Source of the DNA: Humisphaera borealis | GTDB taxonomy: Bacteria; Planctomycetota; Phycisphaerae; Tepidisphaerales; Tepidisphaeraceae | DNA length: 64,000 bases | Assembly (NCBI RefSeq): GCF_015169395.1 | Contig: NZ_CP063458.1 | Location: 6,901,954-6,965,953, forward strand | Direction: 5' to 3' | Shown here: one piece after another, positions 1 through 64,000 of the stretch | Layout: every line of letters starts with the position of its first letter | How positions within the stretch are numbered: position 1 is the first letter of the stretch | Notes under the pieces: model-generated | The model's input: only the letters and a program-made list of their open reading frames with translations | What the model was told of the DNA's origin: nothing | The model's database searches: none | Position numbers and translations under genes: made by a program

Positions 1-1076
1 TTGATCGTGTCGCCGGCCTTGACCACGTCCGACGGGTGGCGGATGCGTGTCCAGCTCATCTCGCTGACCGGCAGCAGGCCTTCGATGCCTTCTTCGACTT
101 CAATGAACGCGCCGAAGTTCTCCACCTTTGCTACCCGGCCGGTCACCAGCGTGCCGACGGCGTAGCGGTTCTCGATGCCGCCCCACGGGTCGGGCATCGC
201 CTGCTTCAGGCTCAGGCTGATCTTCCCGCTCGCCGCGTCCATCTTGATGATCTTGACGTCGACGAGATCGCCTTCCTTGACGAAGTCGGAAGGCTTAACG
301 CCCCGGCGATGGCTCATTTCCGAGACGTGGATCAGGCCGTCGGCGCCGCCGAGATCGACGAACGCACCGAAGTCCATCACGCTGCGAACCGTGCCCTGGC
401 GCATCTGGCCGGGTGCCAGCTCGGCCATAAGGACCTTTTTCTTCTCTTCCTTCTCGCGCTCGAGGATGTTCCGGCGGGACAGGACCAGGTTCTTGGCCGC
501 CCGCTCGAACTTGGTGACCTCCGCCTGCATCTTCTGGCCGAGGAAGACCGAGATGTCTTTATGGAAGTAAATGTCGATCTGGCCGGCGGGCATGAAGCCG
601 CGCATGCCTTTGACATCGATCTCGAGCCCGCCCTTGTTCATGCCGGTGACGGTGCCTTCGACGATCTGCCCGGCTTCAAGGTTCTCCCAGCTGACGTTGG
701 CGGCCGATGCCCCCTTGACGCTCAGGAGAATGACGCCTTCGTGGACGTCGTAACGTTCGACGAGGAAGTCCTGTTCCTGGCCGACCACCGGAGGCTCGGC
801 GAACTGGATGAGCGGGACGATGCCCTGGCTCTTGCCGCCGAACTCGACGAACGCTTCATCCTTGCTGATGGAGACGATCTTGCCGTGGCGGACCTGCTTG
901 CCGCCGATCTCGCGCGGTCCTTCGGTTGGTGTCGCCGCTGCCGGTTGGGGCTTGTCGAACCCGTAGAGCGAATCGACTTCGACACCGGTGAGAGCGGCGT
1001 TGAGCTCGGAATCGAGCGCGCTCTCGTCAGCACGAAATTTCTCCTTGAACGGGTCTGCTTTCAGGTCCTCTGCCAT
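1..1076 (-). CDS. rpsA: 30S ribosomal protein S1 (5' portion; gene continues beyond window start)
   Basis: Reverse-complement translation from ATG at 1076 gives MAEDLKADPFKEKFRADESALDSELNAALTGVEVDSLYGFDKP... followed by repeated S1 domains (e.g. GQIVEGTVTGMNKGGLEIDVKGMRGFMP, GTVRSVMDFGAFVDLGGADGLIHVSEMS, VTGRVAKVENFGAFIEVEEGIEGLLPVSEMS). GGAGTG RBS precedes the ATG. Absent from the ORF track because it runs off the window edge. Confidence 0.85.
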   Translation of the reverse strand, partial: MAEDLKADPFKEKFRADESALDSELNAALTGVEVDSLYGFDKPQPAAATPTEGPREIGGKQVRHGKIVSISKDEAFVEFGGKSQGIVPLIQFAEPPVVGQEQDFLVERYDVHEGVILLSVKGASAANVSWENLEAGQIVEGTVTGMNKGGLEIDVKGMRGFMPAGQIDIYFHKDISVFLGQKMQAEVTKFERAAKNLVLSRRNILEREKEEKKKVLMAELAPGQMRQGTVRSVMDFGAFVDLGGADGLIHVSEMSHRRGVKPSDFVKEGDLVDVKIIKMDAASGKISLSLKQAMPDPWGGIENRYAVGTLVTGRVAKVENFGAFIEVEEGIEGLLPVSEMSWTRIRHPSDVVKAGDTI

Positions 1077-1339
1077 GAACACTCCAAATTGGTTGCCGTT
1101 TGAGATAAGGGGGAAATGGTACTGCAGCGCAGGCGGCGGGGGAAGGGTTGGGAGGTCGGAAGTCGCTTCATTTGCCGATGCCTCGTCCGGCTGTCCCAGG
1201 GACGGCTGTCGTGGGCGTTTCCGCTTAGGATCGACCGTCAAGCACCAAGCGGAGCCGCTTCGCAGGATCGGGTCGGGGATACGATCGATCGGAAAAGATG
1301 GGGTCGCGTCTGCCGCCGCCGGCCCTACAATCCCGGCCT

Positions 1340-2866
1340 ATGCCCACCCCAACCGACCCCCGGCAGGCTTACTTGGAACTGGTCAAAGAGCTGCGTGAGA
1401 TCGCCGTCATTGGCTCCATCGCGTCGGTCCTCAGCTGGGACGAGCAAACCTACATGCCGCCCGGAGCGACGGATCATCGTGCCAACCAGGCGTCGCTGAT
1501 GGCGCGGATTTCGCACGAACGGTTCACTTCGCCGCGGCTGGGGGAATTGATCGCGGCGGTGGAGCAGTCTCCGCTGGTTGCCGACCCCCAGGGCGATATC
1601 GCGGCCAACATCCGCGAAACCCGTCGGGACTACGACCGCTCGACGAAGCTGCCTGCGTCTCTGGTTGAGGAGATGTCGCGCGTCGAGGTGCTGTCGCAGC
1701 AGGCTTGGAGCGACGCCAGGAAGAAGTCGGATTACGCCGAGTTCCGCCCCTGGCTCGACAAGGTGCTGCATCTCAAACGGCAGGAGTGTCAGTGCGTCGG
1801 CTTCAAGGATGACCCTTACGATGCGCTACTCGACCAGTATGAGCCGGGTGAGACGGCGACCAGTGTGCGGGCGACGTTCGAGGCGCTGCGCGGGCCACTG
1901 GTCGATCTGGTCGGCAAGATCGTCGGGTCGGGGCGCGTGGCGCCGCTGGAAATCCTTCAGCGGAACTATCCCGCGGCGGCCCAGGAAAAGTTTGCCAGGG
2001 AAGCAGCCCGGGCCGTCGGTTTTAACTTCAACGAAGGGCGGCTCGATACCTCGGTCCATCCGTTCTGCACGCACCTGGGTCCCGGCGATGTCCGCATGAC
2101 GACGCGCTACGACGAGGCCTATTTCGCCGACGCATTCTTCGGGGTTCTGCACGAGACGGGACACGCCCTCTACAACCAGGGCCTGCCGAAGGACCAGTAC
2201 GGTCTGCCCCGTGGCGATGACGTCTCGCTGGGCATCCACGAGAGCCAGAGCCGCATGTGGGAGAACCTCGTCGGCCGGAGCCGGGCGTTTTGGAAGCATT
2301 TCATGCCGCAGGCGAGGGCTGCATTCCCCCAGGCGCTGGCGGGTGTGACCGAGGATGCCTGGTACTTTGCGATCAACGACGTGCGGCCGAGCCTGATTCG
2401 GACCGAAAGCGACGAGACGACCTACAACCTGCACGTGCTGCTTCGGTTCGAGTTGGAGCGGGCGTTGCTGCGCAACGACCTCTCGACCAACGACCTGCCG
2501 GGCGCGTGGAACGAACGGATGGAAAAGTATCTGGGGATTGAACCGCCAGACGATGCCCGAGGTTGTCTGCAGGACATTCACTGGAGCGGCGGGGCGATTG
2601 GATACTTTCCCACGTATACGCTGGGCAACCTGTACGCGGCCCAGTTCTTCGAGCAGGCGAGGAAAGACGTCGGCGATCTGGAGGGGCAGTTTGCGCGGGG
2701 GGATTTCGCGCCATTGCTAGGCTGGTTGCGCGAGAAGATTCACAGCCAGGGGATGAAGTACACGCCGCGACAACTGGTTATGCGCATCACCGGACAGGAT
2801 CTGGCACCGACGGCGCTACTGGCACACCTGCGCCGCAAGGCAGGCGAGCTTTACGGCGTTTCCTGA
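1340..2866 (+). CDS. M32 carboxypeptidase (carboxypeptidase Taq family metallopeptidase)
   Basis: HEXXH motif HETGHALY, HESQSRMWEN and DIHWSGG..GYFPTYTLG motifs characteristic of peptidase M32. The N-terminus PTDPRQAYLELVKELREI aligns with family starts. Alternative upstream ATG at 1298. Confidence 0.8.
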   Translation: MPTPTDPRQAYLELVKELREIAVIGSIASVLSWDEQTYMPPGATDHRANQASLMARISHERFTSPRLGELIAAVEQSPLVADPQGDIAANIRETRRDYDRSTKLPASLVEEMSRVEVLSQQAWSDARKKSDYAEFRPWLDKVLHLKRQECQCVGFKDDPYDALLDQYEPGETATSVRATFEALRGPLVDLVGKIVGSGRVAPLEILQRNYPAAAQEKFAREAARAVGFNFNEGRLDTSVHPFCTHLGPGDVRMTTRYDEAYFADAFFGVLHETGHALYNQGLPKDQYGLPRGDDVSLGIHESQSRMWENLVGRSRAFWKHFMPQARAAFPQALAGVTEDAWYFAINDVRPSLIRTESDETTYNLHVLLRFELERALLRNDLSTNDLPGAWNERMEKYLGIEPPDDARGCLQDIHWSGGAIGYFPTYTLGNLYAAQFFEQARKDVGDLEGQFARGDFAPLLGWLREKIHSQGMKYTPRQLVMRITGQDLAPTALLAHLRRKAGELYGVS

Positions 2867-3083
2867 TCAGGTGCAGACGCTTGACGCCATCGGCTTCAAG
2901 CGACCCCAGCAGCACTAGGGGCTTTTGGAGTCGCAATCTGTGTCTGAAGACGACACGGATTCGCGACAAATTTGCGCTGGCGTCGTTTTTAGAAACTGAC
3001 GTGGTGGACATTTCGTACTACACTTCATCGCTGGGAGTGGTTCATTTCAACGGGACGGTCGCATTTCTTCTTGAGGTCGTAGT

Positions 3084-3881
3084 ATGCACAGTGGCACGCG
3101 CCAGCATTATCGTCGTTGCAATGCGTTTACACTCGTTGAGTTGTTGGTGGTGATTGGGATCATCGCGCTGCTGATCAGCATTTTGCTGCCGTCGCTGGCC
3201 AAGGCGCGGAATCAGGCGAACGCCGTCAAGTGCATCAGCAATCTTCGGCAGTTGGGGATGGCGTTTACGATGTACGCCAACGAGAACCGGCAGCGGCTTC
3301 CGTTTTCGTCATCCGGCGGCAACCCTTACAACGAAGACTGGATTTGGTGGCAGGAGACGGCGGTGGCATCGATCTCTGCGACAATTCCCGGACGGCCCGT
3401 TCCGGATCCGAAGCAGTCCTCTATTGCCCGTTATGTAGGTGGGTTCAATCCCGAGTTCTTCCGATGCCCGGGCGACGACACGGTCCAGCGCAAATCAACC
3501 ACGTCGGGTGGGTTCTATCGCTTTAGTTACAGCATGAATTACCGGTTGGAGAGTCTGATCAAGACCGTGCCGCCGATCGGCGCTATTCGCAATTCCTCGT
3601 CTAAGATCCTGCTGGTCGAGGAGGATGCCCTGACCATCAACGACGGGCGGTGGGTGCCGCCGCTCTACAACGCAAGCCAGGTTTGGGATACGGGATCGGG
3701 CAAGGGGGATTTGCTCGACACCCGCCACGATCGGCTGAAAGTGAATCCCGATAACGGGCAGTACGATCCGCTGCCAAACCCCGACTATCGCGGCAACGTC
3801 GCCTTCCTCGACGGGCACGCAGAGTTTATTTCTCGAAGCGTGGCGCACGACGAGAGAAGCGTGCGATGGGACAAAAACTAG
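3084..3881 (+). CDS. DUF1559 protein with prepilin-type N-terminal cleavage/methylation domain (planctomycete pseudopilin-like)
   Basis: N-terminus NAFTLVELLVVIGIIALLISILLPSL is a class III signal / N-methylation site. DUF1559-like body with C-terminal FLDGHAEF motif. Confidence 0.8.
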   Translation: MHSGTRQHYRRCNAFTLVELLVVIGIIALLISILLPSLAKARNQANAVKCISNLRQLGMAFTMYANENRQRLPFSSSGGNPYNEDWIWWQETAVASISATIPGRPVPDPKQSSIARYVGGFNPEFFRCPGDDTVQRKSTTSGGFYRFSYSMNYRLESLIKTVPPIGAIRNSSSKILLVEEDALTINDGRWVPPLYNASQVWDTGSGKGDLLDTRHDRLKVNPDNGQYDPLPNPDYRGNVAFLDGHAEFISRSVAHDERSVRWDKN

Positions 3882-4082
3882 CGGATCGTTCCGCTCGAAT
3901 CGGCGAATCAGTTTAAGTGGCATTGGCAAGCGTACTCGCGTGCCCCGTGGCGGATGCCGTCCGAGGGTTGACACGGGCAACGGGGTACCGTCACCCATGC
4001 CACCCAGCACCGCTATGTCGAATGGAGCGCGGCCGAGAATACGGCAGATCCGCCGGCCTTCGTCCGCCGGTTCGCCAAGCCT

Positions 4083-4559
4083 TTAGCGACCACCCTTTTC
4101 GTATTCTTTCAGGAACCCTTCGAACTCGCGGAGGTGGCCTTCTTCGTCGGCGAGGATGGTGGTCACCATATCCGCTGTGACGTAGTCGGTTCCTTCACAC
4201 GTCTCGATGATCTTTCGGTAGTGGTTGATTGCGCCCTGTTCGGCTTCGATCACGCCTTTAATGACGTGCACAATGTCGGTCGGGTCTTCCGCCGGCTGGA
4301 GCGACTTCTGGTTGGGTCGGATCTCCATGCTGCCCGGGACGCGGCCGTACAATTCCTTGATCCGCTTGCCGAAAAGCTGGGCGTGACCCAGCTCCGCTGT
4401 AATGTCGGCGGCCAGGCTGTTCTTGATTTCCTTCGCCCGCACGCCGTCGGGATTGATGCTGTTGGCGATGTAGCTGGCCACCGTTTCGACCTCCATCCAG
4501 TAGGCCTGGATGAGCAGGTCGACGATCTCTTTACGCTTGGTTTCGTTGGGGATAATCAT
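4083..4559 (-). CDS. ferritin-like superfamily protein (Dps/bacterioferritin-like four-helix bundle)
   Basis: 158-aa ORF with coding-type GC3 and E/H-rich helices (EIVDLLIQAYWMEVE...ELGHAQLFGKRIKEL...EAEQGAINHYRKIIE). Confidence 0.55.
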   Translation of the reverse strand: MIIPNETKRKEIVDLLIQAYWMEVETVASYIANSINPDGVRAKEIKNSLAADITAELGHAQLFGKRIKELYGRVPGSMEIRPNQKSLQPAEDPTDIVHVIKGVIEAEQGAINHYRKIIETCEGTDYVTADMVTTILADEEGHLREFEGFLKEYEKGGR

Positions 4560-4678
4560 GGTTCTCTCCGTAGCCGTCGTTCACAACAACTGTGAACATC
4601 AGGCAACGACCTGATGATAGGCCGGGACCGCTAGCGGAGAACGAATCGAACATTGGTATAGGGAGCAGTTCGGCAGGA

Positions 4679-5350
4679 CTAGGGTCCGACCTGCAAGTTG
4701 GCCTCGGCCGCGCGGGCTCGGGCGGCGGCGAGTACAGCACGCACTTCGCCCAGGGCGACCGTGGTTTCCTCGCGGCTCTGCCGGGCGACGATCGTTCCTT
4801 TCAGGGTCGTCGTCCCCAAACGGTCGACCATGCCACTGCCGGAAACCGTTGTCGGTAGAACGCGAGCATTTTCGATCGTCAGAACGATTTGGTCACCCGA
4901 CCGCTCCACGCGAACCAAGCCGGTGCCGTGGTACTCGATCAGGCCGCTCGCGGGAGTGCCGTCGGTAAGGCCGACCGGCGTGACATACCAATGGATCGCC
5001 GCGTTCTGCGAGGCGTCCCGGTCCTGAGCCTTGATGGTGTGTCCCTGCTGCCAGAGCACGCGAACATGGAGCACGTGTTTTACCGGGGCACAATCGCCGC
5101 TCGCGCCATTGGTCTGGCAGGTGACGACCACATCGGTATCGCCGGCAGGCTGCATGTCAGCCACGCCGACGGGGAGCGACTGCTTGTACAACTCGCCGCT
5201 CCGGGCCGACGTAAGACGGAGGTTCGACTGCTGGCTCGCGTTGGAGCAGCCGGTCGCCAGTGCGAGAAGCGACAATCCGATGGCAAGCGTGGCGGCGTAG
5301 AGGGGTTTCAAGGGAGAATCCTTTGACTGCGTGATCCGAAAACGAAACAC
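4679..5350 (-). CDS. hypothetical lipoprotein
   Basis: Signal peptide with lipobox LLALATGCS. 223 aa, no recognisable catalytic motifs. Confidence 0.55.
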   Translation of the reverse strand: MFRFRITQSKDSPLKPLYAATLAIGLSLLALATGCSNASQQSNLRLTSARSGELYKQSLPVGVADMQPAGDTDVVVTCQTNGASGDCAPVKHVLHVRVLWQQGHTIKAQDRDASQNAAIHWYVTPVGLTDGTPASGLIEYHGTGLVRVERSGDQIVLTIENARVLPTTVSGSGMVDRLGTTTLKGTIVARQSREETTVALGEVRAVLAAARARAAEANLQVGP

Positions 5351-5497
5351 CCGCCCACATCGGTGAGCGGGTGATCTGTTTATCGGACGGTCGAAGGGAA
5401 CTTCGTGAGCCGCAGGCGGATGATCCGCGATCTCGAGACCGATCTCTTTAGGTTCAGATGTCAGTTTCCAGATCCTGCAATCGCCGCTCGAACGGCA

Positions 5498-6436
5498 TCA
5501 ACCCAGACCAAGCAACCCCAGGGAATCGCGTTCGACGATGCCGCGGAGCATTTCGCGAGGGACCACCGGCAGATTGGTGCCCTGGGCCATCTGGTTGATG
5601 CTGTAGAGCGCTTCGATGCACTCGGTCGCGTTGGTGTAGGGGAAGTCAGAGCCGAACAACAGCTTGTCGATCACACCCGCCTGATGGGCGCTGACCAACG
5701 CGTTGTAGGCCTGCCAGGGGCGCGACAGCAGGCCGCTGACGTCGGCGAAGACGTGGCGGTGCTTGCCGAGCATGACGATGCTCTCCTCGACCCACGGCTG
5801 ACCGATCTGAGCGATGATCATCCGAAGGTTGGGGAAAGACCGCGCCACTTCGTCGAGCAGGTAGGGCCTGCCGTACTCGAGCTTGCTTTGTTCGGTGAAC
5901 TGGCCGCTCGGATGGAACAGCACCGGCATACCGAGCCGCTCGCAGGCGGCGTAGACGTCCATCGCCCGGCTGTCGCTGGGATGGAAGTCCTGGTTCGCCG
6001 GCGAGATGGTGACCCCGCGAAGCTTCAGCTCTTCACGCGCGATCAGAACCTCATCGACGGCGGCATCGTCGGTGGGATCGATGCCGGCGAACCCGATGAG
6101 CTTCTGCGGAAACCGCCGGACGTACTCGGCAACGAAGCGATTGGGGATCTCCGCCTGCAGGTAACGGCTCTTGAAACCCAGGACGATCGATTTATCGACG
6201 CTCGTCGCCTCGGCCCAGTGGTGGTCGGGGTCGGCCGCCGGAATGCTCCGCCAGAGTCCCTTGCCGGGCACGGGCGCTACTGGCGCACCGGCCGCGGCAG
6301 GGCGCGCAGCAGCGGCGGCGGTCTGCCCGGCCGAGCCGGACATCCGCTTTCGGTTCGGCTTCATCGCTCCGCCAAGGTCCAACTGGCCGAGCTGGTCAGG
6401 CGATTCCCAGATATGCGTATGGCAATCAACGATCAT
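5498..6436 (-). CDS. amidohydrolase-2 family metal-dependent hydrolase (TIM barrel) with Ala/Pro-rich low-complexity insertion
   Basis: N-terminal MIVDCHTHIWESPDQ is typical of PF04909. HxH...D metal ligands; a ~45-aa A/P-rich insert follows the first strand. Confidence 0.7.
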   Translation of the reverse strand: MIVDCHTHIWESPDQLGQLDLGGAMKPNRKRMSGSAGQTAAAAARPAAAGAPVAPVPGKGLWRSIPAADPDHHWAEATSVDKSIVLGFKSRYLQAEIPNRFVAEYVRRFPQKLIGFAGIDPTDDAAVDEVLIAREELKLRGVTISPANQDFHPSDSRAMDVYAACERLGMPVLFHPSGQFTEQSKLEYGRPYLLDEVARSFPNLRMIIAQIGQPWVEESIVMLGKHRHVFADVSGLLSRPWQAYNALVSAHQAGVIDKLLFGSDFPYTNATECIEALYSINQMAQGTNLPVVPREMLRGIVERDSLGLLGLG

Positions 6437-6867
6437 GTGGATCGGCTCTCATCCCCTTTACTGCAAAGAAGGGGCACAGACTCGAAGACGCCGCCGTGCA
6501 ACAGCGGCGTCCCAACCTTGCCCTTGACTCGTCGCGTCCGTGACGAGAGGAAGTCTACGGGAATCCGTCCCGCGAGCAAAGTTATCGGACACGTTACGTC
6601 GATCGAGCTCAGGAGGTTCGTTCCTGCCTCTTATCGGACTGCCGACCCCAACAAGACGAAAGAATCGGATGAAGCAGAGGTTAGGACGCTCTTTGCTGAG
6701 ATATCACACGGCTGGAGACACGTCGATTTATTAAGTCTCCATGACCGATCGCAATGAAAATGATGTGGATTGCCCAGAAGAATTGCGCCGTTGACCAGCG
6801 CACGCGGCCACACCGCGGCACACTCCGCCACAAACGTCTGCCTTATCTGCCGGTGCCGATGTCGTCA

Positions 6868-7302
6868 TCAGGCCCGACCGTAAATGTACTCGCTCAGGAA
6901 CGAGATCTGGGCCTGCTGCTGCGAAGCGAACTGGGCGCTGACATCCCCGATGGAAATGAGTCCGATCAGTTCATCCTGCTCGCAGACGGGGATGTGGCGG
7001 ACGCGGCGTTCCTTCATGACGGCGGCTACATCTTCGATGTCTTCGTCGGCACCACAGCAGATGACTTCTGTCGTCATGACATCCCCGACGAGCATTTCCC
7101 GCGGGCCGCGTTCCATCCCGACGACCCGCTGGAGCACGTCGCGCTCGGTAAACATGCCCGCGACCGAACCGCCGTCCATCACGACCAGTGCGCCGATCTT
7201 GTTTCGATTCATTTTATCGACGGCTTCCATGACGGTCGCGCCCGGGGCGACGGTCATCACTTTGGAACCCTTGGCCGCCAGAACATCGCGTACGGTAGGC
7301 AT
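6868..7302 (-). CDS. CBS-domain pair protein
   Basis: Two CBS motifs (VMTVAPGATVMEAVDKM..., VGDVMTTEVICCGADEDIEDVAAVMKERRVRHIPV). Start at internal ATG preceded by AAGGAG RBS. The longer track ORF (to 7488) lacks an RBS. Confidence 0.75.
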   Translation of the reverse strand: MPTVRDVLAAKGSKVMTVAPGATVMEAVDKMNRNKIGALVVMDGGSVAGMFTERDVLQRVVGMERGPREMLVGDVMTTEVICCGADEDIEDVAAVMKERRVRHIPVCEQDELIGLISIGDVSAQFASQQQAQISFLSEYIYGRA

Positions 7303-7548
7303 GACATGCTCCTTTCGAGAGCGGTCGGGCGATCGTGAGTGCCGGTTCGCGCTGCCGGATCGCTCGTGGTTGAGCCCGGGCGGGTGAGGTCGCCGACAGG
7401 CCCTGTATTCCCTGACAGAAGTGAACAGCCTCGTGGCGAACTTCGCCGTCGGCCGGTCGGGGCAGTATGCGCAGGTCGCGCGACGCAATTCAACATTGTG
7501 AAAAAATGAACTTGGAAGTGTCGTGCCGGGTCAGGAAGGGCGTTATTG

Positions 7549-7675
7549 CTGGTCATTTGTCACTGGTCACTTGTCACTAGTCATTTGGGACAGGTCATCT
7601 GCGACCTCTGTCGCACCGACGCGATCTCTGGCGTCAGGAACTACAAGTGACCAATGACAAGTGAAAGGTGACCAA
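7549..7675. promoter_or_regulatory. repeat array in the CBS / der divergent intergenic region: 2.5 tandem copies of TGGTCAYTTGTCAC plus an inverted copy 65 bp downstream
   Basis: CTGGTCATTTGTCACTGGTCACTTGTCACTAGTCATTTGG (7549-7590) and AAGTGACCAATGACAAGTGAAAGGTGACCAA (7644-7674). Confidence 0.5.
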
Positions 7676-7696
7676 TTCCGCTATACTTGCCGGGCT

Positions 7697-9346
7697 ATGG
7701 ACCCCGCCTCCCAACCCGCCGCCACCCGACGCGTATTGCCGACTGTTGCCATTGTCGGTCGCCCCAACGTCGGCAAGAGCAGTCTGCTCAACGCACTGGC
7801 TCGTCGCACGATCAGTATTGTCGAGGACATGCCCGGGGTGACGCGCGATCGCATTTCCACGCCTTTACGAGTCACCGACACCGCCGGGGTTGACCGGTAC
7901 ATCGAGCTCGTCGACACCGGGGGATACGGATTCATCGATTCCGACGACCTGACGGAGCACATCAAGCAACAGATCGAGCAGGCGATGGCGCTGGCGCAGC
8001 TGGTGCTTTTTGTCGTCGACTGCGATGCCGGTCTGACCGCCGGCGATACCGAAATCGCGACGCTGCTGCGCAGCAAGGGGATCAAGACGGTTCTGCTGGC
8101 CAACAAGGCCGACAGCGTCAAGTCCGATGTCAGCCTCGGCGACTTCGCCCGCCTTGGTCTGGGGACGCCGCTGGGCATCTCCGCGACGAACAAGCGAAAC
8201 ATCGACGAGCTCGATGCGCTGATCGCCCGCAACGTCGATCTGTCGCACGCGCCGACGGAGATCCCCGAGCCCACGATGCTCGTCGCGATCGTCGGTAAGC
8301 GCAATGCCGGCAAAAGCACGCTCGTCAACGCGATCGCGAAGATCTACGAAGGCGAAGAAGGCGACAAGGGGGACCGGGTGATCGTCTCGGAAGTGCCCGG
8401 CACCACGCGTGACAGCGTGGACGTACGGTTCGAGAAGGACGGCAAGGCGCTGGTCGTCATCGATACCGCCGGTGTCCGCAAGATGCGGCACATGGTGACC
8501 AACGATATTGAGTTCTACAGTTTCCACCGCGCCGAGCGGAGTATCCGCCGGGCCGACATCATCATGCTGCTGATCGACGCGACGGAGCGCATCAGCGACC
8601 CCGACAAGAAGCTGGCCGGCTATATCGCCGAGCAGCACAAGCCGGTGGTGCTGGTCGTGAACAAGTGGGACCTGGCCCGCAAGCTGCTCATCGAGCAGGC
8701 GCAGGCCGACAAGACCGGACACCGGGTCGACGATGTGACGCTGATGGAGCAGTATCGCGCCTACATCGACCGCGAACTGCGGCATCTCGACTACGCCCCG
8801 ATCGCGTTCGTGACGGCCAAGGAAGGCCGCAACGTGCAGGCGGCGCTGGACCTGTGCCAGCATCTGTTCAACCAGACGAACCAGCGCGTTTCGACGAGCA
8901 AGTTGAACACAGTGGTCCGCGAGATCATGACCGAGCGGGGGCCGAGCACCAAGCACGGCAGGAAGGTCAAGGTCTACTACGTGACACAGTCTGACGTCGC
9001 ACCGCCGCAGATCGTGCTGTTCGTGAACAATCCCGACTTTCTTACGCCGCAATATGAACGGTACATGATCAACCGCATGCGGGAGATGCTGCCGTTCCCG
9101 GAGGTTCCGATTCGGCTCTTCACCAAGGCGCGTAAGCGGGTGGATTTTGGCACCGCCAAGGACATGAAGGGCGCACCGCCGGTGGATGCGGCGGCGTTCG
9201 ACTCGGGCAAGGGGGACAAGGCGGTCAAGGTTCGCAAAAAGGGCAAGTCCGTCAACCGTGCCGCCAGCGCCAAGGGGCGGCGAGGCAAGGTGAAGGGCGG
9301 CGCGAAAAAGAACCCGAAGATCCGGCGCAAGCGAGAAGGGGCCTGA
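7697..9346 (+). CDS. der: ribosome-associated GTPase Der (EngA) with lysine/arginine-rich C-terminal extension
   Basis: Two tandem GTPase domains (G1 motifs GRPNVGKSSLLN and GKRNAGKSTLVN) plus KH-like domain. Extra ~80-aa basic tail (KKGKSVNRAASAKGRRGKVKGGAKKNPKIRRKREGA). The track start at 7661 is a GTG inside an upstream repeat, so the ATG at 7697 is preferred. Confidence 0.85.
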   Translation: MDPASQPAATRRVLPTVAIVGRPNVGKSSLLNALARRTISIVEDMPGVTRDRISTPLRVTDTAGVDRYIELVDTGGYGFIDSDDLTEHIKQQIEQAMALAQLVLFVVDCDAGLTAGDTEIATLLRSKGIKTVLLANKADSVKSDVSLGDFARLGLGTPLGISATNKRNIDELDALIARNVDLSHAPTEIPEPTMLVAIVGKRNAGKSTLVNAIAKIYEGEEGDKGDRVIVSEVPGTTRDSVDVRFEKDGKALVVIDTAGVRKMRHMVTNDIEFYSFHRAERSIRRADIIMLLIDATERISDPDKKLAGYIAEQHKPVVLVVNKWDLARKLLIEQAQADKTGHRVDDVTLMEQYRAYIDRELRHLDYAPIAFVTAKEGRNVQAALDLCQHLFNQTNQRVSTSKLNTVVREIMTERGPSTKHGRKVKVYYVTQSDVAPPQIVLFVNNPDFLTPQYERYMINRMREMLPFPEVPIRLFTKARKRVDFGTAKDMKGAPPVDAAAFDSGKGDKAVKVRKKGKSVNRAASAKGRRGKVKGGAKKNPKIRRKREGA

Positions 9347-9398
9347 CGAGCGGTCGCCAGAGGACGCGCCGCCGGCCTGAACGTGTCCTTCAACGTTG

Positions 9399-10244
9399 TT
9401 AAGCAAAGACGCTGCGGTACACGTCAATCGTATGTTTTGCCGCCGCGTCGGCGTCGGGGTACGAGAACGCCTCGGCGGAGATGTAGCCGGTATATCCGAT
9501 CTGCCGCAACGCCTCGGCGATCGGTGCGAAGTTCGTGTGACCGAGGCCCGCCGGCCGGCGGTTACTGTCGGCCAGGTGGACGTGGCCGATGTGGTGTCCG
9601 CCGGCGCGGATGGCGCGGGCTATGTCGGCCTCCTCAATGTTCATGTGAAACAGGTCGGCGAGCAGCGTCAGGTTGGCACCGGCCTCGGCCGAGATCTGCG
9701 ACACCTGCTGAATGAGCTTCACGCCACTGGCGACGTCGTTCACCAGATTGGTCTCGTAACGGTTGAGCGGTTCGTAGATCAGCTTGACGCCGTGCTGGGT
9801 TTTCGCGTGGCCTGATAGTTCCGCGAGCGCCTCGGCGAGCCACGCCAGCGCCTGGTCTTTGTCGACGTCGCCGCCTCCCGCCTTTCCCCACGATCCCTGC
9901 ATCGATCCGATGATCGCCGGCGCGCCCATCGGTCCGCCGGCGTCGATGATGCCGCGGACGAACTGTATCGCCTTGGATCGTTCACCGGCGTCCGGCGAGG
10001 TCAGGCGGAGCTTGTGCTTCACCCAGCCCGCCCCGGTCCCGACGGCCGCGAGCTTGAGGTTGTGCTTCGCCAGCAAAGGCTGAACGACGGAAGGCGCAAT
10101 CAGCTCAGGCCCGGGCGCGAAGACCTCCACCGCGTCGAACCCCAACGCCGCGGCTTTGGCCATGCCAGCTTCCAAGTCATCCCAGAAGACAAATGGTCCG
10201 CCACGGGCTTCGGACACGAGAGAGATGGTGACGGCTGATTTCAT
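9399..10244 (-). CDS. sugar phosphate isomerase/epimerase (xylose isomerase-like TIM barrel)
   Basis: AP_endonuc_2-like motifs (GFDAVEVFAPG..., IYEPLNRYETNLVN..., GHVHLADSNR). Start at MKSAV. The upstream part of the track ORF is translation of a repeat element. Confidence 0.75.
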   Translation of the reverse strand: MKSAVTISLVSEARGGPFVFWDDLEAGMAKAAALGFDAVEVFAPGPELIAPSVVQPLLAKHNLKLAAVGTGAGWVKHKLRLTSPDAGERSKAIQFVRGIIDAGGPMGAPAIIGSMQGSWGKAGGGDVDKDQALAWLAEALAELSGHAKTQHGVKLIYEPLNRYETNLVNDVASGVKLIQQVSQISAEAGANLTLLADLFHMNIEEADIARAIRAGGHHIGHVHLADSNRRPAGLGHTNFAPIAEALRQIGYTGYISAEAFSYPDADAAAKHTIDVYRSVFA

Positions 10245-10272
10245 GGTTCGTTTAAATGCTTCGAGGTTCGAT

Positions 10273-10461
10273 CCCCTCTCCCCTGTACTCGGGGGAGAGG
10301 GCGAGGGTGAGGGGCCGAACGTCGGGCGGCGTTGCTCGCACTTCAACGTCGTTGAGGAACCCACGACGGAGTCGCAGGGCTCTCATCAAACCGCGCGAGG
10401 AACGGGCCCTCACGTTCGGCCCCTCACCCCATCCCTCTCCCCCGAGTACAGGGGAGAGGGG
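10273..10461. repeat. family A GC-rich palindromic element (two inverted ~50-bp copies, 89-bp loop)
   Basis: CCCCTCTCCCCTGTACTCGGGGGAGAGGGCGAGGGTGAGGGGCCGAACGT at ~10273-10322 and its near-perfect reverse complement at ~10412-10461. Each arm is itself palindromic (CCCTCTCCCC/GGGGAGAGGG). Confidence 0.8.
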
Positions 10462-10462
10462 G

Positions 10463-11479
10463 TTATACCTCCACCACTGCCTTGATCACGCCCGTCTCCG
10501 GCTTGGTGTACGACTCGAACACCTCTGTCATGTCTTCGAACTTCGTCCGGTGCGTCACCCACGGCGTGGTGTCGATCTTGCCGGTTTCAATCAGCCCGAT
10601 GATCCGCGTGAAATCCGCCGGCAGCGCGTTGCGGCTGCACAGCAGCGTCCCTTCCGGGCGGTGAAAGATGGGGTGAATAAACGTCACTTCCTTGGTCGTG
10701 ATACCGACGTACACCAGCCGGCCGGTGGGGGCGATGTAGCCGAACGCGTTGGACATCGACCCGTTGTGGCCCGTTGCGTCAATAACGACATCGGGCAGCG
10801 CGCCGTCGGTCACCCGCCGCAGGTCGTCGACGACTTTGTCATTCAGCACGATCGTTTCGTCGACGCCCATCTTCTCTTTGCAGAACGCGAGGCGCTGGGC
10901 GTTGACGTCGAGCACGATCACCTTGGCCCCGGTGAGCTTGGCGAACACGATGCTCGACAGGCCGATCGGACCGGCGCCGATGACCAGGCAGTTCTCGCCG
11001 GCCGTCAACGCCGAACGGTTGACGGCGTGGCAACCGATCGCGAGCGTCTCGACGAGCGCCAGTTGTTCGAACGAGAGCTTCGTGCTGACGTGCAGCTTTC
11101 GGGCCGGCAGGACGAAGCGGTCGCGCAGGCCGCCGTCGGTCATGACGCCGAGCACCTTCAGGTTGGCGCAGCAGTTGGTCGAGCCCTTCTTGCAGGCGTG
11201 GCAGGTGCCGCAGTTCATGTAGGGTTCGACGGCGCAGCGGTCGCCGGGCTTGACGTTTGTCACGCCGCTGCCGACGGCAACGACCTCCACGCCCAGTTCG
11301 TGACCGGGGATGCGTGGGTAGCTGAAGAACGGCATCTTGCCGAGATAGCCGGAGAGGTCGGTCCCGCAGATGCCGACGCGATGGACACGCACCACCGCCT
11401 CGCCCGGCCCGGGGGCGGCGGGTTCGTCGATGTCGATGCGTTCGAAATGGCCGGGGCTCTTAAGAAGGATTGCTTTCAT
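10463..11479 (-). CDS. zinc-dependent alcohol dehydrogenase (MDR family, threonine/sorbitol dehydrogenase-like)
   Basis: GHEXXGXXXXXGXXV-type motif (PGHELGVEVVAVGSGV), structural zinc Cys cluster (CGTCHACKKGSTNCC), Rossmann GAGPIGL. Confidence 0.85.
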   Translation of the reverse strand: MKAILLKSPGHFERIDIDEPAAPGPGEAVVRVHRVGICGTDLSGYLGKMPFFSYPRIPGHELGVEVVAVGSGVTNVKPGDRCAVEPYMNCGTCHACKKGSTNCCANLKVLGVMTDGGLRDRFVLPARKLHVSTKLSFEQLALVETLAIGCHAVNRSALTAGENCLVIGAGPIGLSSIVFAKLTGAKVIVLDVNAQRLAFCKEKMGVDETIVLNDKVVDDLRRVTDGALPDVVIDATGHNGSMSNAFGYIAPTGRLVYVGITTKEVTFIHPIFHRPEGTLLCSRNALPADFTRIIGLIETGKIDTTPWVTHRTKFEDMTEVFESYTKPETGVIKAVVEV

Positions 11480-11693
11480 GGTTGGCTCGCCGAATGTGAT
11501 ACCGGCACAGCGCAGGCGTGTCCATGTCGCCTTGGCGACAAACGGGCATTGGTATTTCCAGGAAACGACACTGGAACAGCCATGCTGCGTTCGAAAGGTT
11601 CTTTCTCAACGCGACTGACAGGCGGGAATGTCCGCCTCTACGAGCGCCCCGCCTTGCCCCCGCCGCCCGGTCTTTCTAATCTCCGTGGCTCGA

Positions 11694-12500
11694 ATGAGCT
11701 TTGCCTTGGGACTAGCGATCGGAGGACTCGGCGGCCTTGCCCTGACGGGCGTGGTCGCGGTGATCGCATATCGCCGCAACGCACGCCTGCAACAGCGTGC
11801 CTTCCGCGCCGAGCGCCTGGCCGAGCTTGGCGCGCTCACTGGTGGGCTGGCCCACGAGATCAAGAACCCCCTCTCGACCGTCCAGCTGAACCTCCAACTG
11901 CTTCGCGAGGACATCACACCACAGGATGTCGGCCCGCGTGCCCACGGCCGGCTGATCCACCGGCTGACGACCGTCCAGCGCGAAACCGGCCGCCTGCGCG
12001 ACATCCTCGACGACTTCATGCGATTCGCCGGGCGGATCGAGATCGAGAAGCGGCCGGTGGACGTCCACCAGATGTTCGACGACCTGGTCGATTTCTTTGC
12101 CCCGCAGGCGCAGTTGCAGAAGGTGCAGCTTCGCGTCCGCCCGCCCGCCGGCGACGGCGAGTCCCTTGTCGTTCCGCTGGACGACCGGCTGATCAAGCAG
12201 GCCATCCTGAACCTGATGATCAACGCTTTACAGGCCATGCCCGAGCAGGGCGGCGAGATCATCCTGTCGGCCGAGCGCGAGGGGAACAAGGTAAGACTGC
12301 AGGTCACTGACACCGGCGTGGGCATTCCGCCCGAAACCATCGGCCAGATCTTTGACGTCTACTACTCCACCAAGAAGGGCGGCACCGGGCTTGGTCTGGC
12401 GATCACCAAGCGCGTCGCCGAGGAACATGGCGGAAAGGTCTACGCCACCAGCGAGGTGGGCAAGGGGTCGGTGTTCACGATTGAAGTGCCGGCGCGATAG
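11694..12500 (+). CDS. sensor histidine kinase (HisKA + HATPase_c, one TM segment)
   Basis: H-box LAHEIKNPLSTVQ. N, G1, G2 boxes (LMINALQAM, DTGVGIPPE, GGTGLGLAI). Alternative ATG start at 11628. Confidence 0.8.
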   Translation: MSFALGLAIGGLGGLALTGVVAVIAYRRNARLQQRAFRAERLAELGALTGGLAHEIKNPLSTVQLNLQLLREDITPQDVGPRAHGRLIHRLTTVQRETGRLRDILDDFMRFAGRIEIEKRPVDVHQMFDDLVDFFAPQAQLQKVQLRVRPPAGDGESLVVPLDDRLIKQAILNLMINALQAMPEQGGEIILSAEREGNKVRLQVTDTGVGIPPETIGQIFDVYYSTKKGGTGLGLAITKRVAEEHGGKVYATSEVGKGSVFTIEVPAR

Positions 12501-12562
12501 ATCGAACAGATGACTTTGAGCGAGTTGCCGCATACAAAGTAACGCTTGGAGCTGCTTTGCCG

Positions 12563-12654
12563 GGTGCCATGGGCTGACGTACTCGTCTACCCGTGGCGGC
12601 ATGCCTGCCGCTACGCACTGCTACGGGAAGCGGAGTACCGCAGCCCATGGCACC
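12563..12654. repeat. family B palindromic element (GGTGCCATGGGCTG...CAGCCCATGGCACC), copy 1
   Basis: 92-bp imperfect hairpin between the histidine-kinase and response-regulator genes. Confidence 0.8.
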
Positions 12655-12709
12655 CAGAACGCAGGGCGCACAAAATGCTTCAGGCGTTCATCGTTACTCG
12701 TTAGCACCC

Positions 12710-14095
12710 ATGTCAGACACCGAGATCATTCCGTCCACCATCCTTATCGTCGATGACGAACAGGAACACGCCCAGGTCATGTGCGAAGCCCTGCAGCGCC
12801 AGGGCCATAAGTGTGACGTCGTCTTCAGCCTGCCCGAAGCGCGGCAGAAGCTCGATCGGCGGAAGTACGACTTGGTCGTCACCGACCTGATGATGGAAGG
12901 CCGCAAAGACGGCCTGGAGGTGCTCGCGGCGGCCAAAAAGCAGACACCGCCACCGCCTGTCATCCTCGTCACAGCCCACGGCGCGGTCCGCACTTATAAA
13001 GAGGCGATGCAGCTCGGGGCATTCGATTTCATCGAAAAGCCACTCGACCTGGAAGACTTCCGGGCCCAGGTCAATCGCGCCGCGCGGCAGGCGGCGCTAC
13101 TGAAGCAGAACCAGGTGCTTCAGGAGCAGCTTTCCGAAGTCTCCGGCGAGCGTGCCGGGTTTGACGCGATCATCGGCACCAGCCAGGCGATGCAGAGCGT
13201 CATTCGCACCGCCCGGCAGGTGGCACAGAGCGATATCCCGGTGCTAATCCTTGGCGAAAGCGGCACCGGCAAGGAACTGGTCGCCAGGGCAATCCACCAG
13301 GCATCCAAACGCCGTAAGAACCGGCTTGTCATCCTGAACTGCGCCGGCTTCGCCCCGACCATTCTCGAAGACGAGCTGTTCGGCCACGTCAAAGGCGCGT
13401 TCACCGATGCCCGCACCGACCGCGAAGGCCGCTTCGAACACGCCGATGGCGGCACACTGTTTCTCGACGAAATCGGCGACATGCCCGCCGACATGCAGGC
13501 GAAGCTGCTGCGGGCGCTCGAGTACGGCGAAGTCGTGCGGCTCGGTTCGAACGACCCGATCCAGGTCGATGTACGGATCGTCAGTGCGACAAACAAGAAC
13601 CTCCTGCAGATGACGCAGGAGAAGACCTTCCGCGAGGACCTGTATTACCGCCTGAACGGCATCAGCCTGATGATCCCGCCGTTGCGCGAACGGCGGGAGG
13701 ACATACCGCTGCTGATTCACTACTTCCTGCAGCAGGCCGCCGAGCGATCGGGCCGGGAAATCGACGGGCTCGAGCCAGACGCCCAGCAGTACCTGATGAG
13801 CTACGGTTGGCCTGGCAACGTGCGCGAGTTGCGGAAGGTGATCGAACGGATGGTGGTCCTGAGCAGCGGCAACAAGCTGACGGCCGACTCGCTTCCGCCG
13901 GAAATCAAACCCGCCACCCTTACAGAGCCGATCGGCGGCATGGGCAACCTGTTCGGCATCAGCTTGGAGCAGGCGGAAGTGGAGTTGATCCGCAACACGC
14001 TCAAGCACACCAACGGCAACCGCGAACAGACGGCGAAGATCCTGGGCATCGGGGAACGGACGTTGTACCGGAAGATCAAGGATTACAACCTGTGA
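12710..14095 (+). CDS. sigma-54-dependent response regulator (NtrC family: REC + AAA+ sigma54-interaction + Fis-type HTH)
   Basis: REC domain (ILIVDDE...DLVVTDLMM), Walker A GESGTGKE, GAFTDA ESGGTLFLDEIGDM, C-terminal HTH NREQTAKILGIGERTLYRKIK. Confidence 0.9.
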   Translation: MSDTEIIPSTILIVDDEQEHAQVMCEALQRQGHKCDVVFSLPEARQKLDRRKYDLVVTDLMMEGRKDGLEVLAAAKKQTPPPPVILVTAHGAVRTYKEAMQLGAFDFIEKPLDLEDFRAQVNRAARQAALLKQNQVLQEQLSEVSGERAGFDAIIGTSQAMQSVIRTARQVAQSDIPVLILGESGTGKELVARAIHQASKRRKNRLVILNCAGFAPTILEDELFGHVKGAFTDARTDREGRFEHADGGTLFLDEIGDMPADMQAKLLRALEYGEVVRLGSNDPIQVDVRIVSATNKNLLQMTQEKTFREDLYYRLNGISLMIPPLRERREDIPLLIHYFLQQAAERSGREIDGLEPDAQQYLMSYGWPGNVRELRKVIERMVVLSSGNKLTADSLPPEIKPATLTEPIGGMGNLFGISLEQAEVELIRNTLKHTNGNREQTAKILGIGERTLYRKIKDYNL

Positions 14096-14364
14096 TGGTA
14101 AGCATGATCCCACAGTCGTGCGTCTGTGACGCTGTCCGTGACACGGGTTTCCAACCCGTGCGAGCGACGTTCGGAGTAGAGACTCTCTTGATCCTCAATC
14201 TCTTTAATCTGAGTGCGGGGAGATCACCACGGAGGTACGGAGGCACGGGGAGATTCTCTGAGAACGATTTGAGGATGAGCGAAACCTGGCGTCGTGGACA
14301 TCGCTTGCACGGGTTGGAAACCCGTGTCACGGACAGCGTTACAGATCGCGTTGCGATGGTAAGC
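14094..14364. mobile_element. MITE-like element (family E) with 10-bp direct repeats GATGGTAAGC and ~46-bp imperfect inverted repeats
   Basis: Direct repeats at 14094-14103 (includes the TGA of the response-regulator gene) and 14355-14364. Inverted repeats ~14124-14170 and ~14298-14346 with core GTGACACGGGTTTCCAACCCGTGC. No ORF inside. Confidence 0.7.
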
Positions 14365-14378
14365 GGGGAGGACTGGCG

Positions 14379-14873
14379 ATGAGTCGTCACCCCCCCCGCA
14401 TCGGTCACGGCTACGACCTCCACCGTCTGCAAGCTGGTGGGCGATTGATGCTGGCGGGCATTGAAGTCGCCCGCGATCTTTCGCCTGTCGCCCATTCCGA
14501 CGGCGATGTCGTTCTGCACGCCGTTGTCGATGCCCTTTGCGGGGCGCTCGGGCTCGGCGACATCGGCGAGCACTTTGCCAACACTGACCCGCGGTGGAAG
14601 GACGCGCCCAGCCGGGTGTTTGTCGATGAGATCTGGGGCAAGGTCACGGCGGCCGGGTATCGGCTGGGGAATGCCGATGTCACGATCCTTGCAGAAAAAC
14701 CGAAGCTCAAGGCGTTCAAGCCCGCCATGCGGCAGGCGCTGGCCGAGATGCTGGGGGCGACGGTCGAGCAGATCAATGTGAAGGCGGGAACGAACGAGGG
14801 GTGCGACGCGATCGGGCGTGGGGAGGCGATCGCGGCGCATGCGGTTGTATTGCTTTTCGAAAGGGAGTCTTGA
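14379..14873 (+). CDS. ispF: 2-C-methyl-D-erythritol 2,4-cyclodiphosphate synthase
   Basis: IGHGYDLHRL...SDGDVVLHAVVDALCGA...GDIGEHF motifs diagnostic of IspF. GGGGAGG RBS. Confidence 0.9.
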   Translation: MSRHPPRIGHGYDLHRLQAGGRLMLAGIEVARDLSPVAHSDGDVVLHAVVDALCGALGLGDIGEHFANTDPRWKDAPSRVFVDEIWGKVTAAGYRLGNADVTILAEKPKLKAFKPAMRQALAEMLGATVEQINVKAGTNEGCDAIGRGEAIAAHAVVLLFERES

Positions 14874-15079
14874 TGGAACGTGCTCGCCAGCAACCCGAGG
14901 CAGTCCAAGCGACTACGACCGGGCGTCCGTTGTCATTGGAGGAATCGCGGCAAGTCGAAACCGTGCTGATACGTGAGGCGCTCGCGCGAACGGGTGGCGA
15001 CTTTCAGCAGATGTCGAGGCTGCTTGGAATCAGTCAGAAAGTGCTGCGAGCAAAGGTTTCCGAGTTGGGTCTGTCCTGA
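14873..15079 (+). CDS. Fis-family helix-turn-helix DNA-binding protein (68 aa)
   Basis: ATG overlaps ispF stop (TGATG). GGGAG RBS. C-terminal Fis-type HTH ARTGGDFQQMSRLLGISQKVLRAKVSELGL. Confidence 0.6.
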   Translation: MERARQQPEAVQATTTGRPLSLEESRQVETVLIREALARTGGDFQQMSRLLGISQKVLRAKVSELGLS

Positions 15080-15269
15080 CCTACCTAGAAAGGGTCGTTG
15101 CTGATGCTCTTTCTGAATTGATCGGAGAACCGATCAATGTCGCGGCGTACCTCGACCATGGGTTGAAAACCCATTCCACGAAAAACGCGGCCCGTTGCCC
15201 GCTCGCCGCCATCGCGTAGACTGACGGCTTCTAGTTCAGCCTTCCGCATTCATCCTTCATCCTTTCCCT

Positions 15270-16823
15270 ATGACTCTCCGCGTCTACAACACCCTCAGCC
15301 AGCAGAAGGAACTCTTCCAGACCGTCCGACCCGGGAAGGTGGGGATGTATCTGTGCGGGCCGACGGTTTACAAGTCGCCGCACGTCGGCCACATGGTCGG
15401 GCCGGTCATCTTTGACGCGATCAAGCGTTACCTGCAGTTCAAGGGGTACGAGGTGACGTGGGTCGTCAACATCACCGACGTCGACGACAAGCTGATCGAC
15501 GCTGCCGAGCGGCTGGGCACGACCGTCAAAGACCTCGCCGACAAGCACACGGCGGAATACTTCGAATGCCTCGCGGCGCTGGGGGTGAACTCGATCGACC
15601 ACTTCCCCCGGGCGACGGGGCACATCGTGGAGATCGTCGAGCTCTGCCAGACGCTCATCAACAAAGGATTCGCCTACGCCGCCGACGGCAATGTCTGGTT
15701 CGACGTCACCAAGGACGAGGACTACGGCAAGCTCTCGCACCAGACCGCCGAGGAACAGGAAGCCGGCGGCGAGGGAGCGACCGCGGGCAAGAAAAGCGGC
15801 CGCGACTTTGCCCTGTGGAAGGCGGCCAAGCCGGGCGAAATCTCCTGGGATTCGCCGTGGGGCAAAGGGCGGCCGGGCTGGCACATCGAGTGCTCGGCGA
15901 TGGCGATGAAGATCCTCGGGCCGACGTTCGACATGCACGGCGGCGGGATGGACCTCAAGTTCCCGCACCACGAGAACGAAGTGGCCCAGTCCGAAAGCGC
16001 GACCGGTCAGCCGTTTGCGAAGTACTGGCTGCACAACGGCCTGACGAAGTTCAACACCAAGAAGATCAGCGGCAGCGACATGTTCGGCAGCGAGGAAGCC
16101 GCCAAGGCGCTGGCGGCGGTATCGGCCAAGAAGCTCGTCGGCGAGCACGGCGCGCTGGTGCTGCGTTACCTGCTCCTCAGCAGTCATTACCGCCGACCGA
16201 TCGACTTCACCGAGACGGCGATCTCAGACACGAAGAAGGCGATGGCGACGTTCACCCGGCTGTTCGAGCGGATCGACCGGTTGGTGCCGAAGCCCGCCAC
16301 GCCGCCGGCCACGCCCGCGCCCGGCAGCCATGGCCACGGCGCATCCGCCGATGACATGGATCGTGTCTCGGCGAACCTGCTGGATGGCGAGCATGCCGCG
16401 TTCGCCAAGGCGGTGCTCGGGCTGAAGATGAAGTTCCTGGAGATGATGGACGACGACTTCAACACCGCCGGCGCGATCGCGGCACTTCACGAGATGGCGG
16501 GCGAGGTCAACGCGTTTCTGGAGCAGAACGAGGCCGAGAAGACCAAACCGGCCGACGTCCTGGCCGCTGCCGCCGCGGGCGTGCAGACGCTGCGTAATCT
16601 CGGCGGCGTGCTGGGGTTGTTCCAGGAACCCGCGGCTGGGGTCGCTGCCAAGGCCGCCGATGACGGGCTGACCGGGAAGCTGATGGAGCTGTTTATCCAG
16701 CTCCGCGCCAACGCCCGCCAGACCAAGAACTTCGCCCTCGCCGACGACATCCGTAAGGGACTGACTGCGATCGGCGTTACCTTGGAGGACGGGGCGGACG
16801 GCACGCGCTGGCGGAAGGACTAG
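15270..16823 (+). CDS. cysS: cysteinyl-tRNA synthetase
   Basis: Class I HIGH motif (CGPTVYKSPHVGHMVGP), CysRS zinc-binding region and C-terminal DALR-like domain. 517 aa. Confidence 0.9.
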   Translation: MTLRVYNTLSQQKELFQTVRPGKVGMYLCGPTVYKSPHVGHMVGPVIFDAIKRYLQFKGYEVTWVVNITDVDDKLIDAAERLGTTVKDLADKHTAEYFECLAALGVNSIDHFPRATGHIVEIVELCQTLINKGFAYAADGNVWFDVTKDEDYGKLSHQTAEEQEAGGEGATAGKKSGRDFALWKAAKPGEISWDSPWGKGRPGWHIECSAMAMKILGPTFDMHGGGMDLKFPHHENEVAQSESATGQPFAKYWLHNGLTKFNTKKISGSDMFGSEEAAKALAAVSAKKLVGEHGALVLRYLLLSSHYRRPIDFTETAISDTKKAMATFTRLFERIDRLVPKPATPPATPAPGSHGHGASADDMDRVSANLLDGEHAAFAKAVLGLKMKFLEMMDDDFNTAGAIAALHEMAGEVNAFLEQNEAEKTKPADVLAAAAAGVQTLRNLGGVLGLFQEPAAGVAAKAADDGLTGKLMELFIQLRANARQTKNFALADDIRKGLTAIGVTLEDGADGTRWRKD

Positions 16824-16834
16824 GCCGGAGCAAT

Positions 16835-16949
16835 GACGAATGGCGAAGATCGAATGGCGAATGAATCCCTAAGGACCAATAAACAAAGTCGGAAACGGCT
16901 TCGTCATTGGGATTCATTCGTCATTCGCATTTCGTGACTCGTCATTGCC
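16835..16949. repeat. family D palindromic element (CGAATGGCGAATGAAT core), copy 1, immediately after cysS
   Basis: GACGAATGGCGAAGATCGAATGGCGAATGAATCCC ... GGGATTCATTCGTCATTCGCATTTCGTGACTCGTCATTGCC. Confidence 0.75.
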
Positions 16950-17045
16950 TGAGTGGCACACTCGGTCCGCCGATAAGCCTGATGCGGACTTTCTTCATCC
17001 GCCGGCGTTTCCACGTGGTGCACATCACCGCCTCGCCGGGGTAGA

Positions 17046-17411
17046 ATGGCCGTCATGGCTGATGCAACGGAGGCGAATCTCGTGTCCAACCCCCTGAATT
17101 CCTGGCTGTCGCAAGGTGAGCAGTTGTACACCTCGGCGTTGAACGAGTTTCGCGCGCTCGAGGCCCAGCTCGACGACTTGGAGCAGAAGCTGGCCGCCAA
17201 GCAGCAGGAAGTGAACCAGATCGCCGGGATTATCGGCAAGCCAACGGTTGAGGGTTCCCGCCGCCTGTCGGCATCGCATTCGCCCGTCGCCGATATCATC
17301 GACGCCCCGCACCAGGAACGCCTGCCCGTGCCGTTGCCCCACCAGGCGACTCCCAGCAACAGCTCGAACGCGACGATCGCGCGGGCGCTGACGGGGAAGT
17401 TCGGCCGGTAA
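17046..17411 (+). CDS. hypothetical coiled-coil protein
   Basis: 121-aa ORF followed by a strong terminator. Heptad-like ALEAQLDDLEQKLAAKQQEVNQIAGI. Confidence 0.45.
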   Translation: MAVMADATEANLVSNPLNSWLSQGEQLYTSALNEFRALEAQLDDLEQKLAAKQQEVNQIAGIIGKPTVEGSRRLSASHSPVADIIDAPHQERLPVPLPHQATPSNSSNATIARALTGKFGR

Positions 17412-17441
17412 CCTCGCGGCGCGCCTTGTGAAGGATCATCA

Positions 17442-17541
17442 CGCCGGTGTCTGAGCGTACTCGCGAAGACCCGGATTCTTTCTGCGGATGACGCAAAGAA
17501 TCCGGGTCTTGGCGAATACCTCAGACACCGGCGTTTTTTTG
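17442..17541 (+). terminator. rho-independent terminator (long nested hairpin + T7 run)
   Basis: CGCCGGTGTCTGAG...CTCAGACACCGGCG outer stem with inner GACCCGGATTCTTT...AAAGAATCCGGGTC hairpin, followed by TTTTTTT. Confidence 0.75.
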
Positions 17542-17593
17542 TGTCGCGTCGTTCGTCAGGGGATGAATCGCGTGGTGCACTCCGAGTGCGTGT

Positions 17594-19309
17594 TCACACC
17601 GTCGCCGGCACGCGCGTCGCGAGCGCCTTGCGCAGCTCGCCGAGCAACTGATCCACCTTGAAAGGCTTGAAGAGGACCGCCTGCAGCCCTTCCTGGCTGG
17701 CGCGGACGATCGAGTGGGCGGGGTCGTAGCCGAAGCCGGTCATCAGGATCACCGGCACCGTCAGGCTCTTGGACCGGGCACAGGCGAACACTTCGTACCC
17801 GTTCTTGTCGGGCATGCGGATGTCCGACAGGACAACGTCGAACTCTTTTTCTTCCAGGATCTGGCACGCCTCGCCGCCGTTGCTGGCGAGCGTCACCTCG
17901 GCCCGGTACTTGTGCAGGATGTTCTGGATCGTGGTGCGGATGTTGGGCTCGTCGTCAGCGACGAGGATTCGCGCACCCGTGAACAACGGGTCTTCCGTGC
18001 CCACCACATCCGCAGCACCCAGAACCGATGTATTCGGGCCCTGTGCTGCCTGATTCAGGCTCGAGCGGATCGTCTCGACGTTTTCCATGATCGCCTTGAG
18101 GCGGGTGCGGAGCTCGTCGTTGCCGATGTACACATCCAGCAGAGCCGCGGTGTCGGAAGCAATATCGTTCAGCGGGCCGGCGACTTCCGAGCAGACCACG
18201 TCGGCGACCTTATGGCTGGTGCTGACGCGCTCGACGATCAGCAGGTCGAGGATGTTCAGCGCGATCGCCACATAGCGGGCAAAGATCTCGGAGAACTGGC
18301 GGTCGTCTTCGTTGAATGCCGCACGCTGGCGACTTTCGATGTTGAACACGCCGATGATCTTGTCGTGCAGCGTGAGCGGGACTGTCAGGCTGCTTTTGGC
18401 CAGGTCCAGGCCGTTGATGTAACGCGGGTCTCGCTCTGTATCGGGACAGATGTAGCTGCGGCCGGTGCTGGCGACGTAGCCGCTGATGCCGTTGCCTTCC
18501 ATCTCGGCGTAGAGCTCGACGTTCAGCGCGTCGGTCGGGATGCCGACGCTGATGACCGGCTCAAGTCGATTGCTGCGGCGGTCGAGCAGGCGCACCACGA
18601 AATGATCGAAGTGCATCAGCTCTTTGGTGTAGCTGATGATCTTCTCTTCCAGCAGCTTGAGCCGCTGGCCGACATTCAGCTTGCTCATCAGGTCGGATTC
18701 GATACGGACCAGCTCGCGGCCGGCCTTGTCGATCGCATCGACCTTCTGCTGCAACCTGCGGGTGCCAGTTGCATCCCAAACCACCGCGACCACCTGCACC
18801 ACCTGCCCGGCCGGATTAATGACCGGCGAGCAGACCATCTCCATGAACTGCTGATCTTCGATATTCAGGGCGTAGCGCTTGGACCGATTGAAGGCGGGCG
18901 GGGTCTCCGGGTTGGCGGGAGAAACCTGTTTACTGAACAGCTCGAAGCTTCCCTGACAGCTTCGGCGAATCTTCTCGTGAACCCGGGCAGGCCAGGCCTG
19001 CATCTTTTTGTTCATCCAGTTGCAGCGGCCCTCGGCGTCGACGATGCACACCCCTTCGCCGATCGTGTTCAATACCAAGTTCGCCTGCTGCGATACCAAC
19101 GCTCGTTCGAGGGGAAGGAAGTCGGCCGAGTCGGAGAAGATCGCGGAGAACTGGTCGGAACGCAGGGCGTCAATCGCGAGATCGATCGACGCTGCCTCCA
19201 CCACCTCGCAAGTCGCCTTGAGAGCATCGACAGCCGGACCGTAGCGGCCCTGACCGGAGAGGACGAGAACTTTACAGCGCGTGTCGTTCAAAGAACCACC
19301 GCGAAACAA
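17594..19309 (-). CDS. signal-transduction protein: N-terminal pseudo-receiver + PAS + GAF + C-terminal REC domain, no output domain
   Basis: C-terminal REC (ILVADDEPN...VLSDIRMPDKNGYEV...KPF). GAF-like core (HFDHFVVRLLD...GISGYVASTG). Track start is TTG; the true start is uncertain. Confidence 0.7.
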   Translation of the reverse strand: MFRGGSLNDTRCKVLVLSGQGRYGPAVDALKATCEVVEAASIDLAIDALRSDQFSAIFSDSADFLPLERALVSQQANLVLNTIGEGVCIVDAEGRCNWMNKKMQAWPARVHEKIRRSCQGSFELFSKQVSPANPETPPAFNRSKRYALNIEDQQFMEMVCSPVINPAGQVVQVVAVVWDATGTRRLQQKVDAIDKAGRELVRIESDLMSKLNVGQRLKLLEEKIISYTKELMHFDHFVVRLLDRRSNRLEPVISVGIPTDALNVELYAEMEGNGISGYVASTGRSYICPDTERDPRYINGLDLAKSSLTVPLTLHDKIIGVFNIESRQRAAFNEDDRQFSEIFARYVAIALNILDLLIVERVSTSHKVADVVCSEVAGPLNDIASDTAALLDVYIGNDELRTRLKAIMENVETIRSSLNQAAQGPNTSVLGAADVVGTEDPLFTGARILVADDEPNIRTTIQNILHKYRAEVTLASNGGEACQILEEKEFDVVLSDIRMPDKNGYEVFACARSKSLTVPVILMTGFGYDPAHSIVRASQEGLQAVLFKPFKVDQLLGELRKALATRVPATV

Positions 19310-19396
19310 CTCTCCCCCGACTGGTTAGACGTCCATCTTACGAAGACACAGCAAGCGAGGTCAACCAAATCTCGTCAGCGCAGGCTCAATAACGAC

Positions 19397-20362
19397 TTAC
19401 GCAAGTAATCGCTGTCTGGCACCCTGCTTCTGGAGATCGTTCATCACTGCTACGACCGCCGACGAGGCTTCGTTCACGGGTGCCTCAGACAAAGCAAAAG
19501 CGACCGGCGGAATACCGTCCCGACCGCCCACCGCAGATCGCAACAACACGCGATCGCCGTTGATCGTCGCCAGGGCGGCGATCGGCGAATGGCAGTCGCC
19601 TTCCAATTGTCGGACGATTTCGCGTTCCAACTCCACACACGCCGCCGTCGCTACATCGTGCATGCTGCCCAGGATACGCCGGGTCACCTCGGCATCTTGC
19701 CGGCATTGCAGCGCCAGCGCGCCCTGCCCTGGCGCTGGCAGCATGTCGGCGGTATCGATGGGCGTCATCCAGGTTTCGTCCATAACGCCGCCACGCTTCA
19801 ATCCGGCCGTCGCGAGCACGACCGCGTCGTACTGACCTTCGCGCAGCTTCCGCAGCCGGGTGTCGATATTGCCGCGAATGGGTTCGACCAGAAGGTCGGG
19901 CCGGTGGTGCAAGATCTGGCTCCGGCGACGCAAACTTCCCGTGCCGACCTTTGCGCCCGCCGGAAGATCGCGGAAAGACTTGCTCTTGAGGCTTGCCCAG
20001 GCGTCGGTAGGGTCTTCCCTCGGCGGTACGGCAGCGATGACCAGTTCAGCAATATCGACCAGCGGCATCGTTACCGGCACGTCCTTGAACGAATGAACGG
20101 CAAAGTCGACCGAACCGGCGAGCAACGCCTGCTCCAGCTCTTTCGTAAACAGCCCTTTGCCGCCAAACGCGTGCAGCGGCTTGTCGGTAATCTGGTCGCC
20201 GCTCGTGCTGATGATGACCAGTTCGACGCGCACGCCGGGGTTTCTGGCCTCAATCTGCCGGGCCACCCAGCCGCTCTGGGCGCGGGCGAGCATGGACCCG
20301 CGGGTGCCCAGGCGAAGGGTTAAGTCGGGCTGGGGATTATGGTTCGGCGCGCCTATCGTCAT
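19397..20362 (-). CDS. hemC: hydroxymethylbilane synthase (porphobilinogen deaminase)
   Basis: LRLGTRGSMLARAQSGWV...TSGDQITDKPL..GGKGLFTKELE. Start set at MTIGAP because the track start (20425) would abut the divergent epimerase start codon. Confidence 0.85.
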   Translation of the reverse strand: MTIGAPNHNPQPDLTLRLGTRGSMLARAQSGWVARQIEARNPGVRVELVIISTSGDQITDKPLHAFGGKGLFTKELEQALLAGSVDFAVHSFKDVPVTMPLVDIAELVIAAVPPREDPTDAWASLKSKSFRDLPAGAKVGTGSLRRRSQILHHRPDLLVEPIRGNIDTRLRKLREGQYDAVVLATAGLKRGGVMDETWMTPIDTADMLPAPGQGALALQCRQDAEVTRRILGSMHDVATAACVELEREIVRQLEGDCHSPIAALATINGDRVLLRSAVGGRDGIPPVAFALSEAPVNEASSAVVAVMNDLQKQGARQRLLA

Positions 20363-20425
20363 CGCAGCAGGTATTGTGCAGATCGCACGCGCCGGGAAAA
20401 GAGCGGAGTCGCACGAGGAGTTCAC

Positions 20426-21358
20426 ATGGCACGTAACATCTTTGTCACCGGAGGCAGCGGGTTCGTGGGAACCGCCGTCGTCGATGAGCTCGTCTCGCGC
20501 GACTATTCCGTGCAGGCGCTGGTTCGCAAAGGGTCCCTCGATAGCCGAGGCGGCAAGGTGACGTCATTTGTTGGCGACCTGTTCGACCCCAAGTCACTCG
20601 CGGCCGGCATGGCCGGGTGTGATGCGGTCATTCACTTGGTCGGCATCATCATGGAGCAGCCTTCTAAGGGGGTGACGTTCGAGCGGATGCACTTCGAGGG
20701 GACCAGGTCGGTCGTCGATGCGACGAAGGCCGCCGGCATCCGGCGATACGTGCACATGTCGGCGCTGGGCGTTCGGCCGAATGCTGTGAGCGCCTACCAC
20801 AAGACCAAGTGGAAAGCCGAGGAGTACGTCCGCGGCAGCGGGCTCGACGCGACGATTCTCCGCCCCAGCATGATTCACGGTCCCAAGGGCGAGTTCATGA
20901 AGATGGAAGCCGCCTGGGCGAGGAAACAGGCGATGCCGTTCCTGTTCATGCCCTATTTCGGCAACGGCGTCCTCGGCCTTGGCGGGAGCGGCCAGTTGCA
21001 GCCGGTCTACGTTGCCGACGTCGCCCGCGCCTTCGTCGATGCACTCGATAAGCCCAACACCATCGGCCAAACCTACGAACTAGGCGGCCCCGACCGCATG
21101 GACTGGCCGACTATGCACAAGACCGTCGCCGAGATCCTGACGGGTAAGAATCGCCTGACGATGCCAATCCCGTCGTGGTACGCCAAGGTGCTCGCGACGG
21201 TGGTGCCCGGATCGCTGTTACCGTTCAACAAGGCGCAGGTGCAGATGGCCGAGGAAGACAACGTCTGCGACACAAAGCCGGCCGAAGAAGCATTCGGCTG
21301 GAAGACGCGCGGGCTGCGGGAGACGCTTTCGCAGTACAAGGGCCAGATGACGGAATGA
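20426..21358 (+). CDS. NAD(P)-binding SDR-family epimerase/dehydratase-like protein (NmrA/NDUFA9-like)
   Basis: ARNIFVTGGSGFVGTAVVDEL Rossmann motif. GAGGAG RBS 6 nt upstream of the ATG. Confidence 0.8.
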   Translation: MARNIFVTGGSGFVGTAVVDELVSRDYSVQALVRKGSLDSRGGKVTSFVGDLFDPKSLAAGMAGCDAVIHLVGIIMEQPSKGVTFERMHFEGTRSVVDATKAAGIRRYVHMSALGVRPNAVSAYHKTKWKAEEYVRGSGLDATILRPSMIHGPKGEFMKMEAAWARKQAMPFLFMPYFGNGVLGLGGSGQLQPVYVADVARAFVDALDKPNTIGQTYELGGPDRMDWPTMHKTVAEILTGKNRLTMPIPSWYAKVLATVVPGSLLPFNKAQVQMAEEDNVCDTKPAEEAFGWKTRGLRETLSQYKGQMTE

Positions 21359-21367
21359 CGAATCACT

Positions 21368-21493
21368 GAATTCGAATGGCGAATGAATGACCAATCTCGA
21401 AGCATGAAATGTCCGCCAACGTCCGCTGCAATTGGACATTGGGTCTTGGAACTTCATTCGCCATTCGATTTTCGTCATTCGTCATTCGTCATT
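21368..21493. repeat. family D palindromic element, copy 2, immediately after the epimerase gene
   Basis: GAATTCGAATGGCGAATGAATGACC ... GGAACTTCATTCGCCATTCGATTTTCGTCATTCGTCATTCGTCATT, including a 3x GTCATTC heptamer. Confidence 0.75.
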
Positions 21494-21553
21494 ATGCACC
21501 ACTTGCCCTCGGCCGCTCCATCGGAAACCATGCTGACGAAAGGGAGGATTCGC

Positions 21554-22186
21554 ATGGCAACGACCGATCCCACCAAGCCCGCCGATCCCGGCATCGTCAT
21601 CGCCGCGTCGGCCCGACCGGGACAAGGCACGATCACCGCCCGCAAGGCGGGCGGACTGCGCGACATGGCGTTGCCCGTCTCGCCAAGGGAAGTGTCGCTG
21701 GCCAAGGCGCTGCAAAACCTCGCCAAGGCGATCAACATCGCGTTCTCGTCCGACTTCCTCGAGAACGAACTCGAACAGGTCTACAAGGCCGCACGTGTGC
21801 GCAAGGGCACTGTTGAGATCCTGCACGGCGACTTCATCGGCCTCGGCGACGGCGTGCTGGCGACGATCGGCAAGGTCGGCAAGTCCGTCCAACTCACCCT
21901 GAGCGGCCCTGACCCCAGTTCGCCCGAGGGCAAGGCAATCCTCGCGAAAAACGGCGGCGGCAGCTTCCGGGGCGTTGCCAACTTCCTCGGCCGCAAGCTC
22001 AACCTGTTACAGGAATACGAAGACAAAGTCCCGATGTACGTCGAGCAGACGCTCGACCGCCTCGAGGCCGCCCAGATGATTACCGGCTGGCACCGGGACC
22101 AGTGGCAGATCTCGACGAAGGTCGTGGGGCTGGATGTCGTGATCAAGCCGGTGGCGGAAGAGACGGCGAGCAAGACGGCGACGTGA
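21554..22186 (+). CDS. hypothetical protein (210 aa)
   Basis: AGGGAGGA RBS then ATG (MATTDPTKPADPG...). Stop overlaps the start of the next gene (ATGA), which suggests an operon with the M28 peptidase. Confidence 0.5.
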   Translation: MATTDPTKPADPGIVIAASARPGQGTITARKAGGLRDMALPVSPREVSLAKALQNLAKAINIAFSSDFLENELEQVYKAARVRKGTVEILHGDFIGLGDGVLATIGKVGKSVQLTLSGPDPSSPEGKAILAKNGGGSFRGVANFLGRKLNLLQEYEDKVPMYVEQTLDRLEAAQMITGWHRDQWQISTKVVGLDVVIKPVAEETASKTAT

Positions 22187-23262
22187 TGCGTCTTGGCGAG
22201 TCGGCAGATGCCCCGAGGTACAGAACGGTGGCCGTTATGCTTCGCCTCTTCGCAATAACACTCGCCGTGTCGTGCATTGCCTTCGCCTGCGTGGGGTATC
22301 TCATGAAAGACGATGCCGGCATTCCGATCGGTCCGCCGCCGCCGATGCCGGGCGAGACGTTCGCCGGTCCGATGCCAGCGATCAGCGACGACGAGAGACG
22401 TGCCGCCGAGCGCATGCAGTCACATGTTCAGAAGCTCGCAGGCGACATCGGCGAGCGGAACATCTGGCGGTATGCAGAACTCAACTCATCCGCCGACTAC
22501 ATCGAGAGAATCCTGACCGACGCCGGCTACAAAGTCGGCCGACAGACCTACGAGTGCGAGGGCAAAACGGTCGCGAATCTCGACGCGACACTTGCTGGCG
22601 GCGATCCGAAGCTGGCCGACGAGATCGTCCTGGTCGGTGCACATTACGACTCGGTCAAAGGCTGCCCCGGTGCGAACGATAACGCGACCGGCGTAGCGGG
22701 GGGACTGGAACTGGCCCGATCGTTGGCCAAAGCCAAGCTTGCGCGGTCGGTGCGGTTCGCCTTCTTCGTCAATGAGGAGCCGCCGTTCTTCCATTCGCCG
22801 ATGATGGGCAGCGTCGTCTACGCCAAGCGGTGCAAGGAGCGCGGCGAGATGATCGTCGCGATGTTGAGCCTGGAGACGATGGGCTTCTACAGCGACGACA
22901 AGGACAGCCAGAAGTACCCGCCGCCGTTCGACAAATTCTTCCCCGACACCGGCAACTTCATCGGTTTCGTCGGCGACACTTCGGCGACAGATCTGGTCTC
23001 ACGCTGCGTGGAGTCGTTCCGATCGCACACCAAGTTTCCTTCGCAAGGTTGCGCCGTCAGCGACCGCATCCAGGGCATCGGCTGGTCGGATCACTGGTCG
23101 TTCACAAAGCAGGGCTACCCGGCGCTGATGGTCACCGATACCGCGCCGTTTCGATATCGCCACTATCACACAGCGGAAGACACGCCGGAGAAGGTGGACT
23201 ACGAGAAGCTGGCGAGAGTAACCGCTGGCATCGGGCGGGTAGTCCAGGCGTTGGCGAAGTAG
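22186..23262 (+). CDS. M28-family zinc aminopeptidase (membrane-anchored/secreted)
   Basis: N-terminal hydrophobic anchor LRLFAITLAVSCIAFACVG. M28 metal-ligand motifs (VGAHYDS, GANDNATGVAGGLELAR, FFVNEEPPF). Confidence 0.8.
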   Translation: MRLGESADAPRYRTVAVMLRLFAITLAVSCIAFACVGYLMKDDAGIPIGPPPPMPGETFAGPMPAISDDERRAAERMQSHVQKLAGDIGERNIWRYAELNSSADYIERILTDAGYKVGRQTYECEGKTVANLDATLAGGDPKLADEIVLVGAHYDSVKGCPGANDNATGVAGGLELARSLAKAKLARSVRFAFFVNEEPPFFHSPMMGSVVYAKRCKERGEMIVAMLSLETMGFYSDDKDSQKYPPPFDKFFPDTGNFIGFVGDTSATDLVSRCVESFRSHTKFPSQGCAVSDRIQGIGWSDHWSFTKQGYPALMVTDTAPFRYRHYHTAEDTPEKVDYEKLARVTAGIGRVVQALAK

Positions 23263-23356
23263 GGTCGGCGCTCTCGTGCACGACCTTCCGGCAGAGTATC
23301 CCCGCTTCCTGTTTCGACGCGGCAAAAGACATGGCCTAGGCCATGCCGCCGTCCGG

Positions 23357-24820
<1,464 letters not shown>

Positions 24821-24907
24821 CTCGAACCTGACGTCGGCGTTCCCGGAGGCGAATAGATCACTGCCTTGCGGCTTCGACTCGGTGCTTCCCTTGATACAAT
24901 ACCCCAC

Positions 24908-25456
24908 ATGAACTGCCCCGTCTGCAAAACATCGAGCCTGGAAGCCACGGAACTCGCCGCCGGACAGGCCCAGGGCCTGTCGGCCCGTCGGTGCACTGGT
25001 TGCGGCGGCCAGTGGGTGAACGGCGAAACCTACCTGCTCTGGGTCCAACGCCAGGGAACGAATCTCCCCGAGAATGAGCCGGACAGCGTTACCGAGCTTC
25101 AGGTGAACCAGACGAACAAGGCCAAACTCTGCCCGGACTGCGGGCGGTTCCTCGTCCGCGCCAAGGTCGGGCACGGCGTTGGCTTTCAGCTCGAACGCTG
25201 CGGCGGATGCGGCGGCATCTGGTTCGACGCCAACGAATGGGAATCGCTCGTCGCCCGCAACCTGCACGACGACGTCCACTTCGTCTTCAGCAGCACCTGG
25301 CAAGCAGACGTACTGCGCCAAGAACGCGAACAACAGCGTGAGAAACTGATGATCGCCAAGCTCGGCGAAGCCGACTGGAATGAGATCCAGCGAATCAAGC
25401 GCTGGCTGGACGGGCATTCCAAACGGTCGGAGTTGTACGCCGTGCTGGCGGAATAG
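24908..25456 (+). CDS. tandem zinc-ribbon protein (2x zf-TFIIB-like CPxC...CxxCxGxW)
   Basis: CPVCK...CTGCGGQWVNGE and CPDCGRF...CGGCGGIWFDANEWE match the bacterial transcription-factor zinc-finger pattern. Divergent from DUF1501 gene. Confidence 0.7.
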   Translation: MNCPVCKTSSLEATELAAGQAQGLSARRCTGCGGQWVNGETYLLWVQRQGTNLPENEPDSVTELQVNQTNKAKLCPDCGRFLVRAKVGHGVGFQLERCGGCGGIWFDANEWESLVARNLHDDVHFVFSSTWQADVLRQEREQQREKLMIAKLGEADWNEIQRIKRWLDGHSKRSELYAVLAE

Positions 25457-25546
25457 CTTCGGTTCGTGCGTGGAAATGAAAACGACGCGGGAGCGGCCAG
25501 CTTCGGCCTCTCCCGCGTCGCATTGGTTGATATCGGCTTGTAAACG

Positions 25547-26683
<1,137 letters not shown>

Positions 26684-26794
26684 TGTTCGATCCTCCGTAA
26701 TTGTGGTGGATCGGCATTTTAGCGAGAGCGGACGCGACAACAACCGTCTGTAAAAAGAGGGCTTTCCGGGATCGATTTTGGGGGGATCACGCCG

Positions 26795-27172
26795 TTAGCG
26801 ACCCGCTGCCACGCCGATCCCACAGGCGAGAATGCCGAGAACGACGCTCCCGCCGACGTACAACGCCAACGTGAGGTATTGCCCGCCCCGCAGCATGGTG
26901 TCGGCCTCGTAAGTGAACGTGGAGAACGTGGTGTACGCCCCCAGGAAGCCCGTCGCGACCGCCAGACGCATGGGGTGGCCCATGGGGAATCGGTCGCCGA
27001 AGGCGGCCATGAAGTACCCCAGCACGAAGCTGCCGGTCAGGTTGATAACCGCCGTCCCGAGCCACGGGCGGTCCGGAACAAGGTGGGCGGCGAACGTGCC
27101 GAGACCGAAACGGACGATCGCACCGACAAAGCCGGCCGCGCCGACCGTCAGGCACTGGAGTAGAGCGTGCAT
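26795..27172 (-). CDS. crcB: fluoride ion channel CrcB/FluC
   Basis: 126-aa, 4-TM protein aligning with CrcB (GAAGFVGAIVRFGL..., GTAVINLTGSFVLGYF, GFLGAYTTFSTF). Confidence 0.85.
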   Translation of the reverse strand: MHALLQCLTVGAAGFVGAIVRFGLGTFAAHLVPDRPWLGTAVINLTGSFVLGYFMAAFGDRFPMGHPMRLAVATGFLGAYTTFSTFTYEADTMLRGGQYLTLALYVGGSVVLGILACGIGVAAGR

Positions 27173-27566
27173 GGCATGATGGTGTGCCAAAGCGATGCCA
27201 GCGTCAAAATGGGGGCATTGCAGCGCCTGGCGCACAGGAGGTGCCGTAGCGCTTCTGATCGACGGCGGGTATCCCGGGATCGAGGACATTGATCGCCCCG
27301 GGACCGGGTTGCAATCAGACTACCGCAGCATCCTTGTTCCGCTCGGCAACCCTGCGTACGCTACGAGACCTGACGCGAAATAGATCGCGCAAGTAAGCGT
27401 TCGCCGCTTCCGTACTGAAAATGCTTCGTGAACCGGCGACGCGCGTTGACGGGGCACTGCTGACCCGCGGCACCGGAGTTGCTTCCATCGCACGAGCGTG
27501 CGGCGACGCCGCGTACGGAGGCATGACTGTGCATCGTCGCCGCAATCCCCAATCCGCAACACCACC

Positions 27567-28013
27567 ATGCTTCGCTCCAAACTCATCCATCCCAAGATTC
27601 TCGAAGTCCTCGGCCGATGCGGACATCACGCTAAGATCCTGATCGCCGACGGCAACTACCCCGCCAGCAGCACGCTCGGGCCGAACGCCGAGCTGGTGTC
27701 GCTGAACCTGATGCCGGGTCTGCCAACGGTGAACCAAGTGCTGGAGGCGGTCGCGAGCGCCATCACGATCGACATCGCGAACACGATGGACTACGAGCGG
27801 ACGGGTCAGTATGCCCTGACGGAAGACCCGCCGGTCTGGAAGGATTTTCAGAAGACGCTGGACAGCGAGGGGCTGAAGATCAAGCTGCAGCCGATCGAGA
27901 AGTGGGCGTTCTATGAAGCCGTCCGAACGCCGGACCACGTGTTGACGATCCAGACGGCGGATCAGCAGCGGTTTGCGAATTTGCTGTTGTCGGTGGGCGT
28001 CCGCATGGATTGA
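27567..28013 (+). CDS. RbsD/FucU family sugar mutarotase (L-fucose mutarotase / D-ribose pyranase-like)
   Basis: MLRSKLIHPKILEVLGRCGHHAKILIADGNYP matches the RbsD/FucU N-terminal His-containing active site. Confidence 0.75.
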   Translation: MLRSKLIHPKILEVLGRCGHHAKILIADGNYPASSTLGPNAELVSLNLMPGLPTVNQVLEAVASAITIDIANTMDYERTGQYALTEDPPVWKDFQKTLDSEGLKIKLQPIEKWAFYEAVRTPDHVLTIQTADQQRFANLLLSVGVRMD

Positions 28014-28014
28014 A

Positions 28015-28099
28015 GTAGGGTCCGCCTTGGCGGACGCGAAACGCTCATTCCTGCAAACCGCATTAGAAGTCCGATCACGTCCGCCAAGGCGGACCCTAC
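28015..28099. repeat. intercistronic hairpin (22-bp stem GTAGGGTCCGCCTTGGCGGACG / CGTCCGCCAAGGCGGACCCTAC, 39-nt loop)
   Basis: Perfect 22-bp inverted repeat between the FucU-like and AKR genes. Confidence 0.7.
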
Positions 28100-28108
28100 G
28101 AGAGAACT

Positions 28109-29050
<942 letters not shown>

Positions 29051-29123
29051 GGGACGCGAAGGAAGAAGTTGGGCCACGAATCTCACGAAGCAAAACACGA
29101 ATGAAGAGCATGGCGGTCGGCGC

Positions 29124-29300
29124 CGTCAGTGACACGGGCATCCTGCCCGTGCTGAGTGCGTGACGGTCGAGTTGTATCAATACCAATCTCTTTGCTTTGT
29201 CAGTGCATGGACTCGCAAACGGCCAAGAATCTGTTGCGCTATCCCCAACTTTTCACTCGGACGTCGCACGCACGGGCAGGATGCCCGTGTCACTAACAGA
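29124..29300. repeat. family E palindromic element, second copy
   Basis: Arms CGTCAGTGACACGGGCATCCTGCCCGTGC (~29124-29152) and GCACGGGCAGGATGCCCGTGTCACTAAC (~29270-29297) share the GTGACACGGG-N-TCC-N-CCCGTGC signature with the 14.1-kb element. Sits between convergent genes. Confidence 0.7.
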
Positions 29301-29347
29301 GTCGATCGCAATCTCTCATTCGTGCTTCGTTTCGTGAGATTCGTGGC

Positions 29348-31186
29348 TCACTCTCCGATTTGCTTCCGTAACTGCGCGATCTGCTCGTCGATCATCTTCA
29401 CCGACTCCGGCGAAAACGTTTTGACCTGCTCGCGCATCGCCTCCATCCGCTCGATCGCCTGTTCCATCTGATCGCGCATCAGCTTCCTTGACTCGGCGTG
29501 TAGCTGCTCGGCCTCCCGTGTCGCCTCGACTTCTTCCGGGGTTGGCGGGGCGGGTGGGGGTTCGGGGGCGTCGGTCTTGCCGTCGTACAGTTCGACCGAG
29601 TGCGGATCGACCGCGCGGAATCGCTCCGTCGCGGCGTCGCGGGCTTCACGGTCGGTGTCGATCGCGGCGTGCAGGCCGGCTTTCCATTCATCGAGCGACT
29701 TCTGCATCTCCGGCGACAAGCCGGGTTCCTTCGGCGATTGCCAGTAAGGCAGGCCGTCGTACGACAAATACGGCGTCTTGGGGTTCGTGCCCAGGTAGCT
29801 CCGCTGCACTTCCACCGGCAGCGATCGGCCACGCTGCTTCACCAGTTCGTGCACCGGATCGGGCGTGGGGTAGCTGCCGTCAACAACAGCGTACAGCGCA
29901 GCCTCGGCGGCGGGTTTCAGGGGGCCTTCCGTGTCCCAGATCGGCAGCACGAACTCGAAGAACCGCTGCCATTGCGCCGGCGTCGCGTTCTCAGGCACGC
30001 GCAGGTAGTGCCGCAGCGCCGCGGCCCGCGAGGCATCCGTTTTCAGGCTTCGGTAGACGTCGAAGCGATGGCGGAACTCCGTTTCGTCCTTCGGCCAGCC
30101 GACGTAGAACGACTTGTCCAGTTCCGGCAGCAGCGACGGACGCTCGACGGCGGCGTCGTCGATGAAATGCAGCAGCGTCGGCGCATCGTAGTGAAAGCCG
30201 ATGCCGAACTGCCGCTGCGCCAGCAGCATCGCGAACGCCAGCACCGGGCCGGTGAGGTAGAGCATCCGGTAAAGGATGATCTGCCCCATGATCGGGTGCT
30301 GCGGGTAGTTCCGCTGGAAGATCAGGTTCACGCCGTGCAGGCACCAGCAGGCGTACTCGAACTCGCCGCGACGGCAGGCGAACTCGGCGGCGTCGAGCAG
30401 CGGTTTCAGGCAGACGCCGTCGCCGAGGCCGACCTCGAAGACGATCGGCCTGGGGCAGCCGACGTCGAAGATGAATCGCTCGGCGGCGCGGATGGCGGTG
30501 TTGCGAAGGCCGGGGTCGCCTTCGCACAGCAGCTTGCCGATCAGGTCGGCAACGGCCCGCTGATACGCGGGCTCGGCGTTCTTCGTGCTCTCCAGCAGTG
30601 GCGGCAGCAGGCGGGCGGAGGTGGCGTTGATGTTCGTCCACTGCTCGAAGTGCCGTGCGAACGCGAGCCGTCGGTCGGCGTCGGTCTCGTGCAGAATGCG
30701 GTAGATCAGGTGCTCGGTGTCGGGGTGGTCACCCTCCGTGGCCCGGCGGCGGTCGTTGGGGTGTCGCGGGCGGGGGACTTCCGTTTCGGGGTCCGGCGGT
30801 GGCGACCAGAGCCGGCGTTCCAGGCGCGAGTTCGTGCCGCAGGTGCGGCAGTGGATGGCAGTGGCGTCGTCTTCATAGTCCAGGCCGTCGCCGCAGCCCG
30901 GACATGACGCCCGGCCGACGATGCCTTCGCGGTATTGCTTCGATCGCACCCAGGCGGCGCGGGTCAGGTTCTGTGCCTCCGCAGACTCGGCATCCACGTA
31001 CAGCCGCAGGGGGGCGTCAGCGACTTCGGGCTCTACCTTCCGCAGCCGGCGTTCGAGGACGGCTTTCTGCCCGCAGAATCCGCAGGCCAGTTGGGCGACA
31101 TCGCCGTCGAGCGGCAGCGGTGCGCCGCAGCCGGGGCAAAGGCCGCGTTTTTGCTTGAACAGGATGCTGGGGAGGATCGCGGTCAT
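29348..31186 (-). CDS. hypothetical protein with two N-terminal zinc ribbons and a large alpha-helical body (612 aa)
   Basis: CPGCGAPL...CGFCG and CPGCGDGL...CRTCG ribbons. C-terminal coiled coil. No other recognisable domain. Confidence 0.6.
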   Translation of the reverse strand: MTAILPSILFKQKRGLCPGCGAPLPLDGDVAQLACGFCGQKAVLERRLRKVEPEVADAPLRLYVDAESAEAQNLTRAAWVRSKQYREGIVGRASCPGCGDGLDYEDDATAIHCRTCGTNSRLERRLWSPPPDPETEVPRPRHPNDRRRATEGDHPDTEHLIYRILHETDADRRLAFARHFEQWTNINATSARLLPPLLESTKNAEPAYQRAVADLIGKLLCEGDPGLRNTAIRAAERFIFDVGCPRPIVFEVGLGDGVCLKPLLDAAEFACRRGEFEYACWCLHGVNLIFQRNYPQHPIMGQIILYRMLYLTGPVLAFAMLLAQRQFGIGFHYDAPTLLHFIDDAAVERPSLLPELDKSFYVGWPKDETEFRHRFDVYRSLKTDASRAAALRHYLRVPENATPAQWQRFFEFVLPIWDTEGPLKPAAEAALYAVVDGSYPTPDPVHELVKQRGRSLPVEVQRSYLGTNPKTPYLSYDGLPYWQSPKEPGLSPEMQKSLDEWKAGLHAAIDTDREARDAATERFRAVDPHSVELYDGKTDAPEPPPAPPTPEEVEATREAEQLHAESRKLMRDQMEQAIERMEAMREQVKTFSPESVKMIDEQIAQLRKQIGE

Positions 31187-31196
31187 GGCTCTGCTC

Positions 31197-31244
31197 CCTC
31201 TCCCCGGTACTCGAGGGAGAGGGCTGGGGTGAGGGGCCGTACGT
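31197..31244. repeat. family A element, third (single-arm) copy
   Basis: CCCTCTCCCCGGTACTCGAGGGAGAGGGCTGGGGTGAGGGGCCGTACGT directly upstream of the start of the 612-aa zinc-ribbon gene. The following ~20 bp also resemble the loop of the 10.3-kb copy. Confidence 0.7.
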
Positions 31245-31272
31245 CAGGCGTTGCCCCCGCTCAGTTCGTCCT

Positions 31273-31418
31273 CAACTGTCATCCTGAGGTACTCCGAAGG
31301 ACCTGGTATCCGAGCCGAGTAAGTATCGAACGTCGAAAACCGAACGTGTGCGGTTTGGGGTTCGATGGCGGTCTGCTTGGGATAGAAGGTCTTTCGGAGT
31401 ACCTCAGGATGACAACTG
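31273..31418. repeat. family F MITE-like element with 31-bp terminal inverted repeats
   Basis: CAACTGTCATCCTGAGGTACTCCGAAGGACC ... GGTCTTTCGGAGTACCTCAGGATGACAACTG flanking ~85 bp. Related outer arms surround the family C copy at 45.7 kb. Confidence 0.75.
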
Positions 31419-31433
31419 CGGTCCCCGGGTCGA

Positions 31434-32567
31434 TCACACCATTTTCAGCAGCTCGGACTTCTTCGCGTCGAACTCGGCCTGCGTGATCGCACCCAGGTCG
31501 AGCAGTTCCTTGAGCTGCTTGATGCGGGCGACGGCATCGGCGCTGCTGACGGCCGGGTTCGTTGCGGCATGCGGGCTTCCGCCCGCGGCTGTGATCGGAG
31601 CTGATGGTGAGCTTGCGGCTTGCGGCATAAATGCATCCCGCATCATCTGCGCTGCCGCAAGGCTCGCACCGAGCTGCATGCCTGCACCCAACGCGCCGCC
31701 GCTTCCGCCTCCGCCCACGTCGGCTCCGCCGCCTTTTTCGGCCATGGTCTTGAGCGCATCGGTCGTGCCGACGTCGCGGTAGGTCGTGCCGGCCGAGCTG
31801 AGCGCCGCCGCACCGGCGGCCTTGGCTTCCAGGTCGAACTGCGTGGCCCGTGCCTTGGCGAAACCCTGGCTAGTGATCTTCGCGCTGTCGGCGATCATGC
31901 CGGCGATGTCTTCGGTCGGGGTGACGGCGTTGACCGACAGGTCGGTCAACTCCAGCCCCATCGCCGAAAACTCGACCGCGAGCAGGCCCTTCACGCCCTG
32001 GCCCAGCTCTCGGTAGTAGCGGGCGATCTCGGCCATCGGCCGGCCGAGGGAGGCGATGCCGTCGGTGAGAGCGGACACCAGGTACTGATCGCGCAGGAAC
32101 GCTTCCAGGTCGGTCGTCTTCAGTTGCCCGCGCGTGCCGAGCATTTTCGTGACGAAGATCGCCGGGTCCGCCACCTGCACGGCGAATCGGCCGTGGGCGC
32201 GGATGGAGATCTGCTGCATGACCGGGTCGGGGATGTAGATCGGTTCGGGCGTGCCCCAGCGCAGGTCGCGGAACAGGTGCCGGCCGACGAAGAAGACCTC
32301 GGCCTTGAAGGGCGTATTGCCGCTGCCGAAGACCAGCCCGGTGACGAACTTCGTCAGCACCGGGATGTTCTGGGTCGTCAGCGTGTAGCGGCCGGGGTTG
32401 AATGCGGCGGCGAGCTGCCCGTCTTTCAGGAAGAGCGCGGTCTGCCCCTCTCGAACAACAAGCTGCGAGCCCCATTCGATGACGGCATCGCCGTCCGGCG
32501 GAAGCCGAACCGCCATGGTGTCGCCGACGGCATCTTGATACTCGAGGATTTTGAAGATCTGGGGCAT
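31434..32567 (-). CDS. SPFH/Band_7_1 family protein with C-terminal SHOCT domain
   Basis: N-terminal block EYQDAVGDTMAVRLPPDGDAVIEWGSQLVVREGQTALFLKDGQ...FNPGRYTLTTQNIPVLT typical of Band_7_1 (PF13421). Gly/Ala-rich linker. C-terminal VARIKQLKELLDLGAITQAEFDAKKSELL equals a SHOCT motif. Confidence 0.75.
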   Translation of the reverse strand: MPQIFKILEYQDAVGDTMAVRLPPDGDAVIEWGSQLVVREGQTALFLKDGQLAAAFNPGRYTLTTQNIPVLTKFVTGLVFGSGNTPFKAEVFFVGRHLFRDLRWGTPEPIYIPDPVMQQISIRAHGRFAVQVADPAIFVTKMLGTRGQLKTTDLEAFLRDQYLVSALTDGIASLGRPMAEIARYYRELGQGVKGLLAVEFSAMGLELTDLSVNAVTPTEDIAGMIADSAKITSQGFAKARATQFDLEAKAAGAAALSSAGTTYRDVGTTDALKTMAEKGGGADVGGGGSGGALGAGMQLGASLAAAQMMRDAFMPQAASSPSAPITAAGGSPHAATNPAVSSADAVARIKQLKELLDLGAITQAEFDAKKSELLKMV

Positions 32568-32640
32568 GGGAGTGGGGTAAGAAGTCGGGAGTCAGAAGTC
32601 GGGAGGTTGTTCTGCCTTCGGACTTCCGACTACTGACTAC

Positions 32641-32985
32641 TTAGTTCGAAATATACACCGGCCGAATCACCTCGACAGGGGACTGGCGGATCGCTTCTTC
32701 GATCTCGGCGAGGACCCAGGCGACGCGGGAGACCGATTCGCGGTCGTCAACGCGGGCCAGGCTCACCGCTCGCACGAGCCGTTCGAGGTGTCCCTGCAGG
32801 CGATTGGCGATGCCCTGCTGGCGGGCCGTGGGAAGGGTGAGGGTCGCACCGACGCGGGCCATCCGGCCTGACAGCCGTTCAATCATCTTCTGGGCCGGTT
32901 CGTCGAGGAAGCGACCGGCGAGCATGGCCATGGCGTCCAGGCGGGTACGCTGCTGAAGGATCAGGTCGGAAATCGAACGTTCCAT
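32641..32985 (-). CDS. hypothetical small helical protein (114 aa), first gene of putative operon with SPFH gene
   Basis: Same strand, 73-bp gap to the SPFH gene. Coding-type codon bias. Confidence 0.45.
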   Translation of the reverse strand: MERSISDLILQQRTRLDAMAMLAGRFLDEPAQKMIERLSGRMARVGATLTLPTARQQGIANRLQGHLERLVRAVSLARVDDRESVSRVAWVLAEIEEAIRQSPVEVIRPVYISN

Positions 32986-33255
32986 GGTGCTAGCCTCCGT
33001 CTCTCCTGCATCGACCGATTGTGGCAGCGCCTGAGGCTGCCACGCATCGCTGATGTAACGTACTTCTCCGGTCGGTCACGCGCGGAGCCTTAAACGGGGC
33101 ATCGAGGAGTGGCGGAAACTGGCGGGAGGGCCCCTGAACCTGGAGATCGCGAGCCGCCGGGAGCCGATGCAGGCCGCTGCTCGTCAACCTGTCGGGCACT
33201 TATCGATTGATATCAATCTCAACCAAAGCTCATGCCGTGATGTATCAACGAGCAG

Positions 33256-35846
33256 ATGCGCTTCGGGTTTACCCAATTTCTGATGCTGTTGTCCCTCGGG
33301 GGAGCGTCGGCTTTCGGATCGGTCGAGCCGACAATGCCGCCGGCCGGCAAATCGCTGGAGTTCTTCGAAAACAAGATCCGCCCGGTCCTGGTCGAGCACT
33401 GCTATCAGTGTCATAGCGCCCAGTCCGAGAAACTAAAGGCCGGCCTGCACCTGGATTCGCGGGATGGCCTGATGAAGGGGGCGACTCGGGCTCGGCACTG
33501 GACCTGGCCAACCCGGACAAAAGCCTGCTCATCCGAGCGTTGCGGCACGATGACGAGATCGACCTGCGGATGCCGCCGAAGCTCAGGTTGCCGGACGTGG
33601 TCACGGCGGACTTCGTGAAGTGGGTGAAGCTGGGGGCTCCCTGGCCGGCGCAGGCGGTCGTCGCGGCGGCCCCCCGGGCCGCGTTGGACCCGGCGGCCGC
33701 CCGTAAGTCGCATTGGGCGTGGCAACCGCTCCGCAAGCCGGCTGTGCCCTCGGCCGATCCGGCCTGGGTCCGGACGCCGATCGACGCCTTTATCTTCGAT
33801 AAGCTGCAAGCCAAAGGGCTTCGGCCGTCGCCGCCGGCAGAGCGACGGACGTTGCTCCGGCGCGTCTACCTCGACCTGATCGGCCTGCCGCCTTCACCCG
33901 ACGAGGTGCAGAAGTTCCTGGCCGATTCGTCGCCGACGGCGATGGAGAAGGTCGTCGATGACCTGTTGTCGCGGCCGCAGTATGGCGAGCGGTGGGGCCG
34001 GCACTGGCTGGATATCGCCCGCTACGCCGAAAGCCAGGGCTACGAGCGGGACGAGCCCAAGCCCTTCACCTGGCGGTACCGGGACTATGTCATCCGGGCG
34101 CTCAACGAAGATAAGCCGTACGATCGATTCGTGTTCGAGCAGCTGGCAGGAGATGAGATTCCCGGGGCCGATCTCAACACGCAGGCCGCGGCGACGTTTC
34201 TTCGCCTGGGCATCTTCGACACGATCGCCGCCGACGGAAAGGTCGCCCGTTACGACCAGCTCGACGATGTCGTCGGTACGGTGACGGCGGCGTTTCTCGG
34301 GCAGAGCCTGCGGTGTGCCCGTTGCCACAATCACAAGTTCGAACCCTACTCGCAGACTGATTATTATCGCATCCTGGCGGTGTTCGATCCGCTGAGCACC
34401 GACAGGCCTCGCGAAACCCGGCTGGCCGGTTCGAAGGCGGAACTGGCCGATTACGAGAAGGCGCTCGCCGCGTTCGAACTGGAGATCGCGCCGCTTCAGG
34501 ACAAGCTTGATGCCGAGCGCGTTGCGATCCTGGAGCCGCTGGGTGCCGGCTACTACTCGGACAAGTCGAAGGAGCGAACCCCGCGCGACGAGAAGAAGCC
34601 GCGTGTCTCCCAGGAGGTGCTGTCGGCTTTCAAGACACCGCCGGCCAAACGAGACGCGACGGAGCGCGAGCTGGTCGAAAAGAACCGTCGGCGTCTGGGG
34701 GACGAGATTCGCAAACTGGCGACCGCCGATCAGCGCAAGGCCGACGAGGCGTCGCAGAAGGCGATCGACCAGTTGGAAGCGAAGAAGCCGAAGGGGCCAC
34801 AGGTTTACCTGTTCACGGAGACGGCCAAGCCGCTATCGACCAAGCTGTTCCTTCGCGGCGACCCGCACAAGATCGGCCCGACGGTCGAGGTCGGCCTGCC
34901 GCCACTCTGGGGCGGTAGTCCTCAGGCGACGCCAGCACCGGTGACCCAGGACGTTCTGACCCCATCGAGCGGCCGGCGCACCTGGCTGGCGAACTGGATG
35001 ATCACCGACGGCAAGGGCACGCTAGCCCGCGTGATCGCCAATCGCGTCTGGCAGTACCACTTCGGCCGGGGGATCGTCGCGACGAGTAATGATTTCGGTT
35101 TGGCCGGCGACAAGCCGACCCATCCGGAGCTACTGGACTGGCTCGCGGCCGACCTGATCGACGGCGGATGGAAGCTCAAGCGGCTGCACCGGCAGATCGT
35201 ATTGTCGGCGGTCTATCAGCAGTCGGCGGGCTATGCGCAGATCCCTGATGCCGACCCGGATAACGACCTGCTGTGGCGCTGGCCGACGCGTCGGCTGGAG
35301 TCCGAGGCGATTCGCGATTCGATGCTCGCCGTCAGCGGCAAGCTCAACCCCGAGATGTTCGGCCCGCCGATCTTCCCGCCGGCGGCGCAGCGTGTCGTCG
35401 GCACGTCGGCCCAGAGCGACTGGGGCAACAGCGACGATCGGGAAGCATCTCGGCGAAGCGTTTACGTCTTTCAGAAGCGATCGATCCCACTGCCGGAACT
35501 CGAGATTCTGGGTATCCCCGATTCGACGATGAGTACCGATGTTCGGCCGGTGGCGACGACCGCGCTGCAGGCACTGCTGCTGATGAACAGTCGATTCGCC
35601 AGCGAGCAGGCGGCAACCCTCGCCGAGCGGGTAGCGAAAGAAGCGGGGAACGATCCGACAGCGCAGGTGAACCGGGCGTTCGAACTGGCGATGGCCCGCC
35701 CGCCAAGGACGGAAGAGCTCGAAGCGGCGCTGGCGTATCTGGCGACGTCGGCGGAGCCGGAGATCAAGGCATCGGTGAAGCTGTCGCCGCTGGGATCGTT
35801 CTGTCTGGTGCTGCTGAACAGCAACGAGTTCTTGTACGTGAATTAG
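33256..35846 (+). CDS. PSCyt1/PSCyt2/PSD1 (DUF1549/DUF1553) planctomycete giant protein; reading frame interrupted by -1 frameshift in G5 run at ~33477-33481
   Basis: Frame 1 encodes a signal peptide plus the CxxCH PSCyt1 start ([25 protein letters not shown]...LMKG). The continuation [34 protein letters not shown] and the rest of the protein ([14 protein letters not shown]... PSD1) are in frame 0. Inserting one G restores a canonical ~863-aa protein. Confidence 0.8.
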
Positions 35847-35873
35847 TCGCTGTTTCGAAACGGCCTTCATCTG

Positions 35874-35965
35874 GGTGCCATGGGCTGGCGTACTCGCCTG
35901 CCCGTGGCGGCGACATCGCAGTCATGCGACGCCACGGGCAGCGGAGTACCGTAGCCCATGCCACC
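35874..35965. repeat. family B palindromic element, copy 2
   Basis: ~85% identical to the 12563-12654 copy. Lies between the PSD1 and DUF1501 genes and contributes an in-frame ATG to the track ORF. Confidence 0.8.
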
Positions 35966-36001
35966 CAAACTCGGTTCTTTCGCCTACGTCTGAGGAATAC
36001 A

Positions 36002-37468
36002 GTGCCCGACCCACTCAATCCCAACTTCCCCTGCGGCATCACCCGGCGGCAAGCCATCTGGCAGGCCGGTGCCGGGTTCTTCGGCACGGCGATGGCCGCG
36101 ATGCTCGCCAGGGACGGGTTCTTTCCCGCGCGTGCCATGGGCGCGTCCCTCACGCCCGCGTCGCAGCCGACCAACCTCGCCCTTGCACCGCTCGCGGCCC
36201 GTCAGCCGCACTTTGCTGCCAAGGCCAAGCGCGTCATCTTCCTCTATATGGTCGGCGGGCCTTCGCACCTTGATACCTTTGACCCCAAGCCCGAGCTCGT
36301 CAAACGCCACGGCCAGAAGCAGTCGCTGGGCAGCGACAACGAACGGGCCACCAGCCAGAAAGCCAGTGGCGAACTCAAGGGCGCACCCTGGAAGTTTCCC
36401 AAGTGCGGCAAGTCGGGTGTCGAAGTGTCGGAACTCTTCAGCCACGTCGGCAAATGCGTGGACGATATTGCCGTCGTGCGATCGATGACGGCCGACTCGG
36501 CGGCACACGGGTCGGCGTCGATCCAGATGAACACCGGGCACATACGGCCGGGCTTTCCGAGCATGGGTTCATGGGCGGCGTACGGACTGGGCACACTGAA
36601 TCAGAACATGCCGGCGTTCGTGGTGCTGGTGAATGGTGCGCCTTACTCGGGCGCGCAGAACTGGTCGGCCGGGTTCATGCCGGCCGCGTTCCAGGGGACG
36701 GTCTTCGGAGCGACCGGCGACCCGATCCTCAACCTTCGTCCGGCATCCGGCGTTTCGCCGGAACACCAGCGACGGCAGATCGATCTGCTCACGAAGCTCA
36801 ACGAAGGTCATCGCCAGGCCGAGCCCCTGAACACTGAGCTGGCGGCGCGGATCGCGAACTACGAGCTCGCGTTCCGCATGCAGGCCAACGCGCCCGAGGT
36901 GATCGACTTCGGCCAGGAATCGCCGGCAACTCTCGATCAGTACGGCATCGAAGGGGACACGAAGAAAGAAACCGAAAAGTTCGGCCGAAGCTGCCTGATG
37001 GCCCGGCGGCTTGTCGAGCGTGGCGTGCGGTTCGTGCAGATCTATCACTCGAACTGGGACACCCACGGCGACAACGACAAACGTCACCAGAAGCTTTGTG
37101 GCGAAACCGACAAACCGATCGCCGGCCTGCTGACCGATCTCAAACAGCGAGGTTTGCTCGAAGACACGCTGGTTGTCTGGGGCGGAGAGTTCGGCCGAAC
37201 GCCGGTCGGCACCGGCGGACGCGACCATCACGCCGCGGCGTTCAGCATGTGGATGGCCGGCGGCGGGGCGAAGGGTGGCCAGGCCTACGGCGTGACCGAT
37301 GATTTCGGCTTTGCTGTCGCCGAGAACCGGGTTCATGTTCACGACCTGCACGCGACCATCCTGCACCTGCTGGGCTTCGATCACGAACTGCTGACTTACT
37401 TCCACAGTGGTCGCAACTTCCGCCTGACTGATGTTAGCGGGCGGGTGGTGAAGGAACTGATCGCATAG
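36002..37468 (+). CDS. DUF1501 protein (Tat signal), downstream partner of the PSD1 gene
   Basis: GTG start 4 nt after GAGGAA RBS. Tat motif ITRRQAIWQAGAGFFGT. Conserved DUF1501 blocks (FLYMVGGPSHLDTFDPKPEL, GRDHHAAAFSMWMAGGG). Confidence 0.8.
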   Translation: MPDPLNPNFPCGITRRQAIWQAGAGFFGTAMAAMLARDGFFPARAMGASLTPASQPTNLALAPLAARQPHFAAKAKRVIFLYMVGGPSHLDTFDPKPELVKRHGQKQSLGSDNERATSQKASGELKGAPWKFPKCGKSGVEVSELFSHVGKCVDDIAVVRSMTADSAAHGSASIQMNTGHIRPGFPSMGSWAAYGLGTLNQNMPAFVVLVNGAPYSGAQNWSAGFMPAAFQGTVFGATGDPILNLRPASGVSPEHQRRQIDLLTKLNEGHRQAEPLNTELAARIANYELAFRMQANAPEVIDFGQESPATLDQYGIEGDTKKETEKFGRSCLMARRLVERGVRFVQIYHSNWDTHGDNDKRHQKLCGETDKPIAGLLTDLKQRGLLEDTLVVWGGEFGRTPVGTGGRDHHAAAFSMWMAGGGAKGGQAYGVTDDFGFAVAENRVHVHDLHATILHLLGFDHELLTYFHSGRNFRLTDVSGRVVKELIA

Positions 37469-37506
37469 CCGCCGTAGAATCCATCGCCGCTCAACAAGGA
37501 GTATCG

Positions 37507-37941
37507 ATGGACCCCCAATCCTGCCGCCTGCCGACGACGCCCGAACAGAGTGAAGAAGCCGTCATCCGCCGAATGTTGACAGCGAAGCGAATCGCCGTCG
37601 TCGGCTTGAGCGACGACCCGTACCGCGCCAGCCATGACGTCGCGTCTTACATGGCGTCGGCGGGCTATGAGATTGTTCCGGTCAATCCGACACTGGGTGA
37701 AGTCATGGGACGCCGCGCGTATGCATCGCTCGCGGAGGTGCCCGGCCCGATCGATCTTGTGAATGTTTTTCGCCGGCCCGAGCACTGCGCGGATGTCGTG
37801 CGGCATGCGATCGCGGCGGGGGCGAAGGGCGTCTGGCTGCAGCAGGGGATCGTTAGCGTTGAGGCCAGGCGACTGGCGGTTGAGGCGGGGATCGACTTTG
37901 TTCAGGACAGGTGCCTGAAGGTCGAGCACATGCGGCAGTAG
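37507..37941 (+). CDS. CoA-binding domain protein (YccU/YneT-like)
   Basis: IAVVGLSDDPYRASHDV...YEIVPVNP...VDLVNVFRRPE pattern typical of CoA_binding_2. Confidence 0.7.
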   Translation: MDPQSCRLPTTPEQSEEAVIRRMLTAKRIAVVGLSDDPYRASHDVASYMASAGYEIVPVNPTLGEVMGRRAYASLAEVPGPIDLVNVFRRPEHCADVVRHAIAAGAKGVWLQQGIVSVEARRLAVEAGIDFVQDRCLKVEHMRQ

Positions 37942-37990
37942 AGGTGGCATGCCCCGGCATGCCACCTGAGCGGTTTGAACCGATCATCCG

Positions 37991-38506
37991 TCAGTCGACC
38001 GCATTGGGTGTGAAGCTGATGAACACCAGGCGTCCGGCGGCTTCCTCGATGTTGAACTCGATCGACACCGCCGATGCCGCGGGATTGCTGATGCCGTAGT
38101 ACCAGACATCGCCGGACCAGGCGGCGTCGTTGTTGACCAGTTCGCCTTCGGTCAGGGCGCAGCGGGGTGGGCCGAAGACCGAGGCGATCGCCGCCCGGCT
38201 GGTGCCGATGATCGCGTCGGTCAGCAGCGGCATCGCCGACGCCATGCCCGGGCGAGGCTGTGACAAGGCCTTGCCGACGGGCCAGCCGAGCCGCTTGGCC
38301 ATGGTGCGAAAGTAGCGTCGCTGGGCGGAGTGAGTGGGGGACGACATTCCGGCCAGGGCACCGGCCATCCAAAGCGCCAACCGAGTGAAGTCGCCGACAG
38401 CGGGGAACTTGCTAAAGGTGCTCGCTTCTGACAGCGTGAATGAGGCGGGATCGAACGCGGATGCGGGGTCGGTCTCTGGCATCGTAAGGCTCGGGTCGGC
38501 AGACAA
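37991..38506 (-). CDS. hypothetical protein
   Basis: 171-aa ORF with strong GC3 coding bias; no recognisable domain. Confidence 0.4.
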   Translation of the reverse strand: MSADPSLTMPETDPASAFDPASFTLSEASTFSKFPAVGDFTRLALWMAGALAGMSSPTHSAQRRYFRTMAKRLGWPVGKALSQPRPGMASAMPLLTDAIIGTSRAAIASVFGPPRCALTEGELVNNDAAWSGDVWYYGISNPAASAVSIEFNIEEAAGRLVFISFTPNAVD

Positions 38507-39080
38507 CCGGGGTTTAACTGACTCGCCGGGCCGAAGGCTGAGTCAACCGCCTATCAATCGGCTGACGTGCCTCAATTCGATAAACCTTTTGTCAGGGGCC
38601 GGGCGGGTGACGTGCTTGCGCTGCTCACGTGGTCACAAAACGGCATCGGCCGGTGCTTTGACGTGCGTGCGGGGGCGCGCAGGCGTTGCGGATTCCCCGC
38701 ATTGCCATCGATTCCTCGGGAACCTGCGCGATTTCGGAACGCCCCAATTTGCATTGGCAAGACGGGACGAGTTTTCCAGCGGTAGGGGGAGTTTGCTCCG
38801 CCGGCGACCTCTACGCAATGGAAAACCCGACCTCGCGGCCGGGTGAGCTCACATCGTAAGTCACTGCCGGTCAAAGAACAGAAACCTTTGCTTGCCTGGA
38901 ACCGGAGTGCTTCAAATGCTGACTGCGTTGACGACGATCGACCTGAACGACTGCGATATCCAAACGGCGTTGCCAGCGCCGCGAGTTGCCCGCCCGGTGC
39001 CGCTCACTTCGCCCGCCGCGATTCACTTTCCCGTCCTTTCTGCAGAAGGGTTGGGTTGGCCGCGGGAGGTCAACCTGATC

Positions 39081-39416
39081 ATGTCATCGCTCGATGCGGC
39101 GCAATGCCGGGCGGGCCACGAACGCCGGGAACGCGCTCGTCGGCGTTACCGGGTGGCGGTCCGGGTTCGGCTCTTCGGGATGCCCCAGGACCTGCCGCCC
39201 CAGGTGCTGTATTCGCGCGATCTGCACACCCGGGGGATGGGATTTGTAACCCGCGAGATGTTGCCGGTAGGTCGTGGTGGTGCGGTTGAAATCCCCACGG
39301 CCGACGGCGCGCCGCTCAGGGCGTCGATCACCGTGGTGCGATGCCGGGACATCGGTTTGGGCTGGTTCGAAGGATCACTCCACTTCGTCCGCGACCTTTT
39401 TGACCTGCCGCGATGA
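39081..39416 (+). CDS. PilZ-domain c-di-GMP-binding protein
   Basis: RRERARRRYRVAV (RxxxR) and DLHTRGMGFVT (DxSxxG-like) motifs. GGGAGG RBS upstream of the ATG at MSSLD. The longer track ORF from 38892 is a possible alternative start. Confidence 0.55.
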   Translation: MSSLDAAQCRAGHERRERARRRYRVAVRVRLFGMPQDLPPQVLYSRDLHTRGMGFVTREMLPVGRGGAVEIPTADGAPLRASITVVRCRDIGLGWFEGSLHFVRDLFDLPR

Positions 39417-39445
39417 CGAATAGATCATTCCGGTTTCAAGCGGTC

Positions 39446-40810
39446 TTAGTGGCCGGGCCCGACGGCGGTGGCGGCGGATTGGGGGTTTCGGGCATGGGCG
39501 ACGTACAGGATGATCATCCCCACCGCCGCGCTCGCCGCCGAGGCCGCCAGTACGCCTACCTTGGCCTCACTCAGAAGCTGTCCCTGTACCGCGAGCCCGG
39601 CAATGAATAACGCCATGGTAAAGCCGATTCCCGCCAGCACGCCGCCACCGACGATCTGTAGCCAGGACACGCCCGACGGAAGCTGGGCGATCCGAAGCTT
39701 CACGGCAAGATAGCTGACGGCGGCGATGCCGACCGGCTTGCCGAGGAAAAGCCCGGCCATGATCGCGACCGCGATCGGTTTGCCCAGATCTTCAGGACTA
39801 AAGGGCACGCCGGCGTTGGCGAGCGCAAACACCGGCATGATGACGAAACTCACCCAGGGATGCAGTACGTGCAGAAGAAACGACAGTGGCGAGACCATCT
39901 CTCGCGCCACCGTGTACCGCGATCGAATACGGCCGACGGTCTTTCCCTCGTCATTCCAGTCGTTGCGTTTCAGGGTGCTGGCAATGCGGTCAAGAAATCG
40001 TTTGGCCCCTTCGGTCCCCAGCGCGCGGTTGGCGGGTGTCATCAGTCCCAGGATCACTCCGGCGATCGTCGCGTGCACGCCGGACTCGTGGAAGGCAAAC
40101 CAGATGAAAGTGCCGACCACCGTGTAAACCGCGAAACTGCGTATACCAAGCCGCCCCATGAGGAAGACGAGTACAAACCCCGCCAGGCCGATCGCGAGCC
40201 AGCCCATGCTCAGCGAAGCGGTGTACCCCACGGCGATCACCAGGATGGCGCCGATGTCGTCCGCGATCGCCAGTGACAGCAGCAGAACGCGGAGGCCGTG
40301 GGGCACCCTTCGTCCCAGCACGGCCATGCAGCCGACGACGAATGCGATGTCGGTCGCCATGGGAATGCCCCACCCGCGCCTGGCCTGAGGGTCACTGCCT
40401 TGCAGAAGCAGGAAGACGCCGGCCGGAACGATCATGCCGCCCAGCGCTGCGGCAAGCGGCAACGCCGCCTGGCGGATGCCGCGCAGTTCGCCGTGCACGA
40501 TCTCGCGTTTGACTTCCAGCCCGACGACGAAAAAGAAAATCGCCATCAGGCCGTCGTTGATCAGGTGATAAAGCGGATGGCGGAACTCGAACGTACCGAT
40601 TTGCAGGCCGACCGGAGTCTTCCAGAATCCCAGAAAGTCCTTCGATACAGGGGAGTTGGCCAGCGCAATCGCGACGATCGCCGAAATCAGCAGTACGACG
40701 CCGCCCATCGCCTCGACGTGCATGAACCGCGAAACCGGGCTGATGATGCGGTCGATCGGCCGTGGCGGAAGGAAACTTCCGCTTTCGTCGTGAGGGTTGT
40801 TTTCAACCAT
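39446..40810 (-). CDS. nhaA: Na+/H+ antiporter NhaA
   Basis: Near full-length similarity to NhaA (GGVVLLISAIVAIALANS, MAIFFFVVGLEVKREI, ATDIAFVVG, LAIADDIGAILVIA). The track start at 40849 is TTG; first ATG is at 40810. Confidence 0.85.
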   Translation of the reverse strand: MVENNPHDESGSFLPPRPIDRIISPVSRFMHVEAMGGVVLLISAIVAIALANSPVSKDFLGFWKTPVGLQIGTFEFRHPLYHLINDGLMAIFFFVVGLEVKREIVHGELRGIRQAALPLAAALGGMIVPAGVFLLLQGSDPQARRGWGIPMATDIAFVVGCMAVLGRRVPHGLRVLLLSLAIADDIGAILVIAVGYTASLSMGWLAIGLAGFVLVFLMGRLGIRSFAVYTVVGTFIWFAFHESGVHATIAGVILGLMTPANRALGTEGAKRFLDRIASTLKRNDWNDEGKTVGRIRSRYTVAREMVSPLSFLLHVLHPWVSFVIMPVFALANAGVPFSPEDLGKPIAVAIMAGLFLGKPVGIAAVSYLAVKLRIAQLPSGVSWLQIVGGGVLAGIGFTMALFIAGLAVQGQLLSEAKVGVLAASAASAAVGMIILYVAHARNPQSAATAVGPGH

Positions 40811-40858
40811 GGCTCGCAGTCCCGTCTCTGATCCGGAGGTGTGGTTCAAGGGGAGAGG

Positions 40859-41776
40859 CTAGTCCGAGCCGAGTGTTCCGGAGGCGTGGTAGGCGTCGAT
40901 GCCTTTGGACAGGTCGTACTTTGGGGCATAACCGAGCGAGGCGCGCGACTCGGTAAGATCGGCTTCGGTCCATGTCTGGAAGAAGTCGTAAGGATTCTCG
41001 AAGTACTCCGGCGGCAGATCTGTCTTGAGCACGCGGTTGAGCTGCGTGACCACGTCGTTGAACGACGCCGCGGCCCCCGCGCCCACATTGAAAACGCCCG
41101 AGACCTTCGACGCCGCTGCGCGAAGGTTCATCTGCATGACGTCTTCGATGTACACAAAATCTCGCTTCTGATCGCCGGGCGCGAAGATGCGCGGCCGCTT
41201 GCCGAGGCGCATTTGCTTGGCGAGCTGGTGGATCATGCTGGCGAACTTCCCCTTGTGCTGCTCGCCGGGGCCGTACACGTTGAAATACCGCAGTCCGACG
41301 ATCGGGTGCTTCAGCCGCGGGGCGTACTGCCGGGCGAGGTCTTCCATCGACAGCTTGGAGTAGCCGTAGACATTCAGCGGTTCGGGGCGCTGCGATTCCT
41401 TCATGGGTGCAGGGCCCCGGCCGTAGGTGGCGGCGCTGCTGGCCCAAACCATGCGGCTGCCCCACATCTCGGCCAGGTTCAGCAGATGGCGGAACCCCTC
41501 GGCGTTGTTCTGCATCATCTTCCGCTGGTCGAGCACCGTGGTGTCGGTGATCGACGCCTGGTGGAAGATGACGTCGAACGGGCCGGAGGCCTGCAGCGTG
41601 TTCAGATCATCGGCGTACAGGTCGAGTGTCAGCACGTCGCCGCGGAAATCGACCAGATTTTTGAAAGTAGCGGAAGAAAAGTCGTCCAGGACAACGACAT
41701 CATGCCCGTCGGCCAGCAGCCGCTTGGCAAGGTTCGATCCGATGAATCCGGCTCCGCCGGTGACGAGCATGCGCAT
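40859..41776 (-). CDS. hldD: ADP-L-glycero-D-manno-heptose-6-epimerase
   Basis: MRMLVTGGAGFIGSN, SSAATYG, NVYGYSK and FRYFNVYGPGEQHKG blocks align with HldD/RfaD along the full length. Confidence 0.8.
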   Translation of the reverse strand: MRMLVTGGAGFIGSNLAKRLLADGHDVVVLDDFSSATFKNLVDFRGDVLTLDLYADDLNTLQASGPFDVIFHQASITDTTVLDQRKMMQNNAEGFRHLLNLAEMWGSRMVWASSAATYGRGPAPMKESQRPEPLNVYGYSKLSMEDLARQYAPRLKHPIVGLRYFNVYGPGEQHKGKFASMIHQLAKQMRLGKRPRIFAPGDQKRDFVYIEDVMQMNLRAAASKVSGVFNVGAGAAASFNDVVTQLNRVLKTDLPPEYFENPYDFFQTWTEADLTESRASLGYAPKYDLSKGIDAYHASGTLGSD

Positions 41777-41885
41777 GGTTGATAGACCTTTCGTTTGAGC
41801 CCGCGATTCTACGGGGCGGCGGGGGGCTGTCTACGAAGGGCGGCAAAGGATCACGAAGATCCCCGACCTGTCAGGAGAACCTTTC

Positions 41886-42009
41886 AAGGAGCCGCGCACG
41901 AAGTGTACTCACGGAGAAAGCGGGAACTGTGACGTTCCGTGGTCCATTCCGACGTTTCGGGGTCCATTCCCGCTTACTCCGTGAGTACACTTCGTGCGCG
42001 GCTCCTCAG
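41886..42009. repeat. family C palindromic element (AGGAGCCGCGCACGAAGTGTACTCACGGAGAAAGCGGGAA arms), copy 1
   Basis: ~40-bp inverted arms with ~45-bp loop that contains a GGTCCATTCC direct repeat. Confidence 0.8.
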
Positions 42010-42063
42010 AAGGTCGTACTTCCGATCAAACACTTCGTGCTCCTTCGTAAACTGCCTCCTACA

Positions 42064-43251
42064 ATGCCTCGCATGCCTGACGCCCATTCAGTCATCATCG
42101 TTGGTGCCGGCCCCTCGGGGGCGGTCTCGGCGATCCTTCTGGCCCGAGCGGGGTGGCGCGTGACTCTGCTGGAGCAGCACCGCTTCCCACGTGATAAAGT
42201 TTGTGGCGAATGCCTCAGCGCTACCGGGATCGATGTCCTGCGCCGGATCGGCCTCGATTCGCTGATTCGCAGCTACGGCGCGATCCCGCTGCATTTCACC
42301 CACCTCCACGCCGCCGACGGCACCTCGGCAACCGTCGCACTGCCCCGGCCAATGTGGGGGATCTCACGCCATGTGCTCGACCAGCTGCTGTTAATCGAAG
42401 CCGGCCGCAGCGGGACGGAGGTCCGCCAGCCGGCGCGGTGCGAATCGCTGGTCACGACGGGTCCGACGCCGACGATTCGCGTCCGTGACCTGCTGACCAA
42501 TGTGGTCACCGAAGAACGCCCCGACTGGGTGATTGTCGCCGACGGAAAGTCGGCGTTACTCGGCGCAGAGGTGCCCCGACCGACGAAAGACTTCGGCCTG
42601 AAAGTCCATTTCAAAGATATCGCCGGCCCCGCCGACGCGATCGAACTCTTCGGCACGATGGACACCTACGGCGGCCTGGCGCCGATCGAGAACAACCGCT
42701 GGAACGCCGCGTTCAGCGTGCCGGCATCGCTGTTGCGGCTGCACGCTGGCGACCTTGAGATGGTCTGGGAACGGCTGGTCGGCGAGAACAAGACCCTTCG
42801 TAAGCGGTTGGCCGACGCGACGCGCGTTTCGCCGTTCCTCGCGAGCCCGCTGCCAAGGTTCGGCGTCCGCCGACAGTGGCCGAACCGGGTGATCCCGGTC
42901 GGTAACGCCGCTGCCGCGATGGAGCCCATCGGCGGCGAAGGGATGGGCCTGGCGCTGCGAAGCGCCGAACTTGCGGTGGAACATCTGCTGAGCGCTCAGA
43001 ACGGCACATCCACCGCACGAGATCCCGGCGGCACCGCCGCGGCTTCGTCGGATCCTTCGAATCCGGACATCACCTCTCTCGACCCCGTCGAATTGCAGAA
43101 CGCCTACCACCACCTCTGGCGCACCCGCCGAACCGCCTGCCGGGCAGCGGCGAAAGTTGTCTCGTCCGGGGTTTTCTCCGGAATGGCGATGGAGTTTCTG
43201 CGGCACAATGAACGGGTCGGTCAACGGGCGATGGCGTGGATGGGGAAGTAG
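42064..43251 (+). CDS. FAD-dependent oxidoreductase (geranylgeranyl-reductase-like flavoprotein)
   Basis: N-terminal dinucleotide fold VIIVGAGPSGAVSAILLARAG and second GD motif region. The track ORF begins inside an upstream repeat; first ATG is at 42064. Confidence 0.7.
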   Translation: MPRMPDAHSVIIVGAGPSGAVSAILLARAGWRVTLLEQHRFPRDKVCGECLSATGIDVLRRIGLDSLIRSYGAIPLHFTHLHAADGTSATVALPRPMWGISRHVLDQLLLIEAGRSGTEVRQPARCESLVTTGPTPTIRVRDLLTNVVTEERPDWVIVADGKSALLGAEVPRPTKDFGLKVHFKDIAGPADAIELFGTMDTYGGLAPIENNRWNAAFSVPASLLRLHAGDLEMVWERLVGENKTLRKRLADATRVSPFLASPLPRFGVRRQWPNRVIPVGNAAAAMEPIGGEGMGLALRSAELAVEHLLSAQNGTSTARDPGGTAAASSDPSNPDITSLDPVELQNAYHHLWRTRRTACRAAAKVVSSGVFSGMAMEFLRHNERVGQRAMAWMGK

Positions 43252-43259
43252 CGAGGCTG

Positions 43260-43817
43260 TTAAGTCCCAGTGCCTAACCACGCCTCCAATTCACGCACAA
43301 TGTCGGTTCTCGATCTGCTTTCAAAACATCGCAGCGGCTGATCCCAGTTACCAGTCCCATTCTCAATTCGAACGAGCACCAATCGAAACAGCCCATTCGG
43401 CGCTACGTCACCGTGCCAACAAAGATCGATCAACGTGTCTCGATCCTCATTGACCAAGTAGAGAAGACTCTCATAGAACGCCCAGCGGTTATCGTCGGCC
43501 AGAAATTCCGGCGGATCGATCGCTTCGAATAGATTCCAGAAAATGTGCCATCCACCGTCGACGCGGAGTGGTTGAAGCGTCGGAGATGGACGCTTGGAGG
43601 CGGCGGGCCGCGGGTGCCTCATCCTCCACTCACTTGAGGTTACTTTCCCCGATTCGTCAAGCCCCTTCAGCGGCGTGTGCCCCTCCGTGAGCGACCCCAA
43701 GTACTGCTTGAGAATACTCTCGATCCAAAGGTCGATGCCTTTTACTCCAAGGCTTCTGGCGTGCGTTTCAAGTTGCTGGGCCAGATCGTCTGGAAGTTGA
43801 AACGAATACTCGGTCAT
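43260..43817 (-). CDS. hypothetical protein on low-GC islet (185 aa)
   Basis: Local GC ~53% versus ~64% elsewhere. GGAGA RBS before the ATG (MTEYSFQ...). No recognisable domain. Confidence 0.45.
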   Translation of the reverse strand: MTEYSFQLPDDLAQQLETHARSLGVKGIDLWIESILKQYLGSLTEGHTPLKGLDESGKVTSSEWRMRHPRPAASKRPSPTLQPLRVDGGWHIFWNLFEAIDPPEFLADDNRWAFYESLLYLVNEDRDTLIDLCWHGDVAPNGLFRLVLVRIENGTGNWDQPLRCFESRSRTDIVRELEAWLGTGT

Positions 43818-44092
43818 CTCGTATTTTCTCCAGTTCACTCGTGGCGGTGCAATTGGTGGTTCGTTGCCGACCTTTCGGCTTTCGTAACCCTCGGGCATAA
43901 TCCCGTAGCCCGCCGTAGGCCGCGTCGTCAGCCTCAAATGAATCTGACTCGTCACTTAATCTTGACTGCGCTGTTGCCTTGGTGGAATGAACACGATCAC
44001 TGCTTTAGACAGTTGGACCCCGATTGGCCGATCTTCGACGGATCGCTGGCGATGCTCATTCTATCATTCCAGCGACTATTTGGGCTTAGTAC

Positions 44093-44893
44093 ATGCTGTC
44101 TCGTATAAGCGAAAAGATACCACCGTCAGCCGGCCTGCCGGTTCGTGTCGCCGCACTCCAACACATATTCCCCAACGGCGTCGAAGCCATCCGCCGGGTT
44201 GATCTCGCGATCGCCGCCGGCGAGTTTGTCGCCATCCTCGGTCCGTCCGGGTGCGGCAAGTCCACGTTGCTCCGCGTGATCGCCGGGCTGGAGCGCCAGA
44301 CCGGTGGCGATGTCTCCGTCGGCTCGGCGGATGACGCGGGCCGTAGCGATATCGCGTTCGTCTTCCAGGATGCCCATCTGCTGCCCTGGCGGACGGTGCT
44401 CGCCAACGCGGCCTTGCCGCTGGAACTGCGCGGCGTTCCAGTGGAGCAGCGGACCTCCGCCGCGATCGCGGCACTGGCATCGGTCGGGCTGGCGGGGTTT
44501 GAAGATCGATATCCGGCCCAACTGTCCGGCGGAATGAAGATGCGGGTTTCCATCGCCCGTGCCTTGGTCACACGCCCGCGGCTGCTGCTGATGGATGAGC
44601 CGTTCGCCGCCCTCGACGAGATCACCCGGCAGAAGCTCGATGACCTGCTACGAAAGCTGTGGGCCGACACCGGCATGACGGTGCTTTTCGTCACCCACTC
44701 GACGGAAGAGGCAACCTACCTGGCCAGCCGTGCGGTCGTGATGAGCCGCCGGCCGGGGCGCATTGTGCTCGACCACGCGATCGACCTGCCCGCCGTTCGG
44801 TCGGCCGATCTTCGCGGCGATGTCGCGTTTGCTCGCCATGCCCGCGCGATCTACTCGGCGCTGGAACGTGGGCAGATGACGGAGGTCGCGTGA
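44093..44893 (+). CDS. ABC transporter ATP-binding protein (NitT/TauT family, SsuB/TauB-like)
   Basis: Walker A GPSGCGKST, signature LSGGMKMRVSIARAL, Walker B LLLMDEPFAALD. Confidence 0.9.
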   Translation: MLSRISEKIPPSAGLPVRVAALQHIFPNGVEAIRRVDLAIAAGEFVAILGPSGCGKSTLLRVIAGLERQTGGDVSVGSADDAGRSDIAFVFQDAHLLPWRTVLANAALPLELRGVPVEQRTSAAIAALASVGLAGFEDRYPAQLSGGMKMRVSIARALVTRPRLLLMDEPFAALDEITRQKLDDLLRKLWADTGMTVLFVTHSTEEATYLASRAVVMSRRPGRIVLDHAIDLPAVRSADLRGDVAFARHARAIYSALERGQMTEVA

Positions 44894-45708
44894 AGCCGAG
44901 CGAACCGATCGAGCATCAGTCCACGGCGACGCAGGAGCGCAGCCGATGGCGGACTGCCGTCGCGAGTTTCCTTCCGCCCGTGTTGCCGTTGGTGGTTGTG
45001 CTCGCGTCGATCGAGGCGGCGGTGCAGTTCGGGCTGATCGCGCCTTACATCATTCCGCCGCCGTCGCGAATTTTCGCTTCGATCCGCGACGACCGTGTCG
45101 AGCTGTTCTCGGCGATGCTCAATACATCGATCGCTTCGCTCGTCGGATTCGTGCTCAGTATGGTCATCGGGGTCGTGCTGGCGGTCGTCCTCGCTTCGTC
45201 GGCGTGGATTCAACGGGCGTTCTACCCTTATGCGATCTTCTTCCAGACGGTGCCGATCGTCGCGATCGCGCCGCTGCTGGTCATCTGGTTCGGCTACGGC
45301 ATGCCGACGGCGGTCGCGTCGGCGTTTATCGTGTCGGTGTTCCCCGTGATCGCCAACGCGCTGGCGGGTTTGCTCTCGACCGACCCGGCGCTGCGCGACC
45401 TGTTCCGCCTGTACGGCGCGACACCGACCGCCACGCTGCTCAAGCTTCGTCTGCCCGGCGCGCTGCCGAACATCCTGACCGGCCTGCGGATCGCCGGCGG
45501 ATTGGCGGTGATCGGCGCGATCGTGGGCGAGTTTATTGGCGGCAACGGCAGCCTGGGTGACGTCATCACGTCGGCCCTCACGCAGCAGAAGAACGCCAAG
45601 GTCTTCGCCGCCGTGCTGCTGGCGTCGCTGCTGGGGTTGGCGTTGTTCGGGCTGATCAACCTGGTGAGCCGACTAGCGCTGCGGCACTGGCATGCGTCGG
45701 AGCGGTGA
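44890..45708 (+). CDS. ABC transporter permease (NitT/TauT family, binding-protein-dependent inner membrane component)
   Basis: GTG start overlaps the ATPase stop (GTGA). Six TM segments with EAA-like loop (LRLYGATPTATLLKLRLP). Confidence 0.8.
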   Translation: MKPSEPIEHQSTATQERSRWRTAVASFLPPVLPLVVVLASIEAAVQFGLIAPYIIPPPSRIFASIRDDRVELFSAMLNTSIASLVGFVLSMVIGVVLAVVLASSAWIQRAFYPYAIFFQTVPIVAIAPLLVIWFGYGMPTAVASAFIVSVFPVIANALAGLLSTDPALRDLFRLYGATPTATLLKLRLPGALPNILTGLRIAGGLAVIGAIVGEFIGGNGSLGDVITSALTQQKNAKVFAAVLLASLLGLALFGLINLVSRLALRHWHASER

Positions 45709-45715
45709 TCATTCG

Positions 45716-45900
45716 TCAACTGTCATCCTTTGGAGCACTTCAGAGCGTGTGACTTCTTGAGGAGCCGCGCACGGAGTGCACTCACGGAGTAAGCGGGAAT
45801 GACCCCGAACCGTCACGGTTCCCGCTTGCTGTCACGGTTCCCGCTTACTCCGTGAGTGCACTCCGTGCGCGGCTCCTCAAAGTCACGTACCCTCAGGATG
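45716..45900. repeat. family C palindromic element, copy 2, nested inside family-F-like outer arms
   Basis: Core ~45757-45880 has arms ~90% identical to copy 1. Outer CAACTGTCATCCT...CCTCAGGATGGG arms resemble family F termini. Confidence 0.75.
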
Positions 45901-45943
45901 GGAAATTGGGAGGGCTTTCCGCGTCGTCACCCCATCCAACTCG

Positions 45944-46981
45944 TCACCCCATCGATGCCGCCGTGTGATCCGCAACCAGCTTTCCCCGGTCGCCGCGTTT
46001 CTTCGACGGTCGGCGACCGAAGTCGGCGACGGCCTGCTTTAGCAGTTGGTCGAACTCGGCGACGGCCCGCGGCTCGTGGCGGCCGCGGATGCGCAGACGG
46101 TGCAGCGGGCGGGTGATTTTCAGGTCTGACGTACGAATTTCGACGAGTGTGCCGGAGCGCAGCTCCAGTTCGCACGCCAGGCGCGAAACGAATGCAATCC
46201 CCACGCCCGCCGCCACGGCACGCTTGATGACGATGGTGCTGCCGACGGCCATGACCGGCGTGACGGCAAGCCCACGCGCCGACAGCGCCCGCTCGACCAC
46301 CGCCCGCGTGCCGCTGCCGGCTTCGCGGACGACGAAGGGCTCCCGGCAGAGCACCTCGGCGCGAACGCTGTTCGTGCCGCCCGTCTTGCCCCCGGTTTTC
46401 CCGGCCGCAAGCGGATGTCCGGGAGCGGCAATCGCTATCAGTTCATCGGTCATGAATGGATCGACGACGAACTCGGCCTCGTCGGCGTCCCCTTCGGTCA
46501 TCGCGACGTCGATCAGGCCCGCCGCGAGCCGATCCTGGATGTCATGGGTGTTCGCGATGTCGACTGTCAGCTTCACGCCGGGGAACTTACTGCGAAAGGC
46601 GACAAAGACCGGTGGCAGCAGGTAGACGGCGATCGTCGTACTCGCGCCGATCCTCAGTTCGCCGCGTTCCAGCCCGCGCAGCTCGGCAAGCCGCTGCTCG
46701 GCCTCGGCGGCGAGGCCGAAAATGCGCCTGGCGTAGTCGGCTAGGATCGTTCCCGCCTGCGTCGGCCGCACGCCGCGGGGCAATCGGTCGAACAGTGGAG
46801 TGCCGAGTTGCTTCTCGAGTTCGCGAAGCTGCTTGGAGACGGCCGGCTGACTGACCATCAGGCGGTCGGCCGCCCGGGAAACGCTCTGCTCGGTAGCGAC
46901 GGCATGAACAACGGCGAGGTGATTGAGGTTCATGATGGGGGAGGTACGTGAGATGGAGGCACGCAACAGCTGCTCTCGCAT
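45944..46981 (-). CDS. LysR-family transcriptional regulator
   Basis: N-terminal HTH LNHLAVVHAVATEQSVSRAADRLMVSQPAVSKQLRELE plus LysR substrate-binding domain. Start at 46981 has a GGAGGG RBS; alternative MNLNHL start at 46933. Confidence 0.85.
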   Translation of the reverse strand: MREQLLRASISRTSPIMNLNHLAVVHAVATEQSVSRAADRLMVSQPAVSKQLRELEKQLGTPLFDRLPRGVRPTQAGTILADYARRIFGLAAEAEQRLAELRGLERGELRIGASTTIAVYLLPPVFVAFRSKFPGVKLTVDIANTHDIQDRLAAGLIDVAMTEGDADEAEFVVDPFMTDELIAIAAPGHPLAAGKTGGKTGGTNSVRAEVLCREPFVVREAGSGTRAVVERALSARGLAVTPVMAVGSTIVIKRAVAAGVGIAFVSRLACELELRSGTLVEIRTSDLKITRPLHRLRIRGRHEPRAVAEFDQLLKQAVADFGRRPSKKRGDRGKLVADHTAASMG

Positions 46982-47218
46982 GAAGTCCCTCCACGGCTCC
47001 GTGCCTGAATGAATTTGTGCCTACGACTTTGAGCTCAAGTGACATAACGGATTGGCATGCTTCCGATCACTATTATGTCTTTGCTTCATGTCATCGCAAG
47101 TTCTATTCTTCCGCACCAACGAGAGAGGCATGGGTGTGAGTCACCCGGATCCTCATGGTTGCTGAAGCGACCACGCCCGGCGTTACAGCGTCGTGGCGCT
47201 CGAAACGTGAGAATCATC

Positions 47219-47482
47219 ATGGCCTACGTCATCGCCCAGCCCTGCATCGGAGAGAAGGACACCGCCTGCGTCACGGTCTGTCCGGTGGACTGCATCCACC
47301 CGACCAAGAGCGAGGAATCGTTCGAGGCCGCCGAGATGCTCTACATCGACCCGGCGAGCTGTATTGATTGCGGGTTGTGTGTGGACGAGTGCCCCGTGAA
47401 GGCGATCTTCCCGCAGGAGGATCTGCCGGCCGAGTGGGCCGAGTTCATCGGCCGCAATGCCGACTACTTCAAGACGGTCTGA
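47219..47482 (+). CDS. 7Fe ferredoxin (FdxA-like, 3Fe-4S + 4Fe-4S)
   Basis: MAYVIAQPCIGEKDTACVTVCPVDCIHP...CIDCGLCVDECP cysteine pattern; 87 aa. Divergent from the LysR gene. Confidence 0.85.
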   Translation: MAYVIAQPCIGEKDTACVTVCPVDCIHPTKSEESFEAAEMLYIDPASCIDCGLCVDECPVKAIFPQEDLPAEWAEFIGRNADYFKTV

Positions 47483-47552
47483 GAACGTCGCGCCGAACCA
47501 GCCGATCGCTGGTTTGGCGCTCGAGAGACAAACATCCCATCGTCTGGCGAAG

Positions 47553-47597
47553 CCCCGGGGCAGTTGGAGCGTTTCCAACGCCCCGGGTTTGTTTTGG
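47553..47597 (+). terminator. rho-independent terminator after ferredoxin gene
   Basis: CCCCGGGGCAGTTGGAGCGTTTCCAACGCCCCGGG hairpin followed by TTTGTTTTGG. Confidence 0.65.
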
Positions 47598-47718
47598 TGG
47601 CCGATGGAACAGCGACATTCGAATTTCGCCCTTGGCTTCAACCCCGGTGTTGGAAAGGCGTAACTGAAGACGTACGGTGTGTTTGCCCCCCTGACCCTCC
47701 GCGATCAAACCGACGTCT

Positions 47719-49026
47719 ATGCCCACGACTCGACGCAACTTCCTTAAGTCAGCCGCGATGGCGTTGGGCGGTTTGTCGCTTCCGCAGCTACTCCGCGCCG
47801 AAGCACAGAACGGCATCCGGAACTCGCGCAAGTCGGTCATCATGATTTACCTGTGCGGCGCGCCGCCTCATCAGGACATGTGGGACCTGAAGATGGACGC
47901 CCCATCGGACATCCGCGGGCCGTACAAACCGATCGCCACTAATGTGTCGGGTATCCAGATCTCCGAGCATGCGCCGCGAATCGCGAAGATGATGGACAAG
48001 TTCGTCCCGATTCGCTCGCTGTACGGTTCGCCGAACGGCGCGCACGACTCCTTCATCTGTTACACCGGGCGGCCGCCTTCGGGATCGCCGCAGCCGGCGC
48101 GTGGCTGGCCGTCGCTGGGTTCGACGGCGTCGAAACTTCTGGGGTCGGTCCATCCTTCGATGCCGGCGTTCGTCGGGCTGGCCCCCGACGCCGGGCATCC
48201 GCCATACGGTTCGCCCGGGCATCCGGGTTTCATGGGCCCGAGCCATGCCGCGTTCCGCCCCAACGGCGACGGCATGAACGACCTCAAGCTCGAAGGCGTC
48301 ACCCTGGACCGCATGAACGACCGCACCGGGCTGCTTCGTCGCCTGGATACGCTGCGCCGGGACAGCGACAACAGCGGAAACGTTGACGCGATGGACGCCT
48401 TCCAGAACCAGGCGATGAATGTCCTGACGTCCAGCCGTCTCCTGGATGCTTTGGACGTTACCAAGGAGCCCGGTTCCGTCCGTGAGCGCTACGGCAAAGG
48501 GGACCCCAAGAACTACGGGGATGGCGCCCCGCTGAACCTCGAACATTTCCTGCTGGCACGACGGCTGGTGGAAGCCGGGGCGCGGGTTGTCACATTGAAC
48601 TTCGGTCGGTGGGATTTCCACGACAGCAACTACCCCCAGTTGCTCAAGCACTTGCCGCTCTTCGATCAGGGGGTCAGCGCCCTTGTCCAGGATCTGCACG
48701 ACCGCGGCATGGAGAAAGACGTCGCGGTCGTCGCCTGGGGCGAGTTCGGCCGAACGCCCACCATCAACAAAGACGGCGGTCGCGACCACTGGCCCCGCGT
48801 CGGTGGAGGGTTGCTGGCAGGCGGTGGATTCCGGACCGGGCAGGTGATTGGCGCCACTGATCGCCTGGGCGGCGAGCCGACCGATCGCCCCGTTCACTTC
48901 GGCGAAGTGTTCGCCTCGCTCTATCAGTTTCTCGGTTTGGATCTCAACCAGACAGTGCTGCACGATTTGTCAGGTCGTCCCCAATATCTGGTCGACGGCT
49001 GGAAGCCGATGCCTGAATTGCGGTAA
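47719..49026 (+). CDS. DUF1501 protein (Tat signal), no adjacent PSD1 partner
   Basis: MPTTRRNFLKSAAMALGG Tat motif. DUF1501 blocks (IMIYLCGAPPHQDMWD, GRDHWPRVGGGLLAGGG). Confidence 0.8.
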   Translation: MPTTRRNFLKSAAMALGGLSLPQLLRAEAQNGIRNSRKSVIMIYLCGAPPHQDMWDLKMDAPSDIRGPYKPIATNVSGIQISEHAPRIAKMMDKFVPIRSLYGSPNGAHDSFICYTGRPPSGSPQPARGWPSLGSTASKLLGSVHPSMPAFVGLAPDAGHPPYGSPGHPGFMGPSHAAFRPNGDGMNDLKLEGVTLDRMNDRTGLLRRLDTLRRDSDNSGNVDAMDAFQNQAMNVLTSSRLLDALDVTKEPGSVRERYGKGDPKNYGDGAPLNLEHFLLARRLVEAGARVVTLNFGRWDFHDSNYPQLLKHLPLFDQGVSALVQDLHDRGMEKDVAVVAWGEFGRTPTINKDGGRDHWPRVGGGLLAGGGFRTGQVIGATDRLGGEPTDRPVHFGEVFASLYQFLGLDLNQTVLHDLSGRPQYLVDGWKPMPELR

Positions 49027-49183
49027 TCCCCCGGAATGCGTTCCTGAGCCGCCAATCGCCATGTTTCAAGTGCGCCTAGGCGTTCATTTTCCCGAAACGC
49101 ACCATCTGCAAATTGCGCCAGTCACTTCGGTGTCTTGACAGGTGAAGGAACTCGAATAGAATCCTCAGCCCGAAGTTGGTCAA

Positions 49184-49257
<74 letters not shown>

Positions 49258-49262
49258 TTAAA

Positions 49263-49302
49263 GAACCCCGTTCCTGATGCAGGAACGGGGTTCTTCGTTT
49301 TG
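49263..49302 (+). terminator. rho-independent terminator after tRNA-Asp
   Basis: GAACCCCGTTCCTG-atgc-CAGGAACGGGGTTC perfect 14-bp stem followed by TTCGTTTTGG. Confidence 0.75.
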
Positions 49303-49785
49303 GCAATTCGGGTCCTTCTTCATCGGGTGAGCCCCGTCGACCAAGGGCGGAGCCAATCGACGGTCCGGTGAGGAAGTCGGGTCATATGTCAGCGATTGGA
49401 ATCGTGGAACGACCGCCAGGTGGGGATGGCGGAAATGACGGGCCAAGCATAGCCATAAGACGTTCACCTAGGCAGGGATGCCGCTTCTCCGCGAGATATG
49501 TCTCGAAGTCGGTGACGTCATTCTCAGACGAACCCGTACACCTTGCCGATACGTCTGCAATTCGGTGGAAATCGATGAAGATTGTCGCCGAACAGAAATT
49601 TCGCTTTGCGAACGAGGCATTCGTGCGCTAGTGTATTGATACCGCGCAACACAGTGGGTGAAGCTGCGCAAAAGCCGTCATGCCGTCCGTCCCCCGGGCG
49701 GCGTTTGTTCTCGGTATCCCCGGGCTGCGGTCGGGAGATTGGCTCCCGAGCGCCCTTGCCAGCTCACGACGCAGGAAGTTTGATA

Positions 49786-52461
49786 ATGAATCAGTCGTTC
49801 TGGAAGAAAGCTGTCCGCTTGTCTCGTTTGCAAACGACCGAGGCGGGCGGGTCGAATCACACTCAGGGTGTTTCCCTCACGCGCGCCCGCGTGGAACGGC
49901 TGGAAGACCGCCGACACTTTTCCGCCGGCCCCGGTTCCTCCGGGACGTCTGCCGGGTTGGCCCCGCTCGCCGCGCAGACCCTGGCACTGGGCACTCCGAG
50001 CATTGCATCGGTAACGCCCGCCAATTCGACGACCGGCGTTTCCGTGGATGCTTTCATCTCCACCGAACTGAATATCCCCAACAGCGGCGTCGACACGGCT
50101 TCGCTGACCCCCAATACCGTCTATCTCGAACGCGTCAGCGACGGTGTTCGCATCGCTTCGGTCCTGAACACCTCAGGCGGCGGTGACGTCATCGTGCTGC
50201 GGCCGGAACTGCCGCTCGATCCCAGCACCGCTTACAAATTTGTCGTCACGTCGGGCGTCCGGGATCTCAATGGCGTCGGGTTCTCCCCGTTCCAGAGCAC
50301 CTTCACGACCGGCGTTCCGCCGACGGACACGGCCTCGCCCATTGCCTTCGAGCAGGTCGAGCTTCCGACGACCAAAGGGCACCAGTTCTCGTCGGTCGTC
50401 GTCTGGGGCAGTTGGGTCACCGCCGGTACGCTGACGGGCGAGATCTATCGCTTCCCGTTGAAGGCCGATGGCACGCTCGGCACGCCGACGGTCATCAACA
50501 CGATCATTGACCACAACGGCGGGCCACGGTTCATCGTCGGCCTGGCGTTTGACCCGGCGTCCTCGGCGACGAACCAGATCATCTGGGTGTCGCACACGGC
50601 GACCTCGGGCCTTCAGGTCGGCGGTGCCCCGGGTGAAGACTTCACCGGCACCATCTCCGTCCTGTCGGGTCCAAACCTGGAGAACATCCAGGACAAGGTG
50701 GTCCACCTGCCACGGTCGGTCCGCGATCACCTGACGAATCAGATTTCGTTCGGCCCTGACCGAAAGCTCTATTTCACTCAGTCTGCCAATACGGCGATGG
50801 GCGCGCCCGACGTCGCGTGGGGCAATCGCCCGGAACGCCTGCTGAGCGCAACGATTCTTCAGCTGGATGTCAGCAAGATTGGCACAACACCACTTGACGT
50901 CCACACTGAAGACGCCGACCCCTACGATCCTTTCGCGGCCGACGCACCGCTGAAGATTTACGCCTACGGCGTTCGCAACGCGTACGACCTGGTCTTCCTC
51001 GACGGCAAGATGTACGCCCCGACGAACGGATCAGCCGCCGGCGGGGCGACCCCGGAAGGACCGGGCATCCCCGGTATTCCCAAGGTGACCACCGCCGAGA
51101 CCGACGCGCTTTACCTGGTTCAGCCGGGCAAGTACTACGGCCATCCCAACCCGCTGCACAACAAGTTCGTTCTCAACGGCGGCAATCCGACGAGCGGCAA
51201 AGACCCGTTCGAAGTCAAGCAATACCCTGTCGGAACCAAGCCGGAGTCGGACTGGCAGAAGCCGATCTACGATTTCGGTCAGCACCAGTCCCCCAATGGC
51301 TCGATTGCGTACCACAATTCTTCGACGTTCGGTGGTGCGCTCAAGGGGAAGATGCTGGTGGCGCGCTACAGCGGCGGCGACGACATCATCGTGCTGACGA
51401 TGGGCGCCGATGGGAAAGTGAGTAAGGCCGAAGAGGGGTTGCAGGGTCTTGCAGGTCTGAACAATCCGGTGGATATCGTCGAGCACTGGAAGACGGGCAA
51501 CATCTACGTAACGGAGTTCGGGGCCAAGGAATCGGAAGGCAAGATCACGCTGTTGCGTCCGACGACCCCGACGGTTCCGCCGGTGGTCCCACCCGTCGTG
51601 CCGCCGGTGGTGCCACCGGTAGTTCCGCCGACGGTGCCGCCCACGGTTCCCCCGGTCGTCTCTCCGCCTCCGCCGCCCCCTCCGGTATCGCCGCCGCCGC
51701 CTCCGCCGCCGACCGGCCCGCTGGCTGACTTGGCGACGGAAGTCACCAAGGTCGTCCTTCCCGCGAACGTTCCTTTTGGCACGGCGGTGAAGGGCACACT
51801 CCAGTTCCGCGTGTCCAACATCGGCGACAATTCGTTGACGGGTCTGATCCCGATCTCTGTCCGCCTCACGGCCGACACCACCACCGACACCGGCGACACC
51901 GAAGTGGTCCGCTTCTTCAGGTCGCTCAACCTCAAGGCCGGCCAGAGCAAGATCGTCAAGCTCAAGATCACCGAGTTGCCGGCGGTCGCCGACGGCAGCT
52001 ACCACCTTGGCGTGATGCTCGACCCGGAAAGCGCGTTGTCGGAGAAGTCGGAAACCAACAACACCGCCGTCACGACCGAGGTCTTCAATGTCGCAACGCC
52101 GAGCGTGGATCTTTCCGGCCAGTTCGTCACCACCCCGACGAAACTGGTGATCGGTAAGAAGGGCACGGCGAAATTGACCGTTTCCAACAACGGCAACGTG
52201 CCCGCGGTGGGTTCGATTATCGTGCAGGTCGTCGCGTCGGCCGACGGAACATCCGGCGCCGGCGATGTCGGACTCGGTGCGGTCCCGCTGAAGCTGAATC
52301 TGAAGCCCGGTGCATCCAAGGTGGCGACCCTCAAGCTCCTTCTTCCGCCGACGCTCGCGCCGGGAACCTACTTCATCATCGCATCCCTCGACTCGACCGG
52401 TGTCATCACCGAGTCGAACGAAGGCAACAATGCCGCGGTGACATCGCCCCTGGCACTGTAG
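49786..52461 (+). CDS. giant extracellular protein, paralog 1: Ig-like (Big_5/SbsA-like) + glucose/sorbosone-dehydrogenase-like beta-propeller + [T/V]VPP repeat linker + 2x CARDB
   Basis: CAGGAAG RBS then ATG (MNQSFWKK...). N-terminal RLEDRRHFSAG motif. GSDH-like blocks (HLPRSVRDHLTNQISFGPDRKLYF, YAYGVRNAYDLVF, YGHPNP). Linker TVPPVVPPVVPP...SPPPPPPP. Two C-terminal CARDB-like domains (DLATEVTKVVLPANV..., VDLSGQFVTTP...NNGN...). Confidence 0.8.
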   Translation: MNQSFWKKAVRLSRLQTTEAGGSNHTQGVSLTRARVERLEDRRHFSAGPGSSGTSAGLAPLAAQTLALGTPSIASVTPANSTTGVSVDAFISTELNIPNSGVDTASLTPNTVYLERVSDGVRIASVLNTSGGGDVIVLRPELPLDPSTAYKFVVTSGVRDLNGVGFSPFQSTFTTGVPPTDTASPIAFEQVELPTTKGHQFSSVVVWGSWVTAGTLTGEIYRFPLKADGTLGTPTVINTIIDHNGGPRFIVGLAFDPASSATNQIIWVSHTATSGLQVGGAPGEDFTGTISVLSGPNLENIQDKVVHLPRSVRDHLTNQISFGPDRKLYFTQSANTAMGAPDVAWGNRPERLLSATILQLDVSKIGTTPLDVHTEDADPYDPFAADAPLKIYAYGVRNAYDLVFLDGKMYAPTNGSAAGGATPEGPGIPGIPKVTTAETDALYLVQPGKYYGHPNPLHNKFVLNGGNPTSGKDPFEVKQYPVGTKPESDWQKPIYDFGQHQSPNGSIAYHNSSTFGGALKGKMLVARYSGGDDIIVLTMGADGKVSKAEEGLQGLAGLNNPVDIVEHWKTGNIYVTEFGAKESEGKITLLRPTTPTVPPVVPPVVPPVVPPVVPPTVPPTVPPVVSPPPPPPPVSPPPPPPPTGPLADLATEVTKVVLPANVPFGTAVKGTLQFRVSNIGDNSLTGLIPISVRLTADTTTDTGDTEVVRFFRSLNLKAGQSKIVKLKITELPAVADGSYHLGVMLDPESALSEKSETNNTAVTTEVFNVATPSVDLSGQFVTTPTKLVIGKKGTAKLTVSNNGNVPAVGSIIVQVVASADGTSGAGDVGLGAVPLKLNLKPGASKVATLKLLLPPTLAPGTYFIIASLDSTGVITESNEGNNAAVTSPLAL
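51563..51715 (+). repeat. 12-bp tandem repeat encoding [T/V]VPP x7 plus 2x SPPPPPPP (paralog 1 linker)
   Basis: ccg-gtg-gtc-cca-type units visible in the sequence; translated TVPPVVPPVVPPVVPPVVPPTVPPTVPPVVSPPPPPPPVSPPPPPPP. Confidence 0.85.
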
Positions 52462-52514
52462 AGCGACCGGTTCGCCGACCAGCGTCGGCGGCTTTGGCGA
52501 ACAGCTTTTCGACT

Positions 52515-52570
52515 GACGCTCACTCCTGATTACGTCCCTCGCGGGACGCCGGGGCTGAGCGTCTTTCGTT
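52515..52570 (+). terminator. rho-independent terminator after paralog 1
   Basis: GACGCTCA...(inner CGTCCCTCGCGGGACG hairpin)...TGAGCGTC followed by TTTCGTT. Confidence 0.6.
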
Positions 52571-52654
52571 GGTGGCAGCTAACACTTGCCGGCTGTGCCC
52601 TGTCGCCACGCGGCGACTTTCTTTTCCGAACCGCGTCACTAGACTTCGTCGCAA

Positions 52655-53497
52655 ATGAAGCTTTATCGCACCACACTCGGCCCGATGGTCGAAACCAAGG
52701 GGTCCTGGCACGTCGTCCCCGAACTGGCATGGGACGCGATCTTCGCGTTGCCCGACCCGCGCAAGATTCTCATGGAAGGCGTCGAGGCCCGCGGGGAGAT
52801 CAATCGTCGGCCGGCGCCTTCTGAAACCGATATCCTCGCGCCGATCGGCTCGCAGGAAGTCTGGGCGGCGGGGGTGACCTATCTGCGCAGTCGCGACGCC
52901 CGCAAAGAAGAAGCCAAGAGCGGTGGGGGCGGCGACTTCTACGACAAGGTCTACGACGCCGCCCGGCCGGAGATCTTCTTCAAATCAACCGCGCACCGCA
53001 CCGTCGGTCCCGGGCAGGCCGTCCGCATCCGCAAGGACAGCAAGTGGAACGTTCCCGAACCGGAACTGACGCTGGTGGTCAACCCGGCGGGGAAGATCAT
53101 CGGCTACACCGTCGGCAACGACATGTCGTCGCGCGATATCGAAGGCGAGAACCCGCTCTACCTGCCACAGGCCAAGGTGTACGACGCGAGCTGCGCCCTG
53201 GGCCCCTGCATCTACCTGCCCGAAGACGGCGCTCCGTTGCCGCCACTGACGGAGATCAAGCTGACAATCTCCCGCGGCGGCGTGCAGCAGTTCCTGGGCA
53301 TCACCGCGATCGCCAAGATGAAACGCCGGTTCGATGAACTGGTCGAGTACCTGTACCGCGATAACAGCTTTCCGCAGGGCGTTTTCCTGATGACTGGCAC
53401 GGGGGTCGTTCCGCCGGATGATTTCACGCTGCACAGCGGTGATGAGATTCGTATTGAGATCGGGCCGATCGGCGTGTTGAGGAATGTCGTGGCGTAG
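52655..53497 (+). CDS. fumarylacetoacetate hydrolase (FAH) family protein
   Basis: FAH-fold blocks (KIIGYTVGNDMSSRDIE, EGENPLYLPQAKVYD, GTGVVPPDDFTLHSGDEIRIEIGPIGVLRNVV). Confidence 0.8.
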   Translation: MKLYRTTLGPMVETKGSWHVVPELAWDAIFALPDPRKILMEGVEARGEINRRPAPSETDILAPIGSQEVWAAGVTYLRSRDARKEEAKSGGGGDFYDKVYDAARPEIFFKSTAHRTVGPGQAVRIRKDSKWNVPEPELTLVVNPAGKIIGYTVGNDMSSRDIEGENPLYLPQAKVYDASCALGPCIYLPEDGAPLPPLTEIKLTISRGGVQQFLGITAIAKMKRRFDELVEYLYRDNSFPQGVFLMTGTGVVPPDDFTLHSGDEIRIEIGPIGVLRNVVA

Positions 53498-53590
53498 GGG
53501 CATACGGCGTATGCCCCCGGCCGGCCGGCGCCGATGTCGCCCCTCTTCCCGACAGCACCCATTGCGAAGTCGGGCACACGCCGTGTGCCC
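53497..53590. repeat. twin near-perfect palindromes GGGGCATACGGCGTATGCCCC and GGGCACACGCCGTGTGCCC
   Basis: Two related ~20-bp palindromes 55 bp apart between the FAH and trpF genes. Confidence 0.65.
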
Positions 53591-53603
53591 CTACAAGGAC
53601 ACC

Positions 53604-54311
53604 TTGAACTCCACACCGAATCACCACACTCGCGTCAAGATCTGCGGCGTCCGCCATCCGGAAGACGCGGCCTACGCCGCACGCTCGGGGGCTGACGCCA
53701 TTGGCGTTATCTGCTACCCGAAGGCGTCGCGGTACGTCGCGCAGGAAGAGGCACGGCTGATCGTGCAGACGGCGCCACCGTTCGTGACGCCGGTGGCATT
53801 ATTCGTGGACTCAACGCCTGGCGAGATCGCCGCCGTCGTCTCGGCGATCGGGGCGACGTGCGTTCAGCTTCACGGCCACGAATCGCCGGACGTGGTCCGG
53901 AAGGTCAACCTGCCGGTGCTCAAGGCGATCCGCGTGGATCGCACGACGTTCGAGGCCGAGCTCGGCACCTGGCGGAAGGCTATCGCCGAGGGCGGGCTGG
54001 AACATCTGCAGGGATTGGTTCTGGAAACCGCCGCGGGAACCGGAGAGGCCGGCGTCGGCGGGACGGGATTGGCCAACGACTGGACGTTCGTCCGCCAGGT
54101 CGCCGCCAAGGGAGAGTTTGCCGGCTTGCCGCCGATCATTGCAGCCGGAGGTCTCACGCCCGAGACGGTGGGCGAGGTGATCCAGTCGGTTCGACCCTGG
54201 GCGGTGGACGTCAGCAGCGGCGTCGAAGTGGTGAAGGCCCGGAAATCACCGAAGCTGATCAAGGCGTTCATCGCGGCGGTGCGGCAGGCCGATCTGTCGA
54301 AAGCTGTGTGA
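53604..54311 (+). CDS. trpF: phosphoribosylanthranilate isomerase
   Basis: VKICGVRHPEDAAYAARSGADAIGVI...VQLHGHESP...PPIIAAGGLTPETV matches TrpF. No in-frame ATG near the conserved start; TTG at 53604 assumed, so the start is uncertain. The track ORF upstream of this overlaps two palindromes. Confidence 0.7.
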   Translation: MNSTPNHHTRVKICGVRHPEDAAYAARSGADAIGVICYPKASRYVAQEEARLIVQTAPPFVTPVALFVDSTPGEIAAVVSAIGATCVQLHGHESPDVVRKVNLPVLKAIRVDRTTFEAELGTWRKAIAEGGLEHLQGLVLETAAGTGEAGVGGTGLANDWTFVRQVAAKGEFAGLPPIIAAGGLTPETVGEVIQSVRPWAVDVSSGVEVVKARKSPKLIKAFIAAVRQADLSKAV

Positions 54312-54332
54312 AACGATTGCATTAAACGCGAT

Positions 54333-54409
54333 GGGGAACGCCGAGCTCCAGCCCGGCTCATCAGTCTCCGCAAGTCCGGTAAGGAGCCGAGCCGGAGCTC
54401 GGCGTTCCC
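54333..54409. repeat. hairpin element after trpF (26-bp arms GGGGAACGCCGAGCTCCAGCCCGGCTC / GAGCCGAGCCGGAGCTCGGCGTTCCC)
   Basis: Imperfect inverted repeat read by eye. Confidence 0.6.
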
Positions 54410-54628
54410 AGGGGTGCACCTCACTTCAGGCTTTCCACCGCACATCACAGCACGCGAGTTTTCGCCGCGCGTTGCTCCTCCGGCGTTCTCTCTGGCGCTT
54501 CTTTTGAGTTGCGACCCGGTAGCCCTGATAAGGGCCAGCCCGTTCCGGGCAGATGGGCGCTTCGGCCGAACCGACTACTGTTTGCGTGTCGCGTTCGGGG
54601 TCCCCCGAAGTTCGTACCGAGAGCAGCC

Positions 54629-56248
54629 ATGTTTGAAACCCTCGAAGACCGCCGTCTCTTCAGCGTCTACGACTTCACCAACGTGGGCACCCTGGTGCTG
54701 GCACCGGTCAGCCCGCCGGTGATCGTCACCGGGCCGACGGTGGTGAATCCAGCTCCGCCGACGGTGCTCGCCCCTGAAGGCGACCCGAACATGGAGGTCC
54801 GCAACTCGATCAAGCTGGTCGGCCAGACGTTGTACATCACCGGTACGTCCGCCCCCGACTCCTTTCAGGTCAACCCAGCCGGGGCGAGCCTGATCGTACG
54901 GCGCGGCTCGATCGAATCGTTCCCGTTCCCCGCTGCCCAGGTGAAGAACATCATCATGGTCGGCTACGAAGGTGCTGACGTCCTGTTCGTCGATCCCGCG
55001 ACGAATGTCCCCGCGACCGTGCTCGGCGGCGCGGGCGACGATCACGTCTTTGGCGGCGCGGCGGCCGACTACCTCGAAGGCGGCACCGGCAACGACACCA
55101 TCAAGGGTGCCAGCGGCAACGATGTCATCAACGGCGGCGACGGCAGCGACAAACTCTTCGGCGAAGCCGGCGACGACACCCTTCGCGGCTGGGCCGGCGA
55201 TGACACGATCGACGGCGGTGCCGGCCGCGACACCCTCTACGGCGCCGACGGCAACGACCAGCTCTTTGGCGGTCTCGACGACGACACCATCTACGGCGGC
55301 AACGGCGACGACACCCTCGTGTCGGTCTTCGGCGGCATCGACAAGGTCAACGGCGACCAGGGCTGGGACATCTTCGTCGCCGACAAGAAGGACGTCCTGA
55401 CCGACATGGACAACCTCGCCAACACCCGCAAGAGCGTTTACCGCATCGACAAGTTCTCCAACCCGACCAGCGGCAGCACCTACGCCACCGAACTGGGCAC
55501 CACCAACATCACCGATCCCGCTCTGACGTTCAGAGCCACGAAGTACCAGAACTTCGGCCACATCCCGATCTTCACGGCGTCGGGTCCGAACATCGGCGAC
55601 GTGCAGCAGAACCAGCTCAACGACTGCTGGCTCGCCACCACCGCCGGCAGCGTGGCCCGCTCCAGCCCCTGGGCGATCAAGCGGACCGTCGTTCCCCTGG
55701 GCGACGGCACCGTGATGGTCGCCCTCGGCGGGGGCTGCTACCGCGTGGACGCCGATCTCCCGACCGATGCCAACGGCAAGCCGATCTACGGTTCGATCGC
55801 CGGCCGCAAGGGTGACAGCCTCTGGTTCGGCCTGCTGGAGAAGGGGATGGCGTATCACATGAATTCGGGCAGCGGTTACAGCTACGGCGACGTCGAATCC
55901 GATACGCCGGGCGTCGCCTACGACGCGCTGCGGATTGGCTACGACCGCTCGACCCTGGTGCCGTTCGGTACGGACGAATCATTGATGTGGGACAAGATCA
56001 ACAGCAATGTCAGCTTGCGGGCGATCACCATCACCACCGAGCCGGCATCGCTCGGCGTGAACAGCGCCCTTCGCCCGTCGCACGCCTACTCGGTCGTCGG
56101 CACGTTCCGCCAGGGCAATGGGACGACGATGGTGATCCTGCGGAATCCGACCGACAAGAACGGCATGAATAGCGGCACCGACGGCATGGTGACGGTATCG
56201 GCGAGCACGCTCTATTCGTCGTGCCTCTTGTTGTACATCTCGAAGTAG
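54629..56248 (+). CDS. secreted RTX-repeat protein with C-terminal calpain-like (peptidase C2) cysteine protease domain
   Basis: N-terminal TLEDRRLFSVYDF motif. About 10 hemolysin-type Ca-binding nonapeptides (GGAGDDHVFGGAAADYLEGGTGNDTIKGASGNDVINGGDGSDKLFGEAGDDTL...). Catalytic-Cys block QNQLNDCWLATTAGS, His block PSHAYSVVG, followed by Asn-containing region. Confidence 0.75.
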   Translation: MFETLEDRRLFSVYDFTNVGTLVLAPVSPPVIVTGPTVVNPAPPTVLAPEGDPNMEVRNSIKLVGQTLYITGTSAPDSFQVNPAGASLIVRRGSIESFPFPAAQVKNIIMVGYEGADVLFVDPATNVPATVLGGAGDDHVFGGAAADYLEGGTGNDTIKGASGNDVINGGDGSDKLFGEAGDDTLRGWAGDDTIDGGAGRDTLYGADGNDQLFGGLDDDTIYGGNGDDTLVSVFGGIDKVNGDQGWDIFVADKKDVLTDMDNLANTRKSVYRIDKFSNPTSGSTYATELGTTNITDPALTFRATKYQNFGHIPIFTASGPNIGDVQQNQLNDCWLATTAGSVARSSPWAIKRTVVPLGDGTVMVALGGGCYRVDADLPTDANGKPIYGSIAGRKGDSLWFGLLEKGMAYHMNSGSGYSYGDVESDTPGVAYDALRIGYDRSTLVPFGTDESLMWDKINSNVSLRAITITTEPASLGVNSALRPSHAYSVVGTFRQGNGTTMVILRNPTDKNGMNSGTDGMVTVSASTLYSSCLLLYISK

Positions 56249-56277
56249 GCTTTCAGCCGGCAGGCCGGAACCCTGTG

Positions 56278-56805
56278 TCACGTCGGCGACTTTGGCGTGA
56301 GCTCACCCAGCAATGACTGCAGGTCCAGCCGCCGGGTGAACATCGCCAGTTCGCCGGCGGCATTTCGCGGCCAGACGTCGGGCGGGCGATCCCAATACAG
56401 TTCAACGCCGTTGTCATCCGGATCGTGCAGGTAGAGGGCTTCGCTGACGCCGTGATCGCTGGCGCCGTCGAGTTGAATTTTCGCGTCGATCAACCGTCGC
56501 AGGGCATCGGCAAGTGCCGGTCGAGTCGGGTAGAGGATGGCCAGGTGAAACAACCCGGTCGTGCCCGGAGGCGGGGGCGAACCGCCCAGGCTTTCCCAGG
56601 TGTTGAGTGCGATATGGTGGTGATACCCGCCCGCCGAAAGAAACGCCGCCTGATGTCCCATTCGCTGCGTCACTTCAAACCCGAGGACACCACGGTAAAA
56701 CCCGAGCGACCGCTCGAGGTCGGCGACCTTGAGGTGCACGTGACCAATGCGAGTGCCGGGGTGGATGGATTGAGGTGGGGAACTCGGATGAGTCAAAGTG
56801 TTCAT
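56278..56805 (-). CDS. VOC-family (glyoxalase/bleomycin-resistance/extradiol dioxygenase fold) protein
   Basis: Two betaalphabetabetabeta modules (IGHVHLKVADLERSLGFYRGVLGFEV, YHHHIALNTWE, LFHLAILYP). Confidence 0.7.
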   Translation of the reverse strand: MNTLTHPSSPPQSIHPGTRIGHVHLKVADLERSLGFYRGVLGFEVTQRMGHQAAFLSAGGYHHHIALNTWESLGGSPPPPGTTGLFHLAILYPTRPALADALRRLIDAKIQLDGASDHGVSEALYLHDPDDNGVELYWDRPPDVWPRNAAGELAMFTRRLDLQSLLGELTPKSPT

Positions 56806-56832
56806 GGTTGCGCTTGCAGGTTCACGGGACTC

Positions 56833-56920
56833 GTTAGCCGCGACGCGCAGCGGAGCGTGTCTACGGCGCGGGGAACACGTTCGAGCCTTACGAAACGCTC
56901 CGCCCCGCGTCGCGGCTAAC
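56833..56920. repeat. hairpin element between VOC and FAD-oxidoreductase genes
   Basis: GTTAGCCGCGACGCGCAGCGGAGCGT ... ACGCTCCGCCCCGCGTCGCGGCTAAC. Confidence 0.6.
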
Positions 56921-56926
56921 CCACTG

Positions 56927-59029
56927 CTACTTCTTCTCCACCCACTGCACCGCGTCCGCGATGACGTATCCCGTCGCGCCTTCGTTGCTGACGACGACCG
57001 TCGCGGGCTTGTCGGTGGAGAACTCGAACACGCCCAGCGAGATGAACGCGCCCTCGATCGGTGCCGCCTTAGTCTGATCGACCTTCACCTTCTCAATGCC
57101 GCCGGCGTGGTGGATCTCGACCGTTGCGTTTGTCGCCCGGTTGGGGTTGACGCTGTACGACAGCCGTACCTCATACTTGCCGGCGGCGGGGAGCCTGGCC
57201 TCATAGCGGGCGGTCGCCGGCTCGCCTTTCCTGGCGGCGCGGTAGCCGTCGCCGACATAGTTGGGCTGGCTCGATCCGATCTGCCATTCGCCGGTGGTCT
57301 TCGCCTGTTCGTCGTCGACGACGACGCCGGGCAGGGCACGAAACTCCAGGCCCTTCTTCACGCCTCCGGCCTTCTGTGGGCCGGTGTACTCCAGGACCTG
57401 TCCGTCCTTCAGCAGCTTCTCGCGCAGCTTGGCGTATGGCACATCCTGCACGGCGATGTCGGCGTCGATCGCCATCGCGGCGGCGGTCGCCGACGATTCG
57501 CCGAGGATCATGAACACCGGTTCCATGCGGATCGAACCGAACGCGATGTGCGAGCTGCTGACACAGACCGGCACGAACAGGTTGTTCGCCTGCCCCTTCT
57601 TCGGCACGAGTGCTCCGTAGGCGATCTCGTACGGCCCCTTCAGGCCGACGCCGATGTCGCCTTCGTTCTGCACGTGGCCTTCCGGCGTGACGTACCGCTG
57701 GATGTTGTGCGAGTCGATCGTGTAGCTGCCCATGCCGACTGAATCGGGCGTCGGGCGGCGCTTGAGCAACTCGTTCTCGGTCATCACGTAGCTGCCGATC
57801 ATGCGGCGAGCCTCGCGGACATAGATTTGGTGCGACCAGCCGCCGTTATCGACGAACTCATCTTTCGGCAGGCCCCACTTCTGCATCGCTTCCTGGACGT
57901 CCTTGGGCACGCGCGGGTCGTTGGCGATGAAGTAGAGCCAGCCCTTCTGATAGGTCTCATGTTCTTTCAGGATTTCCTTCCGGCGCTCGTAGCTGGCGTC
58001 GGGGTAGTCGTAGTTCATGCCGATGTTGTCGGTGCTGAACGGGCCGTGGTTATTGGTGTCGGTCTTGTGATTGGGGATCGGGTCGAACTTGTTGAAGGTC
58101 TGCCGCCAGCCCTTCTCAAAAACGCGCAGGAGCAGTTCGTACTGTTTGGGGTCATAGCCGTCGGGCTTGGGGAAGGGGATGCGGTTTTCTTCCTTGTCGG
58201 TCAGGCACATGCGGTAGCAGTAGGCCTGGACCTTCTTGTCGCCGGAGCCGTATTCGCCGGGCTTCTCGGCGGTGATGCGCGGCAGCAGGCCGCTCTTGGG
58301 GTCGCCGGGGATGACGTAGGGGCTGATGTTCATCGTGCCGAAATGATGCTGGTGGTGCAGGATGCCCACCTGCACGCCGTTCCACTTCTCGTCGTAGATG
58401 CTGTTAGCCTCGCGGCCGACGTGGTAGTCCACGCCCGCTGCGGCCATCAGGTCGCCTTCGTAGGTGGCGTCGATGAACATCTTGCCGGTGTAGGTCTTAC
58501 CGCTGAGGGTGGTGATGGAAGTGATCTGGGCGCCGTCCTTCTTCACGCCTTTCGCCCGGTCGAGCAACTCATCGCGAACGACGGGGATCTGATGTTCCTT
58601 AACGAAGTCTTCGAACACTCTTTCGGCGGCGTGGGGTTCGAAGATCCACATCGTGCGGTTCTCGCCGTCGATGGCCGGCGTGCCCTGGCCCTTGTTGCCG
58701 TACTCTTCCTTCTTCTGCCACTTCCAGGCGGCGTCTTCGTTGTAGTGCTTCCAGATACGCTGATAGAACTCGCGCGACAGCCCGCCGATGACGGCCTTGT
58801 TACCGGTGTCGGTAAAGCCGAGCCCGCCGGAGGAAAGGCCGCCGAGGTGCTTGTCGGGGGAGACGACGATGACCGTCTTGCCCATTTTCTTCGTCTGCAC
58901 GGCGGCCGTGACAGCGGCGCAGGTGCCGCCGTAGATGACGACGTCATGAGCGCCCTCGGCAGGTGTTGCTGCATTGACAGGCGTCGAACAGCCGGCCAGC
59001 AGGACGGCCAGCAGAAGTACTGAGCGCAT
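56927..59029 (-). CDS. FAD-dependent oxidoreductase family protein (FAD_oxidored, PF12831-like), secreted/lipoprotein
   Basis: Signal peptide with LLAGCS lipobox. FAD fold VVIYGGTCAAVTAAVQTKKMGKTVIVVSP...GGLSSGGLG. 700 aa. Confidence 0.7.
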   Translation of the reverse strand: MRSVLLLAVLLAGCSTPVNAATPAEGAHDVVIYGGTCAAVTAAVQTKKMGKTVIVVSPDKHLGGLSSGGLGFTDTGNKAVIGGLSREFYQRIWKHYNEDAAWKWQKKEEYGNKGQGTPAIDGENRTMWIFEPHAAERVFEDFVKEHQIPVVRDELLDRAKGVKKDGAQITSITTLSGKTYTGKMFIDATYEGDLMAAAGVDYHVGREANSIYDEKWNGVQVGILHHQHHFGTMNISPYVIPGDPKSGLLPRITAEKPGEYGSGDKKVQAYCYRMCLTDKEENRIPFPKPDGYDPKQYELLLRVFEKGWRQTFNKFDPIPNHKTDTNNHGPFSTDNIGMNYDYPDASYERRKEILKEHETYQKGWLYFIANDPRVPKDVQEAMQKWGLPKDEFVDNGGWSHQIYVREARRMIGSYVMTENELLKRRPTPDSVGMGSYTIDSHNIQRYVTPEGHVQNEGDIGVGLKGPYEIAYGALVPKKGQANNLFVPVCVSSSHIAFGSIRMEPVFMILGESSATAAAMAIDADIAVQDVPYAKLREKLLKDGQVLEYTGPQKAGGVKKGLEFRALPGVVVDDEQAKTTGEWQIGSSQPNYVGDGYRAARKGEPATARYEARLPAAGKYEVRLSYSVNPNRATNATVEIHHAGGIEKVKVDQTKAAPIEGAFISLGVFEFSTDKPATVVVSNEGATGYVIADAVQWVEKK

Positions 59030-59482
59030 AAGACCTCCAGAGGAAGCGAATCAAGGACATCGAACCACGCACGTCGGACCAAGACCCCGCCGCCGATACG
59101 TTCCGCCAGATCCCAGGCGGCGAGGCTCGACAGTCTGGTGGAGTGGGGCGGAAGATTCAATCGCAAACCCCGGTCATGCAAGCTGGGACACTGACTGCAC
59201 GGGCCGTCGGTCGGCCACAGGCGTACCAGCTTTGGAGGTCTTCTGGAGCCTTGCAGTGCCAGTTGCGTGAATCAGACAACGCTCGATTGGGCACGCGAGC
59301 AAAATTCTAGGAAATCCATTGCAGCGGCCTCTGCTGCGGACTAGATTCTCGCCCGGACGTCGGGCTGTAGTGACAAGCAGTCGCTTGTCGGCGGCGTCTC
59401 ATGACGAGCAACTCAAGGACGAGCGTCTGACGTTCCATCCACTGCCGAGCAGTGGATGCGATTGTGATCGTGAGGCACAAGG

Positions 59483-62293
59483 ATGGTTGGGCAATCTGGG
59501 TACGTGCGTTCGGAATGGAGTCCGACGGCCGACATCGTTCGGCGGCGGCACTCCCCGGGTCACACCCGCTTCGTCGCAGAATCCCTCGAATCACGACGCC
59601 TGTTCGCCGCCATCGGGGGTGGCTCGTCTACGTTGGTGGACTCGGCCAACTCGGTGTTGGCTGCGGCTGTGCTGACTTCGCCGCAGGTGCGGTCCGTCAA
59701 GCCGACCGCCAACGCGAAAAATGTGCCGACCACCGGCTTCGTGTCCGCCGAGTTGATTCTGCCCAACGGCGGTGTCGACACGGCGACCGTGCTTTCCAAG
59801 AACGTCTACCTCTACAACGTTGCGGCAAAGACCACGGTGCCGGCCGTCGTAAACACCTCCGGTGGCGGGGACGTCATCGTCCTCAAGCCGTCCAAGGCGC
59901 TTGCGGCCAACACACAGTACCGCTTCGTGCTGACGTCGGGCCTGCAGGACGTGCAGGGGGTCGGCTTTGCGCCCTTCGAGTCGCTCTTCACCACCAGTGC
60001 CACCACCAGTCCGCCGTCCAACTCCCCGGCGAAGTTCACGCAGGCACCCCAGGCGAGTTCCGCGGGTCACAACTATTTCGGACTGGCGATCGGCCCCGAC
60101 GGCAGGCTCTACGCCAGCAGCGACGACGGCCGCATCTACCGCTTCGCGATCGAAGCCGACGGCTCCCTCGGCACGCCGTCGGTGTTCGATATCGTCCGCG
60201 CCCGCAACGGCGGCAGCCGGTTCATCCTGGGGATGGCGTTCGATCCCAGGAGCACGCCGACCAACCCGATTCTCTGGATCACGCACACCGCGACCTCATC
60301 GCTGGTGCTGGGCGGAACCGTCGGCGCCGATTTCAGCGGGAAAGTCAGCGTGGTCAGCGGACCCTCGCTGGGCCAGTACCGCGACGCCGTCGTCAACCTG
60401 CCCCGGTCGGTCCGGGATCACGCGACCATGCAGCCGACCTTCGGCCCGGATGGCGCGCTGTACTTCTGCCAGGCGTCGCAGTCGGCCATGGGCAAGGCCG
60501 ACATCATCTGGGGGAACCGCCCGGAGCGGCTGCTGTCCGCGGCGATCCTTCGGCTGGACGTGGGGGCGGTCGGCAGCTCGACGCTCGACGCCAAAACCCC
60601 CGACGCCGGCGGCACCTACAACCCTTCCTCGCCCGGTGCGCCGTTGACCATCTACGCCGATGGCGTTCGCAACGCGTTCGACCTCGTCTGGCACCGCAAC
60701 GGACAGTTGTACGCCGCCGCCAACGGCAGCGCCGCCGGCGGCAATACGCCCGCCGGTGCCGGTGCGCCGGCGCTTTCGGCCGTCAGCAAGGCCGAGAGCG
60801 ATTTCCTGTTCCGTATCACCCGAGGCGGGTACTACGGTCATCCCAATCCCCAACGCAAATACTACGTTCTCAACGGCGGCAATCCGACCGCGGGCAAGGA
60901 TGCCTACGAAGTCACCGACTATCCCGTCGGACAGAAGCCCGATCCGGCGTGGCGGCCGGCGGTTTACGACTTCGGCGCCCACCGCGCCCCCTCCGGCACG
61001 ATCGAGTACCGCGGCGGCAGCTTCGGCGGCGCGCTCGACGGAAAACTGCTCGTCGCCCGCTACAGCGGCGGCGACGACATCATCGCGCTGACGCTCGGCG
61101 CAGGCGGCAGCGTGACCAAGGCCGAGACCGGCATCTCCGGCCTGACCGGGCTGGCCGATCCGGTTGATCTGGTGCAGACGCCTGATAGCGGAAATCTTTA
61201 TGTGATCGAATTGGCGCGGCAGCGGATTACGCTGCTACGCGCCGCGACCACGGTGCCCCCGACCGTACCTCCAGTCGTTCCGCCTGTCGTTCCGCCCGTC
61301 GTCCCCCCGACTGTGCCGCCGACGGTTCCTCCAGTAGTGCCGCCCACAGTGCCGCCCACTATCCCACCGACCGTCCCACCCGTGGTTCCGCCGGTCGTCC
61401 CGCCGACTGTTCCTCCCACCGTTCCCCCGGTCGTACCACCCGTCGTGCCGCCCACGGTGCCACCGACGGTTCCGCCCACAGTTCCTCCTACGGTGCCCCC
61501 GACCGTTCCGCCGGTGGTTTCTCCGCCGCCCGCGCCGCCGCCCGCAGCGCTCGCGGACCTGACGCCGCTGGTCACGAAAGTGGTGTTGCCGTCGAGTTTC
61601 GCGTTCGGCACGCCCGTGAAGGGGACGCTGTCGTTCCGCGTGACCAACGCCGGCGGGCTTTCGTTCTCGGGACCGGTACCCGTCTCGGTGCAGTTGTCGG
61701 CCGACGGGACGGCCGATCCCGGCGATACCGAGGTCACGGCGTTCTCCAAATCGGTCCGCTTGCGACCCGGCGGCAGCGCCAGCGTCAAGCTCAAGCTCTC
61801 GGCGTTGCCTTCGATTGCCGCCGGCAGTTATCACCTGAACGTCGTGCTCGATCCCGCCGGGCTGCTGACCGAGGCGTCGGAGACGAACAACGCCGCCGCG
61901 ACGACCGAAACCTTCGCCATTTCCGCGCCCAACGTCGATCTCAGCGGCGCGTTTGTCGTCGGGCCGTCGAATCTGGCGATCGGCCGGCGGCGGCTCATCA
62001 AGATGAACCTCAGCGCCGCGGGCAACGTCGCGGTGAACCAGACCATCGTCGTGCAGGTGGTGGCTTCCACCGACGATACGCCTGACGCCGGCGACATCGA
62101 CATGGGTGCCGTCCCGGTGAAGCTGAAGATCCTGCCGGGGCAGACCAAGTCGGTTTCGCTGAAGGTCTATCTGCCCCCAAACATGGCGCCGGGCATCTAC
62201 CGCATCATCGCCACGATCGATTCGCCCCAGTTGCTGGCCGAGTCGAGCGAGACGAACAACATCGCGATGACAAATCCGCTGATCCTGAAGTAG
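59483..62293 (+). CDS. giant extracellular protein, paralog 2: Ig-like + GSDH-like beta-propeller + expanded [T/V][V/I]PP repeat linker (~22 units) + 2x CARDB
   Basis: Collinear, ~60% identical to 49786..52461 (e.g. IYRFAIEADGSLGTPSVFDIV..., HLPRSVRDHATMQPTFGPDGALYF, YGHPNPQRKYYVLNGGNPT). N-terminal SLESRRLFAAIGG motif. Exact start uncertain: first ATG of the ORF was used. Confidence 0.75.
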   Translation: MVGQSGYVRSEWSPTADIVRRRHSPGHTRFVAESLESRRLFAAIGGGSSTLVDSANSVLAAAVLTSPQVRSVKPTANAKNVPTTGFVSAELILPNGGVDTATVLSKNVYLYNVAAKTTVPAVVNTSGGGDVIVLKPSKALAANTQYRFVLTSGLQDVQGVGFAPFESLFTTSATTSPPSNSPAKFTQAPQASSAGHNYFGLAIGPDGRLYASSDDGRIYRFAIEADGSLGTPSVFDIVRARNGGSRFILGMAFDPRSTPTNPILWITHTATSSLVLGGTVGADFSGKVSVVSGPSLGQYRDAVVNLPRSVRDHATMQPTFGPDGALYFCQASQSAMGKADIIWGNRPERLLSAAILRLDVGAVGSSTLDAKTPDAGGTYNPSSPGAPLTIYADGVRNAFDLVWHRNGQLYAAANGSAAGGNTPAGAGAPALSAVSKAESDFLFRITRGGYYGHPNPQRKYYVLNGGNPTAGKDAYEVTDYPVGQKPDPAWRPAVYDFGAHRAPSGTIEYRGGSFGGALDGKLLVARYSGGDDIIALTLGAGGSVTKAETGISGLTGLADPVDLVQTPDSGNLYVIELARQRITLLRAATTVPPTVPPVVPPVVPPVVPPTVPPTVPPVVPPTVPPTIPPTVPPVVPPVVPPTVPPTVPPVVPPVVPPTVPPTVPPTVPPTVPPTVPPVVSPPPAPPPAALADLTPLVTKVVLPSSFAFGTPVKGTLSFRVTNAGGLSFSGPVPVSVQLSADGTADPGDTEVTAFSKSVRLRPGGSASVKLKLSALPSIAAGSYHLNVVLDPAGLLTEASETNNAAATTETFAISAPNVDLSGAFVVGPSNLAIGRRRLIKMNLSAAGNVAVNQTIVVQVVASTDDTPDAGDIDMGAVPVKLKILPGQTKSVSLKVYLPPNMAPGIYRIIATIDSPQLLAESSETNNIAMTNPLILK
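61249..61550 (+). repeat. 12-bp tandem repeat encoding ~22x [T/V][V/I]PP (paralog 2 linker)
   Basis: Same unit as in paralog 1 but about three times as many copies. Confidence 0.85.
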
Positions 62294-62411
62294 GGGCGAA
62301 ACAGGCTAAGACTTAGAAGATGTCGCGATGACGAGATTCGGCCTTTCTTGCAACTGAACCCACCCGCATATTCGGACGATGACGTGACAGGCGTCTTTCC
62401 GGAGCGCTGGC

Positions 62412-63449
62412 ATGGATCCGATCAACACGCTCATCTCCAAGATCAAGGCGCTCGGCCGTCAGTTCATTGAGCCGGGGGCTCAGTTCTCGATCTTCGCGCT
62501 GGCGTGCGCCTTTGCGGTCGCGGTCGGCTTTCTCTACCTGCGGCAGCGCCGCCGGCGGGGCCGGGCGAGCCTGGCCGCGGTGTTGCGGGCGGTTTGCTCC
62601 CGGCGGGTGTTTTTCAACCCCTCCACCTACGCCGACGCCGGCTATCTCCTCATTAATACCCTCTCGCTGGGTGGGCTGATCGCCTGGGCGATGATCTCCA
62701 CCGGCGCGGTCTCGGCCTGGATTACCGCGGGGCTGGGGAACGTCTTCGCCACGCCGACTGCGACCACCTTGCCGGACTGGCTGACCCGCGCCGGGGCGAC
62801 GATCCTGTTCTTCCTCGCGTACGAGTTCGGCTACTGGCTGGATCACTACCTGAAACATCGTGTGCCGTTCCTGTGGGAGATGCACCGCCCCCATCACACC
62901 GCCGAGGTGCTGACGCCGCTGACCGTCTTCCGCGTCCATCCGCTGGATTCCCTGGTCTTCAGCTTCGTCCTGGCGATCACCGGGGGCGTGACGGCGGGCG
63001 TGGTGAACTTCGCGCTGGGCAAGCCGGTGCTCGAACTGACTCTTGACGGCACCAACGTGCTGCTGGTGGTCTTCTTCTACGCGTACGTCCACCTGCAGCA
63101 TTCGGAGATCTGGATTCCGTTCCGTGGCTGGGCCGGCCGGTTGTTCATGAGCCCGGCCCATCACCAGATCCACCACTCGAGCGACCCGGCCCACTTCAAC
63201 ATGAACCTCGGTTCGTGCCTGGCGATCTGGGACTGGGTCTTCGGCACGCTGTCGATCCCCGCCAAAGAGTCCCCGAGACTGAAGTTCGGGGTGGACGATG
63301 CCGAGCCACACCCGCACGCCCCTTCGCGGTTGCTGCTCACACCCATAGCGCGGGTGGCCAGGGCATTGGCGCGGATGGTTCTGCCGACCAAGGCGAGGGA
63401 AGAGGTTGTTCCGGACAGCACAGGGGTAGTCGAGCAGAACGCGAACTGA
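62412..63449 (+). CDS. fatty acid hydroxylase / sterol desaturase superfamily membrane protein
   Basis: His boxes HYLKH, HRPHH, HHQIHH in a polytopic membrane protein. Confidence 0.75.
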   Translation: MDPINTLISKIKALGRQFIEPGAQFSIFALACAFAVAVGFLYLRQRRRRGRASLAAVLRAVCSRRVFFNPSTYADAGYLLINTLSLGGLIAWAMISTGAVSAWITAGLGNVFATPTATTLPDWLTRAGATILFFLAYEFGYWLDHYLKHRVPFLWEMHRPHHTAEVLTPLTVFRVHPLDSLVFSFVLAITGGVTAGVVNFALGKPVLELTLDGTNVLLVVFFYAYVHLQHSEIWIPFRGWAGRLFMSPAHHQIHHSSDPAHFNMNLGSCLAIWDWVFGTLSIPAKESPRLKFGVDDAEPHPHAPSRLLLTPIARVARALARMVLPTKAREEVVPDSTGVVEQNAN

Positions 63450-64000
63450 AGCATCGGCCGGCGCACAAGGCTCGCCACGGAGTTGCCTTGCCCTGAATGG
63501 CGTTCTTGGAAACTCGGCGTCTTGGCGTTCATCTCTTTGATTCCTGGGCAGATGCAATCGGGGCGCGGCGGCGGCGTCGTCGTCCGCGGAGTACGCCGCT
63601 CAGAATTCAGTTGAAATCTTCGAGCTGGAACATAACATATACCGTACAAATATAGCTGCATCGTCGGCTTCATGCGTGAGCCCGGCGGTGCCTGGTCTCC
63701 GTGCGCCGATCGAGCGGGTGTGATCCGGCGGTCATGGCGTGGACTCCGCGGGGACAATCATCCGTCCGGCGATCGGCAGGCGATCGTCGGGAACAGTCTG
63801 CTTGTTGCGATGGGGGCATGCACCCGTGCCCGTATCGTGTTCTGTCTTCCGCTGCGCGCGGGCCAAGGAACCGTCCCCGCTCGATCATGACAACTGCGAG
63901 TCCGCGAATCGCGGACACCCACAACGGCTCGGGCGATCGGACTCGATCGCGCCGGGTGGTTTGGTTTGGGTTTAGGTTGAGGGGAAGAGACCGGAAGACG

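Follow-up and report, generated by a model that had tools for sequence, protein, structure and literature searches.

The window analysed here, a stretch of 64,000 nucleotides from the planctomycete Humisphaera borealis, contains 18 long hairpin-forming palindromic elements. They are probably a mixed set of REP/REPIN-type extragenic palindromes, most likely moved in trans by a RAYT whose gene lies elsewhere in the genome. REPs and REPINs are small non-autonomous DNA elements that are copied by RAYT tyrosine transposases. They are a known kind of element, previously undescribed for the class Phycisphaerae, and the set presented here goes beyond the known kind in its TACT apex and in a unit (family A) that crosses phyla. 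The reading builds on the anatomy of the elements and their restriction to intergenic DNA, their recurrence elsewhere, covariation within their arms, their presence or absence in relatives, and the association of RAYTs with REPs in other assemblies.

All elements of a preliminary description of this DNA, including the hairpins at 28.0, 53.5, 54.3 and 56.9 kb, were found at or near where it had placed them; its inventory lacked a third family B copy (3917-4006) and the hairpins at 17441-17541 and 49261-49300. The placement in gene gaps that it had reported holds for all 18 elements. They account for about 3% of the window sequence and about one quarter of its intergenic DNA, which makes up 14% of the window in the gene map of this analysis. 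The elements are as follows, with the strand where one is assigned:

3917-4006: family B doublet B', degenerate, between convergent genes; missed in the preliminary description
10263-10471: family A doublet A1, filling the gap from the ADH stop to the AP_endonuc_2 start
12552-12664: family B REPIN B1, between histidine kinase and sigma-54 response regulator
14123-14345: family E doublet E1, a core hairpin per arm, 127-nt spacer
16830-16948: family D palindrome, reiterated GAATGNCGAAT motifs, downstream of cysS
17441-17541, + strand: 17.4 kb long hairpin, -76 kcal/mol, followed by T7, between convergent genes
21347-21492: family D palindrome, overlapping the last codons of an epimerase gene
28015-28099: GTAGGG-tagged REP doublet, between rbsD/fucU and an aldo-keto reductase gene
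29070-29350: family E doublet E2, outer arms enclosing a core doublet
31195-31250, + strand: solo family A unit (A2), 89-91% identical to the A1 arms
31270-31421: family F doublet, arms CAACTGTCATCCTGAGG-TACT-CCGAAGGACCTGG
35870-35967: family B REPIN B2, between PSCyt2/PSD1 and DUF1501
41879-42020: family C palindrome C1, in a divergent promoter region
45749-45886: family C palindrome C2, 43-nt arms 100% complementary, -115 kcal/mol
49261-49300, + strand: predicted ordinary intrinsic terminator hairpin with T-run, directly after tRNA-Asp (49184-49257)
53494-53594: second GTAGGG-tagged REP doublet, between the FAA-hydrolase stop and the likely trpF start
54334-54409: 54.3 kb palindrome, GGGGAACGCCGAGCTCC.., downstream of trpF
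56833-56920: 56.9 kb palindrome, GTTAGCCGCGACGCGCAGCGGAGCG.., with a 25-nt arm core that recurs elsewhere

Self-BLAST of the window returned 14 HSPs for local inverted repeats (E<=1e-3), and each of 20 dinucleotide-preserving shuffles returned none. Folded as RNA, the elements reach -54 to -115 kcal/mol (z-scores -7 to -15). Single arms fold autonomously in families A, B and E, in the 28.0 kb doublet and in the 17.4 kb hairpin; a doublet architecture is seen in B1, B2, B', E1, E2 and the 28.0 and 53.5 kb elements. Elements occupy 16 of the 45 listed gaps, with the 53.5 kb doublet in a seventeenth, and occupancy is 15 of 35 for gaps that contain a gene 3' end compared to 1 of 10 for promoter-only divergent gaps. 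The gene coordinates agree with the statement that family B splits a histidine-kinase/regulator pair and a PSD1/DUF1501 pair: B1 lies between the kinase stop at 12500 and the sigma-54 regulator start at 12710, and the PSCyt2/PSD1 gene upstream of B2 stops at 35846.

As reported before, the window holds no transposase that could be detected by Pfam searches of about 50 ORFs or with RAYT and IS200 profiles run on all six frames, and no RAYT or other transposase was found in a further 20 kb of the H. borealis genome (L125). At the Rfam 15 gathering score no element matches, the sole match being the tRNA-Asp at 49184-49257. Reading of the sequences finds no T-run in 16 of the 18 elements; a G+C-rich hairpin with a T-run at a gene 3' end occurs only at 17441-17541 (T7) and 49261-49300. 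The former is predicted to be intrinsic-terminator-like, and the latter to be an ordinary intrinsic terminator.

Family B is a REPIN whose arms are built as GGGTG(G/C)-CAYGGG(C)-variable inner hairpin-(G)CCCGTG, with a GTGG/GTGC foot. The B1 arm reads GGGTGC-CATGGGC-stem-TACT-stem'-CCCGTGG, and the inner stems of B' form the canonical heterodimer of an AAGCG-TACT type and an AACGG type. A 21-base pattern located family B in 86 metagenome stretches, including eight contigs of one assembly (JAESGR); an inverted partner is present for 58 of the 85 pattern-selected arms, and the spacers of 39 doublets measure 14-26 nt. The inner stems of 145 B arms fall into 38 distinct versions; they pair with themselves at five of five positions in 94 arms and at four of five in 47. 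An identical inner stem in both arms was found in none of the 16 perfectly self-paired doublets (39 doublets in all). Since the stems covary within arms and the two arms are never alike, the hairpin within the arm is the conserved feature.

Which enzyme could move these elements? At five loci in other assemblies, belonging to other Planctomycetota and Phycisphaerae, B doublets or arms adjoin or bracket RAYT genes (L171, L206, L212, L214 and L215). The B-linked proteins pass the NCBIfam model NF047646, 'REP-associated tyrosine transposase', with 89-93 bits (cutoff 80). The HUH motif is present in 13 of 14 aligned proteins and Y-x-H-x-N-P in all 14, and the best PDB match, a weak one, is E. coli TnpA-REP (4ER8, E 0.017). 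A second RAYT type is bracketed by its own REP doublets at another locus (L108). Because the B architecture flanks RAYT genes in these assemblies, the elements are most likely mobilised in trans by a RAYT, and it is likely that such an enzyme acts on the H. borealis copies as well. The search for cognate transposases suggested earlier was successful beside B arms in other assemblies and gave nothing in the window or in L125; H. borealis is absent among the best 120 of 2041 RAYT homologues. The B copies of the window may be old relics, because their mutual identity is only 76-79%.

The hairpins at 28.0 and 53.5 kb are classical GTAG-tagged REP doublets. The GTAG(GG) foot stands at 28015 and 53494, with its reverse complement at the opposite ends. 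The 28.0 kb doublet reads GTAGGG-TCCGCC-TT-GGCGGA-C, followed by a 43-nt spacer and an inverted copy, while the 53.5 kb doublet has GTAGGG-GCATAC.. and ..GTGTGC-CCCTAC, with stems that differ between the arms and are each self-complementary. The feet of families B (GTGG/GTGC) and E (GTGA/GTGG) differ from GTAG and are thus counted as foot variants. Each arm of E1 has the core hairpin GTGA-CACGGG-TTTCCAA-CCCGTG-C, and the element is bounded by a 10-nt direct repeat, GATGGTAAGC. The core of E2 is GTGA-CACGGG-CATCCTG-CCCGTG-C, and its outer arms (29070-29104 and 29316-29350) are made of CACGAAN motifs. Both copies of the E pair described before exist, but the sequence they have in common is limited to the 24-nt core hairpin. 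The six families had been called unrelated, which does not stand: B and E share the GTG(G/C/A) foot and the CAYGGG/CCCGTG basal stem, and an apical G-TACT-C motif is common to A, B, C, F and the 17.4 kb element (GCG-TACT-CGC on one arm), giving five families with a GTACTC apex.

Families A, F and C are hairpin repeats analogous to REPs. A1 consists of two inverted units, each CCCCTCTCCCC-TGTACTCG-GGGGAGAGGG with a G-rich tail; the tails point inward across a 55-nt spacer. Family A occurs in at least 120 genome stretches, at more than 90% identity across Planctomycetota and in Burkholderiales MAGs; a single Gemmataceae MAG carries it in at least 32 stretches. Family F is abundant in another Humisphaera species, Humisphaera sp. 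SMAG_U5824, where nine loci contain six F doublets with a compensatory stem change. Beyond the window, the further 20 kb of H. borealis yielded one solo F arm (L125, 18998-19045) as the only copy seen, so that 64 + 20 kb hold three B, two E and two A loci and two or three F loci. In all data examined, family C has one distant relative (L048), and family D has none except a low-complexity look-alike. The earlier nested composite of C and F comes down to F-like remnants of 13 and 14 nt around C2 (45718-45730 and 45884-45905). The 54.3 kb palindrome has one related copy on a metagenome contig (L195), and the 25-nt arm core of the 56.9 kb palindrome is found in eight loci of other Planctomycetota with up to 100% identity.

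The organism is identified by its cysS gene, which is 100% identical to that of H. borealis. A1, B1 and E1 are absent from the orthologous spacers of a close relative, the 84%-cysS relative (L122), indicating that the elements turn over. In L124 a GTAG-REP doublet takes the place of E1, and L122 has a single palindrome of the 28.0 kb doublet sequence at the same place downstream of rbsD. Families A, E and F reappear at non-orthologous places in other genomes. Together with the B architecture and its flanking RAYTs, this recurrence and the absences in the relative support the REP-like, mobile and non-autonomous nature first suggested for the elements. The high density is not special to the window: about one element per 5 kb is found in the further 20 kb of H. 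borealis and eight palindromic elements in 20 kb of a 79%-cysS relative. The 84%-cysS relative has almost none.

In the proposed mechanism, the unit would be a short stem-loop (about 25-45 nt) carrying a conserved foot, and the copied element would consist of two such units, inverted, around a short spacer. These REP/REPIN elements, being non-autonomous DNA, would be moved in single-stranded form by a RAYT (HUH-Y1) acting in trans. Copies would persist only at sites that tolerate insertion, which means intergenic DNA and, for the most part, positions just past gene 3' ends. By analogy with REPs in proteobacteria, the elements may also affect transcript 3' ends.

Could the elements be classical MITEs, which derive from DDE-transposase insertion sequences by internal deletion and move by cut and paste through terminal inverted repeats? 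This is quite unlikely, although the inverted-repeat architecture and the length of 90-280 bp are compatible with it, the 10-nt repeat around E1 would suit a DDE-type mechanism, and the family A stem fits the GGGGWSAS motif of terminal inverted repeats given in PMC3733652. In 14 of 15 elements the longest flank matches are 4-6 nt, the same as for random pairs, and no duplication exceeds 6 nt; E1 is the exception. The general absence of target-site duplications fits the expectation for Y1 transposition, and it is to a Y1 and not a DDE transposase that family B is linked. Moreover, B arms are hairpins whose pairing is kept by covariation while identity between arms is not, solo arms exist (A2, and F in L125), and 1.4 Mb of loci contain no insertion sequence with matching ends.

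It is also unlikely that the host itself evolved the elements as structural signals (for example Rho-independent-like terminators, RNase barriers or protein-binding cruciforms) that were selected in place and are similar by convergence. The stability of the hairpins, the bias towards gaps with a gene 3' end, the T-runs at 17.4 and 49.3 kb and the palindrome kept downstream of rbsD in L122 would all agree with such an origin. However, most elements lack a T-run, units of 45-90 nt are more than 90% identical at unrelated loci of unrelated genomes, elements are missing from orthologous spacers of the 84%-cysS relative, and B arms flank RAYT genes. An artefact of assembling or sequencing hairpin-prone DNA is effectively refuted. 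The short-read assembly of SRR12905382 does break within E1 arms and within those of the 17.4 kb hairpin, but the same SRR12905382 contig is 100% identical over 3160 nt that take in D1 and all flanks, and these families recur in dozens of assemblies made independently.

How do these probable REP/REPIN elements compare with known systems? Bacterial MITEs such as Correia/NEMIS, ERIC and Nezha are likewise small, palindromic and intergenic, with possible terminator-like structure, but here the arms are autonomous hairpins, no parental insertion sequence was found, and target-site duplications are absent except for the 10 nt of E1. Y1 classes have been described in Planctomycetes, among them the class 3 TnpA-Y1 of Planctomycetes and Acidobacteria, with high-copy atypical hairpins, a CnGA foot and a Y-x4-Q motif (PMC6006769). 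The phylum and the link of high-copy hairpins to a Y1 enzyme are the same, whereas the RAYTs found here are of the NF047646 type with Y-x-H-x-N-P (class 2 type), and no CnGA foot was seen. TIR repeats, with the consensus GGGG[AT][CG]A[CG], flank TIRYT genes of Y1 subclass 2.1 (PMC3733652, PMC6006769). The family A stem GGGGAGAG fits this motif, and A, too, is found both singly and as inverted doublets, over a range of several phyla that takes in Betaproteobacteria. It differs in that no TIRYT or other Y1 gene adjoins any of 127 A arms in 0.88 Mb, and in being a sharply bounded hairpin with a G-rich tail, a feature not described for TIRs.

For Rhodopirellula baltica, also a planctomycete, PMC3733652 reports REP families as well as many Y1 transposases that have repeats on their flanks; the GTAG-tagged super-family includes R. 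baltica GTAG-20/21 and GTGG-footed repeats of Opitutus terrae (Di Nocera et al. 2013), and Phycisphaerae are not among the genomes studied there. The 28.0 and 53.5 kb doublets resemble this super-family in the outer GTAG(GG) foot, in variable self-complementary stems and in dimers with GTAG termini outside, the likeness to GTAG-20/21 being one of described features. Several REP families per genome and a preference for unidirectional or convergent gene gaps are further common traits. In the REPIN-RAYT systems of Pseudomonas and Enterobacteria, REP doublets are moved by single-copy RAYTs (PMC3116915, PMC3337134). Family B differs from these in its host (Phycisphaerae/Planctomycetota), in its GTGG/GTGC feet (GTGA in family E) in place of GTAG, in the long composite stem of each REP with a covarying inner hairpin and TACT cap, in the systematic unlikeness of its arms, and in RAYTs known from assemblies other than H. 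borealis. It is like them in joining two REP-like hairpins in inverted orientation across a spacer of 14-26 nt, in being extragenic and free of target duplications, and in having many dispersed copies in one assembly and an NF047646 RAYT flanked by the same REPs.

By Pfam scans of about 50 open reading frames (ORFs), the window is an ordinary chromosomal segment from the Planctomycetota (Phycisphaerae, Tepidisphaerales), with a G+C content of 60-69% in 2-kb windows. Its genes include rpsA, der, ispF, cysS, hemC, trpF, a histidine kinase with a sigma-54 regulator, transporters, three DUF1501 genes and one PSCyt2/PSD1 gene; the cysteine-tRNA ligase at 15270-16823 is 100% identical to the Humisphaera borealis enzyme. 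As had been stated in the preliminary description, no transposase is present among the approximately 50 ORFs scanned. Two paralogous genes of ~950 aa each (49582-52461 and 59483-62293; DNA identity 66-80%) encode Big_5, GSDH-like and CARDB domains, and within both lies an array with a period of 12/24/36/60 nt (51574-51656; 61253-61513) that looks like a coding tandem repeat. The DUF1501 genes at 23371-24655 and 36206-37454 lie on opposite strands with 67-77% DNA identity; the long "inverted repeats" I1-I6 are these two paralogues and were rejected as elements.

All palindromes listed in the preliminary description were recovered by a repeat finder and by self-BLAST of the window, which also gave the following:

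3917-4006, third copy of family B (new to the list)
17441-17541, long hairpin (new to the list)
49261-49300, terminator hairpin after tRNA-Asp (new to the list)
53494-53594, the hairpin earlier placed at 53.5 kb

The window has 14 significant local inverted repeats, compared with none in 20 dinucleotide-preserving shuffles, and the element RNAs are predicted to fold at -54 to -115 kcal/mol (z-scores -7 to -15). The intergenic location earlier proposed applies to 18 of 18 elements, where intergenic DNA makes up 14% of the window. Elements are present in 17 of the approximately 46 gaps and take up about a quarter of intergenic bases; gaps with a gene 3' end are often occupied (15/35), purely divergent gaps rarely so (1/10). 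The elements might act as barriers at transcript 3' ends; only two of the hairpins carry a T-run. At 972 nt, the divergent gap 32568-33539, upstream of PSCyt2/PSD1, is the largest; it has neither a palindromic element nor a Pfam-matching ORF, and the divergent promoter region between a CBS-domain gene and der contains 3.6 copies of a 14-nt tandem repeat, CTGGTCATTTGTCA (7549-7598).

Could these palindromes belong to a different class of repeat? Integron attC sites were considered and rejected, since no integrase was found in the Pfam scans and the GTTRRRY core was not seen in the element sequences. CRISPR arrays were likewise rejected, as the window holds no regularly spaced direct repeats. 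Both readings were dropped also because the neighbouring genes are syntenic housekeeping genes. A search of Rfam against the window gave no family for the repeats, the sole match being a tRNA.

The families had been described as unrelated to each other, but three relationships connect them: a skeleton common to B and E, GTAG-tagged repetitive extragenic palindromes (REPs), and a common apex. Comparison of many copies gives the family B arm as GGGTG(G/C)-CATGGGC-xxxxG-TACT-Cx'x'x'x'-GCCCGTGG, and the doublet consists of an arm, a spacer of 14-26 nt, and an inverted copy with a CCACCC end. Family E, GTG(A/G)-CACGGG-7 nt-CCCGTG-C, has the foot and basal stem in common with B, while a short loop replaces the inner hairpin; its two copies, E1 and E2, have only the 24-nt core in common. 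The hairpins at 28.0 and 53.5 kb, thought to be single-copy, turned out to be doublets of GTAGGG-tagged hairpins with differing, self-complementary stems.

The hexamer GTACTC forms the arm apex in A, B, C1, F, and the 17.4 kb hairpin, although their stems differ. Of the 32 GTACTC/GAGTAC sites in the window, 13 are inside elements (3.3% of the sequence), where about one is expected. In the window, requiring a strict TACT tetraloop on a perfect stem of 5 bp or more did not work as a criterion; the robust statistic is the hexamer itself, or a stem with one mismatch allowed. In other Planctomycetota, the TACT apex is found on B-like stems, on two further unrelated stems, and on one GTAG-tagged REP. 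A C-like element in another Planctomycetota metagenome-assembled genome (MAG; L048 4566-4660) has an extra 11-nt mini-hairpin, GCG-TACT-CGC, on one arm only, and its 15-mer AGCGTACTCGCGAAG exactly matches the apex of the window's 17.4 kb hairpin. This element gives a hint of modular behaviour in the TACT mini-hairpin.

A separate style of palindrome, recurrent in the lineage, reiterates a motif of 6-8 nt three to four times and then inverts it (GAGACNNA, GGATTTT, GAATGNCGAAT, CACGAAN). Such palindromes attract spurious small ORF calls, for example a 38-aa ORF at 15554-15670 of L124, a locus of a relative. They are located as follows:

L124, 3850-3932, 7834-7922, 15577-15668 and 6258-6305
window, 16830-16948 and 29070-29104

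Family B is a REPIN, two inverted REPs around a spacer, and its cognate clade of REP-associated tyrosine transposases (RAYTs) is identified in other Planctomycetota assemblies. B arms were found in 86 metagenome stretches, including eight contigs of assembly JAESGR, with a 21-base B-arm pattern. Among 145 arms, 38 different inner stems occur; 94 arms self-pair in this stem at 5/5 positions and 47 at 4/5, and the arms of the 39 doublets never have an identical inner stem (0/16 among perfectly self-paired doublets); AAGC/GCTT is typically combined with AACG/CGTT. Pairing within arms that differ from each other points to selection or a copying process that keeps a hairpin per arm and not a long inter-arm hairpin. 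The covariation within B arms shows which structure is under constraint. GAGTAC is present in 46 of 58 partner arms, which were unselected by the search pattern.

In one locus (L171), three B arms lie 20 nt from the end of a Y1-transposase ORF (HSH ... YLHNNP, with H-S-H as its HUH motif). This RAYT was found by phmmer with an E. coli RayT query, and then with an alignment-built HMM. It has 2041 homologues of ~190 aa, named by their sources "putative transposase" or "REP-associated tyrosine transposase"; the named ones come from Planctomycetota and Phycisphaerae MAGs. When three homologues were fetched with their flanks (L212, L214, L215), each was bracketed by inverted B-type arms, and in L206 a canonical TACT-loop B doublet lies 36 nt upstream of the RAYT start, with a B arm just past the stop. 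The RAYTs near B arms score 89-93 bits against NCBIfam NF047646, above its cutoff of 80. In the alignment, H-u-H is present in 13/14 and Y-x-H-x-N-P in 14/14; the best solved-structure match is E. coli TnpA-REP (4ER8), a weak one (E 0.017). In a Planctomycetia MAG (L108), a RAYT of a second type is flanked by REP doublets of its own. The RAYT genes beside B REPINs are disrupted in two loci (L206 2058-2626 and L171 684-1193; one frameshift, one in-frame stop), which could be decay or sequencing error.

By analogy with established RAYT/REP biology, a RAYT acting in trans would cleave and rejoin single strands (PMC3116915, PMC3337134, PMC6006769). Target-site duplications are generally absent, as fits this single-strand mechanism: among 15 elements examined, a search for them picked out only E1. 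The only duplication-like feature, a 10-nt direct repeat GATGGTAAGC, flanks E1 at 14094-14103 and 14355-14364; a flank match of this length is seen in about 1% of random flank pairs.

Presence and absence of elements were observed between relatives. Gene order in the L122 locus (84% identity in cysS) follows that of window 9.4-29 kb, but several spacers differ. The position of A1 is taken by a 92-aa ORF and that of B1 by a unique spacer; the regulator-ispF spacer is 92 nt, compared with 284 nt including E1 in the window, and downstream of rbsD there is a single GTAGGGTCCGCCTTGGCGGACCCTAC palindrome where the window has a doublet. In L124 (cysS 79% identical), the E1 site carries a different GTAG-REP doublet, from a family with three copies in the 20 kb of this locus, and the same 20 kb contains A-like, D-like, and other palindromes. 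Since relatives differ in their elements, the high density is a variable trait of the lineage and not peculiar to the window.

Recurrence varies among the remaining families. In Humisphaera sp., nine loci contain six complete family F doublets, and a solo F arm lies in a second 20-kb H. borealis region. The F stem is ATGCT..AGCAT in Humisphaera sp. and ATCCT..AGGAT in H. borealis, while the GAGG-TACT-CCGA apex is identical; this is a compensatory change. The arm core of the 56.8 kb hairpin recurs in eight loci; one relative was found for family C and none for family D.

The core of family A is present in at least 120 genome stretches among the matches listed. Among these, at least 32 come from one Gemmataceae MAG and nine from Humisphaera sp. 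SMAG_U5824; the others listed come from Isosphaera, Phycisphaerales, and Tepidisphaeraceae, with a further 13 stretches from Burkholderiales or "proteobacterium" assemblies. The conserved unit is CCCCTCTCCCC-TGTACTCG-GGGGAGAGGGG, nnn, GGGGTGAGGGGG, with a sharp 5' edge, and units often form inverted doublets with G-tails inward. Compared with copies from other classes and phyla, the A arms of the window show 90-97% identity. The tail, GGGGAGAGGGGNNGGGGGTGAGGGGG, is G-quadruplex-capable by motif. Four G-runs separated by 1-3 nt loops make the 3' portion of the unit (GGGGAGAGGG-nnn-GGGTGAGGGG) a canonical G-quadruplex motif:

window, 10291-10316 and 10418-10443, G-quadruplex motif of family A
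fetched loci L002-L121, the same motif

The motif overlaps one hairpin strand, so competition between hairpin and G-quadruplex is predicted.

What mobilises family A? The 0.88 Mb surrounding 127 arms yielded no Y1 gene, and the only recurrent adjacent genes, PSCyt/PSD1 and DUF1501, are the commonest planctomycete families and offer no candidate mobiliser. Phage carriage was detected in 1 of 2.9 million viral contigs. It is conceivable, if rather unlikely, that the elements form a previously undescribed REP super-family set by the loop and not by the foot, in which one factor (a Y1 enzyme, host protein, or RNase) reads the TACT/AGTA apex, and A spreads between phyla or is maintained by the host. 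This suggestion is based on the apex common to differing stems and on the >90% identity of A from Planctomycetota to Burkholderiales, with no transposase seen nearby. If the TACT apex and the cross-phylum A unit do share a recognition factor, they would provide a simple handle on the choice of hairpin substrates by Y1 enzymes or host proteins.

The window is a Phycisphaerae segment in which about a quarter of intergenic DNA consists of hairpin repeats from several coexisting families. Such repeats explain the fragmentation of short-read assemblies of these genomes, as well as spurious small "hypothetical proteins" with translated motifs such as PLSPEYRGEG and TGWKPV. Both ends of a Logan short-read contig of the same organism (SRR12905382; L001), equivalent to window 14310-17469, fall within repeat arms: one is 36 nt into the right arm of E1, the other 29 nt into the left arm of the 17.4 kb hairpin. 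Such breaks may also reflect further genomic copies of the repeats.

Almost all known work on REP/REPIN-RAYT systems has dealt with Gammaproteobacteria. In the searchable literature, no paper was found on comparable repeats from Phycisphaerae or on the present sequences and their translations, and a survey of Phycisphaerae genomics does not mention such repeats. Another planctomycete, Rhodopirellula baltica, has already been reported to carry REP families as well as many Y1 transposases that have flanking repeats, and Opitutus terrae to carry a GTGG-footed variant (PMC3733652). The doublets at 28.0 and 53.5 kb follow the format that Di Nocera et al. described for GTAG REPs (PMC3733652). The H. 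borealis repeats are therefore read as belonging to the known REP/REPIN kind.

Follow-up and report, generated by a model that had tools for sequence, protein, structure and literature searches.

GTAG-tagged REPs (Di Nocera, De Gregorio and Rocco 2013, PMC3733652) consist of a GC-rich stem-loop with an unpaired 4-nt tag and occur predominantly as "HH" dimers with the tags outward. Their spacers are mostly 20–100 bp long and variable, some having complementary ends, and the tags are partly degenerate (GTRG and GTGG, the latter in Opitutus). They are associated with RAYTs and mostly occupy intergenic positions where the neighboring genes are tandem or convergent; occasional copies lie in-frame inside genes. 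Within the PVC superphylum, they occur in Planctomycetes and Verrucomicrobia. In the REPINs of Pseudomonas and Enterobacteria (Bertels and Rainey 2011, PMC3116915), inverted REPs fold into one long hairpin; these elements are non-autonomous, show presence/absence differences, and have a cognate Y1/HUH transposase, the RAYT, located between the same REPs. Classical REPINs are about 70–110 nt long, with a spacer conserved among copies. IS200/IS605 elements (IS608, ISDra2) carry their own Y1 HUH transposase, which recognizes two different, non-inverted subterminal hairpins, and no target duplication is expected of them. MITEs derived from DDE elements (Correia/NEMIS, RUP, ERIC) are of about 250 bp with inverted repeats and no coding capacity; they are intergenic, co-transcribed, and able to alter the expression of their neighbors. 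Each copy of a MITE is bounded by a duplication of fixed length that directly adjoins its inverted repeats, and MITEs have a matching insertion sequence.

The locus compared here with these systems lies in a 64,000-nt stretch of Humisphaera borealis DNA (the window), where a 251-nt element separates the gene of a sigma-54-dependent response regulator from ispF (Table 1). The original prediction described it as a MITE-like insertion with a 10-bp target-site duplication. It is instead probably a head-to-head REP doublet, REPIN-like, non-autonomous, and linked to a RAYT, and what looked like a MITE with a target duplication becomes an ordinary REP doublet, a further case of the common small REP doublets already known from bacteria. 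The family to which it belongs shares with the GTAG-REPs the stem-loop with a 4-nt tag at one end, the predominance of tags-outward dimers, the variable spacers, the mostly intergenic location with occasional in-frame copies, the association with RAYTs, and the presence in the PVC superphylum. It differs in that the window tag is GTGA, which is absent from the variants listed in PMC3733652 (the canonical tag is GTAG), in an arm spacing that exceeds the usual range (166 nt from start to start, 127 nt between arms), in the conserved flanks and copy-specific outer stem that are added to the arm, and in the 10-bp direct repeat that flanks the window copy. The inverted REPs, the single long hairpin, the lack of autonomy, the presence/absence differences, and the transposase between the same REPs recall REPINs, but the classical size does not recur, the center of the window element is unique among the fetched loci, and the cognate RAYT of the relatives is an in-frame domain of DinG rather than a free-standing gene. 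With the DDE-derived MITEs, the window element has in common its size, inverted repeats, non-coding character, setting, and flanking direct repeats, whereas the REP family lacks duplications, the setback of the inverted repeats is unequal, and the linked enzyme is a tyrosine (HUH) transposase. The lack of target duplication expected for IS200/IS605 elements matches the REP family as a whole; unlike these elements, the window element is a symmetric, gene-free doublet.

Table 1. Positions of the features at the regulator-ispF junction and of the second doublet in the window.
Feature	Position	Strand	Remarks
Sigma-54-dependent response regulator (NtrC type), upstream neighbor	12710–14095	+	stop TGA 14093–14095
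Left direct-repeat copy, GATGGTAAGC	14094–14103		13-nt version with one mismatch starts at 14091
Stretch between left direct repeat and inverted repeat, 19 nt	14104–14122		no equal-length counterpart on the right
Left arm, one REP unit	14123–14170	+	outer stem, tag, hairpin, inner flank
Left-arm outer stem, copy-specific	14123–14137	+	
Left-arm tag GTGA	14138–14141	+	
Left-arm hairpin, CACGGGTT-TCC-AACCCGTG	14142–14160	+	
Left-arm inner flank, CGAGCGACGT	14161–14170	+	
Center, 127 nt	14171–14297		partly self-complementary, e.g. ~14187–14200 with 14268–14283
Right arm, REP unit, inverted	14298–14345	-	hairpin 14308–14326; tag reads TCAC, 14327–14330
Stretch between inverted repeat and right direct repeat, 9 nt	14346–14354		
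Right direct-repeat copy, GATGGTAAGC	14355–14364		followed by ispF ribosome-binding site GGGGAGGA
ispF (2-C-methyl-D-erythritol 2,4-cyclodiphosphate synthase), downstream neighbor	14379–14873	+	Pfam YgbB, E = 4.5e-58
Second doublet of this REP type	29110–29312		inside another palindrome, 29070–29350; surfaced with a looser pattern only

The layout of the junction agrees with what had been predicted. The two copies of GATGGTAAGC are separated by exactly 251 nt (14104–14354); the left one overlaps the stop codon of the regulator, the right one ends 14 nt before the ATG of ispF at 14379, and conceptual excision yields a tight regulator-ispF junction. The regulator has the Pfam domains Response_reg, Sigma54_activat, and HTH_8, and its 461-aa product is 100% identical to P0001, [quoted passage not shown] The element is a non-coding, non-autonomous palindrome, as stated, and its inverted repeats, given as about 46 bp, are arms of 48 nt that are 94% complementary, with mismatches at 3 of the 48 positions. 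Unmatched stretches of 19 nt (left) and 9 nt (right), however, separate them from the direct repeats, and the 19-nt stretch has no match among the fetched loci. Each arm contains a stem-loop with an 8-bp stem and a 3-nt loop, within the range for REPs (stems of 5–13 bp and loops of 2–20 nt), preceded by the unpaired 4-nt tag and followed by a conserved inner flank of about 10 nt. The arms are arranged head to head with the tags outward and, like the two inverted REPs of a REPIN, can form a single hairpin; the predicted fold of the 285-nt region has an energy of -151 kcal/mol, with z-scores against shuffled sequences of -9.6 on the plus strand and -10.2 on the minus strand. The 127-nt center gave no blastn match among the loci compared or elsewhere in the window. 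This counts against the REPIN-like reading, because siblings with the same spacer would be expected of a REPIN spreading as a unit. An open frame of 95 codons (14095–14382, plus strand) runs through the element; it opens with an ATG that shares bases with the regulator stop (TGATG) and closes with a TGA that shares bases with the ispF start (ATGA). It is probably not a gene but a curiosity.

A scan of genome contigs with the 19-mer hairpin CACGGGTT-TCC-AACCCGTG gave at least 120 loci, mostly in MAGs of Tepidisphaeraceae and Phycisphaerae, with many loci per single MAG among the matches listed. The GTGA tag, the hairpin, and the inner flank are common to many of the Tepidisphaeraceae loci. Among 140 hairpins, the preceding tag was GTGG in 62, GTGA in 28, GTAG in 18, and GTAC in 12. 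The stems covary with the hairpin retained, as in CATGGG/CCCATG, CACCGG/CCGGTG, and TGCAGGCT/AGCCTGCA among the fetched loci and CACGGGCA/TGCCCGTG in the second doublet of the window. When neighboring arms within 600 nt of each other were paired (n = 100), 77 pairs had the tags outward, 8 had them inward, and 15 were in tandem. Arm spacing in the family varies from 21 to 537 nt, and the 166 nt of the window copy, at the long end of this range, is a further point counted against the REPIN-like reading. Although about 72% of the sequence was called as coding, 177 of 226 arms (78%) are intergenic, the flanking genes being tandem in 60 cases, convergent in 44, and divergent in 22. A search of metagenomes with GCTGTCCGTGACACGGGTT, an outer-arm pattern, returned two matches only: L128 is one more copy of the REP, and L129 is a lone match without the hairpin context. 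For H. borealis itself, we infer the number of copies and the REP flanks of its own RAYT from the relatives and from PMC11981726.

The link to a transposase comes from relatives in which the same REPs flank a RAYT, an arrangement known as a REPtron. In L059, an in-frame Y1_Tnp domain lies within the DinG ORF and has doublets of GTGACACGGGTTTCCAACCCGTGC on either side; in L132, from a Humisphaera sp., the RAYT domain has GTGG-hairpin-CAAGCGGCG on one side and the inverse on the other, arranged like the window arms; and in L111 a RAYT-like segment is bracketed by arms of the family. One ORF (L036) scored 81.2 bits against a cut-off of 80 for the NCBIfam model "REP-associated tyrosine transposase." The DinG insertion is present in 118 of the best 120 DinG homologues, and the DinG of H. 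borealis has been described as containing a transposase-like domain for which the nearest structural match is E. coli TnpA (PDB 4ER8; PMC11981726). The doublets of this family presumably move through the action of the RAYT. The transposase search in the window consisted of tblastn with RAYT and DinG probes and revealed neither gene within the 64 kb. The probe for the E. coli RAYT (YafM) was used as bait only, its matches being confirmed with Pfam and NCBIfam. In the papers searched, we found no description of a REP-RAYT family in Tepidisphaeraceae or Phycisphaerae, and the loci described here document such a system in Phycisphaerae with the RAYT embedded in DinG.

The order of the regulator and ispF genes is kept in relatives, and the comparison of empty sites called for by the original prediction could be made. 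In L003 and L130, whose regulators are 90–92% identical to that of H. borealis, the regulator stop overlaps the ispF start (TGATG and TAATG, respectively) and the element is absent. L002, L005, and L126 have short unrelated spacers at this junction, and these, together with L004 and L131, have fillers that differ from that of the window. Some of the relatives have other REP-type elements there; in L131, a Humisphaera sp. MAG, a complete REP dimer-RAYT-REP unit is located exactly at the junction, but its REPs belong to another family (GTAG-GGGCATACGGCCGTATGCCC), and this insertion is therefore independent. The empty sites and the other REP-type elements indicate that a non-autonomous element inserted here in a lineage-specific manner, with the presence/absence differences that are typical of REPINs, and the repeated independent arrival of REP-type elements makes the junction a natural site for the study of target choice. 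That the transposition was recent, as had also been suggested, is weakly supported at best, since the arms differ at three positions and the center is unmatched among the fetched loci.

The direct repeat is perfect over 10 nt, continues to 13 nt if one mismatch is allowed (TGTGATGGTAAGC/TGCGATGGTAAGC), and has no third copy in the window (0.09 expected). When 46-nt flanks were paired as controls, about 0.1% of the pairs shared a word of at least 10 nt, and the chance level is about 1.5% once the approximately 15 palindromic doublets of the window are allowed for, so that chance is an unlikely origin; at about 0.1% per locus, the repeat is hard to dismiss in this way, which counts against the REPIN-like reading. 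Y1 enzymes of the IS200/IS605 type are not known to make target duplications, and with transposition of the IS200/RAYT type the repeat is unexpected. These points would be accommodated by a true MITE, for which a DDE transposase would have made a staggered 10-bp cut at GATGGTAAGC that was then filled in, the REP-like hairpins being no more than a portion of its terminal inverted repeats; the size of 251 bp, the plausible junction restored by excision with one repeat copy, and the empty sites in relatives would also suit this explanation. We nevertheless consider it unlikely. The arms are REP units that bracket RAYT domains in relatives and are tied to that enzyme rather than to a DDE transposase, and the termini between the inverted and direct repeats are unequal and unmatched, so that the inverted repeats do not abut the supposed duplication. 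Nor does a duplication of constant length recur at other copies: at 74 other doublets of the family, with one tandem duplication and a coincidence in coding sequence set aside, the longest word shared by the flanks was mostly 4–6 nt, as in controls, and the 14 other palindromic doublets of the window had no flanking repeat above control. A multi-copy 200-nt subfamily in SMAG_U12713, the members of which share their inner sequence, likewise has sharp ends at GTGGCAC without duplications. The absence of RAYT and DinG from the window by tblastn was also counted against a MITE. A DDE-type insertion sequence with matching ends was not noticed there or in the fetched loci, where the transposase probes were RAYT and DinG. 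Thus the 10-bp repeat itself stands as predicted, but its status as a target-site duplication is not borne out. It is probably a one-off by-product of a single insertion or of its repair, or a coincidence; judged by the sequences of the other doublets, it is no signature of the mechanism of the REP family. Two longer flanking repeats were rejected as further cases of duplication: an 11-nt repeat at L015 is a repeated "EIYE" coding motif in an aminotransferase ORF, and a 22-nt repeat at L078 results from tandem duplication of the whole unit. The aminotransferase ORF of L015 itself bears an in-frame doublet.

Three other explanations were considered. The element might be a decayed REPtron, in which a REP-RAYT-REP unit lost its transposase gene at the junction by internal deletion and no ready-made doublet ever arrived. 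The complete unit at this very junction in L131 and the outward tags around the RAYT in L132 and L059, which match those of the window arms, are consistent with such an origin, and a minus-strand translation of the center, QIVLRESPRASVPPW, faintly resembles the N-terminal RAYT motif IRQGAYLPHW. However, when the center was scored with an HMM of the RAYT N terminus, 1172 of 3000 dinucleotide shuffles (39%) did at least equally well, and the tblastn matches were due to peptides encoded by the REPs themselves, so that the center was rejected as a RAYT remnant. With the L131 insertion being independent and the direct repeat left equally unexplained, this origin appears quite improbable. Less probable still is a locally evolved RNA structure that regulates ispF in cis, as attenuator, terminator, or processing site, with the direct repeat a coincidence. 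In its favor, the element has a very strong predicted fold (z = -9.6) and lies inside an apparent operon, and of the three arm mismatches, two are compatible with G-U pairing on the sense strand. The dispersal of the arms over well over 100 unrelated loci and the empty sites in the closest relatives nevertheless largely refute this reading. In addition, the center is conserved at none of the fetched loci, scans of the element for promoters and terminators gave no candidate site, and an Rfam scan of 13500–15000 at E-values up to 10 gave no family for the element, its single sub-threshold match being a chance one inside ispF. A more elaborate reading, which we regard as doubtful, joins three parts. 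A RAYT built permanently into DinG would act as a helicase-coupled HUH nuclease, following the logic of Helitrons and relaxases; the REP units would be translatable, being free of stops in all six frames and tolerated in-frame in DinG, PurH, and an aminotransferase; and the copy beside ispF would be a translational bridge. The insert plus one repeat copy amounts to 261 nt, or 87 codons, without a stop in the 95-codon frame, and could have enlarged, in-frame, a bridging mini-ORF of 8 codons, so that translation would stay coupled between the regulator stop (TGATG) and the ispF start (ATGA). The 10-bp duplication would in that case be the trace of an insertion route unlike canonical IS200-type transposition.

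For the REP doublet, the sequence of events would be that the cognate RAYT of the family, acting in trans, inserted it into a regulator-ispF junction that was tight in the ancestor. RAYTs are Y1/HUH transposases of single-strand DNA, related in kind to those of IS200/IS605, and in Tepidisphaeraceae the RAYT bracketed by these arms forms an in-frame part of the gene for the DinG helicase. Once inserted, the element would be transcribed along with the operon, and the very stable RNA or DNA hairpin would probably shift the ratio of regulator to ispF expression. REPs elsewhere are known to be barriers to 3'-exonucleases, partial terminators, or processing sites. By analogy, a 3'-exonuclease barrier and partial termination or processing are candidate routes here.

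The window as a whole contains about 14 palindromic doublets of at least six families, and 14 of 14 are intergenic, the copy beside ispF lying between tandem genes. At this density, such inserts are to be taken for special regulatory devices only where expression data support it. The arm sequence itself has no further copy in the window, but the second doublet in Table 1 has, at 29133, the compensatory stem change GTGA-CACGGGCA-TCC-TGCCCGTG, so that two H. borealis doublets of the GTGA-hairpin type lie within the 64 kb. This second doublet has no flanking direct repeat, and only its arms align with the element beside ispF. Elements of this kind also present hazards for assembly and annotation. 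The Logan contig L001 begins inside the right arm, and its break was rejected as a sign of multiple copies: the two window arms share a 33-nt identical stretch, which at an assembly k-mer length that we take to be 31 suffices to produce a break from the arms alone. In annotation, REPs give rise to spurious ORFs and to fused calls, such as the 458-aa "RAYT-IspF" in L131.

Two copies of a perfect 10-bp direct repeat (GATGGTAAGC) separate the sigma-54 response-regulator gene and ispF from a 251-nt insert, as in the original prediction of a MITE-like insertion with a target-site duplication; the left copy overlaps the regulator stop and the right copy precedes the ispF ATG, as the coordinates listed in the table show. 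The regulator protein is 100% identical to one from H. borealis, a member of the order Tepidisphaerales in the Phycisphaerae. GATGGTAAGC occurs nowhere else in the 64-kb window, where 0.09 copies would be expected, and the repeat reaches 13 nt if one mismatch is allowed. The predicted inverted repeats inside the direct repeats are also present as a pair of arms but do not abut them, being set back by 19 unmatched nt on the left and 9 nt on the right. Folding of the region is far stronger than that of shuffled sequence, whichever strand is used (z = -9.6 and -10.2), and the sense strand folds ~20 kcal/mol better than the other strand. The Logan contig that carries the ispF of the window (L001:1-45, run SRR12905382) begins within the right arm; long inverted repeats of this sort break short-k assemblies.

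Coordinates of the element, its neighbors and the palindromic doublets in the window
Feature	Position	Remark
Regulator gene, sigma-54 response regulator	12710-14095	upstream neighbor of element
Direct repeat GATGGTAAGC, left copy	14094-14103	overlaps regulator stop codon
Inverted arms	14123-14170 and 14298-14345	48 nt each, 94% complementary, 127 nt apart
Direct repeat GATGGTAAGC, right copy	14355-14364	upstream of ispF ribosome-binding site and ATG
ispF	ATG at 14379	downstream neighbor of element
95-codon ORF through element	14095-14382	ATG overlaps regulator stop (TGATG), TGA overlaps ispF start (ATGA)
Palindromic doublet	10263-10471	intergenic
Palindromic doublet	12562-12655	intergenic
Palindromic doublet	16830-16948	intergenic
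Palindromic doublet	17457-17519	intergenic
Palindromic doublet	21353-21487	intergenic
Palindromic doublet, GTAG-tagged	28015-28099	intergenic
Palindromic doublet	29070-29350	intergenic; encloses REP doublet 29110-29312
Palindromic doublet	31270-31421	intergenic
Palindromic doublet	35872-35967	intergenic
Palindromic doublet, 125-135-nt element, one of two copies	41879-42014	intergenic
Palindromic doublet, 125-135-nt element, other copy	45757-45880	intergenic
Palindromic doublet	54334-54409	intergenic
Palindromic doublet, same family as L004 junction palindrome	56833-56920	intergenic

Each arm contains the hairpin CACGGGTT-TCC-AACCCGTG with GTGA directly before it. An exact 19-mer hairpin scan of contigs, with one genome per species, gave at least 120 loci; almost all of the matches listed come from Tepidisphaeraceae or Phycisphaerae MAGs, and single MAGs frequently contribute many of them. 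In the same listed matches, the tetranucleotide preceding the hairpin is GTGG in 62, GTGA in 28, GTAG in 18, and GTAC in 12 of 140 hairpins, and 233 arms have three mismatches or fewer. Neighboring arms less than 600 nt apart in these matches are paired tags-outward in 77 cases, tags-inward in 8, and in tandem in 15, with spacings of 21-537 nt that are frequent at 33, ~63-84, and 166-187 nt; the pair in the element belongs to the tags-outward class and is spaced at 166 nt. The listed arms are intergenic in 78% of cases, although coding calls cover ~72% of the sequence, and the genes flanking them are tandem or convergent in most cases. Covariation preserves the hairpin, both in the second doublet of this type in the window, at 29110-29312 (CACGGGCA/TGCCCGTG), and in the fetched loci (CATGGG/CCCATG, CACCGG/CCGGTG, and TGCAGGCT/AGCCTGCA). 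Translated by hand, the REP hairpin is free of stop codons in all six frames, and at one fetched locus (L015:5434-5538) a 105-nt (35-codon) doublet lies in-frame within an aminotransferase ORF (4699-6030). A metagenome contig (L128:60-130) has tandem sub-repeats CTGTCCGTGA(C/A) directly outside the hairpin, suggesting that iterated short units make up the outer portion of the arm.

Di Nocera et al. (2013) catalogued GTAG-tagged REPs, degenerate tags included, and their "HH" dimers, which have spacers mostly of 20-100 bp, are occasionally intragenic, and occur in Planctomycetes and Verrucomicrobia (PMC3733652). The anatomy of these REPs and dimers matches the arms and doublets of the family described here, as does that of REPINs (PMC3116915). 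Judged by this anatomy, the element is a REPIN-like REP doublet. Its family, of GTAG type, is widespread in Tepidisphaeraceae and is linked to a REP-associated tyrosine transposase (RAYT) embedded in DinG.

The RAYT probe served only as bait, and its matches were then confirmed by profile libraries; the protein at locus L036 scored 81.2 bits against the NCBIfam cut-off of 80 for "REP-associated tyrosine transposase." In L059 (619-3468, minus strand), a Y1_Tnp domain sits in-frame within the 949-aa ORF of a DinG-like helicase and has on either side REP doublets of exactly the same type as the element (GTGACACGGGTTTCCAACCCGTGC). In a Humisphaera sp. MAG (L132:301-3072), the RAYT domain within DinG lies between GTGG-CACGGGTTTTCAACCCGTG-CAAGCGGCG and its inverse, with the same layout of tag, hairpin, and inner flank as the arms of the element. 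Of the 120 best DinG homologues (P0241-P0360), 118 carry the fusion, and 99 of them show every one of the HUH, Y-x3-N/Q-P, Walker A, and DEAH sequence patterns. REP-encoded peptides (HGL[EK]TR[VA]T and TGFQPV) flank the RAYT domain in 39 of the 120 best homologues, and one homologue, P0262, has no RAYT domain but keeps the REP-doublet peptide at the same position. Two RAYT-like segments are inserted in-frame in a 1097-aa purH ORF (AICAR transformylase/IMP cyclohydrolase; L111:4176-7469, minus strand), and REP arms at 6026 and 6563 bracket one of the two. A survey of DinG-like proteins describes a transposase-like domain in the H. borealis DinG, closest to Escherichia coli TnpA (PDB 4ER8), and does not note its link to REPs (PMC11981726). 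Because the same arms bracket RAYT in relatives, those of the element are the non-autonomous counterpart of the autonomous, RAYT-bracketing repeats, a relation that we infer for H. borealis itself from these relatives and the survey.

Gene order around the element (histidine kinase, regulator, ispF, small HTH_8 protein, and cysS) is the same in relatives, and an empty site, as predicted, is found in two of them, in which the regulator stop and the ispF start overlap (TGATG in L003, regulator 90% identical; TAATG in L130, 92% identical). Three others (L002, L005, and L126) have short junction spacers of 54-91 nt unrelated to the element. The junction of L004 (3405-3505) holds a different palindrome of 100 nt, of the family GTTAGCCGCGACGCG...CGCGTCGCGGCTAAC that is also present in the window, and L127 has a REP-related motif directly after the regulator stop, upstream of the contig end. 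In a Humisphaera sp. MAG (L131:1660-2575, 82%), a complete unit of REP dimer, RAYT, and REP, belonging to another REP family (GTAG-GGGCATACGGCCGTATGCCC), lies between the two genes, and the gene caller merged this unit with ispF into one 458-aa product. By this comparison, the element is an insertion relative to close relatives, and the junction is a repeated target of REP-type or palindromic elements.

A decayed REP-RAYT-REP unit at the H. borealis junction is not supported because the 127-nt center has no matches among the fetched loci and a faint minus-strand peptide resemblance to the RAYT N terminus failed a shuffle test. Nor does the center align with that of the doublet at 29110-29312. 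The original interpretation is supported in part: the non-autonomous, palindromic insertion stands, but a MITE that duplicated its target site does not, as the arms are of REP type and the family lacks duplications. IS200/IS605-type enzymes are not known to produce them. The flanking direct repeats expected at other copies did not appear: among the matches listed, the longest word common to the 46-nt flanks of 74 other doublets followed the control distribution, mostly 4-6 nt, with two exceptions, L078, rejected as a tandem duplication, and L015, rejected as a repeated coding motif in the aminotransferase ORF. No flanking word longer than 6 nt was found at the 13-14 other palindromic doublets of the window, and no duplications at a subfamily of 200 nt that is present in several copies in a different MAG and has sharp ends at GTGGCAC. 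The direct repeat is the sole part that does not fit a REP doublet. A shared word of at least 10 nt occurs in ~0.1% of controls for this locus alone, or ~1.5% when corrected for the ~15 candidate doublets of the window, and ~0.09 cases are expected over all ~90 doublets examined. The duplication is probably real but one-off, for example from repair of this single insertion, and is no evidence for a DDE-type MITE mechanism.

With ~14 intergenic palindromic doublets in 64 kb, from several families that include an "ACGAATG"-rich one, the element is one more REP doublet of an already known sort and ordinary in the H. borealis genome. The doublet at 29110-29312 is of the same REP type as the element; its stem differs by a compensatory change from TT/AA to CA/TG, and it has an arm spacing of ~140-160 nt, depending on the measure used, near the 166 nt of the element. 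The more unusual features lie outside the element itself: a RAYT embedded in DinG, REPs inserted in-frame, and a junction that has been colonized repeatedly.

Because the regulator and ispF abut in relatives, transcription of the doublet as part of their operon is almost certain, and the operon RNA would then contain a very stable predicted hairpin. REP hairpins elsewhere are known to act as barriers to 3' exonucleases, to favor partial termination, or to recruit RNases. A scan found no promoter-like or terminator-like site at the element. Two of the three arm mismatches, as read from the arm sequences, would still allow G-U pairing on the sense strand, which together with the better fold of that strand hints weakly at constraint at the RNA level. 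Together, the insert and one copy of the repeat make up 261 nt (87 codons) free of stops, so that an ORF runs from the regulator to ispF; it is recorded here rather than claimed because the chance level of such a stop-free bridging ORF is somewhere between 1% and 10%. Before insertion, the bridging frame would have spanned 8 codons, as a mini-ORF encoding MVSGEDWR.

Follow-up and report, generated by a model that had tools for sequence, protein, structure and literature searches.

Two genes of Humisphaera borealis, A and B, lying in the stretch of 64,000 nucleotides that we analysed (the window), would encode surface-displayed, carbohydrate-active proteins that are exported and that are old paralogs within a family built on a Big_5 domain and a propeller, with neighbouring genes that are not their partners; we give this reading about an even chance. 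The propeller would most likely be the catalytic module, with a sugar or glycan as its extracytoplasmic substrate. From the soluble glucose dehydrogenase sGDH it would have kept the general base, Asp-His, and Arg(-Asn), within a pocket whose other residues are the family's own. In the polyproline segment, the (T/V)VPP units would form a stiff spacer, and the two CARDB beta-sandwiches would serve as a generic module for surface retention or binding. The proposal of catalysis comes entirely from conservation, and that of a glycan link from the domains to which the core is fused in other phyla. Thousands of exported Ig-plus-propeller proteins of soil bacteria, whose fused carbohydrate-binding or surface modules vary with the phylum, appear to carry a dehydrogenase label that the predicted cofactor pocket does not support. 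If one member were characterised, an annotation in wide use would be corrected, and an extracellular carbohydrate-active activity might be added. As a locus, the region is ordinary, with two old paralogs and unrelated neighbours.

Architecture and predicted export of the two proteins

Both open reading frames are on the same strand, and their Pfam matches and translations give the same domain order (Table 1), as a preliminary description of this DNA had proposed for two collinear paralogs of 891 and 936 aa with an Ig-like domain, a GSDH-like propeller, a proline-rich stalk and two CARDB domains. The word "giant" used there does not suit proteins of only about 900 aa, and the identity of about 60% becomes 50.8% at the protein level over 915 columns (BLASTP), with 50.9% in the core and 54.5% in the tail. 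The GSDH profile (PF07995) scores 28.8 bits in A (aa 261-577) and 36.4 bits in B, both above the cutoff of 25, and the propeller has six blades, with GSDH/AA12 proteins as its nearest solved structures. Once the tail is split, CARDB (PF07705) gives 29.9 and 36.8 bits in A and 33.6 and 21.4 bits in B against a cutoff of 22.7; the second unit of B, slightly under the cutoff, aligns with the second unit of A. The AF2 model of the B tail (pLDDT 84.2) has two all-beta domains, and in Foldseek it matches tandem Ig-like pairs of a generic kind. The DNA of the B stalk consists of imperfect 12-nt repeats, and a phmmer search of B against the PDB returned only low-complexity repeat matches, such as the circumsporozoite protein. 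No C-terminal anchoring signal was identified in A or B, and neither protein itself carries a fused CBM. Gene A has an AGGAAG 9 nt ahead of its ATG.

Table 1. Features of genes A and B and of the genes around them, in positions of the window.
Feature	Positions	Strand	Description and basis
tRNA-Asp(GTC)	49184..49257	+	upstream of A; precedes the A ortholog in L002 too
Gene A	49786..52461	+	891 aa; export motif, Big_5, GSDH-like propeller, Pro stalk, two CARDB; ORF, translation, Pfam
A, N-terminal LEDRRHF motif	49900..49920	+	planctomycete export motif type; regex, six frames
A, Big_5 Ig-like domain	49996..50310	+	aa 71-175; Pfam PF13205, 47.0 bits
A, six-bladed GSDH-like beta-propeller	50341..51561	+	about aa 186-592; limits from alignment to the B model
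A, proline-rich stalk	51556..51735	+	60 aa, 52% Pro; 7 (T/V)VPP units, two PPPPPPP runs
A, tandem CARDB pair	51721..52458	+	Pfam CARDB on each half
FAA-hydrolase-family gene	52655..53497	+	Pfam 71.4 bits; tblastx about 76% identity to L002
trpF (phosphoribosylanthranilate isomerase)	53484..54311	+	Pfam PRAI 105 bits; housekeeping
RTX-repeat and calpain-like (C2) cysteine protease	54626..56248	+	N-terminal LEDRRLF motif; Pfam
VOC/glyoxalase-family protein	56278..56805	-	convergent with the calpain gene; Pfam Glyoxalase 52 bits
FAD_oxidored and Golvesin_C protein	56927..59029	-	divergent from B; Pfam 385.7 and 84.9 bits
Gene B	59483..62293	+	936 aa; architecture as in A; ORF, translation, Pfam
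B, N-terminal LESRRLF export motif	59585..59605	+	regex, six frames
B, Big_5 Ig-like domain	59675..59995	+	aa 65-171; Pfam 46.1 bits; AF2 beta strands 68-171
B, six-bladed GSDH-like propeller	60035..61252	+	aa 185-590; Asp312-His313 and Arg396 invariant across the family
B, proline-rich stalk	61247..61561	+	105 aa, 48% Pro; 22 (T/V/I)(V/T)PP units
B, tandem CARDB beta-sandwich pair	61547..62290	+	Pfam; AF2, two all-beta domains

The planctomycete N-terminal motif LExRxLF (PF07595 consensus RRLxxExLExRxLLA) is a putative export signal, and 20 of the 52 motif proteins in the Tuwongella immobilis proteome were detected, 8 of these in the SDS fraction only (PMC8567305). A regular expression finds its core, LE(D/S)RR(L/H)F(S/A), in A, B and the RTX-calpain, which are the only cases in the window besides a single match inside a minus-strand ORF near 34.6 kb. 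The Planc_extracel HMM (PF07595) gives 16.1 bits for B and 15.0 for the calpain, under its cutoff of 25.5, and reports no match for A. At the same N-terminal position, 32 of 120 homologs carry the motif, and the others have an apparent TM anchor or an apparent Sec signal peptide. Thus, A and B are predicted to be exported through a planctomycete-type LExRxL(F/L) signal, as the position of the motif and the published proteomics suggest, and there is good support for a location outside the cytoplasm or at the surface. The three proteins are clean cases in which a still-unexplained motif occupies precisely the site of the Sec signals or membrane anchors of relatives, and this placement makes them convenient substrates for testing the function of the motif.

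Old paralogs among ordinary neighbours

The DNA of A and B is about 66% identical, and no similarity was found between them in the 500 bases upstream of their starts or in approximately the first 260 coding bases. The exact B protein and its flanks occur on a Logan contig from an independent assembly (L083, SRR12905382), and a Logan contig (P0121) likewise carries most of the A tail. An assembly artefact, which the preliminary description had named as what would undo its case, therefore has a negligible probability: besides this divergence, the unrelated flanks and the independent copies, the stalks are of unequal length. The duplication is genuine, and it is old, because each paralog is closer to proteins elsewhere than to its partner. 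The closest homolog of A is 67% identical over its full length (P0027) and that of B is 65% identical in the core only (P0001), both from another metagenome, while A and B share 49-51%. A and B are thus evidently anciently diverged paralogs, and the ongoing diversification of a tandem duplication described earlier gives way to an old event. A recent gene conversion of the tails was also considered and rejected, since the tail identities, 54% for A-B and 45% for B-P0027 in the tail alignments and about 54% for A-P0027 by tblastx, resemble the core values.

Between A and B lie the genes for the RTX-calpain, the VOC protein and the secreted FAD oxidoreductase, all three of which had been described and were recovered with Pfam, together with the FAA-hydrolase gene and trpF, which had been left out. 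For trpF, NCBIfam NF002298 scores 185 bits, under the equivalog cutoff of 215. The ORF of the RTX-calpain opens at 54509, and its start codon may lie upstream of 54626. It matches HemolysinCabind in 5 stretches (115.5 bits) and Peptidase_C2 with 36 bits (cutoff 23.8), and its triad motifs, read by eye, are NDCWLA (Cys), SHAYSV (His) and LRNP (Asn); a search of PDB sequences with the calpain domain gave nothing at E<=0.01. Its RTX repeats are N-terminal to the protease domain, in contrast to the C-terminal block expected of type I-secreted RTX proteins. No T1SS-type ABC exporter/MFP pair was recognised among the annotated genes from 33.5 to 63.5 kb, where the sole ABC ATPase gene is followed by a binding-protein-dependent permease gene. 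The RTX-calpain would be an exported protease in its own right, with an export motif of the type found in A and B. The FAD oxidoreductase has a lipobox-type signal (LLAGC).

The preliminary description placed all of these proteins in one locus, in which A and B would work with the RTX-calpain, the VOC protein and the FAD oxidoreductase as a surface apparatus that arose by recent tandem duplication. The genes are physically close, three of the seven proteins have the export motif and the FAD oxidoreductase has a lipoprotein signal, but several observations make this model very improbable. In the relative L002, synteny is limited to the tRNA-Asp, the A ortholog, the FAA-hydrolase gene and trpF, and the closest relative of B, in L001, has different neighbours. 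Clustering of the neighbours across 80 loci of the core family gave no recurrent neighbour family, and a second core copy lies close by at just 2 of 82 further loci (tblastn). The block also includes trpF and the FAA-hydrolase gene, has convergent and divergent orientations and contains a terminator-like hairpin after A (52602-52617), and the 51% identity of A and B, each nearer to proteins elsewhere, does not fit a recent duplication. The genes between A and B would thus be ordinary neighbours that form no functional unit with them, and of the cell-surface binding or enzymatic apparatus, it is the predicted extracytoplasmic or surface location that stands, given an export motif where homologs have a Sec signal or anchor, and the apparatus that falls, given the lack of conserved neighbours. 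Among the neighbour clusters, one apparent second cluster was made up of antisense ORFs from Actinoplanes, whose GC content is high. We also rejected a tRNA-linked genomic island, as the tRNA-Asp precedes the A ortholog in L002 as well.

The core family and its propeller pocket

The Ig-plus-propeller core, of about 580 aa, has more than 1,366 database matches at E<=1e-5, and the matches listed are 46-70% identical and come from several phyla. A profile scan of species-representative genomes confirmed at least 588 of 600 pattern-matched stretches, in taxa that include Tepidisphaerales, Actinoplanes, Chitinophagaceae and Solirubrobacteraceae; a genome-contig scan with B alone as the query gave no close relative. 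In an alignment of 114 sequences, 37 columns are invariant. The core evidently represents a large, conserved and uncharacterised family in which Big_5 fused to a six-bladed GSDH-like propeller is the constant unit. A literature search found no characterised Big_5-plus-GSDH protein, in agreement with the earlier statement that none was known with the architecture of A and B. That architecture is not unique, since three other proteins (P0027, P0029 and P0076) share the core and the CARDB tail, and two of them (P0027 and P0029) show a proline-rich spacer.

In other phyla, the core is fused to PA14, FN3, CBM6/CBM35 or a galactose-binding-like domain, and the C-terminal position that the CARDB pair would fill in A and B is taken by PA14/CBM6/CBM35/FN3, a T9SS tail or a membrane anchor. 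The export signals and the C-terminal modules of the core are exchangeable from one phylum to another. A word-indexed search with the CARDB tail gave 2 matches, and an exhaustive profile search, used instead, matched 11,965 cluster representatives, mostly proteins of 1-8 kaa with up to 22 copies. The CARDB tail would be a generic surface-protein module.

In sGDH, His144 is the general base, Arg228 and Asn229 contact the quinone oxygens of PQQ, and Lys377, Arg406 and Arg408 are the basic residues that bind its carboxylates. The propeller aligns with sGDH in hhalign (E 3e-10), and hmmsearch and hhalign place the equivalents of D143/H144 at D312-H313 in B and D314-H315 in A, conserved in 114 of 114 sequences. 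The equivalent of R228 is R396 in B (114/114), and that of N229 is N397 (87/114). For blades 5 and 6, hhalign gave no significant alignment with sGDH, so these were mapped by eye, with the aid of AF2 strand positions. By this mapping, K377 is replaced by S or N, R406 by D or N, R408 by L or V and W346 by G (n=114). Since the mapping was made by eye, the loss of PQQ ligands is probable rather than proven, and the basic residues that hold the PQQ carboxylates are probably absent across the family. In the Ca loop of sGDH (Gln246-Gly247-Pro248...Asp252-Glu253), the position of Q246 is an invariant Asn, G247 is kept, E253 becomes aromatic and about 20 residues (NGSAAGGNTPAG...) are inserted ahead of the D252 equivalent; a longer invariant NGSAAGGNTPA loop of the core family appears to stand in place of EQGPNSDDE. 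As to whether the PQQ- and Ca-binding residues of soluble glucose dehydrogenase are retained, a point raised in the preliminary description, the answer is divided: Asp-His and Arg(-Asn) are kept, and the equivalents of K377, R406, R408 and W346 are absent by the mapping described. As a side observation, R526 lies two residues ahead of the Lys377 position and could conceivably substitute for it.

A and B might nonetheless be true extracellular sugar dehydrogenases that depend on PQQ and on Ca (or a lanthanide), bacterial analogues of the fungal AA12 pyranose dehydrogenase that pass electrons to some acceptor. This would agree with Pfam GSDH scores above threshold in both proteins, with the conserved equivalents of His144, Asp143, Arg228 and Asn229, with the JGI/NCBI automatic names ("glucose/arabinose dehydrogenase", "PQQ-dependent sugar dehydrogenase"), with the secreted GSDH proteins with CBMs of Teredinibacter turnerae, and with the thousands of bacterial six-bladed PQQ propellers proposed in the literature. 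Nevertheless, we consider it unlikely. The label is doubtful because the basic residues that hold the carboxylates are missing family-wide by the manual mapping, and since the rest of the PQQ/Ca pocket, Ca loop included, appears to be swapped for the family's own invariant residues, canonical PQQ binding is doubtful as well. Furthermore, NCBIfam TIGR03606 (non_repeat_PQQ) scores 22.1 and 20.1 bits, far under its cutoff of 434.55, none of 120 homologs has a CxxCH cytochrome motif, and a preprint demands all nine PQQ residues of CcPDH, by which 483 of 2,290 six-bladed propellers qualified. The propeller might also be non-catalytic, with A and B as surface proteins that bind a glycan or ligand, or as adhesins, comparable to HHIP among GSDH-fold proteins or to the Ig-plus-propeller, SusE/F-like "auxiliary nutrient binding proteins" of Bacteroides; this seems to us quite unlikely. 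Foldseek does match HHIP, and it matches the Ig-plus-propeller structures 3kya, 4hw6 and 3tc9 across the whole two-domain length, but the Bacteroides proteins reach only low TM-scores (0.22-0.35), and Asp-His, Arg and some 10 further polar residues stay invariant between phyla at an overall identity of about 50%, which suggests an active site more than a surface for binding. The name of CARDB, a cell-adhesion-related domain, the abundance of the tail profile in giant surface proteins and a stalk-plus-tip layout like that of fibrillar adhesins would fit an adhesin; however, the stalk of an adhesin normally lies between anchor and tip, and no anchor was identified here at either end.

The reading that we prefer, of surface-displayed carbohydrate-active proteins, can be extended to the whole family, although only tentatively and at well under even chances. 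The core would then define one extracytoplasmic enzyme family, widely distributed among soil Planctomycetota, Actinomycetota, Bacteroidota and Acidobacteriota and regularly given the wrong name of "PQQ-dependent sugar dehydrogenase", that keeps only the His/Asp base and Arg/Asn in a different pocket and has a new carbohydrate-active activity, cofactor-independent or with another cofactor; proteins with the stalk and CARDB would be its surface-displayed form. Example activities would be of the lyase, lactonase or isomerase type. The invariant residues of the proposed pocket are R308, Y327, D340, W343, E348, N414, D440, H453 and N455.

Relation to known proteins

The N-terminal ...ExLExRxL(L/F)(S/A) of the Planc_extracel proteins of Rhodopirellula baltica and Tuwongella immobilis is common to A and B, although A, B and the calpain do not reach the Pfam cutoff and the host, as the best homologs also suggest, belongs to Phycisphaerae (Tepidisphaerales) rather than Planctomycetia. 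The RTX-calpain has the same module order as the likewise uncharacterised Glr4140 of Gloeobacter violaceus, in which eight HemolysinCabind repeats precede the calpain C2 domain; it differs in having 5 RTX stretches and the planctomycete export motif.

For the propeller, sGDH (Acinetobacter calcoaceticus GdhB, 1C9U) and TTHA0570 (2ISM) are 14-27% identical, and the family of A and B adds the N-terminal Ig domain, the planctomycete export motif, the stalk and CARDB. Among AA12 proteins, which also include TrAA12 (6H7T/6I1T), CcPDH of Coprinopsis cinerea (6JT5/6JWF) has a cytochrome domain and a CBM1, whereas A and B are without the cytochrome and have CARDB in the place of the CBM; the nine-residue PQQ signature of CcPDH appears to be incomplete in their family. 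TERTU_2567 and TERTU_3803 of T. turnerae are, by their descriptions, likewise bacterial and secreted, combining GSDH with binding modules, and the same descriptions set them apart through CBM5/CBM10, cytochrome c and classical signal peptides, unlike A and B. Lastly, HHIP and the Bacteroides proteins BT_3476 (3TC9) and BACOVA_00264 (4HW6) have extracellular GSDH-like or NHL-like six-bladed propellers, as A and B do, and the two Bacteroides proteins share the N-terminal Ig-like domain as well. These are non-catalytic binders of lower structural similarity, whereas the family of A and B keeps invariant residues of catalytic type.

Two old paralogs of a widespread propeller family

The paralogous genes A and B encode proteins in which, as the preliminary description had proposed, Pfam Big_5 (Ig-like), GSDH and CARDB matches accompany a proline-rich stalk between the propeller and a pair of CARDB units. 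The GSDH matches reach 28.8 bits in A and 36.4 bits in B (cutoff 25), and once the tails are split, three of the four CARDB units lie above threshold; the remaining one, the second unit of B (21.4 against a cutoff of 22.7), can be aligned to the second unit of A. The stalk is about 50% proline and contains 7 (T/V)VPP units in A and 22 in B, coded by imperfect 12-nt repeats. At 891 (A) and 936 (B) amino acids, the proteins were overstated as giant, and so was their identity, put at about 60%, as BLASTP gives 50.8% over 915 columns. Another pairwise BLASTP returned just two spurious short alignments despite the end-to-end match of 51%, probably owing to composition-based adjustment or to masking triggered by the proline repeats.

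Table. Features of the window
Feature	Position	Strand	Remarks
PSCyt2+PSD1 gene, then DUF1501 gene	33540-37468		
Second DUF1501 gene	47719-49026		apparently orphan, just upstream of the tRNA
tRNA-Asp(GTC)	49184-49257		within 49135-49298
Apparent GC-rich hairpin and T-run	~49264-49300		follows the tRNA
A	49786-52461	same as B	ORF
LE(D/S)RR(L/H)F motif	49900, 54641, 59585		in A, RTX-calpain and B, respectively; N-terminal
Match to Logan contig P0121	51790-52350		A CARDB tail
trpF	53484-54311		ORF as listed 275 aa; PRAI domain from residue 51
FAD_oxidored (PF12831) gene	56927-59029	-	
B	59483-62293	same as A	ORF
Longest ORF past B	62313-63557	-	414 aa; no family match
FA_hydroxylase gene	62412-63449	+	overlaps the minus-strand ORF

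The pair might have been an artefact of assembly, a possibility that had been raised beforehand, but this is ruled out by a DNA identity of about 66%, by the lack of similarity in the 500 bases preceding each start codon as well as across roughly the first 260 coding bases, and by Logan contigs, one of which, independently assembled, carries B exactly, while P0121 (1,294 bp) carries most of the A tail. A and B are thus real and diverged. In P0121, about 158 residues are identical to the CARDB tail of A before the match goes out of frame, which points either to a misassembly of this short contig or to a related strain with a frameshift variant.

No other copies of the Big_5 and propeller core occur within the window. 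The best homolog of A, P0027, is 67% identical over its full length and has the same stalk and CARDB tail, and that of B, P0001, is 65% identical in the core only and has no CARDB. Since each paralog is closer to these relatives than to the other, the duplication is older than those lineages. A search with residues 1-590 of B recovered more than 1,366 proteins at E ≤ 1e-5, with identities of 46-70% among the matches listed. When one genome per species was scanned with a profile, at least 588 of 600 pattern-matched stretches were confirmed, with several copies each in many Tepidisphaerales/Phycisphaerae MAGs and others in Actinoplanes, Chitinophagaceae, Solirubrobacteraceae and elsewhere.

The constant unit of this family is the Big_5 and propeller core of about 580 amino acids, while the ends vary. 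N-termini fall into three interchangeable classes, namely an LExRxL(L/F)S motif (32 of 120 homologs, by regex), a membrane anchor and a classical signal peptide, the latter as in P0040, these last two classes being assigned by reading the sequences. In about half of the homologs, the chain ends at most 30 residues past the core. C-terminal modules vary by protein and some have none; CARDB is found in P0027, P0029 and P0076, and other homologs end in PA14+FN3+CBM6/CBM35, in FN3 with a galactose-binding-like domain, or in a T9SS sorting tail. This family of GSDH fold is large and uncharacterised, and A and B are two old paralogs in it whose format with stalk and CARDB is lineage-specific.

The propeller pocket

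A confident AF2 model from 114 sequences (pLDDT 89.9) begins with a disordered N-terminus, after which an Ig-like domain leads into a six-bladed propeller. Profile comparison of this propeller with soluble PQQ glucose dehydrogenase (sGDH), the sequence of which was checked against PDB 1C9U, is significant for blades 1-4 (hhalign probability 96.7%, E 3e-10). As to whether the PQQ- and calcium-binding residues are retained, a point left for checking in the preliminary description, the answer is divided. Asp143-His144 and Arg228 of sGDH correspond to Asp312-His313 and Arg396 of B, each present in 114 of 114 sequences, and Asn229 corresponds to Asn397, kept in 87 of 114; Gln246 is matched by Asn414, invariant in the 114 sequences. 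On the other side, a conserved loop, NGSAAGGNTPAG and the following residues, is inserted in place of the sGDH Ca loop. For blades 5-6, no sequence alignment to sGDH was obtainable, and they were mapped by eye from AF2 strand positions and local motifs; on this map, the family-wide equivalents of Trp346, Lys377, Arg406 and Arg408 are Gly, Ser/Asn, Asp/Asn and Leu/Val, respectively. Given the last three replacements, the basic residues that hold the PQQ carboxylates appear to be missing from the family.

Doubt about PQQ dependence also comes from the NCBIfam PQQ model, whose score of about 20 bits is far below its cutoff of 434.55, from the CxxCH cytochrome motif, found in 0 of 120 homologs, and from a recent preprint whose nine-residue PQQ signature was present in only about one in five six-bladed propellers. 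On this evidence, the A/B family shares with GSDH its fold and some of the catalytic apparatus, but probably does not belong to the PQQ-dependent enzymes. What stands out is that the pocket of the family speaks against the routine annotation as "PQQ-dependent dehydrogenase".

Export motif and CARDB tail

The planctomycete "Planc_extracel" motif (PF07595) is a putative export signal. Proteins that bear it, among them one with a glucose dehydrogenase domain, were recovered from the SDS-soluble fraction of Tuwongella immobilis (PMC8567305). A, B and the RTX-calpain, all within 12 kb and without a classical hydrophobic signal peptide, carry an N-terminal motif of this type, with Planc_extracel HMM scores below threshold in B and the calpain and no match in A. 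The window has one further match, about 34.6 kb along and internal to an ORF of the minus strand, and it is taken as chance. Homologs from other phyla have a Sec signal or membrane anchor at the same position, which, together with the motif, makes the predicted extracytoplasmic location of A and B well supported.

When the CARDB pair was used as a profile in an exhaustive search, the matches at E ≤ 1e-3 came to 11,965 cluster representatives, mostly proteins of 1-8 kaa with up to 22 copies each. The planctomycete motif occurs in 40 of 148 such matches, and some end in what reads as a Bacteroidota T9SS tail. The AF2 model (pLDDT 84.2) consists of two beta-sandwiches, and the nearest solved structures are generic tandem Ig-like pairs, as in transglutaminase beta-barrels, the RbmA matrix protein, alpha-2-macroglobulin and adhesin repeats, with no recognised CBMs among them. 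Thus, by its abundance in large proteins and its fold, the tail is a generic surface-protein module, and it may serve in retention or binding.

In the mechanism we propose, the LExRxLF motif would drive export, the polyproline segment would act as a rigid spacer, the CARDB pair would serve in retention or binding, and the propeller would be an extracytoplasmic catalytic module for sugars or glycans, a role suggested by fusions to CBM and PA14 domains in relatives.

Neighbouring genes

The block described between A and B was found, with RTX-calpain, VOC and FAD_oxidored+Golvesin_C genes, plus an unlisted FAA-hydrolase-family gene and trpF. Its reading as part of a duplicated surface apparatus is unsupported. 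Gene orientations count against a single unit, as a terminator-like hairpin lies 3′ of A, the FAA-hydrolase gene overlaps trpF, the calpain and VOC genes are convergent, and B and the FAD oxidoreductase gene run away from each other. The locus of P0027 (L002) shares only tRNA-Asp, the A ortholog, the FAA-hydrolase gene and trpF, past which the gene content differs, and P0001 lies in a different context. Clustering of all neighbours in 80 family loci gave no recurrent one, and two nearby core copies occur in only 2 of 82 other loci. Directly upstream of P0001, on the metagenome contig L001, lies a gene at 7823-9889 for a different GSDH+PKD protein of 688 amino acids; unrelated GSDH-fold genes sit side by side there too.

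The tRNA follows a near-consensus sigma-70-like promoter (TTGACA, 16 nt, TAGAAT; 11/12). We considered it as an island edge and rejected this, since L002 has this tRNA too, some 590 bp upstream of its A ortholog; it is conserved chromosome context. The true trpF start is probably downstream of the listed one, given the position of the PRAI domain, the 14-nt overlap and the L002 ortholog, called at 233 amino acids. Past B, the FA_hydroxylase gene has been called on the Logan contig too, and the overlapping ORF on the minus strand is probably a shadow ORF of high-GC DNA. DUF1501 genes also occur near family genes in two other loci (L012 and L034), too few for an association. In the FAD_oxidored protein (386 bits), an LLAGC lipobox-type signal is combined with Golvesin_C (85 bits) at the C-terminus, which for an exported flavoprotein is an uncharacterised architecture.

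The RTX-calpain is a protease in its own right, predicted to be exported separately from A and B. Read by eye, its Cys/His/Asn motifs are intact, and for its module order, in which RTX repeats precede the C2 domain, Gloeobacter Glr4140 offers a bioinformatic precedent.

What the first reader, a model, noticed from the sequence alone, without database searches (positions are those of the whole stretch)
49786..59650. Shared N-terminal LE[DS]RR[LH]F[SA] motif in three large exported proteins that lack classical signal peptides
Paralog 1 (VERLEDRRHFSAG), the RTX-calpain protein (MFETLEDRRLFSVYDF) and paralog 2 (AESLESRRLFAAIGG) all carry the same short motif within the first ~50 residues. None shows an obvious Sec or Tat signal peptide, yet their domains (CARDB, RTX, Ig-like) are extracellular types. 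The motif is a candidate planctomycete-specific sorting or export signal, or a processing site. In paralog 2 it also constrains which start codon is real.
Basis: seen in the sequence. Interest (0 to 1): 0.7.

Follow-up and report, generated by a model that had tools for sequence, protein, structure and literature searches.

The report
Known planctomycete N-terminal export motif
The motif shared by the three proteins is real. It is a local form of the "Planctomycete extracellular" N-terminal tag described in 2004 (Pfam PF07595), so this is an ordinary rediscovery, although how the tag works is still unknown.

Summary
LE[DS]RR[LH]F[SA] occurs exactly three times in the six-frame translation of the window (about 0.0004 expected). 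Each copy lies 5-39 residues from the start of a large + strand gene.

It matches the core of Pfam PF07595 "Planc_extracel" (consensus RRLxxExLExRxLLA; Studholme et al. 2004), which has been proposed as a planctomycete-specific export signal.

The window comes from Humisphaera borealis (Phycisphaerae). Its F-ending form scores below Pfam's cut-off (14.0 bits, 15.9 bits, no hit; cut-off 25.5). However, 46 of 77 homologue N-termini hit PF07595.

Among 120 homologues of paralog 2, the motif and a hydrophobic signal peptide almost never occur together (Fisher p = 2e-18). In a DNA-pattern scan of genomes, 15 of 18 PVC matches lie at the N-terminus of long ORFs that carry secreted-type domains. AlphaFold2 predicts residues 1-45 of the RTX-calpain protein to be disordered.

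The Tat, classical Sec, chance and DNA-level explanations fail. The export route remains unidentified.

The parts
49786..52461 (+). Paralog 1 gene (891 aa). It carries the N-terminal tag, a Big_5 Ig-like domain, a GSDH-like beta-propeller, a Pro-rich linker and CARDB domains.
   Evidence: ORF. Pfam domains. The same start appears in an independent gene call. It is 51% identical to paralog 2.
49894..49923 (+). Extended motif ERLEDRRHFS (residues 37-46 of paralog 1), preceded by V.
   Evidence: The custom HMM built from relatives gives 18.7 bits. There is no PF07595 hit at E<=10. The H variant recurs in homologue P0007.
54629..56248 (+). RTX-calpain gene (539 aa). It carries the tag, a disordered linker, an RTX beta-roll and a Peptidase_C2 domain with the invariant columns C333, H485 and N506.
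   Evidence: It is 100% identical to the NCBI 'C2 family cysteine protease [Humisphaera borealis]'.
54635..54664 (+). Extended motif ETLEDRRLFS (residues 3-12), at the extreme N-terminus.
   Evidence: PF07595 gives 14.0 bits, E 0.043, below the cut-off. The custom HMM gives 22.3 bits. L5, E6 and R8 are at least 90% conserved in the family alignment.
54629..54763 (+). Residues 1-45 of the RTX-calpain protein: the tag plus a low-complexity linker, predicted to be unstructured.
   Evidence: AlphaFold2 pLDDT is below 50 for residues 1-45. The rest of the model has mean pLDDT 86 and pTM 0.83.
59483..62293 (+). Paralog 2 gene (936 aa). Its architecture matches paralog 1, with a longer Pro-rich linker.
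   Evidence: Only ATG 59483 and GTG 59504 lie upstream of the motif in the ORF.
59579..59608 (+). Extended motif ESLESRRLFA (residues 33-42 of paralog 2).
   Evidence: PF07595 gives 15.9 bits, E 0.011, below the cut-off. The custom HMM gives 17.2 bits.

Best explanation
The three proteins carry the 'Planctomycete extracellular' N-terminal motif (Pfam PF07595, consensus RRLxxExLExRxLLA). Here it takes the form found in Humisphaera and its closest relatives: h-E-x-L-E-x-R-x-[LH]-F-[SA].

It is a short, unstructured peptide tag that acts at the protein level. It sits at or near the very N-terminus and is followed by a linker rich in Ser, Ala, Thr and Pro. It is fused to unrelated sets of secreted-type domains, and it occupies the place that a Sec, Tat or lipoprotein signal peptide occupies in other exported proteins.

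These points are shown: the identity of the motif, its N-terminal position, its modular use, and the fact that it and a hydrophobic signal peptide are alternatives.

This point is inferred: the tag marks the protein for export to the cell envelope or surface. The invariant residues are charged (E, E, R) and no hydrophobic core follows. I therefore think a dedicated recognition factor (a receptor, chaperone or peptidase) most likely reads the motif itself, rather than generic Sec recognition of hydrophobicity. I put that sub-claim at about 0.45. The translocon and any cleavage site are unknown.
For: Occurrence: there are three copies in the window against about 0.0004 expected, all near gene starts.

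Match to PF07595: it is the only Pfam family that matches the N-termini, at positions 5-19 of its 20-position profile. It is also the only family that recurs among homologue N-termini, hitting 46 of 77 with best E 1.2e-7. Homologue P0131 carries a precomputed PF07595 hit.

Literature: the consensus and the export-signal proposal are given in PMC8567305, citing Studholme 2004. In T. immobilis, 52 proteins carry the motif and 20 were detected. Eight of those were found only in the SDS-soluble fraction (S3), the fraction unique to homologues of outer-membrane-type proteins. Eight of the 10 longest proteins carry the motif.

Motif versus signal peptide, in 120 homologues of paralog 2: 47 have the motif and no hydrophobic stretch, 1 has both, 56 have a hydrophobic N-terminus and no motif, and 16 have neither (Fisher p = 2e-18).

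Second family: 26 of 31 calpain-RTX homologues carry the motif at positions 3-40.

Annotation-free DNA scan of genomes: 15 of 18 PVC matches are N-terminal in long ORFs, against 13 of 102 elsewhere (p = 4e-9). The PVC carriers have S8, S51, RTX, PKD, PA14/fn3/DUF11, reprolysin and CBM6/35 domains.

Structure: residues 1-45 are predicted to be disordered.

Specificity within the window: an HMM built only from relatives finds the three proteins (17-22 bits) and nothing else in the window (next best 6.3 bits).

Contrast: other genes in the same window use ordinary prepilin, Sec, lipoprotein and Tat signals.
Against: - All three copies score below Pfam's gathering cut-off of 25.5 bits, and paralog 1 gives no hit at all.
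- No experiment shows export or cleavage of these proteins.
- The T. immobilis evidence is fractionation, not localisation.
- Hydrophobicity was measured with a Kyte-Doolittle window, not a trained signal-peptide predictor.
- A mildly hydrophobic stretch rich in Ala, Val and Leu follows the motif in all three (maximum 1.3-1.9), so a weak Sec h-region is not excluded.
- The homologues used for the either/or test are related to one another, so the p-value overstates their independence.
- No recognition factor or machinery is known. No secretion-machinery gene was recognised among the genes flanking the three.
Confidence: 0.82

Rival explanations
1. The motif is part of an atypical, Sec-dependent signal peptide. 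The basic stretch plus E-x-L-E-x-R would act as an extended n-region. L-[LF]-[SA] and the following stretch rich in Ala, Ser, Thr and Val would act as a weak h-region, so no dedicated pathway is needed. YSIRK and ESPR are precedents for conserved motifs inside Sec signal peptides.
For: R-rich residues precede the motif in most homologues (logo). A mildly hydrophobic segment follows it in the three window proteins (maximum Kyte-Doolittle mean 1.28-1.91). The tag stands exactly where signal peptides stand in orthologues.
Against: The hydrophobic maximum (median 1.44) is well below that of homologues with signal peptides (median 2.88), with almost no overlap. Some carriers have no candidate h-region at all, for example P0020. 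The basic n-region is dispensable. Homologue L122 has no in-frame ATG, GTG or TTG in the 51 codons upstream of MIETLEDRRLF, and several relatives start within 3-5 residues of the motif. Invariant acidic residues are unusual in Sec n-regions (established knowledge).
Confidence: 0.3
2. The motif is a twin-arginine (Tat) signal, because D-R-R-L-F resembles S/T-R-R-x-F-L-K.
For: All three window copies have R-R-x-F.
Against: The second R is present in only 15 of 48 homologues (Q, C, A and others replace it), whereas E, L, E and the first R are invariant. No hydrophobic h-region follows. The Pfam TAT_signal model hits 1 of 77 homologue N-termini. A textbook Tat signal, MPTTRRNFLKSAAMALGG, is present on the DUF1501 gene at 47719 in the same window.
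Confidence: 0.03
3. The tag is not an export signal. It would instead be a surface-retention or anchoring module, or a propeptide or processing site. The RTX-calpain protein would leave the cell by type I secretion through a C-terminal signal.
For: RTX repeats are typical of type I substrates. Giant adhesins secreted by type I systems have N-terminal retention modules (established knowledge, LapA-type). The motif proteins of T. immobilis stay with the SDS-soluble cell fraction rather than being reported as released.
Against: The paralogs and most PVC carriers have no RTX repeats. In the RTX-calpain protein the RTX block is N-proximal (residues about 110-260) and is followed by the roughly 280-residue protease domain, rather than lying next to the C-terminus. 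The motif replaces signal peptides in orthologues, which points to targeting. Without another export signal, a retention or processing role alone leaves the proteins without a way out.
Confidence: 0.1
4. The similarity is due to chance, to paralogy alone, or to a DNA- or RNA-level element such as a translation-initiation signal, not to a protein motif.
For: The two paralogs do share the motif by descent. All six Glu codons in the motifs are GAA, although GAA makes up only 43% of Glu codons in the window.
Against: The RTX-calpain protein is unrelated to the paralogs outside the motif. Expected chance occurrence is 0.0004-0.03. Leu, Arg, Phe and Ser codons differ synonymously among the three copies. 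The amino-acid motif is conserved across two families and several planctomycete lineages.
Confidence: 0.02

Closest known systems
Pfam PF07595 'Planc_extracel' (Planctomycete extracellular motif; Studholme, Fuerst and Bateman 2004, Rhodopirellula baltica)
   Same: The core E-x-L-E-x-R-x-L-h-[SA] is the same. So are the N-terminal position, the fusion to diverse extracellular-type domains, the planctomycete host and the absence of a classical signal peptide.
   Different: The last hydrophobic position is F (H-F in paralog 1) instead of L-L. The upstream RRL part is weak or absent, and the RTX-calpain tag starts at residue 3. All three score below the Pfam cut-off. The host belongs to class Phycisphaerae, not Planctomycetia.
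LxLExLExRxxP variant in Tuwongella immobilis / Gemmataceae (PMC8567305)
   Same: The ExLExR core and the N-terminal position are the same. One detected T. immobilis carrier has a glucose-dehydrogenase domain, like the two paralogs here. Gemmata-type ExLExRxxP N-termini occur among the calpain-RTX homologues.
   Different: The tail is x-x-P there and x-L-F-[SA] here. Proteomic fractionation data exist for T. immobilis only.
Twin-arginine (Tat) signal peptide
   Same: It is a specific N-terminal sequence motif with invariant Arg that is read by a dedicated receptor. The R-R-x-F in the window copies resembles it superficially.
   Different: Here the RR pair is not conserved, no h-region follows, and acidic residues are invariant.
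YSIRK-G/S and ESPR extended signal-peptide motifs
   Same: These are conserved sequence motifs in the N-terminal region of very large surface proteins. They are grouped with Planc_extracel as signal-type Pfam families in PMC10952558.
   Different: YSIRK and ESPR sit in front of a normal hydrophobic Sec signal peptide. No such h-region follows here.
Double-glycine leader peptides of peptidase-containing ABC transporters
   Same: This is a short N-terminal leader without a hydrophobic core. It has conserved acidic and Leu or Ile positions and is recognised by sequence (my own knowledge).
   Different: There is no conserved Gly-Gly cleavage site here, and the cargo is hundreds to thousands of residues long rather than a small peptide. 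This is an analogy only and was not tested.

Membership tests
Pfam PF07595 Planc_extracel | HMM score at or above the gathering cut-off (25.5 bits) | tested here: not met
   RTX-calpain scores 14.0 bits (E 0.043). Paralog 2 scores 15.9 bits (E 0.011). Paralog 1 gives no hit at E<=10. Even clear PVC carriers found by the DNA scan stay below the cut-off, for example L109 at 20.7 bits.
Pfam PF07595 Planc_extracel | Consensus core ExLExRxL[L]-[AS] | tested here: met
   The three copies read ERLEDRRHFS, ETLEDRRLFS and ESLESRRLFA. They align to profile positions 5-19 of 20. In homologues, E, L, E and R are invariant in 48 of 48.
Pfam PF07595 Planc_extracel | Located at the N-terminus of the protein | tested here: met
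   The motif E is at residue 37, 3 and 33. In homologues the median position is 23.
Pfam PF07595 Planc_extracel | Basic RRL stretch upstream of the core | tested here: inconclusive
   Paralog 1 (LTRARVE) and paralog 2 (RRRHSPGHTRFVAE) have Arg-rich stretches upstream. RTX-calpain has only M-F before the core. Homologue L122 shows that this short form is real.
Pfam PF07595 Planc_extracel | Positional equivalence with sequences that the Pfam model does recognise | tested here: met
   46 of 77 motif-bearing homologue N-termini hit PF07595 (best E 1.2e-7). P0131 has a precomputed PF07595 hit and aligns in the same columns.
Pfam PF07595 Planc_extracel | Planctomycete host and extracellular-type cargo domains | tested here: met
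   The source is Humisphaera borealis, family Tepidisphaeraceae, class Phycisphaerae. The cargo domains are Big_5, GSDH, CARDB, RTX and Peptidase_C2.
Pfam PF07595 Planc_extracel | Actual export or surface location of the carrier | not testable with these tools
   Only indirect published evidence exists, for T. immobilis and G. obscuriglobus.
Tat signal peptide | Conserved twin arginine followed by a hydrophobic h-region | tested here: not met
   The second R is present in 15 of 48 homologues. The maximum hydrophobicity is 1.28-1.91. TAT_signal hits 1 of 77 N-termini.
Sec type I / type II signal peptide | Hydrophobic h-region of about 7-15 residues after a basic n-region; a lipobox for type II | tested here: not met
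   The Kyte-Doolittle 10-residue maximum is 1.28, 1.85 and 1.91, against a median of 2.88 for signal-peptide homologues. No Cys lipobox is present. No trained predictor was available.
Type I secretion (RTX) substrate | RTX repeats next to a C-terminal secretion signal | tested here: inconclusive
   The RTX block lies at residues about 110-260 and is followed by the protease domain up to residue 539. The C-terminal signal itself cannot be scored here. The two paralogs have no RTX repeats.

The most novel reading that the evidence does not exclude
The ExLExR tag could be the address label of a PVC-specific export or surface-sorting route that does not rely on a hydrophobic signal peptide. That route has remained unidentified since 2004. 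It would handle very large surface proteins rich in beta structure and calcium-binding repeats. The sharp either/or between the tag and hydrophobic signal peptides among orthologues would then give a direct handle for finding the machinery by phylogenetic profiling.
Probability: 0.3. Interest if true: 0.75.

Novelty: new member of a known kind. Interest (0 to 1): 0.2.

Why it matters
For this window it matters little.

Two practical points follow:
1. The Pfam model, which appears tuned to the L-L-ending R. baltica-type consensus (my inference), misses this F-ending form. Only 1 of 240 listed homologues carries a precomputed PF07595 hit, although at least 77 have the motif. Exported proteins in these genomes are therefore under-annotated. 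Some homologue gene starts are also probably called too far downstream: 16 of 120 have neither the tag nor a signal peptide.
2. The mechanism is still open. Showing that the tag and hydrophobic signal peptides are alternatives on orthologous cargo, and that the tag works from residue 3 without a basic n-region, narrows the options. It also suggests simple reporter and profiling experiments.

Tried and rejected
**Explanations rejected**
- Tat signal: the RR pair is not conserved and no h-region follows.
- Classical Sec or lipoprotein signal: hydrophobicity is too low and there is no lipobox.
- A hidden signal peptide upstream of the annotated starts: the upstream in-frame sequence is short (paralog 2 has 3 codons) or not hydrophobic.
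- Chance.
- Paralogy alone.
- A DNA-level element: the codons differ synonymously.

**Searches that found nothing**
- NCBIfam has no model that hits the N-termini.
- Literature searches for motif strings and for planctomycete secretome work found nothing beyond PMC8567305 and a methods mention in PMC10952558.

**Dead ends**
- Studholme et al. 2004 is not held in the library, so its content is cited through PMC8567305 and PMC3343278.
- The supplement search of PMC8567305 returned only table legends.
- Protein comparison on the two paralogs returned only spurious short matches. I repeated the comparison with blastp in a script.
- The look-up of encoding contigs gave no DNA for P0127 and P0128.
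Of the 120, 47 are the antisense strand of nuoF. Others lie inside Lrp/AsnC-like and LuxR-like regulators. These served as a control, not as evidence.
- No whole-genome census of H. borealis was possible with these tools.
Full report
**1. The observation**

The pattern LE[DS]RR[LH]F[SA] occurs exactly three times in the six-frame translation of the 64 kb window. The positions are 49900-49923, 54641-54664 and 59585-59608, all on the + strand. From six-frame amino-acid composition, 0.0004 occurrences are expected. For the longer form E.LE.R..[LF][SA], 0.02-0.03 are expected and 3 are found.

The three genes are:
- 49786-52461 (891 aa; Big_5, GSDH-like propeller, CARDB)
- 54629-56248 (539 aa; RTX repeats, Peptidase_C2)
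- 59483-62293 (936 aa; same architecture as the first)

Starts are supported for two genes. An independent gene call supports the start of paralog 1. The NCBI protein supports the start of the RTX-calpain gene. For paralog 2, only ATG 59483 and GTG 59504 lie upstream of the motif in the ORF. The L of LE is therefore residue 39, 5 and 35.

The two large proteins are 51% identical over 915 aligned residues, including the motif region, so they share the motif by descent. The RTX-calpain protein is unrelated to them outside the motif. Leu, Arg, Phe and Ser codons differ among the copies, so conservation is at the protein level.

**2. Source organism**

The RTX-calpain protein is 100% identical to "C2 family cysteine protease [Humisphaera borealis]", found on a 7.19 Mb contig. 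This organism belongs to the family Tepidisphaeraceae, class Phycisphaerae, phylum Planctomycetota.

**3. What the motif is**

A text search for motif strings found PMC8567305. [quoted passage not shown] 2004; Pfam PF07595). It also reports an LxLExLExRxxP version on 52 Tuwongella immobilis proteins. Of these, 20 were detected by proteomics, and 8 of those were found only in the SDS-soluble fraction. Eight of the 10 longest proteins of that genome carry the motif. PMC3343278 repeats the 2004 claim. The 2004 paper itself is not held.

I scanned the N-terminal fragments against Pfam:

| Protein | PF07595 score | E-value | Profile positions |
|---|---|---|---|
| RTX-calpain | 14.0 bits | 0.043 | 6-15 of 20 |
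| Paralog 2 | 15.9 bits | 0.011 | 7-19 of 20 |
| Paralog 1 | no hit | - | - |

All are below the 25.5-bit cut-off, so formal Pfam membership is not met.

The link to PF07595 is nevertheless firm:
- Among homologues of the two families, 77 carry E.[LIVMF]E.R..h in the first 100 residues.
- 46 of these 77 N-terminal fragments hit PF07595 (best E 1.2e-7). It is the only family that recurs.
- Homologue P0131 has a precomputed PF07595 hit and aligns in the same columns. L5, E6 and R8 are at least 90% conserved in that alignment.

**4. Anatomy**

I aligned the 48 motif-bearing homologues of paralog 2 on the motif. This gives an Arg-rich stretch, then [AP]-[VL]-[IVL]-E-x-L-E-x-R-x-L-[LF]-[SA], then a stretch rich in Ala, Ser, Thr and Pro with no strongly conserved cleavage site.

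- The second R is present in only 15 of 48.
- F at the last hydrophobic position is typical of the closest relatives (P0001, P0003-P0009). The H of paralog 1 recurs in P0007.

The basic stretch is dispensable. Several calpain-RTX relatives begin M-I/F-E-T-L-E. In homologue L122 there is no in-frame ATG, GTG or TTG in the 51 codons upstream of MIETLEDRRLF.

AlphaFold2, run with a 29-sequence alignment, gives a confident model (mean pLDDT 86, pTM 0.83). The exception is residues 1-45, where pLDDT is about 30. The tag and linker are therefore not part of any fold.

**5. Tests of the export-signal reading**

(a) *Either/or with signal peptides.* Counts for the 120 best homologues of paralog 2:

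| N-terminus | Count |
|---|---|
| Motif, no hydrophobic stretch | 47 |
| Motif and hydrophobic stretch | 1 |
| Hydrophobic N-terminus, no motif | 56 |
| Neither (many look like truncated gene calls) | 16 |

Fisher p = 2e-18. The median 10-residue Kyte-Doolittle maximum is 1.44 with the motif and 2.88 without. The three window proteins score 1.28, 1.85 and 1.91. The homologues are related to one another, so this p-value overstates independence.

(b) *Second family.* 26 of 31 calpain-RTX homologues carry the motif at positions 3-40. These include Gemmata-type ExLExRxxP forms.

(c) *Annotation-free scan.* The back-translated pattern GARNNNCTSGARNNNCGNCGNCTSTTCNSC was scanned across one genome per species.
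- Of 18 matches in Planctomycetota or Verrucomicrobiota, 15 lie within 70 codons of the first start of a long ORF. Elsewhere the figure is 13 of 102 by the same loose rule (p = 4e-9).
- The non-PVC matches are mostly not real N-termini. 47 are the antisense strand of nuoF. Others lie inside Lrp/AsnC-like and LuxR-like regulators or a small clostridial protein.
- The PVC carriers have S8 and S51 peptidase, RTX, PKD, PA14/fn3/DUF11, reprolysin and CBM6/35 domains.

(d) *Within the window.* An HMM built only from relatives finds the three proteins (17.2-22.3 bits) and nothing else (next best 6.3 bits). Other exported proteins in the same window use ordinary signals:
- a prepilin-type N_methyl/DUF1559 protein at 3084-3881
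- a Sec signal on PSCyt1 at 33256
- a lipoprotein signal on the FAD oxidoreductase at 56927-59029 (- strand)
- a Tat signal on DUF1501 at 47719

**6. Mechanism**

Shown: this is a modular, unstructured, protein-level N-terminal tag. It stands where signal peptides stand on orthologous cargo, and it lacks a hydrophobic core.

Inferred: it directs export to the envelope or surface. Its invariant residues are charged, and it can work from residue 3. I therefore favour recognition of the motif itself by a dedicated factor (about 0.45). An atypical Sec signal with a weak h-region is the main rival (about 0.3). A retention or processing role is less likely (about 0.1).

The Tat, chance and nucleic-acid explanations are rejected. 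No secretion-machinery gene was recognised among the genes flanking the three. The neighbours identified by Pfam include FAA hydrolase, PRAI, glyoxalase, FAD oxidoreductase and fatty-acid hydroxylase genes.

**7. Comparison and novelty**

This is the known PF07595 motif in a Phycisphaerae form that the Pfam model under-detects. Only 1 of 240 listed homologues carries a precomputed PF07595 hit.

I found no paper that identifies the export route. I rate the finding a new member of a known kind, with low interest. There is a modest residual chance that the tag marks a still-unknown PVC export route.

Noticed in passing
window 54531-54560 (about 70-100 nt upstream of the RTX-calpain ATG); L122 about 1390-1420: A block of about 30 nt, GCCCTGATAAGGGCCAGCCCGTTCCGGGC, is conserved between the window and the 59%-identical homologue locus L122, although the surrounding upstream DNA has diverged. 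It contains two short inverted repeats (GCCC..GGGC and GCCCG..CGGGC). It could be a regulatory site or a leader hairpin.
   Followed up: partly
window 49693-49719: The ORF reads PGRRLFSVS in frame with paralog 1 but upstream of its ATG. This matches the tail of the motif (RRLFSV, as in the RTX-calpain protein) without the E-x-L-E part. It is the best sub-threshold hit of the custom HMM in the window (6.3 bits). It could be a relic of an older tag or a chance match.
   Followed up: partly
window 51559-51714 and 61247-61531: Pro-rich (V/T)PP(V/T) linkers lie between the propeller and the CARDB domains. They are encoded by imperfect tandem repeats of period 12, 24, 36 or 60. The linker is 52 residues long in paralog 1 and 95 in paralog 2, which suggests repeat expansion or contraction.
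   Followed up: partly
loci L003, L012-L020 and 38 others from the genome scan: 47 of the 120 DNA-pattern matches are the antisense strand of the highly conserved nuoF segment ...CGEETALLESLEG.... In that antisense frame the sequence reads ALEALEHRRLFAADVG. This is a recurrent false positive for any back-translated search for this motif.
   Followed up: yes
L036:1473-3260 (+): A MAG labelled Verrucomicrobiota encodes a subtilase (Peptidase_S8) that begins ...IIAEALEPRRLFATAW. The tag may therefore extend beyond Planctomycetota within the PVC group, or the contig may be mis-binned. Similarly, P0066 carries the tag but is labelled Mycobacterium sp..
   Followed up: no
homologues P0002, P0018, P0023, P0027, P0030, P0053 and others: 16 of the 120 homologue gene calls have neither the tag nor a hydrophobic N-terminus, and they begin inside the linker or the Big_5 domain. 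Their starts were probably called too far downstream. The motif could be used to correct such starts.
   Followed up: partly
window 3084-3881, 33256-35846, 23357-25417, 47719-49026: The window also holds other planctomycete-typical families: N_methyl/DUF1559, PSCyt1 with PSCyt2 and PSD1, and two DUF1501 genes. Each has an ordinary prepilin, Sec or Tat signal. In the mechanically listed 686-aa ORF at 23357-25417, the DUF1501 match begins only at residue 261, so the true start is probably internal.
   Followed up: partly
window 54629-56248: The calpain-like domain keeps the invariant columns Q327, C333, H485 and N506 across 29 homologues. The predicted fold is confident, so the protein is probably an active Ca-dependent cysteine protease joined to an RTX beta-roll.
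   Followed up: partly
window 49894-49908, 54635-54649, 59579-59593: All six Glu codons of the three motifs are GAA, although GAA makes up only 43% of Glu codons in the window's genes. If the codons were independent, the probability would be about 0.006. This may reflect a preference for A/T-rich codons near starts, or chance.
   Followed up: no
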